IMG/VR virus record: IMGVR_UViG_2061766007_000288
Strand: one strand, 5' to 3'
Length of the DNA stretch: 64,000 bases
DNA from: an uncultured virus (IMG/VR IMGVR_UViG_2061766007_000288)
Taxonomy: Duplodnaviria > Heunggongvirae > Uroviricota > Caudoviricetes
Below, piece by piece: positions 1 to 64,000 of the stretch. Positions within the stretch are counted from its first letter, which is position 1, and each line of letters starts with the position of its first letter. A program made the position numbers and the translations under genes. Below the pieces are notes generated by a model that had not been told where the DNA came from, ran no database searches, and saw nothing but the letters and a program-made list of their open reading frames with translations.

Positions 1-188
1 TGCTTCGTACCCGCGTCTACGCCTAGACTGACCCCCTGGACGCCGTTTGGCGTGCCGTAAGTGAGTTGAATTGTGAATGGACGGTAATCGACAACGACTG
101 CATAGCCTTTCCTGAGCAGACGGCGGACCCTGCCGTACCTGGTGGTAGGCATCAGTGGCTCTCCGTATTTCCTCAGTACATAGACCAT
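1..188 (-). CDS. iscB: IscB, N-terminal part (PLMP domain and RuvC-I), cut by window/contig start
   Basis: Minus-strand translation from ATG at 188 gives MVYVLRKYGEPLMPTTRYGRVRRLLRKGYAVVVDYRPFTIQL...VSLGVDAGTK, with the PLMP motif and RuvC-I GVDAG. Not in the ORF track. Confidence 0.93.
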   Translation of the reverse strand, partial: MVYVLRKYGEPLMPTTRYGRVRRLLRKGYAVVVDYRPFTIQLTYGTPNGVQGVSLGVDAGTK

Positions 189-199
189 CTAGTCGTTGT

Positions 200-479
200 C
201 CTTTCTTTGTTTTTGAACCTAACTTAATAGGTAATGCAGGGATTGCTCCCTGTGGGTGGTCATCGACAATGTTAGGAGGGCTTGTCATGAACGCCACACT
301 GCCCCTACCCATCAGGACTGTTTAATGACATTCAACAGAGCTACAGACTTGACCGTACATCCGTAGGTGTTATGGCCTTCCTAACGTAGTTCAGCATATT
401 GCTATGCTTCACTGAGTCTAATCAACTATGAGTCCGGGTTACCCCAAACTCACGGGTCTTTAGCCCGTGGGTAGTTGAT
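200..479 (-). ncRNA. omega-RNA (HEARO-like) scaffold of IscB element
   Basis: Lies directly upstream of iscB. Begins ATCAACTACCCACGGGCTAAAGACCCGTGAG (end hairpin), then GTTGATTAGACTCAG...CTACGTTAGG...AACATTGTCGATG, the typical omega-RNA layout. Confidence 0.85.
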
Positions 480-579
480 CTTCTTGTGGAATGGAAACCG
501 GGCCTGCTTCTCGATGTGCTCGCACATCTCCTTCATGGCGCCGACAGTCAATTCTTGATTTGCTTGCGGAAATTCCATT

Positions 580-837
580 TCATTCTCCTAGAACCAATAG
601 TTCTTTCGTATAGCGCTTGCGAACCCTATCGCACGCGAACTCGTCCTCAAGAAACTCGACCAGTTCTTCCGGTTTCTCGTCCATTTCCATGACTTGCACC
701 AGCGTGAGGTTGTGTTCCTGCATGTATGCACTGATGCCATCGCGTACTTCCCGCAACCTGGAGTTCGCGGAGTTAATTCCATCTAAAATCCCATCGCGGA
801 CAGGATCCATTCTAATCTTGATAGGTTCGTAGCTCAT
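580..837 (-). CDS. hypothetical protein (leaderless start)
   Basis: ATG at 837 is 6 nt after TACATT; MSYEPIKIRMD... Confidence 0.7.
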   Translation of the reverse strand: MSYEPIKIRMDPVRDGILDGINSANSRLREVRDGISAYMQEHNLTLVQVMEMDEKPEELVEFLEDEFACDRVRKRYTKELLVLGE

Positions 838-843
838 GCAACA

Positions 844-872
844 AATGTAGCAAATACGCCACCCGGTGGCAA
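844..872 (-). promoter_or_regulatory. early/host-sigma-type promoter TTGCCA-N17-TACATT (representative of about 20 copies)
   Basis: The same motif, mostly with 17-nt spacing, occurs at 3992-4020(-), 10386-10414(-), 10419-10447(+), 16173-16201(+), 16766-16794(+), 17735-17763(+), 20826-20854(-), 25184-25212(-), 26109-26137(-), 27003-27031(-), about 33500-33530(-), about 34128-34156(-), 47432-47460(+), 58259-58287(-), 60839-60867(-) and 62605-62633(-). Confidence 0.85.
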
Positions 873-880
873 CCAAACCA

Positions 881-888
881 TATAAACT
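881..888 (+). promoter_or_regulatory. putative late promoter TATAAACT (representative of 10 copies)
   Basis: Also at 15687-15694(-), 19492-19499(+), 34587-34594(+, CATAAACT), 38176-38183(-), 43950-43957(-), 44024-44031(+), 44942-44949(+), 48589-48596(+) and 59575-59582(-). Each points into a gene start. Resembles the T4 late promoter TATAAATA. Confidence 0.7.
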
Positions 889-894
889 ACAGGC

Positions 895-1956
895 ATGAAT
901 TTCCTAGAATCCCTACCGCATCTCGACATACCGCGTCCATTCATGGAGGCATGCGCTTCCGGCTATACCGCCATATTCGAAGCCAAGGAAACCAAGATGG
1001 AGAAGGCCATCAAGACGGCATGCAAGATTGCCGGCGTGAAGGACGAGGGCGACCTGTCCGACGGGAACCACACCTTCAACAGCCTGTACCATCAGCGCTG
1101 CATCCTGTTCGCCACATTGGTAAACCTGTTCCCGTCGATTTCGTGGAAGACCAAGAAACACGAGGATGGGAAGCCATGCCATGACGGGAAGAACTTCCTG
1201 GTGTGCATAGAGACGCCGAAGGGACCGTATTCCTACCATTATCCTTTAGAGGACTGGGACATGTTCAAGTGCAAGGAAATCGACAAGGCCAGGAAATTCG
1301 ACGGCCATACAGACAAGGACGTGGAAAGGCTCATCTCGCTTCTGCCAGAACATCTCCCAAAGAGTGTACTGGCCGACATATGGAACCGGAGGGACAGCAG
1401 CGTCTCGAAGTCCAACTACCAAAAACCGGCACCCCTGGTCGAAAGCCAGTACAACACCTACAAGATCGTCCCGAGGAATCAGGTCCGTGCGACCTACAGC
1501 GGCCATGCACTGCACCTGTCCGACGGCACCGTTGTTGACGGGTTTCCCATTGGAATCCGCGGGAAGGTGGAAGTGATTGTGGACGGTGCGGAGAAGGGAA
1601 ATTTCGAGTACAAGCCGTTCAGGTGGCCGACCGATCCGGAAGAACCTGAGCCAATTTATTACCAGTACAAGATTACATCACATATACCCGAGGACAGCTC
1701 GAACAAGCCCGCCAACTATGTGCATTTCACCAACTGTCCGGACGCCGAGAAGCTGGTCCGGTGGGTTTCCTTTTCGAAGGGTGTGCCTATTGTGGAATCG
1801 GTCAAGTATGTGAAGGGACACAAGGATTCCAAGGGCGAAGACGCTCCCTGGACAATCGTGTCGCACAAGACTGGCGAAATACTTTCGTCCCATAAGAGCA
1901 AAAAGGCCGCAGAGGAACATCTGCGGCAAATGGAATACTACAAGCACAAGGGTTAG
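895..1956 (+). CDS. multidomain putative virion head protein with WDGH-like phage domain
   Basis: Contains LSDGNHTFNSLYHQR...YSYHY...FDGHT (WDGH-like). N-terminal leader ends IFEA; LVES and IVES fall between domains. Late promoter upstream. Confidence 0.6.
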   Translation: MNFLESLPHLDIPRPFMEACASGYTAIFEAKETKMEKAIKTACKIAGVKDEGDLSDGNHTFNSLYHQRCILFATLVNLFPSISWKTKKHEDGKPCHDGKNFLVCIETPKGPYSYHYPLEDWDMFKCKEIDKARKFDGHTDKDVERLISLLPEHLPKSVLADIWNRRDSSVSKSNYQKPAPLVESQYNTYKIVPRNQVRATYSGHALHLSDGTVVDGFPIGIRGKVEVIVDGAEKGNFEYKPFRWPTDPEEPEPIYYQYKITSHIPEDSSNKPANYVHFTNCPDAEKLVRWVSFSKGVPIVESVKYVKGHKDSKGEDAPWTIVSHKTGEILSSHKSKKAAEEHLRQMEYYKHKG

Positions 1957-2711
1957 ATCAGGTCCAGAACCTTCCCGATATTCTCCTCGGGAACACCCCC
2001 GTACAAGACATTGTACATCTCATGCTCGAGTTCCGGATGTTCCTCGGGGAACGGCCAGGTAAGCCGATCCTTCAACCACTGGACTTCCTGGTACTGGTTG
2101 TACATGAAGTCCACGAAGCTGCCACGCTTGGTTTCTGCGCGGAACACCTTGAACTTGGCCGCGTTAACCCCGATATAGTAAAAGTCCACCGGCTCCGGGC
2201 CCGTCATGAGCCAAGGGAACCTCAGTAGCAGGTACGCCCTGATAGTGTCCAGGTCATCGTCGAAATCCGGCTTCTTGGGCACGTTCCTGGGGGTCTTGAA
2301 CACTGGAGCATCGGCAGGTTCGTCCTTATTCAACTGAGTAATCTTGAAAATGCCCGTTTTCAGGAAGGAGTCCGGTTCGCAACGGGTGCACAGTTCCCTG
2401 GCCTCGTTGATACGCTGGTTGAACTGGTCCATAATCTTGGCGAAGTTCCCGGTGTTGAGCTTGGCGCCCTGTTCCTTCGCGGCATTGCACTGGGCATCGA
2501 GCTCGCGGTTGATTGCCGTGATGTACTCGCGATAGATATGGATGAGCCATACCTGGTTGTTGAACACCTCGACCAGGTGTGCGAAGTGCTTCAAGAGGGC
2601 ATCCGGGTCATCGGACATGTGGGCCATGCGGTCTATCAGCTGCTTATGGATTTCCTCGTTGTATTCCTTGCATCGCATGGCGAGGATTGTTTTGAGTTCG
2701 GTATCGTTCAC
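1953..2711 (-). CDS. hypothetical protein
   Basis: 252-aa ORF overlapping the upstream stop in operon style. Confidence 0.7.
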   Translation of the reverse strand: MNDTELKTILAMRCKEYNEEIHKQLIDRMAHMSDDPDALLKHFAHLVEVFNNQVWLIHIYREYITAINRELDAQCNAAKEQGAKLNTGNFAKIMDQFNQRINEARELCTRCEPDSFLKTGIFKITQLNKDEPADAPVFKTPRNVPKKPDFDDDLDTIRAYLLLRFPWLMTGPEPVDFYYIGVNAAKFKVFRAETKRGSFVDFMYNQYQEVQWLKDRLTWPFPEEHPELEHEMYNVLYGGVPEENIGKVLDLI

Positions 2712-3682
2712 TTCATCAACTCCTGTAAAGCAGTGAAACGGTCAGCAAAATACGCGGCCAGTATGGCGCCAAAGATTTCAATCTCGGATACGATACCAGA
2801 CTGGTATCCAAAGTCGCTGACATGTTCATGATATTTATCATTGAACACACTTACATCGTTGTTATACACCAACACCTTTCGTTTCTTATCGGGATAATAC
2901 GAGATGAATACCCGGTTGATATTGTACGATTCCTCTCGGATGACATATTCCACGTATGTATGGTCGCCATTCAATTTGTGAATTGACATCTTCGGTAACC
3001 CAAATGATTCCAACTTGTTCATAGCCTTTTCGCAAATGGGAAGGATATCCCGCTTGAACAAGTCGTCCATAGAAAGACCCTTGTTCAACTGCTTGGCTGT
3101 CGTCTTGGTAACCTTGTTGATTTCGTAATCAAGGATGCGTTCCAAGGTGGCAAGGAAATCATCCTTCACCATGCAAGTCTTCTTAATCTTGGACGCATCG
3201 TTAATGCGTACATCAGTATGGCCATACCACCGCTTGGACGGAATCGTTTCCTTGAGTTTCAGGAAGATGTGGTTAGTCAGAGTTTTCGGGGATTGATAAT
3301 ATCCCCACAACGGATGTTCAAACCCAGTTTCACCAGCCTGCTCATACATATACTGCTGGTAAATCCACTCGAACATATCAATGCCGGAACTAATGCATCT
3401 GTCTTTCATATATTCGAGCGAATGATGCTCAATGACATCCGGGTGAATAATAGCATAGGACGCATTGGAAAACCGTTCATCGAACGAATTACCAAGATTT
3501 GCATTCGGCTTGCTCATTTCAAAAATAAGATATCCGTTTGAAAGTTCTTTCAGAAAACTGAATTTTACCGGTATCACATGCGTATTATATACCGTATGAC
3601 GGTCTTCGGTACTGAAGAACCCACCGCCGACTTCCTTGGTCTCAATCCAATCCGTATCGTAATTTTTGCTAAACGGTTCCAT
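2708..3682 (-). CDS. hypothetical protein
   Basis: 324-aa ORF in a minus-strand operon. Confidence 0.75.
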   Translation of the reverse strand: MEPFSKNYDTDWIETKEVGGGFFSTEDRHTVYNTHVIPVKFSFLKELSNGYLIFEMSKPNANLGNSFDERFSNASYAIIHPDVIEHHSLEYMKDRCISSGIDMFEWIYQQYMYEQAGETGFEHPLWGYYQSPKTLTNHIFLKLKETIPSKRWYGHTDVRINDASKIKKTCMVKDDFLATLERILDYEINKVTKTTAKQLNKGLSMDDLFKRDILPICEKAMNKLESFGLPKMSIHKLNGDHTYVEYVIREESYNINRVFISYYPDKKRKVLVYNNDVSVFNDKYHEHVSDFGYQSGIVSEIEIFGAILAAYFADRFTALQELMK

Positions 3683-3985
3683 CTACTTGCCCTCCATGTA
3701 GTCCTTCTCGCGCTGGAAGGATTCTTCCAGTTTCTTTTTCCAGTATTCACCGGAACGAACCCAGAACTCGGCACGCTTCTTGCACTCCTCGTACGGCTTC
3801 CAGTCCACCTCGTCCCACGCCTTGTCCTCGTAAAGCCTGGCTACCTCGATACGGAGACGGCACAGGCCACGGTAGGCCTCGAAGTACGCCTTGGCATTGA
3901 GGGTCATTTCGACCCAGGGATTGCGGATCGGTTCCGAGACGACCATAGTCAGGTCTTTCTGTTCGTATGCGGTATTTTCACTCAT
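3683..3985 (-). CDS. hypothetical protein (leaderless start)
   Basis: ATG 6 nt after TACATT; MSENTAYEQK... Confidence 0.7.
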   Translation of the reverse strand: MSENTAYEQKDLTMVVSEPIRNPWVEMTLNAKAYFEAYRGLCRLRIEVARLYEDKAWDEVDWKPYEECKKRAEFWVRSGEYWKKKLEESFQREKDYMEGK

Positions 3986-4040
3986 GCTCAAAATGTAGCA
4001 TTTTCGCGACCGCATGGCAACAGTAGAGTAGTTTTCGGGT

Positions 4041-4775
4041 ATGGAACCGCAAGTCATTGTCTCGCTTACAAGCTGGAAAGGGCGCATCTACAACGAGCTC
4101 ACCGGCCCCGTTATCTTCTCATACATATCCCAGGAATCCCCGGTACCGTTCAAGGTGGTACTGGTGCTGTCATCTGACGAATTTACCAAGAAAGAGAAGG
4201 AAGTCCCCGAGTGCATCCTGAAAATGGCCAGGGGATGCGACAACTTCGAAATCCTCTGGACCAAAGAAAATACCGGGCCATACAAAAAATTCTTCCCTGT
4301 GAGGAAGAAGTACCCGGACTTGCCGATAATCACCGTGGACGACGATTCCACCGCCTACCCGCACTTCATGAAGACCCTATGGGAACTCCACCGCAAGAAC
4401 CCGGACCGGGTAATCTACGGGTGCGACGGGAAACCCTATTCCTGGATCGGGAAGCGCTCCATCGACTGTGTGAGGTACGGTGTCGCCCTCTATCCGGCGG
4501 GTTCCACCTATGACCTGGATGAACAGTTCGGCATCAAGTATTTCAAGTTCATGGACGACGAGTTCATGCGGCTCCTGTGCCTACTGAACAGGACGCACTA
4601 CGTGTCCATAGATGCCAACTCGGTCCTCATCATAAACGCTTTCGCCCAGGACAAGGCAATCGGGCGTGTTCACGGGCGAGAATTCAAGGAAATCAGTGAA
4701 ATGTGGGGCCGTCTGGAATATGAGCACCCGGAATTGAAGAAAATCTGGGTGGAGAACCGCAAAATTCCTAACTGA
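4041..4775 (+). CDS. GT-A fold glycosyltransferase (paralog 1)
   Basis: VIVSLTSWKGRI, NTGPYKK and IITVDDD (DxD) motifs. Confidence 0.75.
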   Translation: MEPQVIVSLTSWKGRIYNELTGPVIFSYISQESPVPFKVVLVLSSDEFTKKEKEVPECILKMARGCDNFEILWTKENTGPYKKFFPVRKKYPDLPIITVDDDSTAYPHFMKTLWELHRKNPDRVIYGCDGKPYSWIGKRSIDCVRYGVALYPAGSTYDLDEQFGIKYFKFMDDEFMRLLCLLNRTHYVSIDANSVLIINAFAQDKAIGRVHGREFKEISEMWGRLEYEHPELKKIWVENRKIPN

Positions 4776-5205
4776 GCGCCAAATACTCGGGCCCAGAGTC
4801 TGTCATCTCTATGATTTTCCCGATACGGGCATCGAGCATGCTGTTTATCTTACTTATGCGTTCGATTGTTGCATCGGCGCACAGGACTACCGTTCCGTCA
4901 TGCTGAAGTATCGGTTTCGCATAGTAGAACCAGTTCGGCATATCCATTTTTAACATGGCGGCCTTTATCCGAATGGTACGGACAGCGCCCCCGAAGTGCA
5001 GGAGGTACACATATTTGTGCAAATCTTCCTTTGCGCTCTCGGGAATACGGTCGCCGTAGTTGCGTACCCATAGGTCCGCATCGGAAGTCGCGAGCCTACG
5101 CCGTTCAGCTACCCAGTCGTGAGTAATATGCCCCTCGCGTACCATTTCGGAGGCATATTTTTCCAGGTCGGCCCTGTATCTGTCAAATGCTGGATCCTGT
5201 GACAT
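4768..5205 (-). CDS. hypothetical protein
   Basis: 145-aa ORF with AGGAAG upstream. Confidence 0.6.
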   Translation of the reverse strand: MSQDPAFDRYRADLEKYASEMVREGHITHDWVAERRRLATSDADLWVRNYGDRIPESAKEDLHKYVYLLHFGGAVRTIRIKAAMLKMDMPNWFYYAKPILQHDGTVVLCADATIERISKINSMLDARIGKIIEMTDSGPEYLALS

Positions 5206-5661
5206 GATAGCTTCCTATTAGCTAATACCATGTTCCTGCTTGTAGGTGTCAACCACGGTTTCCGGCGCGGCACCTTCGAGATATTTTTCGTGAATCAAAA
5301 ATTCAATGCCGGTTGCAATAAGGGCAATCGGTTGAAATCCATTATCGGTGAAACCTTTCATCGCCCTTTTCATGTATTCCTTTTCGTTCATCCTATGGCT
5401 CCTGTAAGTTTTTGAGAATATCCCACAGTTCTTCCTGCAGCATGCAACGCAACGGTTCCATCCCCTCGGGAAAGAGGATGACCGTCTGTGGCACGTCGTA
5501 CTTGTCCGGTGGACAGAACCGCATGACTAGCTTCTCGCCCACCATGCAGTCGGTGAACCGCCGGTCGCTGATGCGGCTGTGCGTAAACACGATATCATGC
5601 TCGGGAAAGTACCGTTCGCATGCCTCGTAGAAATCCGCCTTCGTGACCACGGGACCGTGCA

Positions 5662-5976
5662 TTACTGGCGCCCCAGGTACATGAAAGTGTCGGAGTTTGC
5701 GGCCCATGTGGCAATGTGTTCCTTGCAGGACGGGCACTCGGTGGCCAAGATGAACCTGGCCTTCCGTTCCGGGTTGTACCATCGGGCCCTCCCGCGCATG
5801 GGGGTGCATTTGTAGACCCACACCTGGTCGAACCCGGACATGAATGCGGCCTGGCAATGTTTGCACTTGAACTCTACACCGTGGCGGATCTCGTTGAACT
5901 TGACATCATCGTCCAGTTCCACATCATATTCACTGGAAATGTCGAGACTGTTCCTTACATCTTGTTCCGATACCAT
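5662..5976 (-). CDS. small Zn-ribbon protein
   Basis: CKHC...CPSC motifs; GGAGG RBS. Confidence 0.6.
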   Translation of the reverse strand: MVSEQDVRNSLDISSEYDVELDDDVKFNEIRHGVEFKCKHCQAAFMSGFDQVWVYKCTPMRGRARWYNPERKARFILATECPSCKEHIATWAANSDTFMYLGRQ

Positions 5977-6440
5977 TTTAACCTCCATACTGAACCACAA
6001 TCGGATGGAATCCAGGATTTTCCTTGCGGAACTTGTAATAGTTATTTACATCTTCCTCGGTGCCATTACGGAGTTCCCTAGTGTACGGGGTACCACGCTT
6101 GATAGCGTCATGCTGAATACCACGGACATACACGGCATTACGGAAATTGTCGATGATTTCATCCTTCGAGAACCTAGCCTTATCTTCCGGAAGAATACCC
6201 ACCCAAGCATCCGGGTTACCGCTATGCTGCGAAGCAAGATATGCCTTGGCTTCCGGGAAGGAAACAACATCCATGCCAGTAAGCTTAGGGTTGATGAAAG
6301 TGAGCCACTTGTCGAAGAACTGCTTCTCAGTATAGCCCTTGATGGCAAGGAATTCCTTGAAAGTACATCCTTCGTCTCCAGTAAGCTCATTTGGAGAGTA
6401 GAGTTGCGCATGCTTGCTACGGTACACTTCNNNNNNNNNN

Positions 6441-7539
6441 TGTAGGCTTTTCCGCGACTACCAAGAAGAAGGTACTTTTCGAAGCAGAATTATTGCTGAG
6501 GTCGGATATCGTAGCCAAGCTGGCTGCACGAAGGGAGTTCCGTCGGACCAGAAGGAACAGGAAAACTCGCTACCGCAAGCCTCGGTTCCTGAACAGGACT
6601 GGGTCCAAGAAGCCGGGATGGATTGCACCTTCCGTAAGACAGAAGGTGGATTGTCATATCCACTGGATTTCGAGAATCTGCAAGTTCTTGCCTATCAAGA
6701 AGATAACGGTGGAAACTGCGCAGTTCGATACCCAGCTGTTGAAGGCCCAGACACAGGGGCTTCCGTTGCCTCAGGGTACCGACTACCAGAAGGGCGAACA
6801 GCTCGGATTCTCTAATGTGCGGGAATACGTGCTGTGTCGAGACGGGCACAAATGCCAGTGCTGCAAGGGAAAGTCCAAGGACAAGAAGCTGCATGTCCAC
6901 CACATCGAGAGTCGGAAGACAGGCGGTGATGCACCTAACAACATTATCACGTTGTGCTCGGAATGCCATGCTAAGTACCACCGTGGAGAAATCGATCTGT
7001 CGAAGACTGCAAGACGTGGTACATCGCTGCGTGACGCGGCACAGATGGGTATCATGCGGAAAGCGCTATTCAACAGGCTGAAGGAGGAAATCGGTGAGGT
7101 AATTCCTTGTTACGATACATATGGTTACATCACCAAACATACCCGCACTAGCCATGGACTTCCGAAGGAACATGTGATAGATGCCCGCTGCATCAGCGGC
7201 AATCCGTGTGCATGTTCAGATGGCAAGTACTGGATTATCCGCAAGTTGCATGTGAACAACAGGCAACTGCACCATGCAACCATTCTTCGGGGCGGCAAGC
7301 GTAGAAACAACCAGGCACCACGTGAAGTAAGGGGATTCCGGCTGATGGATTCCGTCAGGTATGCATACAGGGAGTGCTTTCTGAGCGGACGTAGGATGTC
7401 GGGATCGTTTTCGGTTGCTGATATCACCGGAAAAGTTCTAGCAGATTCGGTCAGTTACAAGAAGCTGACCCTAAAACATCACAACAACACCTACATTATG
7501 GAGGAAGCAGCGCTCCTCATACCCACTAAAGATGGGTGA
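6441..7539 (+). CDS. iscB: IscB, central and C-terminal part (bridge helix, RuvC-II, HNH, RuvC-III)
   Basis: RREFRRTRRNRKTRYRKPRFLNR bridge helix, ITVETAQFD, CQCC...HVHHIESRKTGGDAPNNIITLCSECH (HNH), EHVIDARCI. Right-end hairpin follows the stop. Confidence 0.95.
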
Positions 7540-7560
7540 GTTTCCGCACTGCATACATTT

Positions 7561-7815
7561 ATGAAAATGACTGAGTATCATGTGGGATGCGGACTGGCCG
7601 GTATCTATGCCGGTACCATCAAGAAACCTGGCGAATGGAAGAACAAGAGCGAAGTGACTGGCGAGGCCCTGAGGTCTGTCGCCGAGTTCATGCTTGGGAA
7701 GATTAAACCAGGCGGCAAGGCTTACGAGATTACATGGATCAACAGCGAGACCGGCGAGAAGATTGTCCTTACTTGTCACAGGGAGGCAGGTGATGAAAAA
7801 GATAGGGATAACTGA
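7561..7815 (+). CDS. conserved-looking small phage protein
   Basis: MTEYHVGCGLAGIYAGT...KSEVTGEAL; flanks the IscB right end. Confidence 0.6.
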   Translation: MKMTEYHVGCGLAGIYAGTIKKPGEWKNKSEVTGEALRSVAEFMLGKIKPGGKAYEITWINSETGEKIVLTCHREAGDEKDRDN

Positions 7816-8034
7816 GACATATGACCCGTGCTTTGTTCCTGACTGGGAAACGAAGCTCCTGGAAGCAAACATCGTCATCTCCAAGGAACTCAACGACGAG
7901 ATGATTGAGAAGCTCCTTCTTGTCCAGGACCGTGTAATCTTCCATCATACCGTCACCGGGCAGGGCGGTACTATCCTCGAACCCAATGTCCAGACCCCGG
8001 AACATGAATTTGCACAGTTTAGGAAGCTGCTGTC
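7793..8034 (+). CDS. hypothetical protein, 5' fragment truncated by gap
   Basis: GGAGG RBS; MKKIGITETYDP...HHTVTGQGGTILEPNV. Confidence 0.55.
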
Positions 8035-9667
8035 NNNNNNNNNNGATGATATTGAACGCATCGGTAATATACTGTGCAGAACTGGTCAGCATCTGGTTCC
8101 ATGAGCACACGAAGACAAGACCACAGCAGAAGATATTGTATGGCACACCCTCTTCCATGCGTTTCTTCTCAATCGGGGTGAGATAATACTCGAAGTCATG
8201 CTCATCGAACTGTTCGAGGTCGGCATCTTCCGATTCAACCTCAGGTTCATCCTGAATCGATGGCGCACGGCAATAGTCATTATCTCGCCATGAGCCACTG
8301 CGACAATATGCGATGAACTCCTTATCCTTTTGGCGCCTGATGCGTTCCTCGCGGTCCTCCTGCTCCTGACGGGCCTTTTCTTCCGCCTTTCTCTTGCGAT
8401 ATTCGTTACCGGCATCACGCACCTTCCTGTTCGCCTCTTCAAGACTCATGAAGTGCGGTGCAAGCGACAGCCCGTTCTTGTACAGGTCCATGGTATTTTC
8501 GTTCATACCTCTGCGGGTATCGTCAGAAATGGACTCATATACCTGCATGAGGGTCACGATATCACCAGTCATTTCAGCATGAAGGTTGTCAATGAGCTTA
8601 CGGTACTCATCCAGTTTCTGCTTGTTGATGTCAGTAAGGTACTTGACATCCGGGTCAACTTCAGTATTTTCCGGCATGAAGACATAATCGCGAAGACCGC
8701 TTTGCTTAATCTTGGACCATGCCCTCATCACCCCGCTTGTATCCAAGCTGATATTTCCCCGGTTGATGACAACCGTAAGGTCCTTTCCAAGCTTTTTATA
8801 GCGGATTGTAAATTCAAACTTACCATAGCAATTCATGTCATGGTTCAATCCTTCGAACCTAGTCTTGAGATTACCATTNNNNNNNNNNNNNNNNNNNNNN
8901 NNNNNNNNNNNNNNNNNNNNNNNNNNNNNNNNNNNNNNNNNNNNNNNNNNNNNNNNNNNNNNNNNNNNNNNNNNNNNNNNNNNNNNNNNNNNNNNNNNNN
9001 NNNNNNNNNNNNNNNNNNNNNNNNNNNNNNNNNNNNNNNNNNNNNNNNNNNNNNNNNNNNNNNNNNNNNNNNNNNNNNNNNNNNNNNNNNNNNNNNNNNN
9101 NNNNNNNNNNNNNNNNNNNNNNNNNNNNNNNNNNNNNNNNNNNNNNNNNNNNNNNNNNNNNNNNNNNNNNNNNNNNNNNNNNNNNNNNNNNNNNNNNNNN
9201 NNNNNNNNNNNNNNNNNNNNNNNNNNNNNNNNNNNNNNNNNNNNNNNNNNNNNNNNNNNNNNNNNNNNNNNNNNNNNNNNNNNNNNNNNNNNNNNNNNNN
9301 NNNNNNNNNNNNNNNNNNNNNNNNNNNNNNNNNNNNNNNNNNNNNNNNNNNNNNNNNNNNNNNNNNNNNNNNNNNNNNNNNNNNNNNNNNNCTGGTTGTC
9401 CTCGAAGCAGGGGCCGGGCATTCCCATGTGCATGTGTGCACCGAATTCCGCCATGAACCCCCAAATCGACATCTCCAGTAGCTTCTTGATCTCTCCCCGG
9501 ACATTTACCGTGGTCATATGTTCCTTCATTTCAGCGATGCGTTCATCGAGCTCCTTGGGACTGTAATACTTCTTCTTGTTGTCGCGGATGATTTTCCATG
9601 TGAGCTCGTTGGGCTCGATGTAGACATTGAGATTGGTGTTGATTGATGCGAGCATAGTATTTTCTCC

Positions 9668-10066
9668 TTAGATGTCGCCATTTACTTTTAGCCAGTAGAT
9701 GCCCAACTCGTCTTGGAAAAGCTCGATCTTCGGGCGTTTCTGCAGATATTTGCTGAACGGACGAGAGAAGGCAAGTGTATGCGTGGCAGCAAATTCGCTG
9801 ATATTCTCGCACGGAAGCCAGAACTTTACTTCCGAACTTGCCCAGCATGTTTGGCCTTTGACCCTTTGTGTAAAAGTGTGCCAGTCGAGATGGATGCCGA
9901 ACAGTTCGTACAGCTTCTTCGACAGGTTAATCTTGGTTTGGGAAATATAATTATAGTCTGTGCAGTGGTCCGCGTAGAGGGGGTCACCAGATGGAATTGT
10001 GACAATAATCGGATGGGTGGCGTACTTGTACTGCTCACCGCCTTTCAGATAGTTGTACATAGACAT
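9668..10066 (-). CDS. hypothetical protein downstream of a structured leader
   Basis: GAGG RBS; 132 aa. Confidence 0.65.
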   Translation of the reverse strand: MSMYNYLKGGEQYKYATHPIIVTIPSGDPLYADHCTDYNYISQTKINLSKKLYELFGIHLDWHTFTQRVKGQTCWASSEVKFWLPCENISEFAATHTLAFSRPFSKYLQKRPKIELFQDELGIYWLKVNGDI

Positions 10067-10082
10067 TTCCTCTATAAAAAGA

Positions 10083-10379
10083 AATACCCGCTGCTGATGA
10101 GGCTAAGCGTAGCGGGTTACGCTGCACCACTCGGCATCCCCGCAGGGGATAACCTGGTCGTTGCAAGTTCCACGGGTTTACATCGGGCCATCGCGATGGC
10201 GTAGTTATCGAAACTCGAAAAGCGTTACCGGCCACATTTCTAGGAGAGCGGCGGAAACCTTGGTCTCTTATACGGTCAGACTCCGACCTTCCCATGTCGC
10301 GCTCATGGGTGCACGTACGGGAATTCTGCTGTCATCAACAGCGTTATTTCCCGTAACGCAAGGTGATATCCCTGCGCGT
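10083..10379 (-). ncRNA. unidentified structured ncRNA or 5' leader (about 300 nt)
   Basis: Has its own promoter (10386-10414), consecutive hairpins and no plausible CDS. Confidence 0.6.
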
Positions 10380-10453
10380 ATTCCAAATGTAGCAAAGAAT
10401 GTGACGGTTGGCAACCGGTTGCCGTTCGGTTTGTCATTTGCTACATTTGTTGC

Positions 10454-10939
10454 ATGAGCAAAAAAACTACCAAAACCAATCTTGAACTCGGCGCCGAAGT
10501 TTTCGATAACTATATCAACGCCAAGAAGACCTTGACCTCCCGTATCAAGGCCGCCCTTGACATCATGGCACAGTGCAACTCCCTTGATGTGGAGCCGAAG
10601 GATGCCGCCAAGTGGGTCGCCCATGAGACCACTAAGGTCTCCAGTCACCAGTGGCAGTACAATGCCGGCCACGAGACAATCTACTGTCAGCACATGTATG
10701 ATTTCCGTGGCAGTTTTAATAAGAAGTGCACCGTGAAGATGCCCGTCAGGTACCTTGGTATGACCGATATGGAAATCATCAAGGAGAACCGCGAGGCTGC
10801 CATAAAGGCCCTGGAAGAACAGCGCAAGGCCCTCGAAGATAGCATTGTTGAGGTGAGTAAGCCGATTAACGACAAAATCGGCAAGATTGACGCACAGATC
10901 GAGGCATTGAAGAAGGAACCCGTCAATGAAAATGTTTGA
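10454..10939 (+). CDS. hypothetical protein (leaderless; C-terminal coiled coil)
   Basis: TACATT-TGTTGC-ATG. Confidence 0.75.
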   Translation: MSKKTTKTNLELGAEVFDNYINAKKTLTSRIKAALDIMAQCNSLDVEPKDAAKWVAHETTKVSSHQWQYNAGHETIYCQHMYDFRGSFNKKCTVKMPVRYLGMTDMEIIKENREAAIKALEEQRKALEDSIVEVSKPINDKIGKIDAQIEALKKEPVNENV

Positions 10940-11405
10940 TGCAGAGCATCCAATGCGAGTTTTCGTATCTGGTAGTTCGGCGCTAACCGAGCTTACCCCG
11001 GAAATGATGAATGCACTGAACGACATGATGGCAAGAAAGGTGCAGTTTCTCATCGGCGATTGCTATGGTGCTGATGAACTGGCGCAGCGGTATCTGAAGG
11101 CAAACGGTTACGAAAATGTAATTGTCTATTGTTCACAGGAGAAACCGCATGCCAGACGCATCTGTTATGATCGCGTGAAATCACTGTGGAACAAGGCGAA
11201 GGGTAAGACCGGTGAAGAATTTTACCAGGTAAAGGATGCGGCAATGGCGGAAGATTGCGACATTGCACTGGCGTTCTGGGACGGAACATCCTATGGTGTC
11301 AAGTGTAACATTGAAAGATGCAAGAAGCTGGGCAAGCCGTGCAAGGTGTTCCTGACACCGCTGTTCCAGAAGAGCAAGGAAAACACCCCGACAAATTTCG
11401 TTTAA
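10926..11405 (+). CDS. SLOG-superfamily (YspA-like) nucleotide-binding protein
   Basis: VFVSGS...IGDCYGAD...AMAEDCDIALAFWDGTSYG. Confidence 0.7.
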   Translation: MKMFDAEHPMRVFVSGSSALTELTPEMMNALNDMMARKVQFLIGDCYGADELAQRYLKANGYENVIVYCSQEKPHARRICYDRVKSLWNKAKGKTGEEFYQVKDAAMAEDCDIALAFWDGTSYGVKCNIERCKKLGKPCKVFLTPLFQKSKENTPTNFV

Positions 11406-11415
11406 GGAAATACCC

Positions 11416-12825
11416 ATGTCAGTGAAGGATTTGAAGAAACAGCTTGATAAGTGCGATGCTGAACATGAACAGCAAGTAAAAGATTGCACCGATAAGGAAC
11501 TGGAAACCAAGGAGGCCATGGCGAAGGCAAATGCGGCGTATAGCAGTGCCTTGGCTGCATTGAAGAATGCAAAGGAAACTAGGATTTCCGACCGCCTAAA
11601 AATTGCCAAGGATTTCATTGACAATGAAATCAAGGTGGACCTGAAACTCCCCAAGTATGACCGGGAGGATGTCACCAAGCTCATGATTGAGCTCAGACAG
11701 ATCCGGTCGAAACATCATACCATTGAGGATAGGGTCGAGATTGCAAAGCGTTTCTGGCGGTTAAGGTCGTACTTTGTAAAGTTTCCGTTACTTATGCGCA
11801 TCAAGGCTGCGTTGGAAAAGAAGAAGCCCGAATGGAAAATCGAATTCCGTCCGAATGAGAGCGATGAAAAGAAACATTGGTCGGTTACACAGAACTGGAG
11901 GATCGAAAAGAACACAATGGATTATCCAGGACTGGATGAAGAATGGCGCGGCAAATTCGGAGACTATCAGTTCGGGGCGTTATATTTGGGTGATACATTC
12001 CTCTGTGGGGTGACATGCGAACCGCGTGTCTCAAACAACTGGCACGCAACCGAGTTTAGTCCTGACTACACAACGCACTGGTTCCATTTTTGCCACCCGA
12101 CACTACTTAACGATGTCACACCCCAGTATTGGATTCAGGGCGCCGGCGTTAGACCTATATCGTTCTCGAACTTCGATATATGCGACCGAGACTGCCGTGA
12201 TGGCTATCAGAATGTGCACAGCGTGAACGAGATACGAGCTGCCGCCATGGACATTACGCCGGAATTCCTCATTGGCGAAGCGAACAAGCTGAAACCGAGA
12301 ACTTTTCGTGATGCGAACAAGGAATATTACACGCCCGGTGATTACAGGAACATGTGCAACATCCTATCATCCATCTGTGAGACCGGTTTGTTCAGTGGAC
12401 ACTACAAGGGCGGGTGCAACTACTGGCCCTATGAGGATAACACTGATGGCTATGAACCGGATCCGCGAACAAGGCGACCAATGGATGAAAACGAGATTGC
12501 CGGTGCGATTATTCAGCACTTGGAAACTGTAGCCGAAGCGGAAGCCCGGCGCAAGGCCCAGGAGGAAGAAGAGAAGCGCATAGCAAATCTTCCCAAGAAC
12601 TGTGAAGAGGCAATCGGTATCAAGTACCCGTGGGCAACCAAGGTCGAGAAGGTATTGGATGGACGTGATGGATATTCCTACTTCAATGTCTATTGTGGTG
12701 GCAAGCACATCATGTTGTGCCAGCGTGATACAGGATATGTGGAATGGAAACGTGATTTCGATAAGGATTATCGGCAATTGAGTGATAGCCAAGTCAAGTA
12801 TTACCTAACCGGAAAGGAAAAGTAA
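11416..12825 (+). CDS. hypothetical protein, 469 aa
   Basis: Long ORF with AAGGA RBS. Confidence 0.8.
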   Translation: MSVKDLKKQLDKCDAEHEQQVKDCTDKELETKEAMAKANAAYSSALAALKNAKETRISDRLKIAKDFIDNEIKVDLKLPKYDREDVTKLMIELRQIRSKHHTIEDRVEIAKRFWRLRSYFVKFPLLMRIKAALEKKKPEWKIEFRPNESDEKKHWSVTQNWRIEKNTMDYPGLDEEWRGKFGDYQFGALYLGDTFLCGVTCEPRVSNNWHATEFSPDYTTHWFHFCHPTLLNDVTPQYWIQGAGVRPISFSNFDICDRDCRDGYQNVHSVNEIRAAAMDITPEFLIGEANKLKPRTFRDANKEYYTPGDYRNMCNILSSICETGLFSGHYKGGCNYWPYEDNTDGYEPDPRTRRPMDENEIAGAIIQHLETVAEAEARRKAQEEEEKRIANLPKNCEEAIGIKYPWATKVEKVLDGRDGYSYFNVYCGGKHIMLCQRDTGYVEWKRDFDKDYRQLSDSQVKYYLTGKEK

Positions 12826-12826
12826 C

Positions 12827-13181
12827 ATGAAAGAAACATACAGTGCAGATATCGTCCAGATTTACTATAAGGTGAATGTCCGTACCGGCGAGAACTGGGA
12901 CGACATTGACCTCGAAGATGAACGGAAAATCTTCCCGGAAATGCTTACCTGGTTCGGACCCACATGGTTCGCACGTAACTTTCCGCACAACGAGGACGAC
13001 TTGCCGAAGGGTGTCGAGCCCGCACAGCATTTCCTCACATGGGACAAGAAGAAGGGTATCTGCCTTTGTGTCGGGTACTACATTGACCAGGACATCATTG
13101 ACGATACCGATGATTTCAAGGAAACCTTGGCCAAGATTATCGACGATGCCGAGGGCCAGTTCTCGGACGGATGGGGCGAAG
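12827..13181 (+). CDS. phage paralog family member A (5' part, truncated by gap)
   Basis: LPKGVE...GICLCVGYYID...GQFSDGWGE; homologous to 13786-14523. Confidence 0.7.
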
Positions 13182-13785
13182 NNNNNNNNNNGCACTTCTT
13201 GCGGCGAACCTTGATTGCGGTAGTCAAGTCAATATTCCCAAGCTTTTCCTCATCGGCTTTCACCATCTCGTCGAACAGCTTTTTCCTGCAGTGTCGGCAG
13301 AGTTCTGAGGTATACGCCCAATAGCGGGAATCCTTGGTTTCTTTCATGAACGCCCGGGAGACCGGTCCTATCATCGCCTTTGGCATACCATAGCANNNNN
13401 NNNNNCTTTCTTCGGCTTCATATAATCAATAATCTCCTCTACGGACATCGCGTTCCATCGACTTCCTGTGCTTCCTTGTATAGTGAAACATTGAACGGTA
13501 GAACTGCTTAAAGATACGCTTTGCTTCCGGGCTTTCCTTTGGAATTTTCTTCATCCTTAGCTCGTAGGCTACGCATCCCGTCTCCACTGTATGGACACGG
13601 CACTTATGNNNNNNNNNNATACCGACTGGATGCTTGGCTACGACAACGATGCATTCAACATCTGCTTCAACAAGGCAGCGCATGAAAAGAAGCTCCAGGA
13701 AAACAAGTATTTCGGTATTGGCAAGGAAGAAATCTTCAAGTTCATTGAAAAGAACAAGAAGCACTTCTTCATCGCGAGGTAGTCA

Positions 13786-14523
13786 ATGAGTACACATGAG
13801 CAGAGCGAAACCATACAGCTCCTGTACAAGCTGAACATCCGGTCCCTGGAAGACGAGGACGAGGACTATGACGGGGATATCTACTACGACCCGGAAACCC
13901 AGGCGCCCATTTTCGCCGACCTGATGTCCGCATTTACCCATTCGTACCAGGCGGTCGATGCTCCGTACTACGAGCTCCCCAAGGGTGTCGAGGGCAGCAA
14001 CTATTTCATGTCCTTCGACAAGGAACTAGGGGCCGTTCTGTGCGTCAATTACCGCATCCAGCATAAGATACTCTACGATACCGAAAAGTTCATTGCAGCA
14101 CTCAAGGCGATTGACGATGATATCGGGCGTAATTTCGACAGTTGGATTGATTGCCATTTCGAGTTCAAGTCATGTGGAAAGCATCTCAGCGTATCGGCGA
14201 GTTGGGGTCCTGACCGGATCGTCGCCCCGGTGGCATGTACTTCCCAGTTCCTGTTCAGGTGGAACAATATCGACGAAATCGAGAAGGTGGACTGGGCGAT
14301 TGGCAATGAGAATGACGCACTCAACATCGTGCGGCCTTCGGGGCGTCATGAGGAAGAAGTCGCAAGGGTCAAACGCCGCATCGAGGACCTTACCGAGTTA
14401 TTGAAGCAGAGAGGCGAAGATGTGGACGGGAACATTTCCATCCAGCATGACAAAGAGTTGCTGGAAATGTTCAAGTGGGTGGAAGCCCACAAGGACCGGT
14501 ACTTCTACGGAACCTACTGCTAG
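13786..14523 (+). CDS. phage paralog family member B
   Basis: LPKGVEG...GAVLCVNYRI...VDWAIGNENDALNI. Confidence 0.75.
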   Translation: MSTHEQSETIQLLYKLNIRSLEDEDEDYDGDIYYDPETQAPIFADLMSAFTHSYQAVDAPYYELPKGVEGSNYFMSFDKELGAVLCVNYRIQHKILYDTEKFIAALKAIDDDIGRNFDSWIDCHFEFKSCGKHLSVSASWGPDRIVAPVACTSQFLFRWNNIDEIEKVDWAIGNENDALNIVRPSGRHEEEVARVKRRIEDLTELLKQRGEDVDGNISIQHDKELLEMFKWVEAHKDRYFYGTYC

Positions 14524-14740
14524 GGGGATCTATGGCTGAGCAATACTCATATTGTGTGGTGGAAGACATCCTTAGCGATGAATTCGATGCTGACGGCCTC
14601 CCTATCCCCACGGGGAGAGTTCACATCCTGTTTGATGGCGGTTTCGATGAAGAAGCGTGCCTCAAGTGGATGGAAGAACACCCGGAACAGTGCAATACGC
14701 CTTCAGTGCGGATAATGTCGTTTCCGGAAGGTGATTAATC

Positions 14741-15151
14741 ATGGTAAGACATGTCATATATGGTGCCGTGGTCGGCAGCTTCCTTATGAAACTTGCCGAA
14801 CGTTTCACAATGTCTTTTGGGAAATTTGTTCCTGCGCAAATCGAGCCATGCGCGTTAATGATGCGTTATGGGTACGCGGATATATGGTGTGGCGTGGCCC
14901 GTAACGCTATAATTGCCCGTAGGGTTTGCTATTACCTGGAACGGAATCACCCTGACATCGCGCCAAATTTCTATATAGATTGCAAGTTTTTTGATTCCAG
15001 CCGGGAAATGATGCGTGAAACCTTCATGGAACAGTTTCGATCCGGCGAAATTCAAAATATCAAGATATTTGCTGCAAGAATGCCGAAACCGGCGTACATG
15101 CCGCTAATGCGGGCAATGTTTTCATTACCGCCAATTAAAGCAACGCATTGA
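14741..15151 (+). CDS. hypothetical protein
   Basis: 136-aa ORF in operon. Confidence 0.55.
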   Translation: MVRHVIYGAVVGSFLMKLAERFTMSFGKFVPAQIEPCALMMRYGYADIWCGVARNAIIARRVCYYLERNHPDIAPNFYIDCKFFDSSREMMRETFMEQFRSGEIQNIKIFAARMPKPAYMPLMRAMFSLPPIKATH

Positions 15152-15668
15152 CCTTCGCGGCAATGTCGAACATGCGTTCTTCAAGATAGGCCCCTGGGCA
15201 TGCCTTGTTGGCGAACCACTTGTGCAGGGTCATGTTCTGCACCAGGTTTCCGTCGGCATCGGTCTTGCCCACGAGGGTCTTGTCGTGTTTCCAGAGCAGC
15301 TTCTTGATGCCGTTCCTGCGGCAGATGTCGGCTACCAGGTATATGAGTGACGCATAGGCCGCATCGGACACGGCATAGGGCGCCTTGGCGTCACTTGATA
15401 CCTCGATGGTCACTGCGCGGTGGTCGTTGGCAGCGTTGCTGCTGCACCAGCTCCTGGATTCCTCGTTCACATAGAGGCCGATGCGCCCATCCTTGTCCAC
15501 CCCGTAGTTGGATGAGGCCTTCTTTTCCTTCTTCTCGAACATTTTTCCAAGCTGTTCGGCGGTCACCTGACTGGCCGTGCAGTGGATCGTAATCGTGTCG
15601 ATTGCACGGGTGCGCTTGGTGGTCTTGTTAGGGGAAAAGTTGGTGTGGACGACGAGCGGGCTGTTCAT
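15135..15668 (-). CDS. N-acetylmuramoyl-L-alanine amidase (Amidase_2 type; endolysin candidate)
   Basis: ITIHCTA, ASSNYGVD, SWCSSNAAND, TIEV and HKWFANKACPG motifs; late promoter upstream. Confidence 0.88.
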   Translation of the reverse strand: MNSPLVVHTNFSPNKTTKRTRAIDTITIHCTASQVTAEQLGKMFEKKEKKASSNYGVDKDGRIGLYVNEESRSWCSSNAANDHRAVTIEVSSDAKAPYAVSDAAYASLIYLVADICRRNGIKKLLWKHDKTLVGKTDADGNLVQNMTLHKWFANKACPGAYLEERMFDIAAKVNALL

Positions 15669-15776
15669 GAATTTACCTCCATCCGCAGTTTATACCGGTT
15701 GTCAGCGCAGCCGGCTTTTGCTACATTATCGGCATGGGCGAAAAGAACAACATTACAAGGACAAGGAGTAGTACAG

Positions 15777-16076
15777 ATGATTATCACTGCAAGAATGCGG
15801 CCGATTACGGTCAAGTGCGTACAATGGACCGGCGGCAACCGGGAGGAAGTCTCTGATTTCCTGACGAGTAGGGGTGAAACACCCGAGTTCTGGAATACTA
15901 TCGTCGGCACCGAGGGCGGGAGCAAGGATATCTGCGTAGTCACATGGGATGCTGGTGGGCAGAGGTGGGATGCTGATGAAGGCGACTTCATCATCATCAA
16001 GTCACTCAAGGGTGGCTGCTATGCGTGTAAGCGCGAAGAATTTCTTGAAAAGTACGAAATCTTGAAAAAAGAGTAG
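15777..16076 (+). CDS. conserved small phage protein
   Basis: VKCVQWTGGN...EGDFII...YACKREEFLEKYE pattern; AGGAG RBS. Confidence 0.65.
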   Translation: MIITARMRPITVKCVQWTGGNREEVSDFLTSRGETPEFWNTIVGTEGGSKDICVVTWDAGGQRWDADEGDFIIIKSLKGGCYACKREEFLEKYEILKKE

Positions 16077-16207
16077 CCATGATTATTTCAGACGCACGAG
16101 TCGCACAGTACACCAAGTCAGGCGAGACTCCCATATGTCCGTTCGGACATAGGTAGTTCACGATAGTTCATATTGCCATTTTGGCCCCCTTTTGCTACAT
16201 TTGTTGC

Positions 16208-16765
16208 ATGACTGAAACCGAAGAAATCGACAAACTCCTGGAAATTAGCCGGAACGCATATCTTCATGAAAAGGATGCGAAGCTGACCAAAAAACTGCGT
16301 ATCGGCGCCCTGGACGATGCCTTCATGTGTCAAATGATTGGCGCATGCGAGAAATACTATACCCTCATGAAGGAGATGCTGGACTATCCGCGCAGGGACA
16401 ACCTTGCGGGTAGTGAGGCGTTTTTCCGGCTTAGTTGGTGGCATAATGTCTACCTGGAACTGAAAAACCATTTCAGTAATGGCATAGGGTTCACCTTGTA
16501 CCAGCGGACTGAAAATGGATGGGCCTACTTCGCCAGCTGTGTCATATGTCCCAATGGCGACGGGTTCGGCCTATTTACGCCGGAGTGTCATGGTGATCTA
16601 ATCCCGTATCGCTCATCGTGCCGCGAGAGTGCCTATAAGAACATGAGGTATTTCGTGAAGCACTACAAGGATGAATGGCTGTACAAGGCGGTAAGCAAGG
16701 AACTCCGCAAGCGCATCGAGGTCAAGGAGTTCAAGAACCGTCTACACGTGGAAAGTGTCACCTAG
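16208..16765 (+). CDS. hypothetical protein (leaderless)
   Basis: ATG 6 nt after TACATT. Confidence 0.7.
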   Translation: MTETEEIDKLLEISRNAYLHEKDAKLTKKLRIGALDDAFMCQMIGACEKYYTLMKEMLDYPRRDNLAGSEAFFRLSWWHNVYLELKNHFSNGIGFTLYQRTENGWAYFASCVICPNGDGFGLFTPECHGDLIPYRSSCRESAYKNMRYFVKHYKDEWLYKAVSKELRKRIEVKEFKNRLHVESVT

Positions 16766-16800
16766 TTGCCGTCCACTACACAATTTGCTACATTTGGTGT

Positions 16801-17748
16801 ATGATTGCAATAACGCCAAAAATTCGTTTCAAATTATCATATATGCCGGTTGCTCGATGGGCAACCAAGACTGAAATTGCGCCATATCTTGGTATAGCTG
16901 ACAAGCGGTCTTTCAAACTGCGCGATGACTATATGTTTAATTCCATCATGGTTGCCGAGGCAGTTGCTGTCCATCCGGACCAGTATCCCGACAATCTATC
17001 TTCGTTGGTCACTGCGTATGTTTCCTCAGTACCGTCATCGGGCAACGAGTCTTACAGCGTATTAATGGAACACGAATACCTTGCCGATCCGAGCGATCTC
17101 AAAAAGATCTTCTGGATGGCTGGCGAGGATGATAATATCGAAGTCCCGTATGTCTTTGTGGTTTACCTTACCCCCAATCGCAAATACCTGCGTAAGGTTA
17201 AGGTTACTCCTGAAGGTGTAAAGGTGCCCGTCCCGTCCTCACTTGCTGTATTCAACTTGACTGCAGCTAGTGATGGGTATATTAATCTTCCAATTCCCGT
17301 CAAGGACCATATTGCATTCAATGACAAACTGGAAGCGATTGATATCATTGAACATATCGGTGATGCATTGAATGCCAGAATCATCGTGTATCATGACCTG
17401 AAGGAAGCGGTGTTGCAACTGATGGGATATGCCAACCACGACCGCAATGTTGGTCTTAATGGATGGGTGGCTAATTGGTTGAACAATGTACAGGAAAAGA
17501 TCGATGCTGACCACGATGCGCAGCTTGCCGAGTTGAAGCAAAAACACGAATATGACAGTTTCATCAAGTCTCTCCCGCCATTGTCTTTCACTAGTAGCGA
17601 TACCTCTCAGAGCGATACCTCTCAGGGATTTAAGGAAACGGTTCAGCGATATGTTGTAATCGTGATTGCAATGGTTGTTGTATTTATCATCGGACATGCT
17701 ATTATAGAGTTGATAAAGAATACTGCCAATACGGTTGCCGGTAACTGA
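16801..17748 (+). CDS. hypothetical protein with C-terminal transmembrane helix (leaderless)
   Basis: YVVIVIAMVVVFIIGHAII near the C-terminus. Confidence 0.75.
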   Translation: MIAITPKIRFKLSYMPVARWATKTEIAPYLGIADKRSFKLRDDYMFNSIMVAEAVAVHPDQYPDNLSSLVTAYVSSVPSSGNESYSVLMEHEYLADPSDLKKIFWMAGEDDNIEVPYVFVVYLTPNRKYLRKVKVTPEGVKVPVPSSLAVFNLTAASDGYINLPIPVKDHIAFNDKLEAIDIIEHIGDALNARIIVYHDLKEAVLQLMGYANHDRNVGLNGWVANWLNNVQEKIDADHDAQLAELKQKHEYDSFIKSLPPLSFTSSDTSQSDTSQGFKETVQRYVVIVIAMVVVFIIGHAIIELIKNTANTVAGN

Positions 17749-17769
17749 GCTGTTTGCTACATTTGTGTT

Positions 17770-18051
17770 ATGAAATTGTATTCAGTGTCATATGGTCTCA
17801 AAGAGGAGACTGAAATCGAGAAGTGGCTCAAGTTTCTCCATAAAATCAAAGGGTCATACGACTGGCATCATCCAATTGAGACCGTTTGGTTTGTCAAGAG
17901 CGAGAAATCGTCAAGGGAAATTTTTGAGGACCTGTATGAACCCGGTTTGTTCAATGGCTTTATTGTTTCGGAAGTTGAACCGGAATCAATAGAGGCCTGG
18001 GCATCAAATACTTTCTGGATGTGGCTGAAGGAGGATTCACATGAACATTGA
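17770..18051 (+). CDS. small ferredoxin-fold protein (Cas2/VapD-like pattern, uncertain)
   Basis: MKLYSVSYGL...W....TVWFVKSEKS..EIFEDL pattern; leaderless. Confidence 0.45.
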   Translation: MKLYSVSYGLKEETEIEKWLKFLHKIKGSYDWHHPIETVWFVKSEKSSREIFEDLYEPGLFNGFIVSEVEPESIEAWASNTFWMWLKEDSHEH

Positions 18052-18269
18052 AGGTTTCTTCAGTAATGAAGAACAACTTGCCAGGGATGCACGTGGGGTT
18101 GCTGAGTATCTTGCCGATGGCAAAATGTTCGACGATATTTCCGAAGAATTCGAATTCAAGACGGGCGCACAGGCAGGTTTCCGAGAAGGTATCAAGTACG
18201 CAATTGACATCATCAACAATCACATGGCATCCCGCATGTTGGGAAGCTGCACCGACAAGGATGTATAAC

Positions 18270-19292
18270 ATGGAAAAGAAAGACTTAATCAAGGTTGAAA
18301 ATGCCGCAATCCGCGCAGCGGGTTCCCGCATGGCCAAGATGTTCCAGCCAATGGGGGAACATGAAGGCGACAAGGAGGCCAGACGCGCCTTCTATGAAGG
18401 TTTCCAGGAAGGTGCGGCATTCTACCGTCTCCTCATTAGCCGTATCGACGACGAGTTCGCCAATCTCATCGAGGGTGCCCGTCTTGACAGCGGTTACGAG
18501 GAAGATACCCATTCCGTCATGGAAATGTGCATGAAGAATGGCCTTCCTGTAATTACCGCGGTGCAGAAGGCGCCGGGTAAGAAGGAAACCGAAAAACTGC
18601 GCGAGGATGTCAAGAATTTTCTTGCGACAGTCCCGCTTGATATGAGTCCGGACGAGGCCAAGAAGTTTGCCGAGGAACATACCACTGAAAGTGAACCCGA
18701 GGAACCGAGTAAGGATGATTCCGCCGTGCCCGAAACGATTGAAGCCTGCATAAAGGCTACCCCGGAACAATGCCGGGTCTGCGACTCCAATGAGGAGTGC
18801 CCTCGCTCGTGCGCCGATATCGAACAGAATCATGAACAGCAGAAGAGGGTTGTCAAGAAATTCGATATTCCCGTTATCGAAAAGATCCGCGAACAGCAGA
18901 AGAGGGTTGCCAAGAAACTCGAATTTCCTATTGAACGGCCGAAAGCTGAGCCCGAGGAGAAAGTGGAAGAACCGAAGCGCGAAACGACGCAACTTGACCC
19001 CGATGGCTATCCCTTGTGGAAGCGCCCGATGGATAAGATTGAAAAGGTCCTGGAAAACTTTGGTGTCAAGTTTGAACGGCAGGGCGACGAAAATATCCTC
19101 TACCTGCGTTTCAAGAAGGGCGATGTAGAATACACCATCTATTTCGAAAAGCACGATGACGGGAATTACAAGGTAGTATTCTCCGATAAGGATGCGCATG
19201 GCGGAAAATTATTGTGCGATGGCGTAATCGCCGACAGTCTGGCACTAATGGCATTTGAACATAGCCTCGCTAAACATATAACAGGTTGGTAA
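18270..19292 (+). CDS. hypothetical protein with internal repeat
   Basis: EQQKRVVKKFDIP / EQQKRVAKKLEFP repeat; CxxC...C cluster. Confidence 0.7.
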   Translation: MEKKDLIKVENAAIRAAGSRMAKMFQPMGEHEGDKEARRAFYEGFQEGAAFYRLLISRIDDEFANLIEGARLDSGYEEDTHSVMEMCMKNGLPVITAVQKAPGKKETEKLREDVKNFLATVPLDMSPDEAKKFAEEHTTESEPEEPSKDDSAVPETIEACIKATPEQCRVCDSNEECPRSCADIEQNHEQQKRVVKKFDIPVIEKIREQQKRVAKKLEFPIERPKAEPEEKVEEPKRETTQLDPDGYPLWKRPMDKIEKVLENFGVKFERQGDENILYLRFKKGDVEYTIYFEKHDDGNYKVVFSDKDAHGGKLLCDGVIADSLALMAFEHSLAKHITGW

Positions 19293-19377
19293 TCATGGCA
19301 GAAAGTGAACATTTCACCAAGGAACAGCTCCTTGAACAGTGCAAGAACGCGAAGCCCATTCCGGGACGCAACAGCAT

Positions 19378-19940
19378 GGGGATGACAACAGATAGCATCA
19401 TTTCTACCAACAATTACCAACTTTAACCAGTTTCTATATACATTTTCTTGCAATAATACCTTGATTTTTAATGAAAATAATTGTAGATTGTTATAAACTT
19501 AATGATAGATGCAAGTAGGTGGAAGTTCTTGCATAAGACATTATAACGGACTTTTGAATGCCCGATGGACGCTAACTTCCACAATAAGTGTTCATCGGGC
19601 ATTTGCTATATAGACTATGGAACAGCAGTGCGGAAGGAAGATATGCTTGAAGCCGAGCAAGGCACAGGTGCGGACGATGTACCGTATGTGTGCCGTTTCC
19701 CGCCGNNNNNNNNNNTAACTGGAAACTTGCCGAACAGAACAAGGCTTACGAAGAAGCCAAGGCCAATACACCGGAAGGCGAGAAGGTCAAATGCACCCTC
19801 GGTACACCGAGAGATTGGCACAAGGAATGGTGCATCTTCAAGAAACTGTCCGATAACAAGTGGATGACGGAAGTCTCCAAGTTCTGCGGTCAAGAAGCCC
19901 TAATCGACCTCGGTTCCGCATGGAAGCGTTTCTTCAAGGG
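19378..19940 (+). mobile_element. tnpB: IS607-like non-autonomous TnpB element, left part (gapped)
   Basis: GGGG|ATGACAACAG left end and 10-nt periodic repeats. ORF from 19617: MEQQCGRKICLKPSKAQVRTMYRMCAVSR...NWKLA...KWMTEVSK...QEALIDLGSAWKRFFK (TnpB N-terminus). Confidence 0.75.
19509..19603 (+). ncRNA. kissing-loop leader RNA, copy A
   Basis: Stem ATGCAAG/CTTGCAT with loop TAGGTGGAAGTT; stem AATGCCCGATG/CATCGGGCATT with loop containing AACTTCCAC. Confidence 0.8.
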
Positions 19941-20318
19941 NNNNNNNNNNATCGATAGTTTTTTCCTTTGTGACTGTCTTAGAATTTGCTGTCTTTTTGG
20001 TAGTTGCCATTAAAAACTCCCTCAAATAGAGTAGGTCTGTAAATTAATCACGGATTCCGATGAAATCTCTCCGTTCCATCTGAACTTAAAAACGATAGTT
20101 CCTTGAAGGAGATAGTAAACCAACGCATCAACCTTCTCCGGGAATGTTTTCGGCAGTGTAGCATTAATCGGTTGGTCGTCAATGTAGACAGTGCACGATG
20201 TAGACAAGAGTCGTTCAGCCTCGTCGCGGAACATCTTGATGATATCATCATCGTCCCATTTTGTGCCATGGGCAAGAATGTAGTTGTCACGAATTAAAAA
20301 TACCATGTATTTTTCCTT

Positions 20319-20807
20319 TTAGCCATGGGTGAATTCATGTTCAAGCGTGGTAAGTTCGGACAGCATGGCGCCCATGTTCTTGTTTACCCTATGGAGCACC
20401 CTTGCTAGTGCCTTATTGGATATTACCGTAAGGTGATCCATGTCCTTGATGTCGAACTTCGTGTCTTTCTTGGTCCTGCAGAATAGCATGTCGTCAGAAC
20501 GCATGTCCAGTTCATCGGACACGGTGAGACGGTAATCGCAATCACGATCCAGACGGTACTCGCCGGGAGCGAATTTCCGCAAGTTGTCGATCCTGAATAT
20601 CCTGTAATGACCGCCGGCTTCCTTGTCGTAGGTATGCTCGTCATGGGTACCCCATCCACCAAGCGTCACCCACTTGCCAACGAACTTGGCTTTGAGCGCA
20701 TTCGTGTCCTCGGCATCAACCGAGGCTCTGAGCTTGGCCCGTTTGTTGCGCAGGTCCTGAATCTGATGGTCAATGTCGTCAAGTTTCTGGCGTACCGTCT
20801 TCTTCAT
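20319..20807 (-). CDS. hypothetical protein
   Basis: Early promoter and AAGG RBS; MKKTVRQKLDD... Confidence 0.7.
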   Translation of the reverse strand: MKKTVRQKLDDIDHQIQDLRNKRAKLRASVDAEDTNALKAKFVGKWVTLGGWGTHDEHTYDKEAGGHYRIFRIDNLRKFAPGEYRLDRDCDYRLTVSDELDMRSDDMLFCRTKKDTKFDIKDMDHLTVISNKALARVLHRVNKNMGAMLSELTTLEHEFTHG

Positions 20808-20859
20808 AGCTATACCTTTATTGCAAATGTAGCATTCGGGGACACACATGGCAACCTGG

Positions 20860-21321
20860 CTAACCGGGGAACACCTTGTCGAGAACCTTGAAGAACAGGT
20901 AGTGGGCACCGGGGCCCCATGCCGTATTGAATACGCCTGTACCAATAATCCCCCACTTCGCCGGTTCTTGAGCCGTCAATGAACAGTATGTCATTCCCGC
21001 TATGATGGGGAGGCCCACCCAGGTGAAGTAGAGTACCAGGAGAATGCAGATTAAGATGGCCATGCCAAGTCCTGCCATAAGCGCGGCATAGGATTCCGCC
21101 CATGTCTTGTCCTTGAAGAATACAGGCCTCAGGGGCACCGGGGACCACAGGACAATCGCGGCCAACACTAGGATTGCTGGAAACCAGCCTACATCCGGCA
21201 TGTTTGCCACAAACATGTATGCAAGAAAAATAATTCCCGGCAGGAGCACGGCAATCCCAATCATGAACTGTTTCATCAAGTTCCAGACGGCTCCGATGAA
21301 TTCCTTATAGATTTCAATCAT
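20860..21321 (-). CDS. membrane protein
   Basis: Several hydrophobic helices. Confidence 0.65.
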   Translation of the reverse strand: MIEIYKEFIGAVWNLMKQFMIGIAVLLPGIIFLAYMFVANMPDVGWFPAILVLAAIVLWSPVPLRPVFFKDKTWAESYAALMAGLGMAILICILLVLYFTWVGLPIIAGMTYCSLTAQEPAKWGIIGTGVFNTAWGPGAHYLFFKVLDKVFPG

Positions 21322-21632
21322 TTTCTTCTTCCTCCGTACGCAGGGCCCTACGAGTCGCCTGTCTGCATCTTTTGGACGGGCTCCAGTAGCGCAACCTGTT
21401 GTCGATATGGTTATGACGATGGCCACCTTTCAGGTTCGGCCTGTAGTGCTCATGGAATACTATACGGCTCCTAACGGTACCGTCGCTATCCTTGTATATG
21501 ACCACCTCTTCATACTTGCCATCATTGTTATAGATGAAATTTGTATCTGCGTACCATGAATAGCGTTTCATGTCTACCTCAACTTCCAGACGTATTCCAG
21601 GCAATCCTTGTAAACTTCGAGCATGTTATCTC

Positions 21633-22070
21633 CTATTTAAGAACCCTGTCTTCCAGCTTCTTGTATACCCAGTAGATTACACCGCAGATGAAGGCCAGTA
21701 TCAGCGTCACAATGAAACCGGCCCACATGGGCGCCAAGAGGGGGAACAGGACCAGCATAGGGGCGATGATATTCCCGTACCTTTCCAGGCGGTCATCCCT
21801 TGGAGGCTCGTGTTCAAGGTTGAAATCACTACATGTGATGTACGCGGCGATTAGGAAGAATATGGCGTTTACGACACCGTATCCCCCTATCACCATGCGT
21901 AACGTGGTCATCCTGGACGGGAACAGGATACCGTCAATGCCAAGTAGCAACATGTAGAGTACAAGGAGGCAGTCGAGGAACAGTGCTATCCACATCATTG
22001 CCGGGAATTCAGCCAGGCAGTCCGACAGTTCCGAATGTATAACTTGAAAAATGAGTTTAACTTTTTTCAT
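21633..22070 (-). CDS. membrane protein
   Basis: Three or more hydrophobic segments. Confidence 0.65.
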   Translation of the reverse strand: MKKVKLIFQVIHSELSDCLAEFPAMMWIALFLDCLLVLYMLLLGIDGILFPSRMTTLRMVIGGYGVVNAIFFLIAAYITCSDFNLEHEPPRDDRLERYGNIIAPMLVLFPLLAPMWAGFIVTLILAFICGVIYWVYKKLEDRVLK

Positions 22071-22074
22071 GCAT

Positions 22075-23475
22075 CTACCAGTTGTTCTTTTTCAGTTTTT
22101 CCTTAGCCGCTTCGTACTGCTTGATGGTAAGATACCACGGCTTCTTATGGATATGCGACCAGCAATACTGCGTACCGTTTTCATAGTTGCCGAAGTTCTT
22201 GTACGACGGGTGGGTCAATTTTTTAACAAGGCCATAGTGGAGCAGGTCCCTGCTGCCGGTATATTCCATGTCCTTAGACCAGAAGGTCTCGCGAATGAAC
22301 TTGATGAATTCATCCGGGGTCATGTCGCCAATGTAGGTCTCTACAACCTTTGTTGACTTTTCCTTGCGGGAATTTGTGTCACTATGCAGGCAGCACAGGG
22401 TATTCCAGTTAAATCCGATCTGTCGCCTACCGAAATAATCGTATTCATATACGCTATTCTGGCAGAGGGCATATATATCCTCGTCCTTATTCTCGGACTC
22501 GTAATAGAACATGTTCAGCAACTTAGGATCACTGCCGCGGTCATAGAATTGAATGAAGATGTCAGTAATCATCGAAATCGGCAATTCTTTCAGCTTCATC
22601 TTGGAGAACGGAACGACATCCAGGCTTTCCACGCCAATCTCGTAATGGTTGCGACAGTCAATCGACTTGACATATTTTTCCCATTCCTTCCATTCGATAT
22701 ACGGAACCGGTTCACGGACCCTGGCATCCTCGGTCGGCCCATAGTCCTTGGTCGGCTTGAAATCCTGTTTGACATGGCCGCATTTCGCCAAGGTGTCATC
22801 GACGACCATGTCATCAAACTTTGTGCTCTTGCTTTGCATCATGGCATCATAGCGCATCGTGAACGTACGGAACTTGTAATCCCTGCCGATGACAATGTAG
22901 TTTCGCCAGAAACAGTTCGTGGAATCGTCGCAGTAGGACGATGCGGAGCCGCAAACGTGGTGCATGAACGGCTTAATCATGGTCACCAGCTTCTGGGCAT
23001 CGACGAAGTAGTCGCGGAGCTTTTCAACCTGCACGCCGTACGGGATTTTGTCAACATCCTTCGGCATGACGGAATTCTTGCTGACCGGGCTGACCGTAAG
23101 GCCACGGCGGATCTTGTATGTATCGGATTCATCATCCTCATCAGGTTCTTCCCAGTCATAATCATCGCTAATGACATTGGTAAATGCGGATATGTCGTGC
23201 ATGACCGGCCTTACATACGGGTTGTACTCGTAATCCCAGTCATAATATGGACTGAAATAGCGGAAATCGCCGGCAGCAACCAAAGCCACCGAGTCTTCGC
23301 AGATAAAGGAATGGCCTTTCTGCCATGTACTATTGTCACGGTCTTCGGTGTCATAGTATGCACCCAGGACGATGCAGTTGTCGGTCGGCTTTCCATACAG
23401 GTCGAAGATACGGTCGATTTCCGTACATACCTGTTCATAGAATTTCTTGTCGTATTTTTTAGTTGTTTTAGCCAT
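22075..23475 (-). CDS. hypothetical protein, 466 aa
   Basis: Long ORF with phage-like composition. Confidence 0.8.
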   Translation of the reverse strand: MAKTTKKYDKKFYEQVCTEIDRIFDLYGKPTDNCIVLGAYYDTEDRDNSTWQKGHSFICEDSVALVAAGDFRYFSPYYDWDYEYNPYVRPVMHDISAFTNVISDDYDWEEPDEDDESDTYKIRRGLTVSPVSKNSVMPKDVDKIPYGVQVEKLRDYFVDAQKLVTMIKPFMHHVCGSASSYCDDSTNCFWRNYIVIGRDYKFRTFTMRYDAMMQSKSTKFDDMVVDDTLAKCGHVKQDFKPTKDYGPTEDARVREPVPYIEWKEWEKYVKSIDCRNHYEIGVESLDVVPFSKMKLKELPISMITDIFIQFYDRGSDPKLLNMFYYESENKDEDIYALCQNSVYEYDYFGRRQIGFNWNTLCCLHSDTNSRKEKSTKVVETYIGDMTPDEFIKFIRETFWSKDMEYTGSRDLLHYGLVKKLTHPSYKNFGNYENGTQYCWSHIHKKPWYLTIKQYEAAKEKLKKNNW

Positions 23476-23500
23476 ATTGGTTCCGATTGTTAAAGTTTGC

Positions 23501-25154
23501 TTACAGCCATCTCCAGGTAATCTTGCCCTCGTCCTTCAAGTCGGCAAGGATATTCAACACGATGATTGGAATGAGGAAGAATGTAATCCCGTAGGCCATT
23601 ATCGCATACGCGGCCAAATTCTCGCCGACGAATGCGAATTTCCACGGTTTCTCCTCGACGAGGATCCAGATGTAGATGATGGTGGCCAGGATGAACATGA
23701 CAACCAGTGCATTCACGACAGGCATGGCGCCGAAGATGAACCCGGCGAGGACATACAGTAGGATATACACCCCGAAAATTATGAACGGCAGCGGCTTCAT
23801 GGTCTGCTCTCCTGGTCCTTCTTGATCTTGGCGAGACGGTAGTCAAGCATGTCCCTCAATTCGGTGATTGCGAGGGCATCCGCAAGGTCTTTCAGGGCCA
23901 CGTCGGTTTCAAGCACGGTCGAGGCCGAACTGGGGAACGACCCCTTGACGAGGTAGTCGTTCAGCACGACCACGAACCCGCCGTTGGAGTGGCGCATGAT
24001 GGTGAAGGGGACCTTGCACTTTCTCCCCTTCTCATCCCTTATGCCGATAGGCTGTTCAGTTTTACACATGTTATACCTTCTTGTTCATCCAGTCATTAAG
24101 CCATTTCGGGCAGTATTTCGCCAGTAAGCCAAACACCACACAGTAGAATATGTCTACCGCCAAAATCCAATCCTTGTCTGCCGCCAGATATACGATAAGC
24201 GCGGTTAGTATCCACAACAGCATTGACGACCAGGCAACCATGTCCCTTCGGGTAACAATCAGGTTCTTCATGATTATTCCTCTTTCAGGATAAAGCTGGT
24301 GAGGTTTCTGAGCACTCGCCCGTCAGTACAGGTGAATGTCGATTCCGTAATTCCGTATGGACGGTGATAGGTACGGAGGGTGCCGGCGCATATCGGCTGG
24401 TCGTTGCCCGCCAGGTACAGGACACCGGTACTCACGCGGGCCTTGAGGAGCCACGCATAAAATATGATGATGAGTATGAGGATGATGACGCAGAGCAGCA
24501 GGCTCTTGGATGACTTTTTCATTACTTCCCTTCCTTTTCGAGGAGTTCAATTTCCTTCCAGAAGCCGGAAAGGAACTCGTTAGCCTTCTTCCAGTTGGCC
24601 TCGTTCTCCGCGGCGCCCTTTTCATGGTAGGCGACATCTTCGCGGTAGCACTGGATGAGCTCAGCCTTGTACTTCTCGAATTCTTCCTGGTTTTCGAGGG
24701 CCTTCCTCAGGCACTCTTCGGATTCGGTGTACCACTTGTAGCCATAGGGCTCGGACTTTGCAATCTGTTCGAGGGCGAAGTTCTTCACCCTGTCATACGC
24801 CTCGCTGCACTTCCATCCCTCGATTGCCTCCTTGACCGCATTCAGACGTGCCATTTCGGCATTTTCCTTCTCGACGACCTCCTTGTGCTCGACAATCTTG
24901 GTTTCGAGGTCGCTTTCCAGTTCCTTTCTCCATTCATCGTCGGTCATGGCGAGACGGCGGGCCAGTTTTTCCTTGGCCTTCACGAGTTCCTTCTCGTGCC
25001 AGTCGTCCTTCGGGAGTTCCTTGGGGATGTTGGGACTCAACGGCTCGTCGCGGTATTCAACGAATATGTCGAACGCACGCAGGCAGAGTTTAAGAAATTC
25101 GGAAGCCTTCAGATTATTATCGATGATGTAGCTGGTGTAGCCGGTATGTTGCAT
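23501..25154 (-). other. operon of small hypothetical and membrane proteins (23501-23800, 23797-24069, 24071-24271, 24274-24522, 24522-25154)
   Basis: Abutting or overlapping ORFs with RBSs behind promoter 25184-25212. Confidence 0.65.
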
Positions 25155-25217
25155 TGTTTTCCTCTTGTTTACTGTTTAACCCAAATGTAGCATATTGCCC
25201 GCCACCCGGCAACAAGG

Positions 25218-26102
25218 TTACTTGGAGAAATCCCGTATCAGGATGGATTCATCCGACCAACCACCAGTCAGCCTTCCATCCGCATGTAGTACCAGGTTCC
25301 GTATGTACTCGCCTTCCATTTCCAACCGATGTTCCAGGGCACCATCCACCTCACGGTATTCGACTTTAACACCGGAAACGTTACCGTACACACACCTGCA
25401 CTTGGTCGATTCCTTGCGTCCATTCAGTAGGTTTCTGAACATGTCAGAGAGCGCGGGATCCGGCTTGGAAAAGTAATCCGACCTGAACAGGATGTTTGAA
25501 ATACCTGCACCGGCGGCAGTCTGTATATATCTGTTTACAAAGTCAGCATCCACATCCGGATACAGTGTACAGTTCAGCCGAAATTCCAGGGGCTTGCCAC
25601 CGAACAATCCGAATATACCGGTTATTTCGTCTATCCCGGGAATGTTTCTGTCACCAAAGACGCGCCGGTTTTCCTCATCGTCGTAATGATGCCGGCTGAC
25701 ATTTAGGTATTTCAGCTTAGAAAGCGTATCGAGCATAACGAAATTCCTGGCCAGGTACCTTCCGTTTGTAGTGAGCGCGTAATAGTCCAACCCACTCTGT
25801 TCCAATGTGTCGAACAGTCTACCAAGGCGCAAGAAATCACCCACTATTAATGGCTCACCGCCTGTAATCGACACCCGATCAACCGCACCAGCATCGACCA
25901 GTTCGTCAACGCACTCCTTCAATATCACTGGATCTAGGTCACCAAGGCCCCTATGCGCCGAGCAGAACGGGCAATGCGCATTGCATTTTTTGGTAAATTC
26001 GACATAAAGCGTACGTTTCGGGGAAACCGATGAACAACATGCCCCCGAATACACGCGGTATTCCTTTTCAAAAATAGATAATGTCTTCGTTTGCAAATCC
26101 AT
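25218..26102 (-). CDS. radical SAM protein
   Basis: CNAHCPFC (CxxxCxxC), ITGGEP, LTTNG; leaderless start. Confidence 0.88.
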   Translation of the reverse strand: MDLQTKTLSIFEKEYRVYSGACCSSVSPKRTLYVEFTKKCNAHCPFCSAHRGLGDLDPVILKECVDELVDAGAVDRVSITGGEPLIVGDFLRLGRLFDTLEQSGLDYYALTTNGRYLARNFVMLDTLSKLKYLNVSRHHYDDEENRRVFGDRNIPGIDEITGIFGLFGGKPLEFRLNCTLYPDVDADFVNRYIQTAAGAGISNILFRSDYFSKPDPALSDMFRNLLNGRKESTKCRCVYGNVSGVKVEYREVDGALEHRLEMEGEYIRNLVLHADGRLTGGWSDESILIRDFSK

Positions 26103-26235
26103 GTCCAAAATGTAGCAAAACAGGCACCAGCTGGCAACCGGCACATTCACTGGGGAGCTGTCCGTCTTTCGCCATCGGTTCCTTATCTGATTGGGAACAG
26201 TTCCTCGTCATTGACGTGCCAACATATCATGCCGG

Positions 26236-26996
26236 TCAGCGGTGTGACTTCTTGTGCTTTTGCCGATAGTTGACATCCTTCTCCACCGGGTGCATCGGTT
26301 GGCCGACCACATACCGTGGCGTCCGCCGGTCAAGCTCTATGCCGTACTTTTCCCGAAAGTACGCCCATCTGCGTACGGCATTCTCGCTAACCTTGCTGAT
26401 TAGCTGTTCGGCGTAGCTCTTAAGGATGTAGTCCACTCCGTCGACCCTAAGCAAGTATTTGTCGTCCATGTTCCGGCAACACTCGTCCTCATATATGCAG
26501 AATGGCGCGTTAAGGTAATGCCGTTCATCATGGCAGACGGTCGTCTGGATAGCGTCCTCTACCGCATCGAGCGGGTAAAAGTCGTCTCGATCATATTCTT
26601 TATTAGATTGCATGCGGCCTATCCTTTCATGAACATGTCGGCGAGAATCTTCCCAAGTGCAGCTTCCTCGGTTATGGTCTCGTGGAGAACATCACTGATG
26701 TATTGTTTGGCACGCATGTGGTAGCTGAGCCGGTCGGACAGATCAGGGTCATTATAGGTCTTATCGTAGTCTACGGGCAGCTTGATGTCATCACAGTCAT
26801 TGCGAAACTCAACAATTCTTCCCCTGAACCTGACGTCCATGTGTACCCAGTCGTCGCCGGTCTCTTTGTAATGGCATAGCTCTATCTTCCGTCTACCGCA
26901 CCATAGAATGACTATGTTTTTGCTAACCGAGTATTCGATTGCATCTATCTCGCCTGTGAACGTAGTCTTGTTTTCGTATCGGATACTAATCTTCAT
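26236..26996 (-). other. two hypothetical CDSs (26619-26996, 26236-26613)
   Basis: Leaderless start at 26996; second ORF has an RBS. Confidence 0.6.
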
Positions 26997-27076
26997 ACTC
27001 CAAATGTAGCATTGTTCCCTGCCGTTGGCAACCGGGAACATTTTTGCTACATTTGGGACATGTACAAGGAGTAATC

Positions 27077-29728
27077 ATGAGCAACATCGTAATACCCAAG
27101 GAACTGCCGGACTTAATCGACCGTTTCCACTTCCTGTGGAACAAGCTCCGGATCATCAAGAACCAGCGTATAGATTCGGACAGGCATGTCCTGCTTGAAA
27201 AGCTCAGGAACATCAAGGCGCCAAGCGAGCTTGAAAAGCGCCTCATTGAGCAAATCGAGGGTGAGGAGAAGGCATGCCTGGATAACGACGACAAACTCGA
27301 AAAGGCATACCGGGAGGAAGAGGCCAGCCTCTATGAAAAGGTAAGGAAGGCATGCAAGGACATGCTCCTGGGTAAATACATCAAGCACATTACCCCATGG
27401 TACACCATATACATGCGGGTGGACCAGGTGACCATGACCGGACGCACCGTGTCCATTTCCGGCAAAAGCATCAGCTTTTACCGGGAACACAACAATTTCC
27501 AATGGACGTGCGTACAACGTTATGACCTATTCGACATCAGCCATGTCATATATGGGAATGCAACGCCTACACTGGAATCACTGGAAACCGACCTGCAGCA
27601 TTTTGAAATCATAAGCCGTGAAGACTTAATCACCTTTATGAAAGAGTACAAGGCCAACCTGGTAAAGGAATGCGACCACATCATCGACTATGCCGAGAAG
27701 ATGGAAGACGGTCCGATGCCGGAAGACGTACCAGTGGATACCTGCAAAAATGGAGTAGGAAAATGACAAATATCCCCCTTATTGTCCATCTGGGCGACGG
27801 GTGTGTCATCGTGGGCACCCTCGTATCATTCGAGCAGAACCTTCCCGCGCCTGCCTTCTTCGACTGTGCCATCCACCAGTTACCCGAGGCCTCATGCAGC
27901 GTTTCCGTACTGACCGATACCATGGGAACACTCGACTTCAACGCCAGACACGTAGTCAAGCTAGGGACCGACAAGGACCACATGGTCGAAATCAAGGCAG
28001 CGATGGATGTCGTACTGTACCTGACATCCCTGATAAACCTGGACCGCAAGGTCGAAAGTTCCGTGGAACAAATCTTAAAGGAGGCTTGCAATGGCTGACA
28101 CGACCCAAGATATACCGATTTCCGATGAACAGTTCGACGGACTGGTCCAATGGATCCTGGACAGGCGCAAGGACGCCATCTTCTCCGTCGAGGAAGGCGA
28201 ACCCGTAATCAAGTACCATGGAAGAACCTACCTGCTCAACAGCGTATATTTCCTAAGGGAACGTCCGGACTTCGTGACGCTCCTTCTCCGGGACATGGAT
28301 TGCCACGATAAGTACGACCAATGGCTGGCCGAATGCGACCGCATTCCACAGAGACCGGTAAACAAGAAGACCTTCTACATCCCGCTGATTCTAACGCGGG
28401 ACGACAGCCACACAGTATTCGACATGGGCATCACGCTTGACCAAAAGTCAGCCGAACGGGAACTGGAAGAAGCATGGAACAGGCTGGATTACAATGAGAC
28501 GAAGAACCTTTGCAAGATTATCAGAATAGTCGAGGTTACGATATAATGGCAAGACTTACCGAGAAAGGCAAGAAAATCGTGGATACGCTCGGCTGCCACC
28601 GGGATTCCCTGTATGAGCTATAAGGAGCAAACATGGCAAGTGAACTACTGGACCGTCTTGACGCCAAACGTCAAAAGAGTGATGCCGACTCCGATCGGTA
28701 CTGGGCCGCAATCAGCCTGGTGAAGAAGCTGCTTTCCATACCGGGCTGCAAGGAAACTCATGACCCGGAGGAGGACATATACCACCTGTCCTACAAGGAC
28801 GAGAAACTCCTCATGGTGAACTTCCGCACCACTGAGATACAGCCGTGCATAATGATAAGCCTGATCCATTCCTACAATAAACAGGATGCGACACTACTCG
28901 AAAATCCGCTGTCTGGTATAATTCCAGCCTTTTGCAAGCTGACCGGTTCGCTACTGGCAATCTCCGATGCATGGTGGTGCATAACCATTGGGTACCTGAT
29001 GAGCAAGTATCCCGAGACCAGGGAACACCTGTTAGAATACCACGGGAAGATAACCGTATGACCAGGCCTGAGGATTTAGAACGTCTCTATGACGAACTTT
29101 CGGGGCACCGCGAGAAGCCGCCCCAGTCGAACGAGTACAACCCGGACGACCCGCTCGGACTAAGCTCCGGCAGGGTGACGTGCACCATGGCGACACTGGT
29201 TGACCCCTGGGATGAAGCAACTGCCGAAGTATTCGTCCAGGACGGAAATGGCAAATGGATTGCGGACGAGGAATCCAAGAATAGCCGGGACATGCTCATC
29301 AGGTCATACCGGCAGTGGCTTTAAGTGAGGCGAATATGGCACGATACAGACGAATGACCGATCCGGGCTACACGAGCCCGTTCATATCGAGGATGCCGGG
29401 GATACCGGCCTCCATGGAAGACGACCGGGAGCCCGAGTACGAGTACAAGGACAACCTGGACGAAGATGACGACATCTGGGAATGGGAGAAGTGCGAGGAC
29501 GAGGACAATGACATCTGGGTGGAATACGGCGACGGATGGCACTCAGAGAAGGCCTTCATGGACCCGGACGCAGATGCCGACTTTCCCGACGACTACCACA
29601 AGGAATGGCGGGACGATGATGACGATGGGGACAAGCCGGAACCGAACGATGACGGCACGTGGGACCCGGTACTGTGGATGGCAGGGATGCTCGGTGTGAT
29701 ATTGATACTCTACGGGATGCTGAGCTAA
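27077..29728 (+). other. operon of hypothetical proteins (27077-27766, 27763-28098, 28091-28546, 28633-29061, 29058-29324, 29315-29728)
   Basis: Overlapping start/stop codons and GGAG RBSs; last ORF is acidic with a C-terminal TM. Confidence 0.65.
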
Positions 29729-29789
29729 CCACCTGCCACTTGTGCAGACATCCGAGTGCAGCCCCATTCATATTGAATAGAAGTTCCAA

Positions 29790-30209
29790 CTATGGAGTGT
29801 CTAAAACACTTCCAAACAATGGCGTAACTCCATCCATATTGAATAGGAGCTTCAGCTGTTTCTTCATAAGTCGTTTAATATCAGCCTCATTCAAATCGTA
29901 TTGCTCATTAAAAACCTTATAGACTCGGTAATATGAGTAATAGAATATAGGTTTTGAACCAAGACTGATGTCAAACATAAACTTGTCATCGGCATTGCTC
30001 AGTGTGAAACTGCATGTAGGAACGTCAGATTTATCACCGGCATAGTTGCGCCATACAACCTTGCTCGACTTCCTGAGCATGTCCAGGAAAATCTCGTCGA
30101 ACTTCTCCTGAGTCATCTCTGGCTTATCTTCTTGGGTTTCCTTGTGAAGCTCATGACCGCAGTACGGACAGAACATCCAGTCTTTTTTATCATTGCACTT
30201 GTCGCACAT
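29790..30209 (-). CDS. hypothetical protein with N-terminal Zn ribbon
   Basis: MCDKC...FCPYCG; GAGG RBS. Confidence 0.6.
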   Translation of the reverse strand: MCDKCNDKKDWMFCPYCGHELHKETQEDKPEMTQEKFDEIFLDMLRKSSKVVWRNYAGDKSDVPTCSFTLSNADDKFMFDISLGSKPIFYYSYYRVYKVFNEQYDLNEADIKRLMKKQLKLLFNMDGVTPLFGSVLDTP

Positions 30210-30239
30210 AGTTGTACCTCTTGTTGTATTTCTCTGCCA

Positions 30240-30659
30240 CTAAAAGAACTGATCCAGATGTTTCTTCACGTATTCGAACTTCTCAAGAACACTTCCATGA
30301 CAATGCTTGAGATTCTCTTCATGACACTTAGGACAATGTAGCATATTGAATGCACCGTTATCCATACCGCACATCCATTCAACGTTTTCAATCGCTTCGA
30401 TGCTGGGCCACTTTACGTTGAACTGAGAGCAGTGCCCCATCACTGGCATCACGATCTTGCACAGGTTAGCTGTTCTAAAATCTGCATAGATAGCCTCGCC
30501 TTCGTGTATGAATCCGAAGGAATTTTCGCCCCACCCATCACAAAACTGTCCGTCCAGTTCTCTGTTCAGCTTATGAAGGATTTCCTTGATTGTGTTCGTA
30601 TCGTGTATATAGTCGTAGTCGATGAAGAAGTTGACACAGAGAACCAGTCCGTGTTCATT
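30240..30659 (-). pseudogene. 3' half of paralog family member C, cut off by TnpB element right end
   Basis: Directly after GGGTAGTTCAC it reads NEHGLVLCVNFFID...GQFCDGWGE...VEWMCGMDNGAFN, homologous to the 12827 and 13786 genes. Confidence 0.75.
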
Positions 30660-31272
30660 GTGAACTACCCACCGCCTAAAGGCGGTGAGCTTCTTGTCTT
30701 GCCATCAACACCGAGTCTTGCCTAGGTGCAATCGGATTGCACTTCGGTATAGGGCCCTGCTCCGGCGAGGCCTGTTCCAGGCACTCAGCTCTTTTTGATG
30801 AGCCAATCATCAAGACTACACGGGCAGAATGTGTATCCCTATCCATCTCGTAGCCGCAGTCGCATTTATAGATGCGGTCGTCCAGTGATAGGATATTCCT
30901 GGCACCGCACTGCGGACATAGCTTGGTGGTCGGCTCCCACTTGGATATCATGAAGCTGCGACCTGAATCCTGCAAGGATTTCAGCCGCTGTTTCAAAGAA
31001 CCCAGGCAGGACGACTGCACCTGCTTGCCGAACAGCCCCTTGTGCCAGTTCGCAATCTGCTCGTCTTGAAAGTAGATAACATCATAGTCGGTTACCAACT
31101 TGTGGTAGATTTTGTTAGCCATATCCTTTCTCCTGTTGGCTAACTTTTCATACTCACGTTTCAGTTGACGCCTACACCTGTAATACAGCTTCGACCCCTT
31201 CTCGTTCTTTTTCTTCCCCCTGCGGTTCAGTTTCCGTGACAGGAATTTTAGGCGGTCCGTTTCTCGCACATT
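30660..31272 (-). mobile_element. tnpB: IS200/IS605-family TnpB, C-terminal part plus right end/reRNA
   Basis: IYFQDE, PTTKLCPQCG...YKCDCGYEMDRDTHSARVV; right-end hairpin CTCACCGCCTTTAGGCGGTGGGTAGTTCAC. Confidence 0.88.
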
Positions 31273-31282
31273 NNNNNNNNNN

Positions 31283-31501
31283 AGCAAAATCCCATACCTT
31301 CTTCTCGGAAGTATGGAAGATGTGCGCACCGTACTTGTGGACATTGATAGTGCCCATCCGTTCAGTAGCGCAGTTTCCGCCCAGTTCTCCGCGACGCTCA
31401 ATGACAAGAACTTTCTTGCCCGCACGGACGAACTTATTAGCCAACACCGCGTTGAATAGGCCGGCACCGACAAGGATAGCATCAAACTTTTGTTCTGACA
31501 T
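31283..31501 (-). CDS. glf: UDP-galactopyranose mutase, 5' fragment
   Basis: ILVGAGL...VLVIERRGELGGNC...VHKYGAHIFHT signature. Confidence 0.88.
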
Positions 31502-31932
31502 TGTAGTTCCTCTTTGGAATGACGGCATCGTGCGCCTCTGTCTTCACTTCGACTACAGTGGACTCTTCGTTCACCGGGGCCTCTTCCGGCTTCGGGTTTT
31601 CCTTGACCGGNNNNNNNNNNACTTTTGTCCTGACATTGTAATTCCTCTTTGGAATGACTGCCTCGTGTGCCTCAGTCTTTACTTCGACTAGAGTAGACTC
31701 TTCGTTCACCGGGGCCTCTTCCGGCTTCGGGTTTTCCTTGACCGGCTCGGTAAAGAACTTGATGAGCGTATCGCGGTCCATCTTAGTAAGGTCGAGGTCG
31801 ACTTCACCCTGGTAATCAGCATTGACCGGATGGAATCCGAACAGCTTGAGTACCGCCACGAGGCTAATCGTGCGGCCAATTTGCATAATGAGGGAGTCTA
31901 CCATGTTCACCGTGCCACCGTTNNNNNNNNNN

Positions 31933-32759
31933 CGTCGTTATGGAATCCCTTATGCCGAAGTCGAGACCAACATTGCGGTTGGTAGGAATCCTCCTCTCCT
32001 TCGGTAGCATTACGCTAATCTTCACGTAGTAGCCGGATGCCTTTCTAATCAGTTTGGCATCGGCAAGTTCAAACTTCTCGAACTGATGTAGCTGGTCCAG
32101 CCCATGAACACGGAGTTTACGGAAGCCGGGAATGGTTATACGGCACCCGTCCAATATCTGCGTAAATCCGGTGATAATAGGTAGACAGTTCACTTCCGAC
32201 TTGAACTTCAATGCGCCGACCTTGATGCCCTTCTTCTTTGCCTTGGCGAGATTGACGATATCCGTCTTTTTCTGTGCCACCGTTGCTCGATGCAAAACCG
32301 ATGGCAATGTGACTGTATCCGTTATCGGGTTCTTGTCCTTGTCGAAATGTACAACATCCTTGTGTTCGGTGTACTTGTAGTCGAACATGCTGTTGTCCGG
32401 ATTATCTTTCGATAGAGACAGCATGTCGTTGATTACCCACTTCGCTTCCTTGAAGCATTGCGATAGCTTCTGGAAGGTTTCCTTCGGATTATGCCTTATG
32501 GACACTTTAAGTTCAAATACTCGGCATATTTGCGACTTACGACGGGCATGGGTCTCCGCCATGCTCGCCTTAATCCTTGCCTTCGTATCTTCGCTTCGTA
32601 CCAGTTCCATATCTAAGTTCTTGACTATACTTATAGTTTAGAAAGTTTACTCAACAAATATATCAAAATAATGGGTGAGCGAAACTTATTTATTTCTTAC
32701 ATTTGCTATCGGCGGGTCTTACCCACGCCCTAAAGGGCGTGAGCTTGCGACCGCCCATT
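31933..32759 (-). mobile_element. tnpB: IS200/IS605-family TnpB, left end plus N-terminal part (CDS starts 32610)
   Basis: TTGAC flank, left-end hairpin CTCACGCCCTTTAGGGCGTGGG, RuvC-I VGLDFGI; interrupts the ORF starting at 32952. Confidence 0.85.
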
Positions 32760-33515
32760 TGTCAACTATGTCTTTGCGGTTGCACAAGTCTTTCAGCGAA
32801 TAAATCGCCGCGTCAGTGAAACACATGACCTTCCTTATCTTGCGTTCTATATCGTTGATATAGTCGCTTACGAGAAGGTTGAAAGTGTTCTTGTGTCCCG
32901 GCTTTTCGTCTTCCGCCGAATAACGGCTATTTCGTGCTTCTTCTGCTGTCATTCAAAACCTCTACAGTTTAGTTTTACCCTTTAAAGCACGCCTTGAGAT
33001 AGGCTTCCCTGGCTTCATTGAAATCTTTACCTGGCTCGACCAGGCACTCGTCTTCAAGGAATGCCAGCTGTCGAATGAAATAATCTTTGCACAAATTGCT
33101 ATCGGCGACGCATTCTGTCTATTCGTCGGTCAGATTGATCCGTTTGTCGCCGGCTCGGACGATCCGGTTAAAATTCTTGAAACTTATTGCTTGCCCACAA
33201 TCTGCACAGAACTTCCATGCGGAAGACACCGGGTGCTTACAATACGGACATATGGTATTATACCAGGGAGATGCATGTAGTTTAACTAACACGATGGCTT
33301 CCTTGACTGACTTAAAATCGTTCTGTTGTGGATGCGGAATCATTTAATTCTCCCTTTCGCCGTTGAATCTAATTCCGGATGATAAATCAGGCGGCCGTCT
33401 TCGGTCAGTTCAAAACCAGGGTTCTCCCTGCAGATGGCCTTATATATGTCGCATGGCTCGCTGTAAGTGACTTTATGTTTGATATGTTTCATACAGAAAA
33501 TATAGCAAACTGGGA

Positions 33516-34079
33516 CTACCGGTGGCAACCGGTGCCTTTTTCACCACCCGAATAGCATGTGCTTGAACTATGTTCCCTAACACTCTTCGCTACGAACTCG
33601 TCCAGCTGCATGTAGTTCGGGTTATGAATTTCCTCAATTACGTTCTGGGATACTGGATGACCATGTACCTTTTGGATAAGTCTTGCTCCGACGGCGTAGT
33701 CGTATTTTTGGGAACATGTAAACGGAAACGTCGATACGTCCGTGTTCCGTACAATCTGTATACAGTAATCGGCCGCTCCCCAGCTGATGAAGCGCTCTGC
33801 ATCATCGAACAGTATGCCATACTTGTCCGCTATACATCTTACCTCCGGTAGCCGAATTTCCTCGACGATTATATACCTCGGGTCACATTCATGTGCCACT
33901 GGTTCCAAGCTGAACCCGTGAGAACGGCAATACTCCTCGGCTTCCTCCTTTGTCCGGAAGGCTCTCGCTTGACTTCCGTCCCGGGTCCATGTAATTTTGC
34001 CATCCGATGCCACGCACATGCAGTCATGGATGTCGCTGCACAGGCATGGGCCAGTTATGCTTCGCTCGATATAGAACAT
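33516..34079 (-). CDS. hypothetical protein
   Basis: 187-aa ORF behind an early promoter. Confidence 0.6.
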   Translation of the reverse strand: MFYIERSITGPCLCSDIHDCMCVASDGKITWTRDGSQARAFRTKEEAEEYCRSHGFSLEPVAHECDPRYIIVEEIRLPEVRCIADKYGILFDDAERFISWGAADYCIQIVRNTDVSTFPFTCSQKYDYAVGARLIQKVHGHPVSQNVIEEIHNPNYMQLDEFVAKSVREHSSSTCYSGGEKGTGCHR

Positions 34080-34601
34080 TATTGAGACACTGCCTCTAAA
34101 AGGTATAGACAGAATTGCCTATACCGCAAATGTAGCAAAAATGCCACCGGTTGGCATCCGGTGATATTTTGCTATTTACGGTGTTTGGTGGGACGTGACA
34201 CCATCCGCAGCAATCAGTTCGACTTCCTTGAGCCGTTCTATCAGTGCAACGTGTTCCAACTGGCTGATAACGATTTTCTCTTGTTCCTGGATATCGCGAA
34301 GAAGTCAATCTCGTCATTCGAGTCAACCGGGCGGGCGACCGAGATGAACAGTCCGGACTTGTAGAACAGGTTGAAATCCAGCCTGTCACGACTATTTGAA
34401 CATTCTATAAAGGCCTCGTCGAAACCGAGTTCGGCTATAGAAGGTGCCATTCTGTCGTACAGTTCCTTGAAGCAGTCGCCGTACTTGCCGGTCGAGAACG
34501 ATTCCTCGAACGACCTATCTAGTTTCTCTCGTTGTTTGCTTGGTTCCATACCTGGAAATATAGCAAATTGTGATACCAGTGGAATGCATAAACTGCAGAT
34601 T

Positions 34602-35402
34602 ATGCAAGGGACAACCGGTAAAATTCTAGTTTCAATGACCTCCTACCCCGGTCGTATCAAGAATGTAGGCATCTCAATCTTTCTTCTTCTTGAACAGCAA
34701 ACGCTCCCACCGGATGAAATTCACCTGTGGCTAGCAGTGTCTCAGTTTCCTAGCAAGGAAGCCGATTTACCAGAAGACTTGCAAAAGGTCCTCAGGCACC
34801 CGAAGGTGACGCTACATTGGCTACCCGAGAATACCTATGTGCACAAGAGGCACGAGATTTTCAAGATTGCTGCGCCGGAAGACTGCGTGTTTCTCATCGA
34901 CGATGACGTGAAGTACGCCGATAATCTAATTGAAACTGTCATGGGGGTGCACCGAAAGCATCCTGGGTGCATCGTGTGCTACAATAACTACTCGCCACAT
35001 CAATACAATGGCAAGCATATTCTCTATAATTACCCAAAAATGACACCCGGACCACATATAAATAAATATAGATGGTGTGGTCAAAGTATGATACCAGTAA
35101 ATATATATCCAACTGAAGTTCTCGATACTAATCATCAAGCAATGCGCAATCAAACGTCGCCGGTTAGCGATGAATGCTGGTTTCAACCATGGATAGTATG
35201 GCATGATATACCCATATTTTATTTATCATATGGTTGGGGGGAAGACATTGACCCCGGAAATGGAAAGGACAAGGGTCTAGTTGCATGGTCACATCAGAAG
35301 GATGCGAGTGGATATGAAAAGCGTGACCTCTGGTTGAATGCTGTTCTAACCGCATATCCGGAAATCATGAAAAAGTATGTACAGGAGTTTAATTATGGAT
35401 AA
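34602..35402 (+). CDS. GT-A fold glycosyltransferase (paralog 2)
   Basis: ILVSMTSYPGRI, PDEIHLWL and FLIDDD motifs; late promoter upstream. Confidence 0.75.
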   Translation: MQGTTGKILVSMTSYPGRIKNVGISIFLLLEQQTLPPDEIHLWLAVSQFPSKEADLPEDLQKVLRHPKVTLHWLPENTYVHKRHEIFKIAAPEDCVFLIDDDVKYADNLIETVMGVHRKHPGCIVCYNNYSPHQYNGKHILYNYPKMTPGPHINKYRWCGQSMIPVNIYPTEVLDTNHQAMRNQTSPVSDECWFQPWIVWHDIPIFYLSYGWGEDIDPGNGKDKGLVAWSHQKDASGYEKRDLWLNAVLTAYPEIMKKYVQEFNYG

Positions 35403-36075
35403 TGAATGGTTGGAATACTGCAAGACCTTTATACCACAGATTAAAGCCAGGCATAAGCAGATGCTTGGCCGCGAATGCAACTTGGATAATCCTCAGCGTT
35501 TGACCGACAAGCTCGAATGGCTGAAAGTGTATGATTCAACATTCTTAAAGACATACTGTTCCGATAAGTTGACCTCCCGTAAATATGTTGCCGCAAAACT
35601 AGGTAAGGATATATCTATACCGGTTATTGGCATCTATGACAAATTCGATGATATCGATTTTAGTAAACTTCCTAATGATTATGTAATCAAGACGAATCAC
35701 GGCAGTCACACAAATGTCATAGTTCGGAACGGAAAGATTGACAAAGCCAAGGTAAAGAAGCAGTTCGATGAATGGATGAGCAAGGATTGGAGCTGGTGGG
35801 GATATGAATTGAATTATATTCCTATTCCTCGTAAGATATTTATTGAACCATTCATGAATGATGGCCATCCTGATTTGGTTGATTACAAGTTCCTGTGTTT
35901 TAATAGTAAACCAACCTATTGTCAAGTCATTTCTGACCGGAATGGAAAACTTAAACGACTAAATTATCTCGACAGAAAATGGCTACCTGTATCTGACATC
36001 TCTCGTGTTGATTTCCCGGCAAATTATTCCATAATCGACAATCCACCACGTTCAATAAATGTATACAATACATGA
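35395..36075 (+). CDS. TupA-like ATP-grasp protein (possibly C-terminally truncated)
   Basis: NLDNPQRLTDKLEWLK, DKLTSRKYV, LPNDYVIKTNHGS and DYKFLCFN motifs. Confidence 0.8.
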   Translation: MDNEWLEYCKTFIPQIKARHKQMLGRECNLDNPQRLTDKLEWLKVYDSTFLKTYCSDKLTSRKYVAAKLGKDISIPVIGIYDKFDDIDFSKLPNDYVIKTNHGSHTNVIVRNGKIDKAKVKKQFDEWMSKDWSWWGYELNYIPIPRKIFIEPFMNDGHPDLVDYKFLCFNSKPTYCQVISDRNGKLKRLNYLDRKWLPVSDISRVDFPANYSIIDNPPRSINVYNT

Positions 36076-36135
36076 ATGATTTTTCTGATTTTGAATTAGG
36101 TAATATGCTTAAACTATAAATATAATAAATGTTGC

Positions 36136-36876
36136 TTATATTATTTGATGTGGTCTTACTGGAACATGTTCAATGTTATGAGACTTAAAAATTCGATACA
36201 TTAAATAATTTTCATTTATACCTTCTGTTCGGAATTGCGCTCGCTTTTCACCAAGTGTTTCAACATGACTGTGTATTGCCGCAACACTACTCATTGGCTT
36301 ATGTAATGATATGATGCTAATATTCATTGAACGACAATAAGAAGTCATAAATAAATCATCATGACTAAAATCAAGTGATAAACACTCGTCTATAATTCCA
36401 GATATATCATGCCTATTTTGTAATATATTTGGTGGATATAATGCGGCATAACCCCATATATTACAATCAGTGGTTTCGGCAATAACTGCCGTTTGATGGG
36501 TTTTCCATATATTATATAATTCGCCGGCATAATTATACACATATACACAATCATCATCTGCAGAAATGATAGGTACATTTACATAACGCATTGCGCAAAA
36601 AAACCATTTTTTAAACGACTTGTAATTCCTCTTGCACCACAGAATCTCGAACACACCGGCCTTATTCATGAGCACCAGGTCCCTCGGGAGCTCCTGTTCC
36701 TTCCTGGGGAACTCCTCCTCGGCCAAGGTGAGAACAATGTGGTAATCGGGACCGCAGGTCTCAAACAGGTTATAGATGGTGAGACCGACGGTATTGATAC
36801 GCTTCTTCCAGGACGTAAGGGCGATACATGCGCGAATGTTCGGAGCCAGGGTCCCTTGTTCGATATGTTCAATCAT
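36136..36876 (-). CDS. GT-A fold glycosyltransferase (paralog 3)
   Basis: CIALTSWKKRI, NYKSFKK, IISADDD and HDDLF motifs. Confidence 0.75.
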   Translation of the reverse strand: MIEHIEQGTLAPNIRACIALTSWKKRINTVGLTIYNLFETCGPDYHIVLTLAEEEFPRKEQELPRDLVLMNKAGVFEILWCKRNYKSFKKWFFCAMRYVNVPIISADDDCVYVYNYAGELYNIWKTHQTAVIAETTDCNIWGYAALYPPNILQNRHDISGIIDECLSLDFSHDDLFMTSYCRSMNISIISLHKPMSSVAAIHSHVETLGEKRAQFRTEGINENYLMYRIFKSHNIEHVPVRPHQII

Positions 36877-38156
36877 GTTTTATCTAACTTCCTTTCCATC
36901 CTTAACAGCTCCACACCGTTATCCGATACTGTACCCACTTCCCGGAATCCGTGATTTCGGTACAGTTGAATTGCTGGAGAATTCATTTGGTTGACCGTCA
37001 GTGCCACCGGTCTTCCGCCGGCCATTTCGGTAACCTTGTCCAGGAGAGTACCTCCTACTCCAGCGTTCCTGTACTCGGGCAGCACGTACAGGTCGTATAT
37101 GAACATCTTTCCGCTATCCAACCCGTAGGCCACCAGACCCCTGCCGTCAGTAAGCGACTGCACTTTTCCTGCCTGGATTTCCCGGATGAACCTGTCGGAA
37201 TCCGCGCTGATTTCTTCATGGTTGGAATCCCAGTCTCCTCGAAGCTGGTGCTCTTCCTTCGTAGCCTTCATAATGAACTTGTATAGTTCGTCGGTGGTTG
37301 GCTGTCTCAGTTGACATTCGCCTTCCGGACATCCAGAGGACTGATTTTCCTGTGGCACGAACTTTATATCCACGCCGATTTCCCGATAGTCGCTGCCCAT
37401 GCGGTCGTTGACGTCATACATCTCCACCGGCGTACTCGCCAGTTTGCTCACCGGTACATAGAAGCATATCGTGCGCCTGTTGTGCATAGTGTACGAGCCG
37501 GCCTTCTCGGCCTCCAACACCGTGTAGGCCTCGGCTGTACCCGATGGCATCCCCTGGGAAGCCCACGAGCGGTTCCTGGACGGCTTGTAAGACGACCAGT
37601 CCACCACTATGCCAAGCTGCCTGAGTTTCGCGTCCACCTTCGCCTGGGCTCCGGTAGTAGGACAGAAACTGGCCGGTATCTCGGGGGAACCGGGGGAACC
37701 GGCGCTTTCCTGAAGGCTGTTGTGACTAGGGGAAAATAAATCATCCACCCCACCGGGACACGGGATATCCACGGTAATCGCATCCGGCTCACCCTTGAAC
37801 TTGATGGACGCAGATGTTATGAACGCTCCTCCATCTTCTGACGTTGCAAGCCATTTGTTGAAATCCTCCGCATCCTCTATAAACCGCCCAATGACATCCT
37901 CCCGGGTAACCGAGTCCTTCTGCCGGGTCGCCCACAGGCTGTCCAGGTTGATGTCCATGTCCATGCTGGGGTCGGCAGCGTGGTATACGTGGATCCACTC
38001 GACCGTATCCCAGGCCGAACCGGTCCCCGTGTCTCCTGTATCGGCCTCGCACAGGGCAGCAAAGCCCTCCTGTAGTGGACGGATTGCGCCCGTACAGTCG
38101 AACTGTGTACAGACGGACTCGACGAAAGAACGATAGGATTTCTGCATGGGATTCAT
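36873..38156 (-). CDS. multidomain putative head protein with C-terminal GNAT acetyltransferase
   Basis: IYDLYVLPEYRNAGVGGTLL...NSPAIQLYRNHGF; leader ends ALCEA; late promoter upstream. Confidence 0.75.
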   Translation of the reverse strand: MNPMQKSYRSFVESVCTQFDCTGAIRPLQEGFAALCEADTGDTGTGSAWDTVEWIHVYHAADPSMDMDINLDSLWATRQKDSVTREDVIGRFIEDAEDFNKWLATSEDGGAFITSASIKFKGEPDAITVDIPCPGGVDDLFSPSHNSLQESAGSPGSPEIPASFCPTTGAQAKVDAKLRQLGIVVDWSSYKPSRNRSWASQGMPSGTAEAYTVLEAEKAGSYTMHNRRTICFYVPVSKLASTPVEMYDVNDRMGSDYREIGVDIKFVPQENQSSGCPEGECQLRQPTTDELYKFIMKATKEEHQLRGDWDSNHEEISADSDRFIREIQAGKVQSLTDGRGLVAYGLDSGKMFIYDLYVLPEYRNAGVGGTLLDKVTEMAGGRPVALTVNQMNSPAIQLYRNHGFREVGTVSDNGVELLRMERKLDKT

Positions 38157-38321
38157 TGTCAAAACCTCGCCCCGCAGTTTATAGCTTTTCGCTACTTGCC
38201 GGGACGGGAAATATGTGTCCGATGTAGGGGCACAGGACCACGGTGTCCTTGGGGACACTGTTCTTGATGATTTCGAGGGCCTTCCTGATGTCCCCGTTGG
38301 CGCCGGGGACCGGCCTGATGT

Positions 38322-40298
38322 CTATTGCCGACATTTCTTCTTCCTTTGGCGCCTCTGCGCCCTGTTGCCCTTGCCGCCCCTCCATGCCTCGATCAGGCGC
38401 ATGCGGGCCTCGCTGGTAGTGATGTGTTCCTGGGTGGCCAGGAGGAAAGTGAGGCCGACGGGGATATGGGAGCCGTCCGGATAGGTAAGCGGCACGTCGT
38501 CCTCGAACAGAGGGGGCATCTTGTTAAGATTTACAGACATCGTTGCTCTCCCAAACATCGCCGACGATGCGACCGATGATATCTTCCTCCTTGCCGCAGT
38601 TGAGGATAATCATCCTGTCCGTGCCGCATGGCCTGAGAATGGCATACATCTCATGTCCATTGCCGCCAGCGAATATATCCGTCGTCACACGGGCCCCGGT
38701 CGGTTCCATCGTGTACTCGCCCAGGGTATCCTTTACCGGAATGAGGAACGTAGTGGGCAATGTTGACAGCATGGCAACAAGGTCCGGGGACATGATGATC
38801 CACGCGGCTCCGTTTCTGACTGCCTCTTTGAGAATGAATTCATGCAGTTCCTTTACCTTGTCTTCCACGAGCCAGCGGCATTTCTTCTGCCAGGGCCAAC
38901 GCCTTTTGAGCTTGAACTTCTTTACCTTTGTTACTTGCATATTACCTCTCCAAGATATTCTTCTCTGTACCGTTTCTCGTCAGCCACCGAAAGTTTCAGT
39001 CGTTCATACTCCGGTATGGTGAGTACATGGGACTGCTCCTTCCGTTTCTGCTCGGCGAGTATCCTATTCCACTTCTTCGTCATGCTTAATCTCCGATGTT
39101 ATCTTAACGTTGAGATACAGTTACTAGAAATCATATAAAATGAATTCAGTTATTTTTGGCCTGTCGGGGACTGTGAACTCCCGACCACGGAAATTGGATT
39201 TCCTTTTTCATCGAAGAAGCCTTCCTTGGTCCAGAAGAACCCGGACTTCTTGTGCAGCTTCCACGTGAATACGAGTGCATGACTGCAGTCGGGCAGGCCT
39301 TCCGAGTGGAGGTTGGCGTTGATTGCGCCTACCTCGTCGGCATCGAACATGCAGTAGTGATACATGTCAGCAAGGGTGGGTTCACCCAGCAGTGGGGGCA
39401 TTTTGCGCTTGGACAGCGGGAGGTCTCCCTCGGTCATGCCCTTGGCAACAAGTTCGGCCTTCCATTCCTTGTATTCCTTGCTGGCCTTCTGCTTCGCTTC
39501 CCAACGCTCCTTGACACGCGCTTTCAACTTCTCGGCATATTTCGCTGAATCACAGATGTTTTTCAGCTTCCAGTCGCTCACTTCCTTGGCGACATAGTAG
39601 ACCGGTTCCGGATCCTTCTCGTGCGCGTCGAGCCATTCCACCTCGGCATCGTAGTCGTACTTGGCGCGGAAGTGACCAAGGAAGAACCGGAAACCGTTGG
39701 GGTAACGCTTGTACAGGGCGTAGCAAATCTTTCCGGGCCACAGGACGTTATCGTCAAACTTCTCTACAACTATTTCGCTCATATCCACCACCTATATATT
39801 CGCGATGTACTGAATAAGGTCATACTTCATGCCTGTGACCAGAAGATTGTACACATCGTCCGTATCGAATCTGTTAAACGGGTCCGCGGACATATCCTCG
39901 CTCATATGAAAATACGATTCCATCTTTTCCGGCATTATCTTCTGGACAATGTCCTTCAACTTCTCAGCACGTTCCTGGTTTGTCTCAGTATGCTTCGAAA
40001 TCTCATTGCTTACGTTTATCAGATCGCATATCAGCGCATTCTGCTTGTCCTTCTTCGTCACTTCGGGCGATGTCGCGTCCAGCAAGGTTTCCCGCAGAGA
40101 CCCCGGTCCATTCGTGCTGCACACCGCTTCCAGTGCTTCAAGGCTAATCTTGAAGGGAATTCCGCCCCTGGAATAGTTCACGATATATGACATGTCGTCG
40201 TTATTGAGCGTAATGTACAACTCCCCGCCTATCTCGTCAACAACCGACTTAAGTTCTGCAAGGAAATCGCTTTCGTTGAATTCCGTTTCCTGTCTCAT
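38322..40298 (-). other. cluster of hypothetical CDSs (38322-38540, 38524-38940, 39150-39791, 39792-40298)
   Basis: Co-oriented ORFs with GGAG/GAGG RBSs. Confidence 0.6.
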
Positions 40299-41270
40299 CC
40301 TTCGAATCCTGTCTCGTTAATTTGAATAATGGTATCTATCTGCCCGATGAACATCCTGTCCTCATCGGTGAAACTCCACCAGCCGCGGCCGGTCATAGAT
40401 TTCCTGTTTGCGGTCATCTTGGCCTTTGCGGCCCCGATAGTGGCAAAGTGGGTAGCTTGGGAAATATCGGTTTCCCATCGGCCACAGCCCTTACCTCCCC
40501 AGTAATGTATATCCGTGTCGTTTCGGTCAGGACTGGGAATCCAGCAGAGTACCCATGTTTTCAATGGCGCTTCAATCATTTGTCTCTCCATACGACTACT
40601 ACGTTTCCTAGAGGCGCTTGACGGACTTGGCTTTCGCACACTTGTTTGACCAAGCTTCTCGTTTGACCTTCTTACTATTCTTGACATCAAGCTCTTTCAG
40701 TAAATTATCGACACATTGTTTAACTTTATTTGCAATCCGTTCGGCATTTTCGTAAGACCACAGGCAGTCTGGTGCCGGTTCTTTCGCAACAACTAAGAAA
40801 CCAGTCGAGTGTCCATACTTATCCAAGTAACTCCATTCGNNNNNNNNNNTGTCGCCATGGAACCGAGGTCTTTGCCGTTTTCATCCCTCATTTGGAGGAA
40901 GCTTGCTTGAATGAATGCCATTTTTAACTCCTTTTTTGTAATAGATACCGATAATATAGCACATGTTGCCGATTTTGTCAATTCAATGTGCTATTTTGCT
41001 AGCAAAATGTGGCTTGTTGACGTTATTTGTCTGGAATTCCGTGATTTTTAAGGTATCTGACGGAACAGCGGTGCTTTGCTTGGATAAATTTGATGACGGT
41101 TTTCTTGTCGGCTTCGTCCTTGTATTCCAATTTGACTCGTCGAGAGTCTTGTTGGAAAAGTCTTTCATTGCTGTGCTTGTTGTGGATTCTGTATGCGTAT
41201 GCCTCGACCCCGGCCCGGAAGCCGAGAACGAAGAATATAGTACCAAATATAGCAAAATCGGAAAATTCCG

Positions 41271-42668
41271 TCATACGAGGACATGAAGCTCCTTCGCGGC
41301 TCTGGTGAACGCGGTATACTTCAGCTTGTTGCGAAGCTCGTGCTCTTGGATTCGGTTGATGTTCCTCTCGACGACAAACACGTTTTGTATGGTTGAACCC
41401 TGCGACTTGTGCGCGGTGAGCGCGTAGATGTATCCTACCCACAGGTAGTAGTGGTTGAGCGCGGCGTAGTCCTTCCACGCTTCCTTCGGCGTGTAGATCT
41501 TGTGGCCGTTCTTGTCTTCCTTCTCAAGTCGTTCCTTGGCCTGTATGGCAAGTTCCTCGCGGAGCTTGTAGAAGTCTTCGAGGCCGTCCGGACGGATGAT
41601 GTACGCGGTGGCGTTGGTCTTGCGCTTCTTGCGCTTAACGACGTTAGAAACCTCGACCTTGAAGCACTTTATGTGGTAGCAAGGGTCTTCGACATCCTCG
41701 ATGGAGTTGATTATCAAGTGCTCCTCGATGTTGTATATGACGCTGAACATCAGGTTCCTTCCCACATGCACGTCGTTTCCGTACGTGCGCACCACGCGCA
41801 CTTCCTCGCCCACTTCGTACATTCGGGTACTGTCCGGATAGATTGCCGCACGGACACGCTCGTTGATGGCGTCCACCGCCGCGTTGGTGTACGCGACTGC
41901 CATCGCGTGGCTGGAGTCGTTCTTGAACTCTTCTGACGTGAAGTACGGCATCATCGTTGACATGAACTCGCGCTCGAAGTGGTGGAAGTAGATGCCAGTG
42001 CCGTCTTCGGAGACCTTCGTTTCGTGCGCGAACAAGTCGACCGGGCTCGTCATGTCCTCGCGCATCTTGGTGACTACGCCGAGGATTGGGTTCTGGTCTG
42101 CGGTACGCATTACCTTCGTGAGCTCCACCTTCATCGGAAGCTGGAAAATGACGGACTCCATGTAGCCCTTGTTGGCGTCGTCCACCGGAGGAATCTGACA
42201 GCGGTCTCCGACGTAGATAACTTTGATCGCCGTAAACGTACGCAGCTGCTTCTGGATCTCGTTAAGCAAGTTGTTCGATACCATAGACGCTTCGTCGATG
42301 ATGACGACTTCGTATTCGCAGAGGTGCGACTCGTGTTCCTTCTTGAGTTTCGGCTTGCCGTCGGAGAAGTCTAGTAAGACTAGGCCGAGCAGCGAGTATA
42401 TGGTCTTGTCGTAGTCTCGTCCGGTCGCTTGAGCGATGACTTCCACGGCCTTGTTCGTGGGCGCGGTACACACGCAGCGCGGCATGTCCTCGTTATCGCC
42501 GCTTTCCAGCTCGTCGAGCAGTACGTTGATTAGCGAGGTCTTTCCAGTACCAGCCGCGCCGTACAGAACCATCTGCCTACGGTCTGGTGCCTTCAGGAAC
42601 TTGTGTATGATTTCCAGCGCGTTGAGCTGGTCTTCGTTCAGATCGGATTTCTTTAATCTCTTGGCCAT
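41271..42668 (-). CDS. dda: Dda-like SF1B DNA helicase
   Basis: GAAGTGKT, APTNKA, IIDEASM, GDRCQIPPV, YALTAHKSQGST and YTAFTRA motifs. Confidence 0.9.
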   Translation of the reverse strand: MAKRLKKSDLNEDQLNALEIIHKFLKAPDRRQMVLYGAAGTGKTSLINVLLDELESGDNEDMPRCVCTAPTNKAVEVIAQATGRDYDKTIYSLLGLVLLDFSDGKPKLKKEHESHLCEYEVVIIDEASMVSNNLLNEIQKQLRTFTAIKVIYVGDRCQIPPVDDANKGYMESVIFQLPMKVELTKVMRTADQNPILGVVTKMREDMTSPVDLFAHETKVSEDGTGIYFHHFEREFMSTMMPYFTSEEFKNDSSHAMAVAYTNAAVDAINERVRAAIYPDSTRMYEVGEEVRVVRTYGNDVHVGRNLMFSVIYNIEEHLIINSIEDVEDPCYHIKCFKVEVSNVVKRKKRKTNATAYIIRPDGLEDFYKLREELAIQAKERLEKEDKNGHKIYTPKEAWKDYAALNHYYLWVGYIYALTAHKSQGSTIQNVFVVERNINRIQEHELRNKLKYTAFTRAAKELHVLV

Positions 42669-42732
42669 GGAGTTAAATTTAGAAAGAAAAATTATGAACT
42701 CAAGTTGTACACTATTCGCTCTGACGAGCGCA

Positions 42733-43845
42733 TTAAACCGTCGTTCCAACGGCGCTTATTCCATAGGAAAGAATATTTAACGCTGCATTGACATCTCGAT
42801 CATGATGTTCATTGCAGTTAGGACATATCCATTCTCGAACTGATAAGTTTTTCACGGCTTGATTTTTATAACCACACCGATGGCAAAGTTGACTGGATGG
42901 GAACCACCGAGAGACCTTTATTACATCGCGACCATACCAGCGAGCTTTATAATTTAGCATGTTAAGAAAGTGTCTCCATGCAGTATCTTGCGTAGATTTA
43001 GCCGTCGTTCTATTTTGCGCAATCGTTTTGATGTCTAAATCTTCGACTACAATCGTTTGGTTTTCGCGAATGAGTCGTGTAGATAATTTATGAAGGAAAT
43101 CTTCTCGCTGATGCATGATTTTTTCGTGTAACCGAGCGATTCGCTGTCTTAGTTTTTCATGCCGATGTGATTCTTTATGTGTCCGTGAAAACGCTCGTTG
43201 CAAGTTGGCGAGTTTTTCTTCGGAACGGGCAAAATACTTAGGATTGCTTATAATTTCGCCGTCGCTGGTTGCACAGAATTGATGTAACCCTAGATCAATT
43301 CCTATGGAAAACGTAGTTTTCGGTAATTGCTGGCAATCCTCCTCTTCAACCATAATCGACGCATAAAAGTGTCCACTTCGACCCATTGTTATCGTGGCGT
43401 GTTTAATCGTTTTGTTGTCCCATGATATATTCTGGTAATTTTTGAAGTTGATAAATCCGATTTTAGGCATTCGTAACTGATTATGCTCGATGCGTATATT
43501 GTTTTTCGTTGTATAGCTAGTGTATGAATGCGTATCGCTGTGCCGACTTTTAAATTTTGGCTTGCCATGCCCATCTTTCATGTGTCGGAACCACTGATTG
43601 TATGCGGTTTTCAAGTTAATGGTTTCTGCGGTAAGTGCATTAGAATCGACTTCTTTTAAGAATGGATATTCGGTATAATAATCAGTCGGTTTAGGAGAAC
43701 CACGTCTGCCAGTTGTGTGGTAGTTATGTATCATTGTTGCAAGCATACAATTATATACCAATCGGCAGCAGCCAAATGTTTTTATGAGCAGAGTTTGCTG
43801 TTCTGCCGTTGGATATAGTCGTATTTTATATGTCCGCTGCAACAT
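42733..43845 (-). CDS. tnpB: TnpB (IS605 OrfB-type), intact RuvC triad
   Basis: TYKIRLYPT, GIDLG, VVEDL, PSSQLCHRCG...CPNCNEHHDRDVNAALNI. Confidence 0.93.
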   Translation of the reverse strand: MLQRTYKIRLYPTAEQQTLLIKTFGCCRLVYNCMLATMIHNYHTTGRRGSPKPTDYYTEYPFLKEVDSNALTAETINLKTAYNQWFRHMKDGHGKPKFKSRHSDTHSYTSYTTKNNIRIEHNQLRMPKIGFINFKNYQNISWDNKTIKHATITMGRSGHFYASIMVEEEDCQQLPKTTFSIGIDLGLHQFCATSDGEIISNPKYFARSEEKLANLQRAFSRTHKESHRHEKLRQRIARLHEKIMHQREDFLHKLSTRLIRENQTIVVEDLDIKTIAQNRTTAKSTQDTAWRHFLNMLNYKARWYGRDVIKVSRWFPSSQLCHRCGYKNQAVKNLSVREWICPNCNEHHDRDVNAALNILSYGISAVGTTV

Positions 43846-43849
43846 TTAA

Positions 43850-43938
43850 AAATCCTATCGGAACTGGTACTTCCGATAGGATTTAATGCGCAACTGCGCA
43901 TTAGTAAAAGTCATCGAATTCGGCAAGTACCAGTTGCC
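43850..43938 (-). ncRNA. kissing-loop leader RNA, copy D (variant with extra middle hairpin)
   Basis: GGCAA-CTGGTAC-TTGCC; TAATGCGCA/TGCGCATTA; AAATCCTATCGGAA-GTACCAG-TTCCGATAGGATTT. Confidence 0.72.
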
Positions 43939-44057
43939 TTATATAACTTAGTTTATAATTTATTGAAACGCTCAATAGATTACGCCATACAGCTTATTAG
44001 TATGCAATATTGATATAAAATAGTATAAACTCAAATTAAAGGTAAATCGGGTCTTCT

Positions 44058-44504
44058 ATGCTCAAAACAATCGAAAAAATCGCTGGCAAGGGCACTCCTC
44101 TCTGTGAGTCGCTTCAGAAACTTTACACTCTTTGCGAAGGCGTCACGCAGCCTACGCAGAATTCGTTCGACCTTCTGAACAAGCGATACGGTGACGGAAC
44201 ACGTCCAGACCCGGCAAAGATCGCGCAAGCGGTCGATATCTTGGCGGACAATGACCAGAAACTGTATAACATGATGTACAGTTCGCGTTCGCCGTCACGT
44301 GCGGTCGCCTGGGTGACCATGATGCAAGAGCTGAACGCGTTCTTGGAGTATTGTGAGGCGAAGCCGTTGTCAGCGGAACAGTTCAAACGCTGGTTCCTTG
44401 CTGGCGGAATGACTCTCGAAGAAGGCATGAAGGACGCGGTCGCCGTTATCGATCGCAAGCGTGCGGCACGCAAGGCAGAACAAGCGAGCAACCCAGAGGC
44501 GTAG
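44058..44504 (+). CDS. putative head protein with leader ending TLCEG
   Basis: Late promoter 44024-44031; PLCESLQKLYTLCEG. Confidence 0.6.
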   Translation: MLKTIEKIAGKGTPLCESLQKLYTLCEGVTQPTQNSFDLLNKRYGDGTRPDPAKIAQAVDILADNDQKLYNMMYSSRSPSRAVAWVTMMQELNAFLEYCEAKPLSAEQFKRWFLAGGMTLEEGMKDAVAVIDRKRAARKAEQASNPEA

Positions 44505-44505
44505 C

Positions 44506-44847
44506 ATGTCCGAAAAGCACCAGATCTTCATCGAGTCGATGGTCAAGATGAGCAAGGTCTCGCCAACGTACGTGGAACCGTTGAAGGCCATTACGAAGTG
44601 CTATATCATCAACGAAGGCGTCGATATACACAATGTCGGCGCAAGTGTGACGAATACTTCTGACGACCTGATGAAGGCGATGCAGTTCGTCGCCGTGCTC
44701 GAAAGCGTTGCCGACCTGGGATACCGCGATTTGGCCAAGAGCGTGTATGACGTGTACTGCATTACAGAAAATTCGTATGGCGACGGTAATCGTACGTTGT
44801 TCGAATCGGAATTTACTGACATGGACAAGAGGGTTATCAACAGCTAA
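44506..44847 (+). CDS. putative head protein, 3' end replaced by IS607-like left end
   Basis: FIES...IINEG, VLES...ITEN, LFES; the last codons overlap the element left end. Confidence 0.55.
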   Translation: MSEKHQIFIESMVKMSKVSPTYVEPLKAITKCYIINEGVDIHNVGASVTNTSDDLMKAMQFVAVLESVADLGYRDLAKSVYDVYCITENSYGDGNRTLFESEFTDMDKRVINS

Positions 44848-46655
44848 CCTAAAATCTACCTAAACTTATCCAAAACTACTTAAATCTACAAGCATTTTAC
44901 CAACCTTTAGGTTGAAATTCGGCATAAAATTTGTACATTGTTATAAACTTGATGTATAGATGTTCGATGAATTAGTGGATTTCTTCATTGAACTATGACA
45001 AGAGACCATTTCCGATGGCTCGTTTGATGCTGAAATCCACTATAAGTATCGAACGAGCCATTTCTGTATTGTATGAGCAAGCACTGTTGGACATTGAAGG
45101 ATAGGTATGAATCGCAGTTCTCCGCTGCGTTTTATCCTATGCTTTTGTCCGACACGAAGCGAGCAGAAATCATCCACCGTGCTGAGGAAATCCGAGCCGT
45201 AAGGAACGACATATCCGAAGTGTTCTTCTCGGACATGCTAGGTTTCCAAGACATGACGAAGTTTGAAGCGTTCAACTTCTTCAATCCGACCTTCACCACT
45301 CGGCTATCCAGCCACTACTTGAAGAAGGCCATCGAGGATGTCTGGAAGGCATACCAATTACGGTTCGACGCAATTCGCAAGAAGATTGAGTTTGCCAAGG
45401 TTGACGAATTAGTACCATCCTTTTACAAGATAAATGTCAAGGGACATAAGAAAGGCGACCTTAAATCCGTTGAAGTTCGCACAAAGAAGACAGAACTTAC
45501 CAAAGTGCTGACTTGGCTTGCACGATACGGCAAGGATGAAACTGTCTACTGGCTGGCATCTGCTATTCCTACCGCGCAAGAATCCAAGCAGAAGTTCTAC
45601 CGAACGATACTGGATAAGATACGCAAGTTCGGATTTGATCGCCTAATGCGGCTGGCTATGTCTAAGAGAACCACTGTATTCACCGAATACGAGAAGCGGG
45701 GGAAGATTACCTTTGAATCGCTTACATTCAGTGGTCGGAGCCGTATCAAGCGTCCTATTGTTGATGCTAGAAGAAATGAAACCGGAAAGTTCGACTATTT
45801 CATCGAGATTTCCTGGGATTGGTATGACCAAGGATATCGTGGCGACAGCAAGAAGACGCTATGTATGCCGTTCAAGTACAATAAGGCATACCACCGTTCA
45901 TTGAACCGCTACTGCAACGGGACTGACACTTCCTATACTATGGTTGTTAGAGGCAAGGACATACATATAGTTATCGCCCGTGACGGCTACCGATACAAGA
46001 ATAATGATGAAATTACCGAAGAAAATACCGTCGGTATAGATGTCAATTCCAAGCACAATATGTTTGCATTGAGTACCGGGGAGTTCATCCCGAACGACGA
46101 TGCCTTAATTGACGACCTTGAAACCGAATTGCTCAAGATAGACCAGAAACAGAAGAACTACAATGCTCGGTTTGCCAAGGACGAAGAGCACGATGCGTTC
46201 AAGATTTCCAAGACGGACAAGAAACGGATTGAAGCAATAACCTTGAAATTGAACGAGTCCAACAAGCGAGCCATTGTACTGCTCTGTCAGACATTCGCTG
46301 CCAATGGAATCAAGCACATAGCAATGGAGAACCTTGATGGTTTCCAAGGAAGCAAACTTCATTCCGAGGACAGTAAAGGATTTAATCTAGGTAGGTTGCA
46401 TCTGCGGACTGGGCTTTCCTCCCTGAAGGATGAGTTCATCCATATTGCACCCAAGTACGGCTTGCTAGTATCGCTTGTGCAAGCCGAATACACATCTAAG
46501 ATGTGTGGTCACTGCGGCTGTATAGATGACCGCAACCGTCAGACACAAGAAGAATTTTGCTGTGTGGAATGCGGACATTCCGAGAATGCCGATATACACA
46601 GCTCGAAGAACATTAAATTTCGCCTTACCTCGACCGTGTTAAGAGGGAACCTGCT
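44832..46655 (+). mobile_element. tnpB: IS607-like element with long TnpB (CDS from 45073, truncated at gap)
   Basis: GGG|TTATCAACAG left end; four 10-nt repeats (AAAATCTACC/TAAACTTATC/CAAAACTACT/TAAATCTACA); GIDVN, AMENL, Zn finger, NADIH. Confidence 0.82.
44962..45061 (+). ncRNA. kissing-loop leader RNA, copy B
   Basis: Loop TAGTGGATTTC (44973-44983) is complementary to loop GAAATCCACTA (45032-45042). Confidence 0.82.
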
Positions 46656-46703
46656 NNNNNNNNNNACAAAGAAGAAACCGATAAAAACAAACGGGCCCAT
46701 ACA

Positions 46704-48428
46704 TCAAAATCCTGTGGTTGCGGTGACCGGGAACGGCCTGACATATTCAATTTCCTGCAGCTCGATGAGTACGTGCTGCGGCTTGTCGTACTTGTTGAGT
46801 ATGACGATGTTTTGTTTCATTTCGTTTACAGTATATTCCTGCTCGCCGAAACGGAGCTCGTAGGCCGATGAACCCTCACCCCGCTCTATATCCCAGTCGG
46901 ATGCCCAGAAAATCCGGGTTTCGCCCTTCGCACGGACATTGACAAATACGTCAGTGCCGTTGTCCATACTGTTCCTGATTATCTGGACGGTATTAGGCTG
47001 CACATCAAACGAAAATCTTGGCATCGCTTACCCGTTGTAGAGAGAATTGATATCCACCGGCGCGTAGTCGATGATAATCTTGTTGCCCCGGAACACGGCA
47101 TTGACCAGGAAGTAGGTCTTGGTTTCCCTGGGCTTCTCCTTCATGGCCGCACTCATGACCTCGTCGCGGAACTTCTCGTACAGGACATGGGATGTTCCCG
47201 AAAATAGGGACGGCTCGCCGTTTTCCAGCTTGTCCAGGGTGCTTAGGAACCTGGTCTCCACGATGAAGGAGTTGTTGTTCAGGCATACCACTTCCGTATA
47301 AGGATTGTAGTGCTTGTAGTCCCAAAACGTTAAGAATGCCGGTACCCCAACTAGCAGGATGGCGATGACGATAAAAACGATTGCTTCGACTGTCATAAGA
47401 TTGTCTCCGTTGCCATAAAACTAGCCTTTTGTTGCCATCTTGTCAATACTTTACTACATTTTGGCCATGAAAGTTATCGAACCACCATTGGCAGGCATCT
47501 GCCAGGACATGATTGACTGCATCGGGAACAAGGATGCCGAACCGGAAATCGTGACATTCTTCTACCGGATGCAGCAGCTGTACTTGAAGGGATGGCGCGA
47601 ATGCGGTTTCTGCAAGGGAACCGGGAGAATCACGACCGTCTATCCAAACAAGTGGGGCGCCAAGGAAACCGTCGAGCACTCATGCCTTACATGCAAGGGC
47701 CTTGGTTTCTACGACTTCAACGCGATGGTCAGGGAAGCCGAAGAACGCCGTAAGAAATGGATGGAGGAAGAATAGATGGAAAAGAGCGAAACCAAGTTCA
47801 TCATCGTGAACTACAGGCGCGACCAGGCGGTGCAGAACTGGTCATTCGCCGACAAGAAGCACATCATCTACTGCAACAGCGCCGAATGGGCGATGAAGTT
47901 CGCCGACAAGGCGGGCGCCAAGCGCACCCTGGACTACCTGAGGAAGAACTTCCCCGGCCAGGACCTCAGCATCGTAGAGGCGACATTCTACTCCGACGTT
48001 ACGTTCAAGGAGGTAAAATGCTAGTATTCTTCGAAATTATAGGAATCATCGGTGGCGCCATCGCACTCACGGTTGGCATCATGCTTCTCGCGAAGTTCAT
48101 CTATGACAGTTTCATCAACTCGCGCCGTCACCGTATCAAGGTAATCGCCACATATCGCCGTGACTACCCCAAGATGCACCTGTACAGCGTGGATCCTACC
48201 GATGGCATGTTCGGGCCCCCGTTCCTGCATTCCGACCCGGACAAGGGGTACAAGTTCCGCGCATACAGCATCTACCATGCTGCCGAACGTTACTTCAAGA
48301 GCTACCGCCGGCGCAACAAGGAAATGTCCGACCACGAGGACAGCGCCAGTCACGAGTGCAAGCCCATGTGGGCACACCTGCGCGTGAAGGACATGACAAC
48401 CGGCTTTACATATTACCTCGGAAGATAG
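46704..48428. other. small hypothetical genes (46704-47024 -, 47028-47396 -, 47467-47775 +, 47776-48024 +, 48018-48428 +)
   Basis: Divergent promoters near 47415-47460; the 47467 ORF has CxxCxGxG Zn motifs. Confidence 0.6.
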
Positions 48429-48476
48429 CATAGTTGCCACTTCCACTCACGTTCCTGCATTCCGACCCGGATAAGG

Positions 48477-50466
48477 GGTTGCCAACAGTGAGCATAAAAT
48501 CGATCTAAATTTCCCAAAATCTACCGAAATCTACACACATTTTTCTACAACAATATCTTGACAACCGGTAAACATTTTTATATATTGTTATAAACTTATG
48601 GTATACTGTTCAATGAATTAGTGAGATTCTTCATTGAACTGGCAAGGTCATTTTAGATGGCTCGTTTGGAATTGAATCTCACAATAAGTTCCTTACGAGC
48701 CATTATTTTTGTATGAGCAAGCACTGTTGGACATTAGGCAATAGGTTCGAGTCGCAGTTTTCCGCTGCGTTCTATCCTATCATGTTGTCCGACACGAAGC
48801 GGACTGAAATCATACATAGAGCTGAAGAAATACGTGCCGTTCGGAACGAGATATCGGAGGTATTTTTCTCCAACATGCTCGGCTTCCAGGACATGACGAA
48901 GTTCGAGGCGTTCAACTTCTTCAATCCCACCTTCACGGACAGGATGTCCAGCCACTACTTGAAGAAGGCCATCGAGGATGTATGGAAAGCCTACCAGCTT
49001 AGATATGATGCCATCCGCAAGAAGATTGAATTTGAACTTGTCGGGAAACTTATACCATCGTTCTACAAGATAAATGCCAAGGGGCACAAGAAAGGCGACC
49101 TGAAGTCGATAGAACGGCATGCAAAGAAGACGGAACTGACCAAGGTGCTTACCTGGCTTGCCAGGTATGGAAATGACAACAGCGTATATTGGCTTGAATC
49201 GAAGATCCCTACCGTAGATGAATCCAAGCAGAAGTTCTACCGTACCATCCTCCGTTGTATTAGTAAGTTCGGGTTCGATCGCCTAATGCGGCTAGCTTTA
49301 TCCCGTAGAGAAACAGTATTTGGCGAGTATTCTTCCCGTGGCAAGATTACATTCGAGTCGCTCGCTTTCAGCGGCAGAAGCCGAATTAAAAGACCTATCG
49401 TAGATGCCAGAAGGAATGAAACTGGCAAGTTCGACTACTATATCGAGATTTCTTGGGACTGGTTCGATGATGGCTATCGTGGCGATAGCAAGAATACGAT
49501 GTGCATTCCGTTCAAGTACAACCGCGCATATCACCGTGCATTGCAAAGGTACTGCAACGGAACAGACACCTCATATACTATAGTTATCCGTGGCAACGAC
49601 ATCCACTTCGTATTGGCCAGGGACGGATACCGTTACAAGCACGATGAGGAAATTACCGAGGAAAATACTGTCGGAATAGACGTGAACTCCAAGCACAACA
49701 TGTTCGCATTGAGTACCGGTGAGTTCATTCCTCACGATGAAGCGTTGATTGCCGACCTCGAAGATGCACTGGTGAAAGTCGATGCCAAGCAGAAGGCGTA
49801 TAATGCTAGGTTCAAGAAGGACGAAGTTCATGATGCCTTCAAGATTTCGAAGAAGGACAAGAACCGCATCGAGGCAATCACTACGAAGCTGAACGAGTCC
49901 AACAAGCGTACCATTGCCAACTTATGCAAGCAGCTTGCAGAACTCGGCATCAGGCATATCGCCATGGAGAACCTCGATGGTTTCCGGGGACGCAAGCTTC
50001 ATTCGGAAGACAGTAAAGGATTTAATCTTGGACGGTTGCATCTAAGGATTGGACTTTCCTCACTGAAGGATGAGTTCATCCACATTGCACCCATGTACGG
50101 CTTGCTGGTTTCGCTTGTACAGGCCGAGTATACATCCAAGATGTGCGGTGAATGCGGTTGTATCGACGACCGTAACCGCCAGACCCAGGAAGAATTTTGC
50201 TGTGTGGAATGCGGGCATTCAGAGAATGCCGACATCCATTCAGCCAAGAACATTAAATTTCGCCTTACCTCGACCGTGTTAAGAGGGAACCTGCTAGTTC
50301 TAGCGGGGGATAGCGAATACAGGCACTTCATTCCGAAAGGAAACTTGCCTAGGTGGCGAGTAAAGAAGTTCCTGGAAAAATGCCGTTGCGATGGCCTGTT
50401 CAAACGGGCCATAGGAAATCACGAAAGACTTACCGTGAGTAAGTTTGAGTAGATTTCGGTCAACGG
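48477..50466 (+). mobile_element. tnpB: complete IS607-like non-autonomous element encoding 579-aa TnpB (48713-50452)
   Basis: Left end GGGG|TTGCCAACAG with 10-nt repeats; right end carries inverted copies (GTAAGTTTGAGTAGATTTCGG) and ends TCAACGG; RuvC D/E/D intact; no tnpA. Confidence 0.85.
48608..48703 (+). ncRNA. kissing-loop leader RNA, copy C
   Basis: Loop GTGAGATTC (48621-48629) is complementary to GAATCTCAC (48674-48682); compensatory relative to copy B. Confidence 0.82.
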
Positions 50467-50621
50467 TGCAGATGGTGCTTGGATATCCGTTTACCTATCT
50501 TGGACACCTTTATGACGTCGTCTATGATTTTCTTCTTGGCCTGCTCGGATTCTATGTCAGACATGTCTGTCATGGCTTTTCCTTGTAACGGTCGAGGTCG
50601 CCTCGCAGATANNNNNNNNNN

Positions 50622-50684
50622 GCAAGCCATAGAAAATCAGCAAGTATCTACCACTGGTAGATTTTGTTAGATTTTTGTCAACGG
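50622..50684 (+). mobile_element. orphan right end of another IS607-like copy
   Basis: GCCATAGAAAATCA...GGTAGATTTTGTTAGATTTTTGTCAACGG aligns with 50408-50466. Confidence 0.75.
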
Positions 50685-51069
50685 TACATAAACCGGGCGT
50701 TCAATGTACAGGAGGTACATCTTGGAAATGCCGGGCATATCCCAGGTCAGTATTTCATCTTCGTTGGCAAAATTCATCGGGCTGACACTCCACAAAGGTT
50801 AAACACACTTATGATGAACTCAGCAACTTTCCGCGTGTCCATCGTCTTGGCAACCGTGCACCCCTCACCCTCGATAGAATTCTGGATCCACACATCAAGC
50901 AACGGACTCATTTCGCTTTCAACAATAATTGCAACGGCATTTGTCACCTGTATGTGAAGACGATTTGAACCGACACTCATGCGATTGTTGTCAGAATCAA
51001 ACGCTTCCCTAACGGAGGTCGCTTCCATGATGGCTTTGGCCAAATCGCTAATTCTGGTATCTTCCATGT

Positions 51070-51642
51070 CTAATCCTTGTACAGCTGGTACTTCTTGCTC
51101 AGTGTGTGGCTCACATCGTCCGGAAGGGGCTTGAACCAGATGCCCACGCGGCACCGGCCCACGCCATTCTCGTCCGTAAATTCCGGTGTCAGGTCTGTCT
51201 TGCAAACATCGTCAATGAAGCCGTAGTCGGTACCTTCTTCCAGGCCAACCTTCTTGGCCACTTCCACCACCTTCATGAGGTGGTTCAGGTTCTTCGCCTC
51301 GCAGATGGTCTTGGTAAAGATATCGTTGATATACCCGTCCCAGATTTCCTTCGGGATTTCCACCGATACGGTCTTGGATGGGCGAGAATACTCGGCCTTG
51401 ACAGTAAATTCACTGTCCCCGCGTTCAAGCGCCTCATTGGCAGCCTTGTAAATCTGCGGGGCCCGATAGATAATCGGCCTGTCATCCAGACCATATACGG
51501 GAAGCGTGTCGAACTCGTTATCCCGGACATACCCGTGGGTGAGCAAGTTCATCCAGTAGCATTCGGCACAGTGGCCGACCATGGCCGCAAGCTTGCCGGG
51601 GTGAAGGTTCAAATCTTTCCGAATGATGAAAAGTCTTCTCAT
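51070..51642 (-). CDS. pth2: peptidyl-tRNA hydrolase, Pth2 type
   Basis: IIRKDLNLHPGKLAAMVGH...FTKTICEA...FIDDVCKTDL...VGIWFKP. Confidence 0.75.
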   Translation of the reverse strand: MRRLFIIRKDLNLHPGKLAAMVGHCAECYWMNLLTHGYVRDNEFDTLPVYGLDDRPIIYRAPQIYKAANEALERGDSEFTVKAEYSRPSKTVSVEIPKEIWDGYINDIFTKTICEAKNLNHLMKVVEVAKKVGLEEGTDYGFIDDVCKTDLTPEFTDENGVGRCRVGIWFKPLPDDVSHTLSKKYQLYKD

Positions 51643-51928
51643 AATGCAGTTCCCTTGTCCAGTTTCTCCATCTGCGCCTTCAACCAGTCCACCTCGGCAA
51701 CCGAGGCGCCAGGAGGGCACAGGTCGTCGATAGCGGCAGCCGTGTCAGCCCAGGTACGGTTAGGTTCCAGGTACGGTTTAGGGTACCCGGTAATCGTGTC
51801 TACCCTCAGCAGTTCTTCCAGCCGTTCCTTGACAACATCGTCGAGATTGGAATCCCAGATGATGTCCAGGGCCTTCTCGGCATTCTCATAGTATTCATCC
51901 CAGTTGATGGGACAGATGGACATTTCGC

Positions 51929-52495
51929 CTACCATATAAAGCCCATCTTGCCAAAGAAGTTATTCCGCACATTGTCCAGCGTCTTGTCTAGCTGGTTATG
52001 GGTGAGAATCTGGTCAACATGGGTAATACGGAGGTCATTCCCGGTCTGCGTATATATGGACAGTTGCTTCTTGCCGCTAGGTACACCGTACTTGTCACTT
52101 TCGGCCACCCGGAGCATCTTGCCCTTTACCGAGACGAACCCGTTGCCGATGCCGGTAACCTTCTCCACCTTGGTAATGGTGAAATTTTCCTTGATTATCG
52201 GCCCTTCGCCAATCATCATGGACTCGCGGTCATATTCCAGGACCCACTTGTCACGGTAGAAATCGTCGAGCTCCTTGATGCGGGCAGACTCGTCATCCTT
52301 CGATACGGAACGGTAGTGCTCCTCGGCTTCGCGCAGTGCCTCTCGGGCACGGTCGAGGGCCTTGCGGGCCTCCACCTTCTCCGGGTTCACCTTGGCGAGA
52401 CGGTTCGACTTAACGGGAACCACCTCCCCGTCGGGGGAGGTGAAGGTAACTGTGTCCTTTCTGAACAGATCGTTCAACGGACCGAGCTTGCTCAT
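51929..52495 (-). CDS. hypothetical protein
   Basis: Overlaps the pncB stop; GGAGG RBS. Confidence 0.65.
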   Translation of the reverse strand: MSKLGPLNDLFRKDTVTFTSPDGEVVPVKSNRLAKVNPEKVEARKALDRAREALREAEEHYRSVSKDDESARIKELDDFYRDKWVLEYDRESMMIGEGPIIKENFTITKVEKVTGIGNGFVSVKGKMLRVAESDKYGVPSGKKQLSIYTQTGNDLRITHVDQILTHNQLDKTLDNVRNNFFGKMGFIW

Positions 52496-53772
52496 TGGCA
52501 CACCTCCTGCACCTCGTCGATAGACCTATAATTAAATGCCCGTTTCACTTCCTCAATGCGGCTTTCATCCGGACACATTGTCTTGCCAAGCGAATCAGAC
52601 AACTTGACCGCCCATTTCCATGGATCATTTTCGCATTCCTTAACACGGGTCACCTTCATGACCATGGACAATGGCTTACGTTTAATCTCACTCTTGAATG
52701 CCAAAATAGATGCGCATAGGAAAGTACCAATGCCAAACGCAATTTTCAACCTCAGATTGAAATGTTCAGCAATAGAAATTGCCGTATCAGCATCGAGACT
52801 ATCACTCCAGCATCCAATCTTAGTTGCCGGATCAATACCAAGTTTTCGATAGTGGGCAATTAGCATCTCGCCCCAAGTATATGGATTACCGGAATCATGA
52901 CGGCATCCGTCAAACAACTTAGCGAAATACTTATCAAAATCGCGCAGGAAAGCATGGAAACCATAGTTATCACTCAATGCAATACCAAGATCTCCACGAT
53001 ATTCCTTAGTCCAGTCATCCAATACTACAGCCTGTGACTTATGGAGTGGAATATCATCAATACCTTGATACACTGCATACAGTTCGTGCGCGAATGTCCC
53101 GATAGCCTTACATCCGAGCTTAATGGCAAGGTACACATTGGATGTACCAACAAACACACCAGGCAGTTCCTTCAATAGTGTGGATACCATGTACTCGTTC
53201 CACTCATCAGAGATGCCGCGGCGGATACCGAAGTCACTGACGGTAAACTTGATCCCTCGATTGATAGCCGACTTCCATTTGGCAATTACTGCATCAAGGT
53301 TCTTCTTGGAAGTCTCCCAGTCAATCTCAAGATCATCAAAATAAAGGTGTTGCACAATTTGAAGCACGTAGATTTCAAACCAGAATACCTGAAGTTGAGG
53401 TCCCTCGGCCCATATTTTAATACCACATTCTTCATTCGGATCCAAGATGCAATGAATATATTTGCGCTTAAGCTGGAAATCTTCCAGATACTCAATCCAA
53501 TCATTCGCAAGCCAAGGCATCACTGCACGAATTCCGTCCAGTTCCCATTGAGTATATGTCAACGTGCAAAGGTGGTCTAATTCTGCATTGATATAATCAG
53601 TCAGATGTGCAACGTTCACGTTCTTGCTGCGAATCTTGAAATCCCATCGGGCGCGAGCATTTGGGTGCTTATGTAAATAAAGCTGTCCCATTGAGTATTT
53701 GTAGCAATCAATGGCAGTTAAATAATTGATAATGTGATGTTCCGGATGTAGTCTCTTGTAAGCAGTTTTCAT
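52492..53772 (-). CDS. pncB: nicotinate phosphoribosyltransferase
   Basis: DCYKYSM, DFGIRR, GTSNVYLA, IGTFAHE, ALSDNYG, RHDSGNP, SDSLD, FGIGT and KLSDSLGK motifs. Confidence 0.92.
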   Translation of the reverse strand: MKTAYKRLHPEHHIINYLTAIDCYKYSMGQLYLHKHPNARARWDFKIRSKNVNVAHLTDYINAELDHLCTLTYTQWELDGIRAVMPWLANDWIEYLEDFQLKRKYIHCILDPNEECGIKIWAEGPQLQVFWFEIYVLQIVQHLYFDDLEIDWETSKKNLDAVIAKWKSAINRGIKFTVSDFGIRRGISDEWNEYMVSTLLKELPGVFVGTSNVYLAIKLGCKAIGTFAHELYAVYQGIDDIPLHKSQAVVLDDWTKEYRGDLGIALSDNYGFHAFLRDFDKYFAKLFDGCRHDSGNPYTWGEMLIAHYRKLGIDPATKIGCWSDSLDADTAISIAEHFNLRLKIAFGIGTFLCASILAFKSEIKRKPLSMVMKVTRVKECENDPWKWAVKLSDSLGKTMCPDESRIEEVKRAFNYRSIDEVQEVCQ

Positions 53773-54659
53773 GTTATTTTTAGCTCCGTCACTTTTCTGT
53801 AAAGCTCGCTTTGTTTGAGTTCCTTTACTTGTTCGTTTGATATGTTGTGTTTGCATAGGTAATCCTCCGTAAAAGTTTCAAATAAATCCCATAATTTATA
53901 TCCATCATAAGTATGGTCATATGAAGTGTGAAACCGAATTGCTCCAACCATTCCACGATAATCTCGCAACTCCTTTGTAATAGGGTCCCTGAATAACCCA
54001 TACTTGGAAATTTTCCAATGTAATTCCCATGCATCATTTTGGTATTCAGGTAATTTGATTCCCTTAATAAAAACATTACGCATTGATGCCCTTATTAAAG
54101 ATCTAGTACCAACCCCATATCGTTTAGAAATATTCTGGACAGACTCAACAGTAACTATTGGCTCTCTGCCATCCTCAAATATAATTTGATGTGCTTGCTT
54201 TAATCTATGATGTTCAGATAAGTGCTTCTTATGTTCAGCACTCTTGGGCTTACCAGCATTCGACATGGATATGCGACGCTTAGTATCGATTGAGTGTCTA
54301 TATCCTCGTTGTTTTCTAGTAATGGCACTTTTCCGGCAACTCTCCGGTGTAGCACCACCTTCACCCCCTGGACTTATATTATACCCATTTGGACAAAGCG
54401 TGTTAAAAAACTTAATGTAATAAATTTCACGTTCCGAAACAACATGATGTTTTTCATCGTCGTCTATATACTCAACAATTTCCTTCTTGAATGCATCCTT
54501 ACCGTATTTCTTGATTGCATCCTGAATTGCAATACCACCGCCAAGATATCTACGCAAACTCTCTGGCTGTTTGGGCACCTTATGCTGCCCAATGTAGCAC
54601 TTACCGTTTAGCATATTAGTGAGTTTGTAAATGTAGTATTGCATTCTGTTAGGTTCCAT
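53769..54659 (-). CDS. free-standing GIY-YIG homing endonuclease with NUMOD3-like repeats
   Basis: YIYKLTNMLNGKCYIGQH, NGYNISPGG, HSIDTKRRIS...KSAEHKKHLS; AT-rich. Confidence 0.88.
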   Translation of the reverse strand: MEPNRMQYYIYKLTNMLNGKCYIGQHKVPKQPESLRRYLGGGIAIQDAIKKYGKDAFKKEIVEYIDDDEKHHVVSEREIYYIKFFNTLCPNGYNISPGGEGGATPESCRKSAITRKQRGYRHSIDTKRRISMSNAGKPKSAEHKKHLSEHHRLKQAHQIIFEDGREPIVTVESVQNISKRYGVGTRSLIRASMRNVFIKGIKLPEYQNDAWELHWKISKYGLFRDPITKELRDYRGMVGAIRFHTSYDHTYDGYKLWDLFETFTEDYLCKHNISNEQVKELKQSELYRKVTELKIT

Positions 54660-54681
54660 CAATTACAAAACACGAGCGCAC

Positions 54682-55128
54682 TCAACTCCAGTCACCAACC
54701 AGGTAATCATATCCCAACCCCCAGTTGATCTTGTTCAATTCCTTATATTCCACGTATCCCCTTTCATCGGCCCTGACCTCTGGAAGATGCCGTCGCAAGT
54801 GGGTCTCCTTGTCCCATTCGTCCTCGGGTATCTCGGGGAGACGGCGTTTCAAGCCGGAATACTTGTGTTCCGGTGACAGCTTCCCACGTTCGGTCACAAT
54901 GGACAGCATTTCTTCCTTGGAAACCTTGTTCCCGTATTCATCCACGATGACAAAGGGACGGGAGGACCAGAGGACCTTCCAGTCTTCCAGGTTCTCCGCG
55001 ATACCGGGGACCACATGGAGCGAGAATGACCATCCATAGCTGGACTTCCCGATATGGAGACCAAGGTCGGAACGGTCAAACCGGTTGTCCTTATAGTTCT
55101 TCTTCCTGAGATAGTAGTTGGTTCCCAT
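54682..55128 (-). CDS. conserved phage hypothetical protein
   Basis: MGTNYY...LHIGKSSYGWSF...IVDEYG pattern. Confidence 0.65.
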   Translation of the reverse strand: MGTNYYLRKKNYKDNRFDRSDLGLHIGKSSYGWSFSLHVVPGIAENLEDWKVLWSSRPFVIVDEYGNKVSKEEMLSIVTERGKLSPEHKYSGLKRRLPEIPEDEWDKETHLRRHLPEVRADERGYVEYKELNKINWGLGYDYLVGDWS

Positions 55129-55130
55129 AA

Positions 55131-56583
55131 CTATGCCTTCAATAAGCCAAAGAACGTCTTCATTTCCTTCTTGGCATCGTTGACGAACACCGCCTGGTAC
55201 ACTTCGTAGCCCTCGCGACGGTTGATTGCATCCAATACCCAGTCCCACTTCTCCTTTACCAGCAGTTCGATTGGTTGGCTGTACTTCATGAACGGGGTGC
55301 GCAAGATGATCATGAACGGGGTGCGCAAGATGAAGAACGGGCTAATGTCATGGGTCGCATCCTGCAGTTCACCGATATTATTGAACTTCTCGCCGCGTTC
55401 CACATGGTACATCTTGTGCCAGTATCCCTTATTGTCCTTCTCGCCGATACCGGACAGGAGGCTCCTGGAAGACTCGCTCCACGCATACAGGTTCAGCGCG
55501 AGCTTCATGATCCGGCGCCACCTCATCTTTTTCTTCAAGTCATTCTTGTAGATGAGTTTCGCCAGTTTCAGTTCGCGCTTTACGACATCCTGGAATGCCT
55601 TGCTGCTGCTTACCTTCAATCCGTCCCTGAGGGCATGGATTTCGGCAACTGACTGGTTCTGCCACTCGGCAATGCGGCGAAGTTCTTCCCTCGCGTGCTT
55701 ACCGGCATAATAATAGCCTTCCTTGGAAATATATTTCAAAGCCTTCTCGATTTCGTTAATCCTCGGTTCCATTCCGTACCCCCTCATCGTATAACGAGTA
55801 AAAGTTGGTTCTCACTGCACCAATCTGGATAGCGCCTTCAAGACGCCATGAATCGACGCCAATCAGCTTGTTAAGATGTGCCCGGTATTCATCGGTCAGG
55901 AATTCATCGAACATGTCGGTCGGAGGCGTGCCCATGACCATCTTCTTCATGCACATTCCGGCAAAGCACTGGGCTGCCATCATCAGGTCGCAATCGCCCG
56001 GTCGGAGAAGCTGCTGGTTGATAATCTCCACAATCTGGTGGGAAACCGCAGCATGACTTTCCCTTGATATGATTTCGTGAACATGACGGTTGAGCACATC
56101 TTCCATCAGTTCAAGACGAGCATGGAACAACTCGCATTTAAGGTGTTCCATCATGTCCATGGTGTGCTTCTCGGTCCAACACTTGTCCAAGTCGGGCAAC
56201 CCGCTGTCATAGGTCAGATGTCCACCGCACTTCTCGTACACAACATGAAGTATATTGCTATTATCCCGGTTGAACGGGGTAAGAATTTCATTTACGAAAC
56301 GTTCCAGATTCTCGTTGTATTCACGGGGGGTGAATTGTGGAATTGCCAGAGGAACCACGTTGCACACATCGTAATGGCCGGTTTCCAGGTCAACCTTCAT
56401 GGAAACGTCAAACCCGTCGCCGCTGCCCTGGTTCCAGCGGAAAAACAGGTACTTAATGTCCTGAAATTCATCGGTGCGGACGGCCCACGGGTCCTTTTTG
56501 AGCTTGATTGCCCAGTGATAAAACTCTCTTTCCTGCCCATCGAATGCCGTGCATTTTACGTTATCAAATTCCCAATCGGCCAT
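55131..56583 (-). other. two hypothetical CDSs (55756-56583, 55131-55772)
   Basis: Co-oriented; the second carries a perfect 24-bp tandem duplication at 55286-55333. Confidence 0.6.
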
Positions 56584-57282
56584 ATTTTATTCCTTCGTAT
56601 CTTCGAGAAGCTGCGGGAGGTCTTCCTGCATCTTCTTTGTNNNNNNNNNNCGACATATTTCAACGCCTTCTCGATTTCGTTAATGCTCGGTTCCATTCCG
56701 TACCCCCTCATCGTATAACGAGTAAAAGTTGGTTCNNNNNNNNNNTTCCTGCCCATCGAAAGCAGTACATTTCACATCATCGAATTCGCAGTCGGCCATA
56801 TTAGTCCTTCGTATCTTCGAGAAGCTGCGGGAGGTCTTCCTGCATCTTCTTTGTAAGTTTCTGGTAAGCTCGGGTCATCGAATCCTCGGAGAAACCGCGC
56901 CAGGATGTGCGGGCGGGATACACGCTCTCGTTTCCGTCATCATCTATCTCGATGACAATTACCCATCCGAAAATGTGTAAAAATGTATTTACAAAAAGAA
57001 GAAGACCGCTCTCGCGGAACTCCTTCCAGGTCTTCTTTTTCGGTGTTTTAATCAATGCCATATACAGATTTCCATTCTAATATATTGTAAATATAGCAAT
57101 ATTTTACCCCCTTTGCAACATGCGTTGTAAAATTATCACATCCAGAGGTATTTTAATCACCCAGATTACACCCTACGTGGGAGGCTCCCATGGCTCCTGT
57201 TCTGCGAGAATCATCCGGCGCCAGATGGCCCGGAGGAAGTGGGCGACTACTGCGCCGTAGATTACGTGGCGGAGGCGGGAAA

Positions 57283-58236
57283 TCATGCAGCCTCCTTCTG
57301 AATTGCAATCGGATCAATCACACCATATTCAGTCGGGTTTTCGATGGAATGTTCCAGACCCATATTTTCGCGCACATGGGATAGAATTACATCATCGTCG
57401 ATACGAGTGGCATATACGGAATACCCCATTCTACGCAATAAAAACGGAAGGTTGCAAATGATATCATGCATCTGGTTATCAACTTTATCAAAATCCTTTA
57501 CAAACGTGCTTAAAAGTGTCGGATTATAACAACCCGGTAAATAGTTATTGCATAGTGAGACATAGTTGGGGAGAGTTCCCAATCGCCAACTAATTCCGGG
57601 ACGACCTTTGAACAGATTTACTTGGAAATAATAATGCTCCGTCTCGACAACGAAATAGCACTGGGGATCATATTGTTCTGGGTCGGCAAACTTCCAATGT
57701 ATTCCCCGTTCACCATTGATACCCATCTTGGTAATGTAACCGTCATGTCTCCTGGACATGTATGGCCCACACTGCTCTCCGCCTTTCCATGTGGTGTAGG
57801 TGATGAGCTTATTGGTCTTCCTCACACCAACACCATCCTTGTGGCCCTTACATGCTTTCATCTTACCGTATTCGGAATTGATTTCATCCATCCGGGAAAT
57901 CACTTCCTCCTCGGTAACCTTGGAAAAGTCGGTAGTCTGGTATGTCAGGCAAAACGCGTTGCGCATCTGCACCATTATGCAGGGCTTGGCGCATTTTGCC
58001 AGGTAGAAGTGTGCAAGTACATGCCTGCCCTTCGAGAGAGACACAAGGTTCTCCCTGGCCATGTCAGGGGACCTGGAAGTGCGGCATTCCTTTATGCCCA
58101 GTACATCGGAGAAGTACGCCACCGGGACTATGTGGTGGACTTCCAGGTTGTCCCCGTAGTCGCACCCGGAAACTAGTTCCAGGTACTTTCGCCCATATTC
58201 GCACTGGCTGTCGATTGCTTCTTCGATGTAATTCAT
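57283..58236 (-). CDS. HNH endonuclease-domain protein
   Basis: EVHHIVP...ENLVSLSKGRHVLAHFYL. Confidence 0.7.
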   Translation of the reverse strand: MNYIEEAIDSQCEYGRKYLELVSGCDYGDNLEVHHIVPVAYFSDVLGIKECRTSRSPDMARENLVSLSKGRHVLAHFYLAKCAKPCIMVQMRNAFCLTYQTTDFSKVTEEEVISRMDEINSEYGKMKACKGHKDGVGVRKTNKLITYTTWKGGEQCGPYMSRRHDGYITKMGINGERGIHWKFADPEQYDPQCYFVVETEHYYFQVNLFKGRPGISWRLGTLPNYVSLCNNYLPGCYNPTLLSTFVKDFDKVDNQMHDIICNLPFLLRRMGYSVYATRIDDDVILSHVRENMGLEHSIENPTEYGVIDPIAIQKEAA

Positions 58237-58299
58237 TCTTCACCCATTTGTTTTCCAAAATGTAGCAAATGTCACACCGAGTGGCAACCACCCGGAAAA

Positions 58300-59463
58300 T
58301 CATGAGCGATGAACCCTCCGTACATTGGCAAAAATATTCGGAAAATGTTCTATAACTCGATTTATCATATCTTTGCCCATGCCTGTACATGCAATCAGGG
58401 TTTTTTGCCATCCACATTTTGTTAAATCAACCCCCGAAGCTAATATCATGTCCCGTCGTCTGCAAAATTCAGATTCAAGAACCGCATGATTAGCACCATA
58501 TATTCCTAACGTTTCACGCTTGTTTACTGTTCCGGGTGAAGGGCGAATGAATACCTTACCGGCCAACTCAGGAAACCGTTTCACCGTAAGATTTACCTGC
58601 TTCCTGGTAAGACCGGTTTTCTTCGATACTTCACGCGCCCATCCAAACTTGTGTAAATCTATCCCAGAAGACAGAATCCGCTCTTTACGCTCGTTCCATA
58701 CGTGGTCAAAATACTCGCGATATATTTCTTTCAATCGCGCATTAACTTTCTTTTCCTCCATTTGACGTTCAGCTGCCGTTTTATATAATGGAAATGACAC
58801 ATCACCGCACTCAGTTAAAAACGCCTTTATTCGATTAACCGTATCCTCCTTATATTTTATGGCATATCCCCATTTCACCCGGAGCAATTTCCATCCATTC
58901 TGCTGAAGCAATGCCTCCTTCTTAGCATCGCTAGCCTTTCGTTCAGGCATTAAGTGGCAGTTCCCATCCATTTCAATGCAGAGCCGGCGGGTTACCCATG
59001 CGAAATCAAGAAAATACCCATAAAACGGGAGTTCAGTTACATAATCAACGCCTTCGTGTTGATTAAAGTTGTTGCGGAGCACTTCAATCAGCCACCTTTC
59101 TGGATAAGAATGACCAACTTTGTCCCTTGTGGAAAATTTCTTTGCCAACCCTAACCGATGTCGTTCTTTTTGGTGTTCCGAATGAATTCGGCGGAATTCA
59201 GGTGTCCGGCAGCAATCCATATTGAATACACGTCTATCAGGATTACGGGGACATCTCAGCTCATGATTTGCCAACCCAGGTGATGTAGTGTATAGTTGTT
59301 TGCCGCAAAATTTACATATGTAGTTATTTTTAACCACTATGCATGTATGAGATCTGCATCCCCTATGTGCTGTCTTTTTATGGTTTTCCAGTTCGCGCCT
59401 TACTGAAAAGATTTCTTTACATACTGGACATTTCCACCCATCTTTTTTGTGCTTAAATGTCAT
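58300..59463 (-). CDS. Zn-finger plus DUF559/Vsr-like endonuclease (probable free-standing homing endonuclease)
   Basis: CPVC..H...H and CKFC..H...C; YFLDFAW...IEMDGNCH...DAKKEALLQQNGWKLLRVKW; two C-terminal ILxSGxDLxKxGW repeats. Confidence 0.8.
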   Translation of the reverse strand: MTFKHKKDGWKCPVCKEIFSVRRELENHKKTAHRGCRSHTCIVVKNNYICKFCGKQLYTTSPGLANHELRCPRNPDRRVFNMDCCRTPEFRRIHSEHQKERHRLGLAKKFSTRDKVGHSYPERWLIEVLRNNFNQHEGVDYVTELPFYGYFLDFAWVTRRLCIEMDGNCHLMPERKASDAKKEALLQQNGWKLLRVKWGYAIKYKEDTVNRIKAFLTECGDVSFPLYKTAAERQMEEKKVNARLKEIYREYFDHVWNERKERILSSGIDLHKFGWAREVSKKTGLTRKQVNLTVKRFPELAGKVFIRPSPGTVNKRETLGIYGANHAVLESEFCRRRDMILASGVDLTKCGWQKTLIACTGMGKDMINRVIEHFPNIFANVRRVHRS

Positions 59464-59480
59464 ACCATACCCAATTAAGA

Positions 59481-59568
59481 TACCCCCGGTATAGCAATTT
59501 GTGGCACTCTGCATATACCAGGGGTACAAAAATGGTTTATGTTCGAACATGAGTGCCACCTAATGCTC
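59481..59568 (-). ncRNA. kissing-loop leader RNA, copy E
   Basis: GAGCAT-TAGGTGGCACTC-ATGTTC; TACCCCTGGTATA...GAGTGCCAC...TATACCGGGGGTA. Confidence 0.8.
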
Positions 59569-59619
59569 AGATAAAGTTTATAGGTTTCACCACAATTCGA
59601 AATTGGTATGATATATTCG

Positions 59620-59694
59620 AGCAGATGACGAAAGTCGAATTCGCAACCTCGGCAATGGGAATGCCGCGCTCTGAGCCAGTTGAGCTACATCTGC
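59620..59694 (-). tRNA. tRNA-Gly(CCC)
   Basis: GCAGATG/CATCTGC acceptor stem, D arm, CGGCA-TTCCCAT-TGCCG anticodon arm, TTCGA T-loop; CCA is not encoded (TCGA). Confidence 0.9.
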
Positions 59695-59695
59695 A

Positions 59696-59947
59696 TGGTG
59701 GGCCTCCGCGGTAAATCACGCCACGGTAACGGGTGGTCCAACCGGTTCCACCGTCTCCCCGGTGGAAGGGCGCCTACATGTTTTCCCTCACGTACTCGTG
59801 ATGCAGGAAGGGGAGAGGAGTTCCCTGTCCCATGAGTGCTGCATGGGCACAGCACCATTTACTGATGATTCAGGACCGCTCATCGAGAACCCGGCCATGA
59901 ACCCAGTCCCCACTCCACTGATTCTTGTGGCAGAACGGACGACTGCT
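59696..59947 (-). ncRNA. unidentified structured RNA ending in ACCA, 1 nt upstream of tRNA-Gly
   Basis: Promoter -10 at 59954-59959; several perfect hairpins; no plausible CDS. Confidence 0.55.
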
Positions 59948-59999
59948 GTCCCGAATATAGCAAATTTTCAGCCATATCGGAAGACGTTTCCGAATTTTT

Positions 60000-60806
60000 T
60001 CACTTAATGTCCACGATTGGCATGACCTTGTCGTTCGCGACGACATTCGGGAGCTTGCCATCCCAACTTTCAATCCATTTAAGATTGATATAGGCCTTTG
60101 CATTCGGGTTGGCGAGGGCTTTCATGCCGATTGCGATGGCGAGAGAATCGGCCTTTGCATTCATGACCCTGATTGTGGAGTCTGCCTGAGCAGCAATAAC
60201 CTTCTGGTCGCGCTGATATTCAACCTTCTTCTTGACATTTTCTTCGCGCTTGGCGTCCTGTTCAGCAATCTGCTTGTCCAAGATTGCCCGGTTGAACTGG
60301 GCATCGAACTTGAATTCATAAATGGTAAAACCGTCAATAACAATATGGGATTTTGCCGAATCCAGTTTAGCTCGAAGGGCGTTTTCCATGCGTAGACGGA
60401 TTTCTTCACGCTTCTGCAACATTTCTTCCGGTGCATATTGTGGTGTAACGCCGGTAATGGTTTCGCGCATTTTCGGTTGCAAAATGGTCACGACCACATC
60501 CTTGCCGTACTGGCCATACACGTCAGCCACTTTCGTTGGATCGATATGGTAGTTCACATTGACACCCACGGTCACTTCCTGCATGTCCTTGGAACCGGCA
60601 CCAACACGCATGGTTTCAAGCTGTGTCTTGACCGGAATCCTGACCACCTTTTCGGTAATCACGTTGTAGAAGTTAAGCCCCGGATCAATCGTCTCGCTCA
60701 CCTTTCCAAAGTTAAGCACGACACCGCGTTCAGTCTGGTCAATTTCTGCACATCCCGTGAACACGAAGAAGATGAGGAGTGCAAATGCTGTGATGAGTTT
60801 TTTCAT
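60000..60806 (-). CDS. SPFH/prohibitin (band 7) membrane protein
   Basis: ERGVVLNFGKV...PGLNF...SKDMQEV...IESWDGKLP; N-terminal hydrophobic segment. Confidence 0.88.
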   Translation of the reverse strand: MKKLITAFALLIFFVFTGCAEIDQTERGVVLNFGKVSETIDPGLNFYNVITEKVVRIPVKTQLETMRVGAGSKDMQEVTVGVNVNYHIDPTKVADVYGQYGKDVVVTILQPKMRETITGVTPQYAPEEMLQKREEIRLRMENALRAKLDSAKSHIVIDGFTIYEFKFDAQFNRAILDKQIAEQDAKREENVKKKVEYQRDQKVIAAQADSTIRVMNAKADSLAIAIGMKALANPNAKAYINLKWIESWDGKLPNVVANDKVMPIVDIK

Positions 60807-61286
60807 CTGGTCTGTCCTTTTTGTTGATTGTTTTTCAAAATGTAGCATTCTCGCCGGTATTCGGCAACCTAGTCTCGGCTGCATGCCTTCAGTTGTTCAA
60901 GGTAAAACTGGTGGTCGTCGGACAATTCGCACTGGTCCAGATAAGACTGCTTAACACTTGTTTTCCCGACAAACATGGTGTACAGTTCGTACGCAAACCG
61001 AAAACGGCTCTTCTGGTTAGTGCCTACCCCGCCTTCGCGAAGTACGCCTTTACGGTCCTTCTTCACCGCGTCCTTCATGATCCATTTCAGTTCCCTGGCC
61101 AGTTTCTTCTTGTCGCTACCCATAAGGTATCTTGCCGCCTGCTCAAACTGACCGGAACACAGCAGCTTGCTGAAATCACCGGTAATCTGGCATTTCGGAT
61201 CGCGGGTGACTAGTAGTTCGAGCACTACACCCAGCCCGAACAGTACGATTGCGATAATGGTAATGTATTCGTTCATATGTTTTCCT

Positions 61287-61649
61287 TTAATGGTGGCTTA
61301 TGTCACCGGACATTGTGTTGATGTTACCCGACACGGAACCTTTAACGTCCACGTCGCCGGACATTGTTGTTACATTGTTTGCATTCCCACCCACATTGAT
61401 GTCGCCGCTCGATGTCGTAAGGTTACCGGAGTTGCCGGTGACCTTGATATAACCAGAACTGGTACTGGCGGACCCGACCGTTCCATCGATGGAAATGTTG
61501 ATGACCTTATCCTTGATGACCAGTTCGTTGTCACCGATGATGATTTTGTCACCGTCAATTGTGATGCTTGAACCAGGAGGGGCCTGAATTGTCCTGCCGT
61601 TTACCTGGATGCTGCTCCCGTTTACATTGCTGCAGACTATTGTTGCCAT
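61287..61649 (-). CDS. beta-strand repeat protein (DUF4097-like)
   Basis: Repeated T(T/M)SGD(I/V)xVxG. Confidence 0.65.
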   Translation of the reverse strand: MATIVCSNVNGSSIQVNGRTIQAPPGSSITIDGDKIIIGDNELVIKDKVINISIDGTVGSASTSSGYIKVTGNSGNLTTSSGDINVGGNANNVTTMSGDVDVKGSVSGNINTMSGDISHH

Positions 61650-62043
61650 GTCTATTCCTTTGTCGGCGTTCCAGCCGGCATGTGTACGATAGGTTCTTCA
61701 AAAGCGGCGATTACCACCTTGTCGAGCAGTGCGGCGAATGGAATTCCGGCCCACCTGGCGTGGTTGCGTGGGTCATTGTGAGGCTCAACTCCACCGACGA
61801 CCATGGTAGTCAAAAGTTCAATGTGCCAAATCCGCTCATTCGGCCACCTGATGTTATGTTCAACAGTAATGAGGATAGGGTCATTCAGTGAATTCTTGTC
61901 CTTCGGGTAGACCTTGATCTGGGAGGGGCAGTAGGAAACTTCCACCCCGTATTTCTCGTTGCCGAGGTCGATTGCCTGTTTGATTTCGTCCGAGGTGAAC
62001 TTGTCCTGCACGAAATCCTTGGAAAATCCCATCAAACTGTTCA

Positions 62044-62598
62044 TTAGATTTCCTCCGGGTGTTGGAATGTTACAATTACTTCCACATTGTGGTCGTATGT
62101 AGTCATGGAACGAGTTTCGAACCACCTGTTGTTAGTATCATCAATGAGTATAAACTCATCGGTTTCGGTGTTATCTATCCGTGAGGGGAAACTAGATTCA
62201 TCCATAGCTTGCTGCACGAAACACATCTGTTTATCCAAACCAAATCGTTTCATTGCACCGGGGATATGCAAATCTTCAAGTTCAACTTCATCCTTTGTAT
62301 TGACCCACTTGTGCTTGTACACGCACTCGATAGAATCATCCTTAGTCCACACACGGCCACGGTTTTCCTCCGGGATTTCCAGAGCATCGAATAACCACTT
62401 GACAATGTAGTCGCGAATTTCGGACTTGGTCTTCCATCCCCAGGTAAACAAACTTACCTTGACCGGTAATCCATGTTCATGCTCAGCAATGGTTTCTAGA
62501 GCAAATCTCGATATCCGTTTGCACTGTTCTTCCAGTAGCGTACAGCTATACAGGTCATCAATGAGCGTATTTTCGATGTCGATGAAGATTTCTGTCAT
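62044..62598 (-). CDS. HAD-like protein (degenerate motif I)
   Basis: IFIDIENTLIDD...SLFTWG...FILIDD; leaderless. Confidence 0.5.
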   Translation of the reverse strand: MTEIFIDIENTLIDDLYSCTLLEEQCKRISRFALETIAEHEHGLPVKVSLFTWGWKTKSEIRDYIVKWLFDALEIPEENRGRVWTKDDSIECVYKHKWVNTKDEVELEDLHIPGAMKRFGLDKQMCFVQQAMDESSFPSRIDNTETDEFILIDDTNNRWFETRSMTTYDHNVEVIVTFQHPEEI

Positions 62599-63332
62599 GC
62601 TCCAAATATAGCAAATGCCGGCAGGGCTGGCAACTATTCATGAGAATCTACTAGGGTAGAAATTGACGGTACCACCAGCAAATCATCCTGTTAATGATCG
62701 GCAGGCTCAACACTGCAACCAATACAAAGCATAAAAATCCTAGTGCTATGCAGAAACACCCACCTATCGAACACCGAACTATGACAACAAACGGGCATGT
62801 CATTGCAAACAGCCATACCCCAGTTATCAGGAGAATGACAATCATTGGGCATATCATTTCCCTCCATACTTCCCGCAGCATCTTCCGGTTCCATCCAAGA
62901 CACATATCTCGGTAGAATTCGGAAAGGTGGTCAATAATCTCATGTGTGTATGCTTTGGGTGTCATATCTTCCTACATGTGAGGTACATTACCTGATGGCT
63001 TTCCGGTCAGGTATCCATTGATACGACATAGGCATTGTTCAGTCCTCCACCTATCAATGTACTTATTCATCTGTTCCGTCATCGGGATGGGATGCAAGAT
63101 GTCATCCCCGTACCATCTTCCAAGCAATCGGGCCTGCAGGCACAAGGCAATCCCACGTTCCCATTCCTCCTCGGTAACATTCCACCCCTCGGGCGGCTTG
63201 TTCGGGAGCCAGAATATAGGCTCGGGGATGGACTCGTCATCCAGGTTCCTCGCCAGTCGATAACTTCTCATCTTTCTGCGCACACTGACTATCAAGTGTG
63301 GAAGCGGAATATCGGGAAATCGCTTGTGCATA

Positions 63333-64000
63333 CTACCTCCCGATTGCCTTCACGTAATCTTCGAGGATTTGGTTGTGGTGGAATGCCAGACGTGTCCTAC
63401 GGGCCACGCTCAACGGGAACCATGCAGCTTCCGCGGCATCGTCGTCACCCTTGACCGGACCAAAGGTACCACGCACATACACGCCCACGTCATACGCCCA
63501 GTGGCCAGGCACGCTCTCACGCGGATCTTCCGGGATGTACACCTTCAACTGGTGGACCTGATTGGGGTAGACGACAAGGCCAGTTTCCTCATTGAGTTCT
63601 CGGCATCCGCAATCCTCGATAGGCTCATGCGGGTTGGTAAAGCCACCGGGAAGGGCCCAGTACCCGGCAAAGGGCCAACGCTTGCGACGCACCAGGAGCA
63701 CCTGGTCCTCGCGACCGATGGCCGGCTCACCGATACCATTGATGACCACGGAGGTAACCGTGACCGAAGGCTTCGGGTAGTCGCCGGGCTTGTAGTTGGC
63801 AAGTTCCCGGTGTTCATCGGCCCAATGGTTCACCGGATTGTCCTGATGGTACAGGCCATGCCGGAAGATGTACCCGAGAACTTGCGGAGAAACAGCCGTG
63901 CCCTCGTACATGGGGTTCATGAACATGTCACTACGGACAGCGGTGGACGACACGTCGGGCACATTCACGAAGATGGGCTTGATGTCGCCACGGTCGCCGA
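63333..64000 (-). CDS. NadD-like nucleotidyltransferase C-terminus fused to Nudix (ADP-ribose pyrophosphatase-like), 5' truncated by window
   Basis: DVSSTAVR...VSPQVLGYIFRHGLY (NadD C-terminal signature), then Nudix box GGFTNPHEPIEDCGCRELNEETGL, DPR, DDAAEAAWF, LAFHH. Confidence 0.8.
   Translation of the reverse strand, partial: GDRGDIKPIFVNVPDVSSTAVRSDMFMNPMYEGTAVSPQVLGYIFRHGLYHQDNPVNHWADEHRELANYKPGDYPKPSVTVTSVVINGIGEPAIGREDQVLLVRRKRWPFAGYWALPGGFTNPHEPIEDCGCRELNEETGLVVYPNQVHQLKVYIPEDPRESVPGHWAYDVGVYVRGTFGPVKGDDDAAEAAWFPLSVARRTRLAFHHNQILEDYVKAIGR

What the first reader, a model, noticed from the sequence alone, without database searches (positions are those of the whole stretch)
19492..59582. 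Recurrent covarying kissing-loop RNA leader in front of five selfish nuclease genes
Seen in sequence: five loci share the layout TATAAACT, hairpin 1, linker, hairpin 2, then ATG 4-17 nt later. The two loops are exact reverse complements but differ between loci: A GTGGAAGTT/AACTTCCAC (19519/19574), B TAGTGGATTTC/GAAATCCACTA (44973/45032), C GTGAGATTC/GAATCTCAC (48621/48674), D CTGGTAC/GTACCAG (43927/43864, minus strand), E GTGGCACTC/GAGTGCCAC (59551/59501, minus strand). In A, B, C and E loop 1 is always 12 nt (T-W-R-GTG-N6) and loop 2 has N6'-CAC followed by an AT-rich stretch, while stem sequences are unrelated apart from B/C. This is strong covariation. Hairpin 1 starts at or near the predicted TSS and no Shine-Dalgarno precedes the ATG. 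The downstream genes are three dissimilar TnpB types and a DUF559 endonuclease. Established: TnpB reRNA derives from the 3'/right end, so this 5' RNA is not the reRNA. T4 homing endonucleases use late promoters plus simple hairpins for timing, but not this architecture. Inference: a cis-regulatory RNA class (attenuator, translation-initiation element or protein-gated switch) that controls toxic nuclease expression in the phage cycle and is shared across unrelated mobile elements. I do not recognise it as a described motif.
Basis: partly seen in the sequence, partly recalled or inferred. Interest (0 to 1): 0.92.

Follow-up and report, generated by a model that had tools for sequence, protein, structure and literature searches.

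The report
Kissing-loop leader before phage nuclease genes
A roughly 100-base RNA leader, in which the loop of a first hairpin base-pairs with the loop of a second, terminator-like hairpin, sits between a phage promoter and the start codon of TnpB-type nuclease genes in cattle-rumen phages; it matches no described RNA family and probably limits how much nuclease is made.

Summary
All five loci have the layout promoter motif, hairpin 1, hairpin 2, ATG, with exactly complementary loops at the stated coordinates.

- **Recurrence:** a covariance model finds 29 such leaders in the window and related IMG/VR rumen phage contigs. They carry 18 different loop-pair sequences; 28 of 29 pair perfectly over 9 bases. 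A shorter three-hairpin form (locus D) has 11 more relatives with three loop pairs, all perfect.
- **RNA, not DNA:** the stems hold 105 G·U against 7 A·C cells, so the structure is read on the sense strand.
- **Terminator-like hairpin 2:** it ends in a G+C-rich base followed by a U-rich tract (mean 6.1 U in 10), with the ATG 4-16 bases further in the window.
- **Location:** the leader lies inside IS607- or IS605-type elements that lack a transposase gene. Copies that keep the transposase have the same promoter but no leader.
- **Downstream genes:** 16 of 18 leaders precede TnpB genes.
- **Known families:** Rfam gives no match, and my literature searches found no description.

My best reading is a cis-acting attenuator or expression throttle. 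That function is inferred, not shown.

The parts
19378..19391 (+). Locus A: IS607-type left end (GGGGATGACAACAG, followed by TACCAA repeats); homology with relatives begins here
19492..19499 (+). Locus A: TATAAACT promoter-like motif
19509..19534 (+). Locus A hairpin 1 (7 pairs, 12-base loop; loop word GTGGAAGTT at 19519-19527)
19557..19603 (+). Locus A hairpin 2 (16 pairs; loop word AACTTCCAC at 19574-19582, then the A-rich tail AATAAG); followed by TGCTATAT
19617..19940 (+). Locus A: 5' part of a TnpB gene, cut by N runs at 19706-19715 and 19941-19950; the full homologue (463 aa) is in contig G003
44831..44843 (+). Locus B: IS607-type left end (GGGTTATCAACAG, then AAATCTAC repeats)
44942..44949 (+). 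Locus B: TATAAACT
44962..44993 (+). Locus B hairpin 1 (10 pairs, 12-base loop; loop word TAGTGGATTTC at 44973-44983)
45014..45062 (+). Locus B hairpin 2 (17 pairs including G.U; loop word GAAATCCACTA at 45032-45042)
45073..46655 (+). Locus B TnpB-like gene (Cas12f1-like TNB domain); the open frame runs to 46863 across an N run at 46656-46665
48475..48488 (+). Locus C: IS607-type left end (GGGGTTGCCAACAG)
48589..48596 (+). Locus C: TATAAACT (a TTGACA-17-TATATT match lies at 48558-48586)
48608..48639 (+). Locus C hairpin 1 (loop word GTGAGATTC at 48621-48629)
48656..48704 (+). Locus C hairpin 2 (loop word GAATCTCAC at 48674-48682); followed by ATTTTTGT then ATG
48713..50452 (+). Locus C TnpB-like gene, 579 aa
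43950..43957 (-). Locus D: TATAAACT
43922..43938 (-). Locus D hairpin 1 (GGCAA / CTGGTAC / TTGCC; 7-base loop at 43927-43933)
43885..43903 (-). Locus D middle hairpin (TAATGCGC AGTT GCGCATTA); it covaries in relatives
43850..43884 (-). Locus D hairpin 2 (14 pairs, 7-base loop GTACCAG at 43864-43870). It holds AGGA in its 3' arm and is followed by TTTTT-AA-ATG; terminator-like
42733..43845 (-). Locus D TnpB gene, 370 aa (HTH_OrfB_IS605, OrfB_IS605, TNB)
59575..59582 (-). Locus E: TATAAACT, 36 bases downstream of tRNA-Gly (59619-59694)
59544..59569 (-). Locus E hairpin 1 (loop word GTGGCACTC at 59551-59559)
59480..59527 (-). Locus E hairpin 2 (14 pairs, 20-base loop; loop word GAGTGCCAC at 59501-59509)
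58300..59463 (-). Locus E gene: C2H2 zinc finger plus DUF559 endonuclease domain, 387 aa

Best explanation
The element is the 5' untranslated leader of the nuclease mRNA, about 100-125 bases long, and it works as RNA in cis.

Proposed fold. Hairpin 1 forms at the very 5' end. Its loop pairs, over 7-11 Watson-Crick pairs, with the loop of hairpin 2. An A-rich tail in loop 2 crosses back over the loop-loop helix. The result is a compact pseudoknot-like fold.

Proposed action. Hairpin 2 has the form of an intrinsic terminator: a G+C-rich base followed by a U-rich tract. It ends 4-16 bases before a start codon that has no free Shine-Dalgarno sequence. In the three-hairpin form an AGGA is buried in its 3' arm. 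I propose that the clamped hairpin 2 stops most transcripts, and hinders ribosome access on those that read through. The promoter carried by the transposase-less IS607/IS605-type element then yields only a little TnpB (or DUF559) nuclease.

Shown here: the structure, its covariation, its strand, its position inside the element, the U-rich tract and the gene association.

Inferred: the transcription start, termination, the translational block, and what the loop-loop contact adds. It is also open whether the block is constitutive or is lifted by a phage or host factor.
For: Structure and covariation:
- On a MAFFT alignment made without any structure (21 leaders), the loop-loop helix is paired in 97.4% of cells, and 8 of 9 pairs change on both sides. 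Sliding the partner columns gives 35-44% for the whole structure.
- On the model-based alignment of 29 leaders, the loop-loop helix is paired in 97.7% of cells. The model does not encode this helix. The whole structure is 95.5% paired against 70.4% in shuffles (0 of 500 reach it).
- There are 18 distinct loop words among the 29 (my tally of the table). 28 of 29 are perfect over 9 pairs.
- L181 carries one uncompensated U.U, between the CGAG allele (L120) and the compensated CGTG allele (L174).
- In the three-hairpin form, 11 of 11 IMG/VR hits are perfectly complementary at positions the search pattern left free, with 3 alleles. A third form sits at G005:81.7 kb.

RNA on the sense strand: 105 G.U against 7 A.C cells in the stems of 28 leaders.

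Terminator likeness:
- A mean of 6.1 U in the 10 bases after the last G-C pair, against a T fraction of 0.26.
- U5-U7 directly after hairpin 2 in the 7-base-loop forms.

Position:
- TATAAACT or another promoter-like box lies 6-12 bases upstream of hairpin 1 at the five window loci. It also precedes the endolysin gene.
- The ATG follows hairpin 2 by 4-16 bases at the window loci.
- In G005:208 kb the leader is followed by a free AAGGAG and an ATG 25 bases on. There, any effect must act on the transcript rather than on the ribosome site.

Role in the element:
- Autonomous relatives have the same left end and promoter, then a small ORF and a serine-recombinase gene, and no leader. Their tnpB start overlaps the stop codon of the ORF just upstream of it.
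- The leader is kept nearly unchanged next to a DUF559 homologue that is only 74% identical in protein.
Against: - No transcript data: no RNA run was listed, so the start site and 3' ends are unknown.
- In the common form, loop 2 has 13-20 bases, which is long for an intrinsic terminator. The U tract is often only AUUU followed by mixed bases. The consensus terminator scan did not flag any hairpin 2, although its loop limit is 8.
- No alternative antiterminator pairing was found. Only 1 of 29 leaders has a competing rod-like fold.
- A plain hairpin would be enough to terminate or occlude, so this reading does not explain why the loop-loop contact is kept.
- 14 of 26 TnpB genes in the same phages do without the leader, behind the same kind of promoter.
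- The RNA polymerase that reads TATAAACT is unknown and may ignore such hairpins.
Confidence: 0.5

Rival explanations
1. Stability or processing element. The compact 5' fold protects the long tnpB-plus-guide-RNA precursor from 5'-end-dependent decay. Alternatively, the stacked helices form a site for a double-strand-specific or AU-specific RNase, whose cut sets the mRNA's 5' end.
For: - Hairpin 1 starts 6-12 bases after the promoter motif at the five window loci.
- Hairpin 2 has 14-20 pairs and could stack on the 7-11-pair loop-loop helix.
- A G.U pair at the base of hairpin 2 is conserved in 27 of 29 leaders.
- The repeated purine-rich-then-UUU motif before and after hairpin 2 is conserved.
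Against: - A single 5' hairpin would be enough for protection.
- No RNase site can be tested here and no transcript data exist.
- It does not explain the U-rich tract, or why transposase-bearing copies lack the leader.
Confidence: 0.15
2. The terminated leader is itself the product. A stable small RNA of about 100 bases acts in trans, with the variable loop pair serving as an element-specific address. For example, free leaders could kiss nascent leaders of the same element, a copy-number sensor like plasmid antisense control.
For: - A promoter directly followed by a terminator-like hairpin makes a short RNA by default.
- The loop words fall into discrete alleles (18 plus 3), and copies within one genome all differ: window A-E, and the copies of G005.
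- A U-rich stretch before a terminal hairpin is the usual shape of small regulatory RNAs (recalled).
Against: - The two loops are complementary within one molecule, so the intramolecular contact should win.
- No third copy of any loop word lies in or near the elements beyond chance.
- With 4-6 free positions, copies would differ by chance anyway.
- No RNA data.
Confidence: 0.12
3. Positive translation element. The fold replaces the translational coupling that autonomous copies get from the upstream gene, placing the Shine-Dalgarno-less AUG in an open, AU-rich stretch just after a fixed structure so that ribosomes can start there.
For: - The leader is present when the transposase gene is absent, and absent when tnpB overlaps an upstream ORF.
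- There is a short U/A-rich unpaired stretch between hairpin 2 and the ATG.
Against: - TnpB genes with a plain leader of about 25 bases and no Shine-Dalgarno sequence exist in the same phages.
- In the three-hairpin form the AGGA is buried in hairpin 2, only 7-8 bases before the ATG.
- One leader precedes a normal AAGGAG site.
Confidence: 0.08
4. A DNA-level signal: hairpins in single-stranded DNA used in transposition, or a short inverted repeat for site-specific inversion.
For: - IS200/IS605 elements use single-strand hairpins at their ends (recalled).
- The loop words are an exact inverted repeat with no G.U pairs.
Against: - The real end signals lie upstream of the promoter: IS607-type repeats in A-C, and an IS605-type hairpin in the D-type relatives G3_40k and G5_117k and in G5_7.8k; none was identified upstream of window locus D itself.
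- The same leader serves both IS607-type and IS605-type elements and a non-IS gene (E).
- The stems hold 105 G.U against 7 A.C cells.
- The orientation is always that of the gene, and none of the 29 + 11 copies is inverted.
Confidence: 0.04

Closest known systems
Promoter-proximal terminator checkpoints and leader attenuators (for example lambda PR'-tR' with its short 6S transcript; recalled)
   Same: A promoter, a short structured leader of about 100-200 bases, and a hairpin with a U tract before the genes it controls.
   Different: No antiterminator protein, qut-like site or alternative pairing was found. The terminator loop is held by an upstream hairpin. It sits on single selfish genes, while other TATAAACT genes such as the endolysin gene have no such leader.
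Kissing-loop antisense control of plasmids (ColE1 RNA I/RNA II with Rop; R1 CopA/CopT; pT181-type attenuation; recalled)
   Same: Fully complementary hairpin loops of 7 or more bases. Loop changes create new specificities. In pT181-type systems loop contact decides whether a leader terminator forms.
   Different: Here both loops lie on one strand of one transcript, about 45-55 bases apart, so the contact is within the molecule. No counter-transcript promoter was sought or seen.
IS200 and IS10 protective 5' structures (terminator hairpin and ribosome-site hairpin in IS200; fold-back inhibition in IS10; recalled)
   Same: Hairpins at the left end of an insertion sequence that keep expression of its gene low. 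A ribosome site is buried in a stem (D form only).
   Different: Both hairpins lie downstream of the element's own promoter. The gene is tnpB, not the transposase. Loop-loop pairing is not part of those systems.
Guide RNAs of the same elements: TnpB reRNA/omega RNA, HEARO (IscB omega RNA), IS605-orfB-I
   Same: Structured RNAs tied to the same gene family. HEARO also lies directly 5' of its nuclease gene and is present in this window at 252-479.
   Different: No match to any Rfam model. The leader is at the 5' end, while a conserved candidate guide-RNA region follows the 3' end of the B/C genes. The loop words match nothing else nearby.
Cis kissing loops in riboswitches (cobalamin L5-L13, lysine L2-L3, purine L2-L3, guanidine-II; recalled)
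   Same: Two hairpins of one leader touch through their loops, and in cobalamin switches this contact gates the expression platform.
   Different: Those contacts are short (2-6 pairs), largely conserved in sequence, and depend on a ligand pocket. Here there are 7-11 freely varying Watson-Crick pairs (mean duplex energy -12.8 kcal/mol) and few conserved unpaired bases.
HK022 put RNA and T4 PeSL cassettes (recalled)
   Same: put: two promoter-proximal stem-loops acting in cis on transcription. PeSL: a promoter plus stem-loop that travels as a cassette between phage genes.
   Different: put hairpins do not kiss and they suppress termination. PeSL are early promoters with a single stem-loop. Neither is linked to TnpB.

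Membership tests
Any Rfam 15 family (including HEARO RF02033 and IS605-orfB-I RF03065) | Score at or near the family's gathering threshold in cmscan | tested here: not met
   At gathering thresholds and at E up to 5 on the whole window, the only hits are HEARO at 252-479 and a chance 22-base hit at 23217. Three leader loci searched at E up to 10 gave no hit on a leader. RF03065 is part of Rfam 15 (passages of PMC11701678).
Intrinsic (Rho-independent) terminator | G+C-rich stem directly followed by a U-rich tract | tested here: met
   Mean 6.1 U in the 10 bases after the last G-C pair in 29 leaders, range 3-8. U5-U7 in 11 of 11 D-form relatives and in G005:81.7 kb.
Intrinsic (Rho-independent) terminator | Short loop (about 3-8 bases) | tested here: inconclusive
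   Met in the D form (7 bases). Not met in the common form (13-20 bases). The consensus scan, with a loop limit of 8, flagged none.
Intrinsic (Rho-independent) terminator | Transcripts end at the U tract | not testable with these tools
   No RNA run was listed for this sequence.
Classical attenuator / riboswitch expression platform | Mutually exclusive antiterminator pairing | tested here: not met
   The two-hairpin fold is the minimum-energy fold, or within 4.6 kcal/mol of it, in all 29. Only 1 of 29 (window B) has a competing rod-like fold.
Leader-peptide attenuator / upstream ORF coupling | Conserved upstream ORF in a fixed frame | tested here: not met
   Upstream ATGs differ in frame, length and stop position among the 29 leaders.
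Antisense kissing-loop control (ColE1, R1, pT181 type) | Complementary loops carried by two RNAs made from opposite strands | tested here: not met
   Both loops lie on the gene's strand within one leader. Stem G.U/A.C asymmetry of 105 to 7 shows only the sense strand folds well.
TnpB reRNA / omega RNA | Overlaps the 3' end of tnpB and the right end, with a guide from the flank | tested here: not met
   The leader is 5' of the ATG. A separate conserved 3' region follows the B-family genes.
IS110-type bridge RNA | Loops complementary to target and donor DNA; DEDD recombinase gene downstream | tested here: not met
   The loop words recur only in each other, apart from chance-level hits elsewhere. 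The downstream genes are TnpB or DUF559.
IS607-family non-autonomous element (the context of A, B, C) | Left end with GG-flanked terminus and subterminal repeats, shared with copies that carry a serine-recombinase tnpA | tested here: met
   Homology among copies starts at GGG..CAACAG, 131-133 bases upstream of hairpin 1. L119 and L122 have the same end and promoter plus a serine-recombinase gene.

The most novel reading that the evidence does not exclude
The variable loop pair may be an address, not just a clamp. Each TnpB element would make an abundant terminated leader whose loops recognise only nascent leaders of the same allele. The element would then sense its own copy number, or the presence of a co-infecting copy, and set nuclease output accordingly. 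This would be a self-contained RNA control of plasmid-antisense type, encoded on one strand. Equally unexcluded: the clamped three-helix fold is a new mechanical RNA device, resistant to exonuclease or modifying the polymerase, carried by transposons.
Probability: 0.12. Interest if true: 0.88.

Novelty: new variant of a known kind. Interest (0 to 1): 0.72.

Why it matters
TnpB nucleases are the ancestors of Cas12 and are widely used as compact genome editors. How the elements control their own nuclease is poorly known, and work so far has centred on the 3' guide RNA.

This finding offers:
- a well-supported structured RNA at the 5' end, with a pseudoknot-type contact whose covariation is close to ideal;
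- a natural series of 21 orthogonal loop pairs;
- a clean natural contrast, since copies with the transposase lack the leader and copies without it carry it.

It gives a directly testable case of how a selfish gene inside a phage genome is throttled. It also yields a set of interchangeable kissing-loop modules that may be useful for RNA design.

Tried and rejected
- **Rfam:** searched at gathering thresholds and at E-value thresholds; no match on any leader.
- **GenBank phages:** no DNA match to either region tried.
- **Whole genome and earlier findings:** neither is held or open for this window.
- **14-base promoter word in IMG/VR:** 115 loci, of which only 3 were real leaders (L011, L024, L050); the rest were chance.
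- **First loose architecture scans:** swamped by chance hits. One gave 348 rows; another gave 113-141 hits in shuffles. I replaced them with strict criteria.
- **Conserved upstream ORF or leader peptide:** rejected, because frames and stops differ.
- **Rod-like alternative fold as a switch:** rejected, 1 of 29.
- **Third site matching the loop words (guide or target idea):** rejected.
- **D's middle hairpin as the IS605 end hairpin:** it shares TTAATGCGC with the region after the D stop codon. In relatives, however, the IS605-type end hairpin lies upstream of the promoter. Left open.
- **Bacterial genomes (one per species):** the B-type hairpin-2 pattern gave 2 hits, both chance matches inside unrelated sequence. 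Only that one exact pattern was scanned.
- **DUF559 relatives:** none in IMG/VR; one in metagenome contigs.
- **Sequencing runs:** no RNA holder listed. Read laying was not used, because contigs cannot show RNA ends.
- **Literature:** six full-text searches listed no paper describing this leader.
- **Shine-Dalgarno in loop 1 (AGGUGG in A and E):** rejected, because it is not kept in other alleles.

Full report
**What is there.** Each has TATAAACT, then 6-12 bases, then hairpin 1, a linker, hairpin 2 and an ATG 4-16 bases later. The loop words and their reverse complements sit at the stated coordinates. All five leaders fold much better than shuffles, with z from -3.7 to -7.3. TATAAACT occurs 10 times in the window against 1.35 expected. 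The other five copies are not followed by the hairpins, and four of them sit closely upstream of an ATG. One of these ATGs starts an endolysin gene, so the motif is plausibly the phage's late promoter. That is inference.

The window also holds a Dda-like helicase, a tRNA-Gly and an IscB omega RNA. It contains 16 runs of N. Two of them cut gene A and one cuts the 3' part of B. DNA runs that hold the sequence are labelled bovine gut metagenome, and no RNA run was listed.

**Is it more than chance?** I ran a strict scan over the window plus three related phage contigs, 725 kb on both strands. It required an exact 9-base loop-loop complement, stem 1 of at least 5 pairs and stem 2 of at least 12. 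It finds 13 loci, 4 of them in the window. Each of 20 shuffles gives 0-1. D has 7-base loops and was found at a lower word length.

**Relatives.** GenBank phages hold nothing similar. IMG/VR does, in several ways:
- Relatives of protein B gave 13 full-length loci, 11 of them with the leader.
- A promoter-word scan gave three more leaders.
- Hairpin-2 patterns gave 15 and 5 leaders, the latter being 5 of 6 hits.
- A pattern for the D form gave 11.
- Three whole contigs of 215-224 kb were fetched and scanned.

A covariance model built from 21 leaders finds 29 leaders at E below 1e-9 and nothing else convincing in 766 kb. The B-type pattern is absent from one genome per bacterial species, apart from 2 chance hits. 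The family therefore looks confined to a group of large rumen phages.

**Covariation.** On the structure-blind MAFFT alignment the loop-loop helix is paired in 97.4% of cells, and 8 of 9 pairs change on both sides. On the 29-leader alignment the figure is 97.7%; the model does not encode that helix. The whole structure is paired in 95.5% of cells, against 70.4% in shuffles and 35-42% when partner columns are slid. Most of the unpaired cells come from row E, which is three columns out of register in hairpin 1 and pairs perfectly in its own register.
- There are 18 distinct loop words. 28 of 29 leaders pair perfectly over 9 bases, with isolated duplex energies from -8.5 to -15.7 kcal/mol.
- L181 has one uncompensated U.U. 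It differs by one base from the allele of L120, and L174 carries the compensated form. This is the expected intermediate of compensatory change.
- The same loop allele occurs on distant gene copies (L116 and L128), and near-identical elements carry different alleles (L123 and L125). Alleles are therefore also exchanged by recombination.
- The D form has three alleles, all perfect in 11 of 11 hits at positions the pattern left free. Its middle hairpin covaries too.
- A third form with 8- and 7-base loops precedes a TnpB gene at G005:81.7 kb.

**RNA, and on which strand.** The stems hold 105 G.U against 7 A.C cells, so only the gene's strand folds well. A G.U pair at the base of hairpin 2 is kept in 27 of 29 leaders. 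Loop 1 has 3 bases before its paired word and none after. Loop 2 has 1-4 bases before it and a conserved A-rich tail (AAUAAG and similar) after it. This asymmetry is what a pseudoknot-type fold needs, with a short strand crossing the deep groove and a longer A-rich strand crossing the shallow one. That reading rests on established pseudoknot geometry and is inference.

**Where it sits.**
- In A, B and C, homology among copies starts at GGG..CAACAG, 131-133 bases upstream of hairpin 1, followed by short direct repeats.
- Two relatives of B (L119, L122) have the same end and the same TATAAACT. They then carry a short leader, a small ORF and a serine-recombinase gene, and there is no kissing-loop leader; in L122 tnpB starts directly at the recombinase gene's stop codon, and in L119 at that of a further small ORF.
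- A relative of the A-type gene at G003:30.8 kb likewise follows a recombinase-like ORF without a leader.
- The D-form relatives in G003 and G005, and the G005:7.8 kb copy, have an IS605-type end hairpin upstream of the promoter; none was identified upstream of the window's own D.
- E has neither kind of end. Its promoter lies 36 bases from a tRNA gene, and a homologue with 74% protein identity has the same tRNA, promoter and an almost unchanged leader.

The leader is thus a module inside transposase-less IS607- and IS605-type elements, and once beside a free-standing endonuclease gene.

**Which genes.** Of 18 leaders in the window and three contigs, 16 precede TnpB-family genes of at least six subfamilies. 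One precedes the zinc-finger/DUF559 gene, and one precedes a 160-aa protein of unknown family that has a normal AAGGAG site. Three of the B-type genes were assigned by homology to B, not scanned on their own. Gene A was assigned by its match to the 463-aa G003 homologue. Conversely, 12 of 26 TNB-domain hits in G003-G005 have a leader. The other 14 include the two with an upstream recombinase gene. They also include many with an end hairpin, TATAAACT, about 25 unstructured bases and an ATG without a Shine-Dalgarno sequence.

**How it may work.** Hairpin 2 has a G+C-rich base followed by U-rich sequence: mean 6.1 U in 10 against a base frequency of 0.26, and U5-U7 in the 7-base-loop forms. In the D form an AGGA, 7-8 bases before the ATG, is buried in the 3' arm. 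I found no conserved upstream ORF, no competing fold (1 of 29) and no third site for the loop words.

The most economical reading is a cis-acting attenuator or throttle. A promoter the element carries is followed by a terminator-like, start-proximal hairpin that is locked in place by hairpin 1, so that little nuclease is made. This fits the fact that in autonomous copies tnpB is reached only through upstream genes. It does not explain why a kissing contact is needed rather than a plain hairpin, and no transcript data exist. The rivals are listed with their odds: a stability or processing element, a trans-acting short RNA with the loops as an address, a positive translation element, and a DNA-level signal.

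**Comparison with what is known.** No Rfam 15 family matches. HEARO and IS605-orfB-I are in that library. Six full-text searches listed no description of such a leader. I saw only listings and abstract openings for those papers, and passages of PMC11701678. No supplements were consulted. The nearest known designs are promoter-proximal terminators, plasmid kissing-loop antisense control, IS200/IS10 5' hairpins and riboswitch kissing loops. All of these are recalled, not tested, and each differs in a defining feature (see the membership table).

**Verdict.** The finding is a real, new RNA family with unusually clean pseudoknot covariation, tied to TnpB elements of rumen phages. Its structure and context are established here. 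Its function is a reasoned guess.

Noticed in passing
window 252-479 (-) and 1-312 (-): A HEARO (IscB omega RNA) match at 131 bits lies directly upstream of an ORF that runs off the window's left end. This phage therefore carries IscB-type as well as TnpB-type elements.
   Followed up: no
window, 16 runs of N (e.g. 8879-9391, 19706-19715, 19941-19950, 46656-46665, 50612-50621): The window is a gapped scaffold. Several gaps fall inside or just after the repeated TnpB elements, which probably broke the assembly there. Gene A and the 3' end of B are therefore incomplete.
   Followed up: partly
window 843-853 (+), about 15718-15728 (-), about 38188-38200 (-); 10375-10462: A second motif (AATGTAGCAAA or GTAGCGAAA) lies about 25-30 bases upstream of three leaderless TATAAACT sites. 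It also occurs as a 13-base inverted pair at 10375-10462. Its reverse complement abuts TATAAACT in D-form relatives. It may be an activator site of the late promoters.
   Followed up: no
L119 1-1500 and L122 1-980: Autonomous IS607-type copies: left end, TATAAACT, an 18-base leader with AAGGA, a small ORF (MKRMKVVRV...), a serine-recombinase gene, and then tnpB starting at the stop codon of the ORF just upstream of it (the recombinase gene in L122; a further small ORF in L119).
   Followed up: partly
G003:194 kb, G003:61 kb, G004:43 kb, G005:82.6 kb and others: Leaderless TnpB genes are preceded, about 100-130 bases upstream, by a conserved palindrome (for example CACGCCC TTTA GGGCGTG) inside GACAAATAGGCGG...CCGCC. 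This is probably the IS605-type left-end hairpin.
   Followed up: no
window 50296-50365, and L116-L128 just after position 3083: A conserved block follows the end of the B-family homology used in the BLAST (…GGGGATAGCGRATAYAGGTACTTC…AGGTGGMAAGTRAGG…). It is a candidate guide-RNA scaffold of these 580-600-aa TnpB-like proteins. Rfam, including RAGATH families, gave no hit in the window.
   Followed up: no
window 59619-59694 (-) and L207: tRNA-Gly(CCC) lies immediately upstream of the E promoter. The same tRNA-promoter-leader-gene order is kept in a metagenome relative.
   Followed up: partly
window 48558-48586 (+): A near-consensus sigma-70-type promoter (TTGACA, 17 bases, TATATT; 11 of 12) lies directly upstream of locus C's TATAAACT. 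The leader may therefore be read from two promoters.
   Followed up: no
window 42728-42737 and 43882-43891: The D middle hairpin shares TTTAATGCGC with the sequence right after the D stop codon, which can itself form a small hairpin. This may be a left/right end pair of an IS605-type element.
   Followed up: partly
G004:122138-122722 and 96420-96528: Long arrays of CCCGGG/GGGAGG-rich short repeats were picked up as false positives by the hairpin scanner.
   Followed up: no
window 15135-15668 (-), 41271-42749 (-), 52492-53856 (-): Endolysin, Dda-like helicase and a nicotinamide phosphoribosyltransferase-like gene. These are consistent with a large lytic phage that carries NAD-salvage genes.
   Followed up: no

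Follow-up and report, generated by a model that had tools for sequence, protein, structure and literature searches.

Organization of the locus

The window, meaning the whole 64,000-nt stretch analysed here, is DNA of an uncultured virus of the Caudoviricetes (IMG/VR IMGVR_UViG_2061766007_000288). All features of the locus under study lie on the minus strand. A tRNA-Gly(CCC) gene (59619..59694; found by ARAGORN, Rfam tRNA score 58.9 bits) stands first. The inserted cassette is bounded on the left by the 3' end of this gene and opens with a spacer containing a degenerate promoter remnant (59583..59618). The conserved box TATAAACTT (59574..59582) marks the 5' edge of a structured leader, which we call copy E and which occupies positions 59582-59464. 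It comprises hairpin 1 (59545..59568), hairpin 2 (59481..59526) and an A/U-rich tail of 17 nt between hairpin 2 and the start codon (59464..59480), and it precedes a 387-aa endonuclease gene of putative free-standing homing type (58300..59463). Further along lies a second inserted nuclease cassette (57283..58290), made up of a promoter motif of the kind usual in the window (58240-58290) and, downstream of it, an HNH-type homing endonuclease gene (57283-58236; PHROG phrog_655, annotated as homing endonuclease, E 1e-5). The small conserved gene phrog_16397 (56801..57061) flanks the insertion site on the right. The original prediction had placed a kissing-loop leader at this site, in front of a zinc-finger/DUF559 endonuclease gene and beside a tRNA-Gly gene, and on all three points it holds.

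Other copies of the leader lie elsewhere in the window: copies A (19519-19603), B (44973-45059) and C (48621-48703) on the plus strand, and copy D (43935-43850) on the minus strand. The Rfam scan of the window also returned a HEARO RNA (RF02033) at 252-479.

Structure of the copy E leader

The stem of hairpin 1 in copy E has 6 bp, GAGCAT/ATGTTC (59568-59563 with 59550-59545), including one G.U pair, and closes a 12-nt loop, TAGGTGGCACTC (59562-59551). Hairpin 2 has a 13-bp stem, TACCCCTGGTATA/TATACCGGGGGTA (59526-59514 with 59493-59481), extended by three further pairs (GCA/TGC). Counted for the family definition, hairpin 1 has 6-7 bp and hairpin 2 has 13-14 bp plus 3. The two loops are linked by a pair of kissing segments: GTGGCACTC in loop 1 (59559-59551) is exactly complementary to GAGTGCCAC in loop 2 (59509-59501). 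All three helices are intact, the fold has a z-score of -4.96, and the structure-only scans picked up copy E de novo, as they did copies A, B, C and D. Hairpin 2 also carries a promoter-like word, TTGCTATA (59490-59497), and an in-frame ATG at 59514. A simple scan did not call it an intrinsic terminator, its loop exceeding the size rule of that scan.

In the minimum-energy fold, copy E is closed by a further helix between CATACCAATT (59610-59601) and AATTGGGTATG (59476-59466), immediately before the start codon. The relatives are identical at that stretch and give this helix no comparative support, and RNAalifold found no helix closing the whole leader family-wide. The E-subtype relatives compared are too alike to reveal covariation within the subtype, the G.U pair of hairpin 1 being replaced by A-U in L124 and X5. 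Copy E is a true member of the two-hairpin, kissing-loop leader family described below.

The leader family and its covariation

The family was defined in the present analysis with two covariance models, R1 and R2. Model R2 was built from 19 leaders, leaving out E, L124, L151, L152 and L162; it nevertheless recovered E with 58.2 bits (E 1.9e-7), L124 with 54.8 bits and L151 with 55.0 bits. Copy D was missed by R1 (14.3 bits, E 2) and is treated as analogous only. The box has four matches in the window against 0.31 expected, confined to A, B, C and E. Its columns 1-7 are invariant in the 19-leader alignment; among 28 leaders, the full 9-mer is present in 23, and 4 deviate at one or two final letters. 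L162 has no box at the usual 5' place and carries it just before the ATG instead, an arrangement that a simple 5'-end role leaves unexplained.

Across the 28 aligned leaders, 97.9% of cells are paired, against 65.9% after shuffling and 38-41% with the partner slid. Both-side changes were found in all 10 pairs of the hairpin 1 helix and all 14 of the hairpin 2 helix. The 9-bp kissing helix, which was not part of the model used to build the alignment, is paired in 100% of cells, with both-side changes in 8 of its 9 pairs. RNAalifold independently returned both hairpins, and 22 of 24 pairs covary. Stems are free to vary, while the loops are fixed at 12 and 13 nt across subtypes and the box is conserved. 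Between TnpB relatives with 80-87% protein identity, the kissing segment differs mainly at its central four bases, and the partner is always matched. In 23 of 23 leaders the fold of the sense strand is better than that of the antisense strand, with a mean gain of 11.6 kcal/mol. The gap between hairpin 2 and the start codon is 9-17 nt among the leaders and 17 nt in copy E; tails of the other leaders measure 10 to 14 nt with the ATG included, as delimited by a parser that over-extends hairpin 2.

The leader subtype differs from one gene family to the next, which indicates that the associations are old rather than recent transfers. The kissing words differ among all co-resident copies in the window, and no third copy of any of them, as a target in trans, was found there beyond chance one-mismatch matches. 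It had also been pointed out that E and A share the loop start TAGGTGG. They do, but the likeness is not special: GTGG is the usual start of the kissing segment across the family, the E leader is as far from A (0.56 identity) as from other subtypes (0.45-0.60), and TAGGTGG alone is not enriched in the window (7 found, 5.0 expected).

Searching Rfam 15 with the region 59300-60100 at E up to 10 returned nothing besides the tRNA and one snoRNA row attributable to chance, and for the copy B region the best row reached 16 bits, where the gathering score is 127; the whole-window Rfam scans overlooked the tRNA and are thus weak evidence on absence from Rfam. With 28 examples, strong covariation that extends to a pseudoknot-like loop-loop helix, and no Rfam match, the leader is a candidate new RNA family.

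Genes and elements behind the leader

The gene families downstream of covariance-model hits, which the original prediction had proposed to list, are dominated by TnpB. Nineteen hits were obtained across 9 of the 14 phage records: TnpB follows in 17 cases (once behind a short ORF), a DUF7487 protein in one, and a 431-aa protein that matches no Pfam family in the remaining one. Two nuclease families other than TnpB carry the leader, the ZnF-DUF559 endonuclease (window and L124) and the product of the DUF7487 gene (L151); a PDB sequence search with the L151 protein gave no significant relative. None of 12 tRNA-array loci with distant endonuclease relatives showed the leader.

Among the transposon-related genes, solo-tnpB units of two IS types contain the leader, and in those of IS607 type it stands in the place of tnpA. 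It is absent from the full IS607-type units, in which a MerR-HTH/resolvase TnpA is followed directly by tnpB. An IS605/IS1341-type unit has its subterminal end hairpins outside the leader, roughly 60 nt 5' of the box on one side and downstream of tnpB on the other. As regards copy E, no transposase family was found in its gene, it is flanked by a tRNA and a promoter, and we noticed there no end hairpins like those bounding the L142 tnpB unit. The leader is thus neither an IS end nor TnpB-specific, which bears out the original prediction that it is not an IS607 end structure or a TnpB scaffold.

Beyond these records, an IMG/VR scan with the 14-mer box gave mostly chance matches, with the leader in 3 of 115 loci (L011, L024 and L050), and no exact match to an E-specific 22-mer was present in IMG/VR. 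A scan of GTDB genomes with a TnpB protein returned only rumen MAG contigs resembling phage DNA. In the literature on TnpB, homing endonucleases and phage leaders, no such leader appeared among the matches listed, and papers linking TnpB with kissing interactions were not pertinent, judging from titles and the openings of abstracts.

The endonuclease and its start codon

In the protein encoded behind copy E, two C2H2 zinc fingers (at about residues 10-33 and 50-75) precede a Vsr-like DUF559 core (about 119-216), and two helical repeats lie in the C-terminal part. Its five Pfam hits are to DUF559, MTES_1575 and zf-C2H2; DUF559 scores 41.7 bits at residues 119-216 (cut-off 20.6) and zf-C2H2 24.2 bits, slightly below its cut-off of 25.2, which agrees with the domain reading given in advance. 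Residues D153, E164, D166, D179 and K182 do not vary among 18 sequences. The AlphaFold2 model has a mean pLDDT of 77.7, and its core superposes on the catalytic domain of I-Bth0305I (3r3p) with a TM of 0.78-0.81 by target length and an rmsd of 3.0-3.4 A over about 100 columns, at about 20% sequence identity. The model core further matches 3hrl and Vsr (1vsr, 1cw0). Foldseek on the whole chain gave weak E-values (2e-3 and above), and a PDB sequence search returned only a weak row for 3hrl. The protein is best placed, on its Pfam score and modelled fold, with the DUF559/Vsr-like (PD-(D/E)xK-type) endonucleases, with predicted catalysis. Membership of the T4 SegB family was rejected: none of the five Pfam hits is to GIY-YIG, the catalytic domain that it would call for.

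Translation most likely starts at ATG 59463 rather than at GTG 59559, the start in the ORF track, as had been suspected; the evidence is comparative. The Met at 59463 is aligned in five of the six closest homologues. The GTG, which had been said to lie inside the RNA, is at the first base of the kissing segment and directly follows an in-frame TAG. In L124 and the X5 contig, a 1-nt indel in a T-run of the leader breaks the frame from it, which excludes it as a start in these relatives. The in-frame ATG at 59514 is conserved in all E-type loci and leaves room for a longer protein. In P0006, a homologue with 40% identity, gene calls begin within hairpin 2 and share the same 13 residues, so the 3' half of the leader has been kept while the protein diverged.

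Insertion site and transcription

Related phages were compared for presence or absence of gene and leader at the tRNA locus, another comparison put forward with the original prediction. In L142 the site is empty: tRNA-Gly is followed by 18 nt and the next gene, the phrog_16397 homologue. In L124 this homologue comes after the endonuclease cassette, which consists of the leader, the endonuclease gene and a promoter for the downstream gene. The HNH gene is missing from L124 and L142 and present in the X5 contig. Overall, the window, L124 and the X5 contig have the occupied site, and L142 and one X8 contig the empty one, metagenome X8 holding the occupied and the empty allele together. Relatives of the endonuclease are found at tRNA genes in 12 of 13 loci. 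A megablast of 57000-62000 against phage GenBank records gave no match, and an IMG/VR search with the E protein alone gave no close relative. From these comparisons, leader and gene appear to have been inserted as one cassette, precisely where tRNA-Gly ends on its 3' side, and to behave as a free-standing homing endonuclease. The parallel with T4 SegB drawn beforehand applies to lifestyle and not to protein kinship.

Copies A-C and their relatives have a promoter-like -33/-7 pair 5' of the box. Copy E, by comparison, keeps only a remnant, ATTGT followed by a 9-nt insertion and then the box, and a sigma-70-type scan of 59350-60050 returned 0 sites. Given that copy E lacks a promoter of its own, its transcription probably comes from read-through of the ncRNA/tRNA operon upstream. 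Contigs assembled from the RNA library span 59704-59971 and 58972-59207, and the leader lies outside both, which is evidence neither for nor against its transcription. The lack in copy E of the promoter seen in the TnpB copies means that the module is not uniform. The description of the motif as a portable promoter and RNA cassette is thus supported in part: it suits A-C, which have the promoter-like pair, but not the promoterless E, and the subtypes imply old associations.

Proposed role of the leader

We give a probability of roughly 55% to the reading that copy E is the 5' leader of a homing-type endonuclease cassette inserted at a tRNA gene, and that it limits or times expression of the nuclease in cis, as RNA. 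The transcript from the upstream ncRNA/tRNA operon would run through the leader, which would then fold into two hairpins locked by the 9-bp loop-loop helix and ending 17 nt before ATG 59463. Acting in cis, the folded leader might hold down or time translation, or set transcript stability or read-through. Simple occlusion of the start site is not evident, since hairpin 2 stops short of the start codon and the genes have no Shine-Dalgarno sequence. The targets under such control would be DNA-cutting selfish genes, namely the endonuclease gene of the window and, among related rumen phages, solo tnpB of two IS types and a third nuclease family, and the action would parallel that of the RNA hairpins gating homing endonuclease genes in T4. 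The data show the structure and the family to which it belongs, what the gene is, the polymorphism of its insertion and its link to tRNA genes; action of the leader at the RNA level, and the effect of that action, are what we infer.

The leader at E could instead be a non-functional leftover, the endonuclease gene having taken the place of tnpB or joined the 5' region of a solo tnpB by recombination. The prevalence of tnpB behind the leaders of other phage records (17 of 19), the degraded piece of TnpB-type promoter at E and the leaderless distant endonuclease relatives (0 of 12 loci in tRNA arrays) are all in keeping with such an origin. We nevertheless consider it unlikely, given that the three helices of E are intact and its relatives exchange G.U for A-U with no broken pairs. 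The 3' half of the leader is kept before the 40%-identical P0006 homologue, the E leader belongs to a subtype of its own and is no recent copy of a co-resident leader, and in L151 a second, unrelated nuclease gene also lies behind a leader.

It is also unlikely that the module matters mainly as a patch of DNA homology for the swapping of nuclease genes, in the manner of the PeSLs, with any effect on expression being secondary. Such a patch would account for four kinds of gene behind one module and for an identical 3' half of the leader before proteins that are only 40% identical. The ordinary promoters of the window are likewise compact repeated units with palindromes, and PeSLs are documented to mediate shuffling (PMC2839356). 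However, subtypes that are 45-60% identical offer poor homology for recombination, and the both-side changes in three helices, together with the sense bias, point to selection on a folded single strand.

We regard as improbable a docking site for a shared trans-acting factor of phage or host, protein or RNA, that would switch all the selfish nucleases jointly, the second option of the original prediction. The conservation of the box and of the 12- and 13-nt loops across subtypes with varying stems would suit such a site, as would the presence in the window of co-resident copies that all have different kissing words; against it, no candidate factor was found, and the window has no third copy of a kissing word elsewhere. 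This explanation overlaps with regulation in cis by the leader and does not exclude it. Least probable is that the hairpins and the loop pairing act in single-stranded DNA as a left end of IS200/IS605 type: transposition in this family does employ hairpins in one DNA strand, tnpB units hold most copies and the sense-strand bias would also fit structure in one active DNA strand, but the true end hairpins of the IS605/IS1341-type unit are located elsewhere, IS607-type tnpB is also found behind the leader while full IS607 elements use a serine recombinase and are leaderless, E and L151 have no transposon gene and the flanks of E no noticed end hairpins, and the distance from leader to start codon is kept short.

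Returning to the leader as a cis-acting RNA, a broader and speculative extension, which we hold to be unlikely, is that it serves as an RNA 'governor' common to TnpB and protein-guided nucleases of rumen jumbo phages, with the kissing word as a copy-specific address. The kissing word is unique to every copy in each genome examined and is freely re-codable. If it is an address, folding or recognition in trans would occur only with its own partner, which would let co-resident selfish nucleases be controlled copy by copy, or tell self from non-self.

Apart from this extension, the occurrence of one well-supported RNA module on the TnpB genes of two transposon families and on two unrelated protein-guided nucleases suggests that phages or elements place RNA-guided and classical homing nucleases under a single type of regulation, and it accords with regarding phage TnpB as a homing nuclease. 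Since the kissing words can be swapped, they offer a simple test system. With its near-constant place in phage tRNA arrays, the endonuclease family carries the SegB theme over to another nuclease fold. SegB has reportedly been linked in recent work to the amplification of tRNA and anti-defence loci, which may be relevant to the tRNA position of this endonuclease family.

Comparison with known systems

Several known systems share parts of this arrangement. The HEARO, or IscB omega-RNA, is likewise a structured RNA tied to a transposon nuclease gene and upstream of the ORF. It is a guide-RNA scaffold for one protein family, whereas the leader of the window heads unrelated nucleases and has no Rfam match, which makes a guide-scaffold role unlikely. 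The omega-RNA of TnpB is positioned at the 3' end of tnpB. In IS200, two stem-loops in the 5' region keep expression of the element low; they act on tnpA and hide its ribosome-binding site. The likeness lies in two stem-loops in the 5' part of an element of the IS200/IS605 family; to our knowledge, those of IS200 have no kissing interaction and are not common to non-transposon genes. At the protein level, there is likeness to I-Bth0305I (3r3p), which shares the fold of the catalytic domain and differs from the window protein in the zinc-finger and C-terminal repeat modules. I-Bth0305I is intron-encoded, while the gene in the window is free-standing.

The PeSLs of T4-type phages are short repeats of promoter and stem-loop before variable, dispensable genes and are associated with modular shuffling (PMC2839356). 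Their stem-loops, located within the promoter or adjoining it, serve as terminators and are not known to have loop-loop pairing or a tie to nuclease genes. The structure in the window, by contrast, lies in a putative transcribed leader, and copy E is promoterless.

A further parallel is with SegB of T4 and the free-standing homing endonucleases of T-even phages. In both cases, a nuclease gene of variable presence lies between conserved genes of the phage tRNA region, and the cassette brings a promoter for the downstream gene, here in L124. SegB is a GIY-YIG protein, whereas the window protein combines C2H2 zinc fingers and a DUF559 core of Vsr-like fold. In T4, homing endonuclease genes are known to be held in check by structured leaders: RNA structures gate I-TevI/II/III, segB and mobE (PMC2988022). 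The same paper describes promoter-less endonuclease cassettes read from upstream promoters and stable RNA structures closely 5' of the start codon, both of which resemble the arrangement at copy E. The T4 hairpins hide a Shine-Dalgarno sequence, whereas the leader of the window has none to hide and instead forms a predicted two-hairpin kissing complex that is also found on tnpB genes.

Architecture of the leader

The kissing-loop leader of the endonuclease gene (copy E, 59582-59464, minus strand) lies 36 nt behind a tRNA-Gly(CCC) gene (59619-59694, minus strand), which is directly upstream. On this strand, it comprises a box, TATAAACTT (59582-59574), a first hairpin with the stem GAGCAT/ATGTTC and the 12-nt loop TAGGTGGCACTC, an A/T-rich linker of 18 nt, a second hairpin with the stem TACCCCTGGTATA/TATACCGGGGGTA and the extension GCA/TGC, and a 17-nt tail leading to ATG 59463. 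Loop 1 bases GTGGCACTC (59559-59551) are exactly complementary to loop 2 bases GAGTGCCAC (59509-59501) over nine positions. Two custom structure-only scans found the same two-hairpin arrangement at five window sites: E and copies A (19519-19603, plus), B (44973-45059, plus), C (48621-48703, plus) and D (43935-43850, minus), besides a few chance matches that were all much weaker. Copy D is alike in design, yet falls below detection by the covariance model (14.3 bits). Four copies of the box are present in the window, against 0.31 expected, all of them at A, B, C and E. The original prediction noted that E shares the loop start TAGGTGG with copy A; this heptamer alone is not enriched in the window (7 versus 5.0 expected).

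Behind copy A, the TnpB gene is represented only by an N-terminal piece (19618-19950, plus); full-length relatives (463 aa) occur in L155 and L156. Runs of N (19706-19715 and 19941-19950) interrupt this ORF, and the apparent truncation may reflect masking.

Comparative support for the structure

Among IMG/VR loci encoding B/C-type TnpB proteins (80-87% identical), 10 of 12 carry the leader; these leaders vary mainly at the four central kissing bases, and the opposite loop always changes to match. A covariance model of 16 leaders, restricted to the hairpins and leaving out the loop-loop helix, retrieved 19 leaders in 9 of 14 IMG/VR records, with three more in rumen MAG contigs. In an alignment of 28 leaders, whose underlying model does not contain the kissing helix, standard pairs fill 97.9% of cells, against 65.9% in shuffles, and sliding the 3' partner by one to three columns lowers pairing to 38-41%. 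The kissing helix is paired in 100% of cells, with changes on both sides in eight of its nine pairs. RNAalifold recovered both hairpins unaided, with 22 of 24 pairs covarying. E remains a match, at 58.2 bits (E-value 1.9e-7), to a second model of 19 leaders from which E, L124, L151, L152 and L162 were left out. In all 23 leaders compared, the sense strand gives the more stable fold, with a mean advantage of 11.6 kcal/mol over the antisense, which indicates that the selected structure belongs to a single strand, the one transcribed with the gene. In sub-window scans of the E and copy B regions, the leader matched no Rfam 15 family; whole-window Rfam scans count for little, since both missed the tRNA-Gly, which scored 58.9 bits in a sub-window scan. 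In the L161 leader, three tandem TTAGAAT (7-nt) units lie between the hairpins, where the related L011 leader has one, so linker length is free to vary.

Genes behind the leader and relation to insertion sequences

Downstream of the 19 model matches in other phage records, we found mostly TnpB genes: six long B/C-type genes, nine confirmed by Pfam, one cut by a contig end and one behind a short ORF. The remaining two matches precede genes for a 431-aa protein without a Pfam family and a 370-aa zinc-ribbon/DUF7487 protein (Pfam E-value 3.9e-14), the latter weakly matching a PHROG annotated as homing endonuclease (2.9e-5). In L152, an ORF of ~50 codons with hydrophobic stretches lies between leader and TnpB gene, about 25-175 nt past the leader. 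Leader subtypes track gene family, and the E leader is 45-60% identical to all others, copy A being no nearer, indicating that the leader-gene associations are old.

The tnpB unit of L142, a related phage locus, is flanked by near-identical hairpins, the first ~60 nt ahead of the box and the second past the gene, leaving the leader internal. Two B/C-type tnpB genes directly follow an IS607-type TnpA (MerR HTH plus resolvase domain) and have no leader (L137 46-687, L138 270-980), whereas in the solo form a promoter and leader precede the long B/C-type tnpB (window 44942-45075 and 48589-48715); the leader thus takes the place of tnpA. Being internal in L142, missing behind TnpA and heading other genes as well, it is neither a transposon end nor a TnpB scaffold, as originally argued for IS607 ends and for a TnpB-specific scaffold; instead, it is a module that heads various kinds of solo nuclease gene. 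A structure acting in transposition as single-stranded DNA, which would also fold on one strand, is accordingly very improbable.

The TnpB-like proteins at 45073-46863 and 48713-50452 (plus) have 596 and 579 aa, ~200 residues above the usual length, and Pfam recognises only their C-terminal TNB domain. At the left end of the window, a full-length HEARO (IscB omega-RNA) match (252-479, minus; 131 bits) was detected; its IscB ORF would extend beyond the window.

The endonuclease and its start codon

The gene behind copy E (58300-59463, minus) encodes 387 residues. Its identification as a Zn-finger/DUF559 endonuclease is borne out by a Pfam DUF559 match (41.7 bits, cut-off 20.6) at residues 119-216, while C2H2 zinc-finger matches fall slightly below their cut-offs. 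Residues D153, E164, D166, D179 and K182 are invariant across 18 homologues. In an AlphaFold2 model (mean pLDDT 77.7), the nuclease core superposes on the catalytic domain of the homing endonuclease I-Bth0305I (3r3p; TM by target length 0.78-0.81), as well as on Vsr and the DUF559-like protein 3hrl. The N-terminus resembles zinc-finger proteins; as several domains make up the protein, E-values for the whole chain are weak. The C-terminus has two similar helical repeats, against one in the L124 homologue.

GTG 59559 coincides with the first kissing-segment base and is preceded by an in-frame TAG. As a start it is disfavoured, since both L124 and a DNA contig from metagenome run X5 have one extra T in the linker T-run, which breaks its frame with the gene. 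The methionine at 59463 aligns in five of the six closest homologues, P0004 beginning three residues downstream, and ATG 59463 is most likely the translation start, as first proposed. Translation from ATG 59514, in frame inside hairpin 2, is possible instead: it is the gene-caller start for P0001, P0003 and P0006, which all open with MQSATNCYTGGIL though P0006 is only 40% identical overall. This extension is absent from P0002 (72% identical), and we read the shared opening as probably reflecting nucleotide conservation of the leader, not a peptide.

A mobile cassette at the tRNA

Comparison of related phages revealed three states of the tRNA site. L142, whose neighbouring SPFH protein is 72% identical, has the order SPFH gene, conserved GC-rich region, tRNA-Gly(CCC), 18 nt and a homologue of window gene 56801-57061; leader, DUF559 gene and HNH gene are all absent. 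L124 has, after tRNA-Gly, the leader, an endonuclease gene (84% identical, shorter), a window-type promoter and the small gene homologous to 56801-57061, with no HNH gene. The window additionally has, directly behind the ZnF-DUF559 gene, a separately promoted HNH homing-type gene (57283-58290 with the promoter, minus). Its absence from L124 and L142 indicates that a single tRNA site carries two distinct nuclease cassettes in succession. Contigs of metagenome run X8 contain both an empty-site junction and an occupied allele, and an X5 contig spans 56762-59725 in the window arrangement. The tRNA-Gly sequence differs between occupied and empty alleles, chiefly in the acceptor and D arms. Among loci encoding endonuclease relatives (8 IMG/VR, 5 JGI), 12 of 13 contain tRNA genes, and a same-strand tRNA ends 43-301 nt ahead of the match in seven of the eight IMG/VR loci; the leader was found in none of 12 distant loci.

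Promoters and transcription

A promoter-like unit, GGTTGCC, ~13 nt and TTTGCTA(C/T)ATTTG, recurs at 20 window sites (for example 853, 10395, 26118, 33508, 58268 and 62614 on the minus strand; 10438, 16192, 17754 and 27044 on the plus strand), with GGTTGCC frequently central in a short palindrome. We take it to be of the Bacteroidota -33/-7 type. It usually lies 4-5 nt ahead of an ATG (judged by eye, roughly two thirds of sites have an ATG in the next 15 nt), implying nearly leaderless mRNAs; this suggests that window genes are mostly leaderless, with compact terminator/promoter units. The TnpB leaders have a variant of this unit immediately upstream of the box, which makes their structured leader of ~110-130 nt exceptional in the genome. 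The idea of a portable promoter+RNA cassette is therefore only partly supported: it fits the TnpB leaders but not E, which retains only a remnant, with zero promoter matches. Since the E leader lies 36 nt behind the tRNA, its transcript is likely a read-through product of the tRNA operon.

A GC-rich region of ~265 nt (59695-59962, minus) separates tRNA-Gly from a promoter-like site (59956-59963). It is kept in L124 and L142, and a three-sequence fold shows two-sided changes at six pairs. A sub-window scan gave no Rfam match, and the fold z-score of the region is a modest -0.83. A 272-nt RNA-library contig covers just 59704-59971, and the region could represent a stable non-coding RNA transcribed together with the tRNA.

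Proposed function and comparison with known systems

The data point to a single strand of sense polarity that is folded and lies, at a short and fixed distance, ahead of the start codon of DNA-cutting selfish genes. We favour, at a probability of about 0.55, a cis-acting 5'-UTR element limiting or timing expression. It might hinder initiation beside the start codon, set mRNA stability or attenuate read-through. Some features sit awkwardly with this reading: the start codon lies outside hairpin 2, no Shine-Dalgarno site is present to hide, and the box is displaced in L162. Simple occlusion, moreover, leaves unexplained the upkeep of a 9-bp kissing helix in place of two plain hairpins. The minimum-energy fold of E also pairs the post-tRNA spacer with the last 11 nt ahead of the start codon, a pairing to which the relatives lend no comparative support.

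A functionless leftover at E, where the promoter is a remnant and the kissing bases are still exactly complementary, is unlikely. Slightly less likely is a recombination patch resembling PeSLs, the promoter/stem-loop cassettes of T4-type phages (PMC2839356); the bias of the fold to the sense strand speaks against it. That a shared factor docks at the leader, to which the conservation of the box might point, is a little more doubtful still.

A cis-acting element of this kind would have counterparts in T-even phages, whose homing endonuclease genes are often promoter-less cassettes, with stable RNA structures delaying translation (PMC2988022). The promoter-like units of the window are also reminiscent of PeSLs. 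The likeness to T4 SegB, drawn in the original prediction, holds as a nuclease-at-tRNA lifestyle, given the tRNA genes beside the relatives, whereas the nuclease fold differs. No report of such a leader was found in Rfam or in the limited literature collection searched. Homing endonuclease genes with a structured leader, like homing endonucleases within tRNA regions, have precedents; what is new is the ZnF-DUF559 family as a resident of tRNA arrays and a kissing-loop module, backed by covariation, common to TnpB of two IS types and two unrelated nuclease families.
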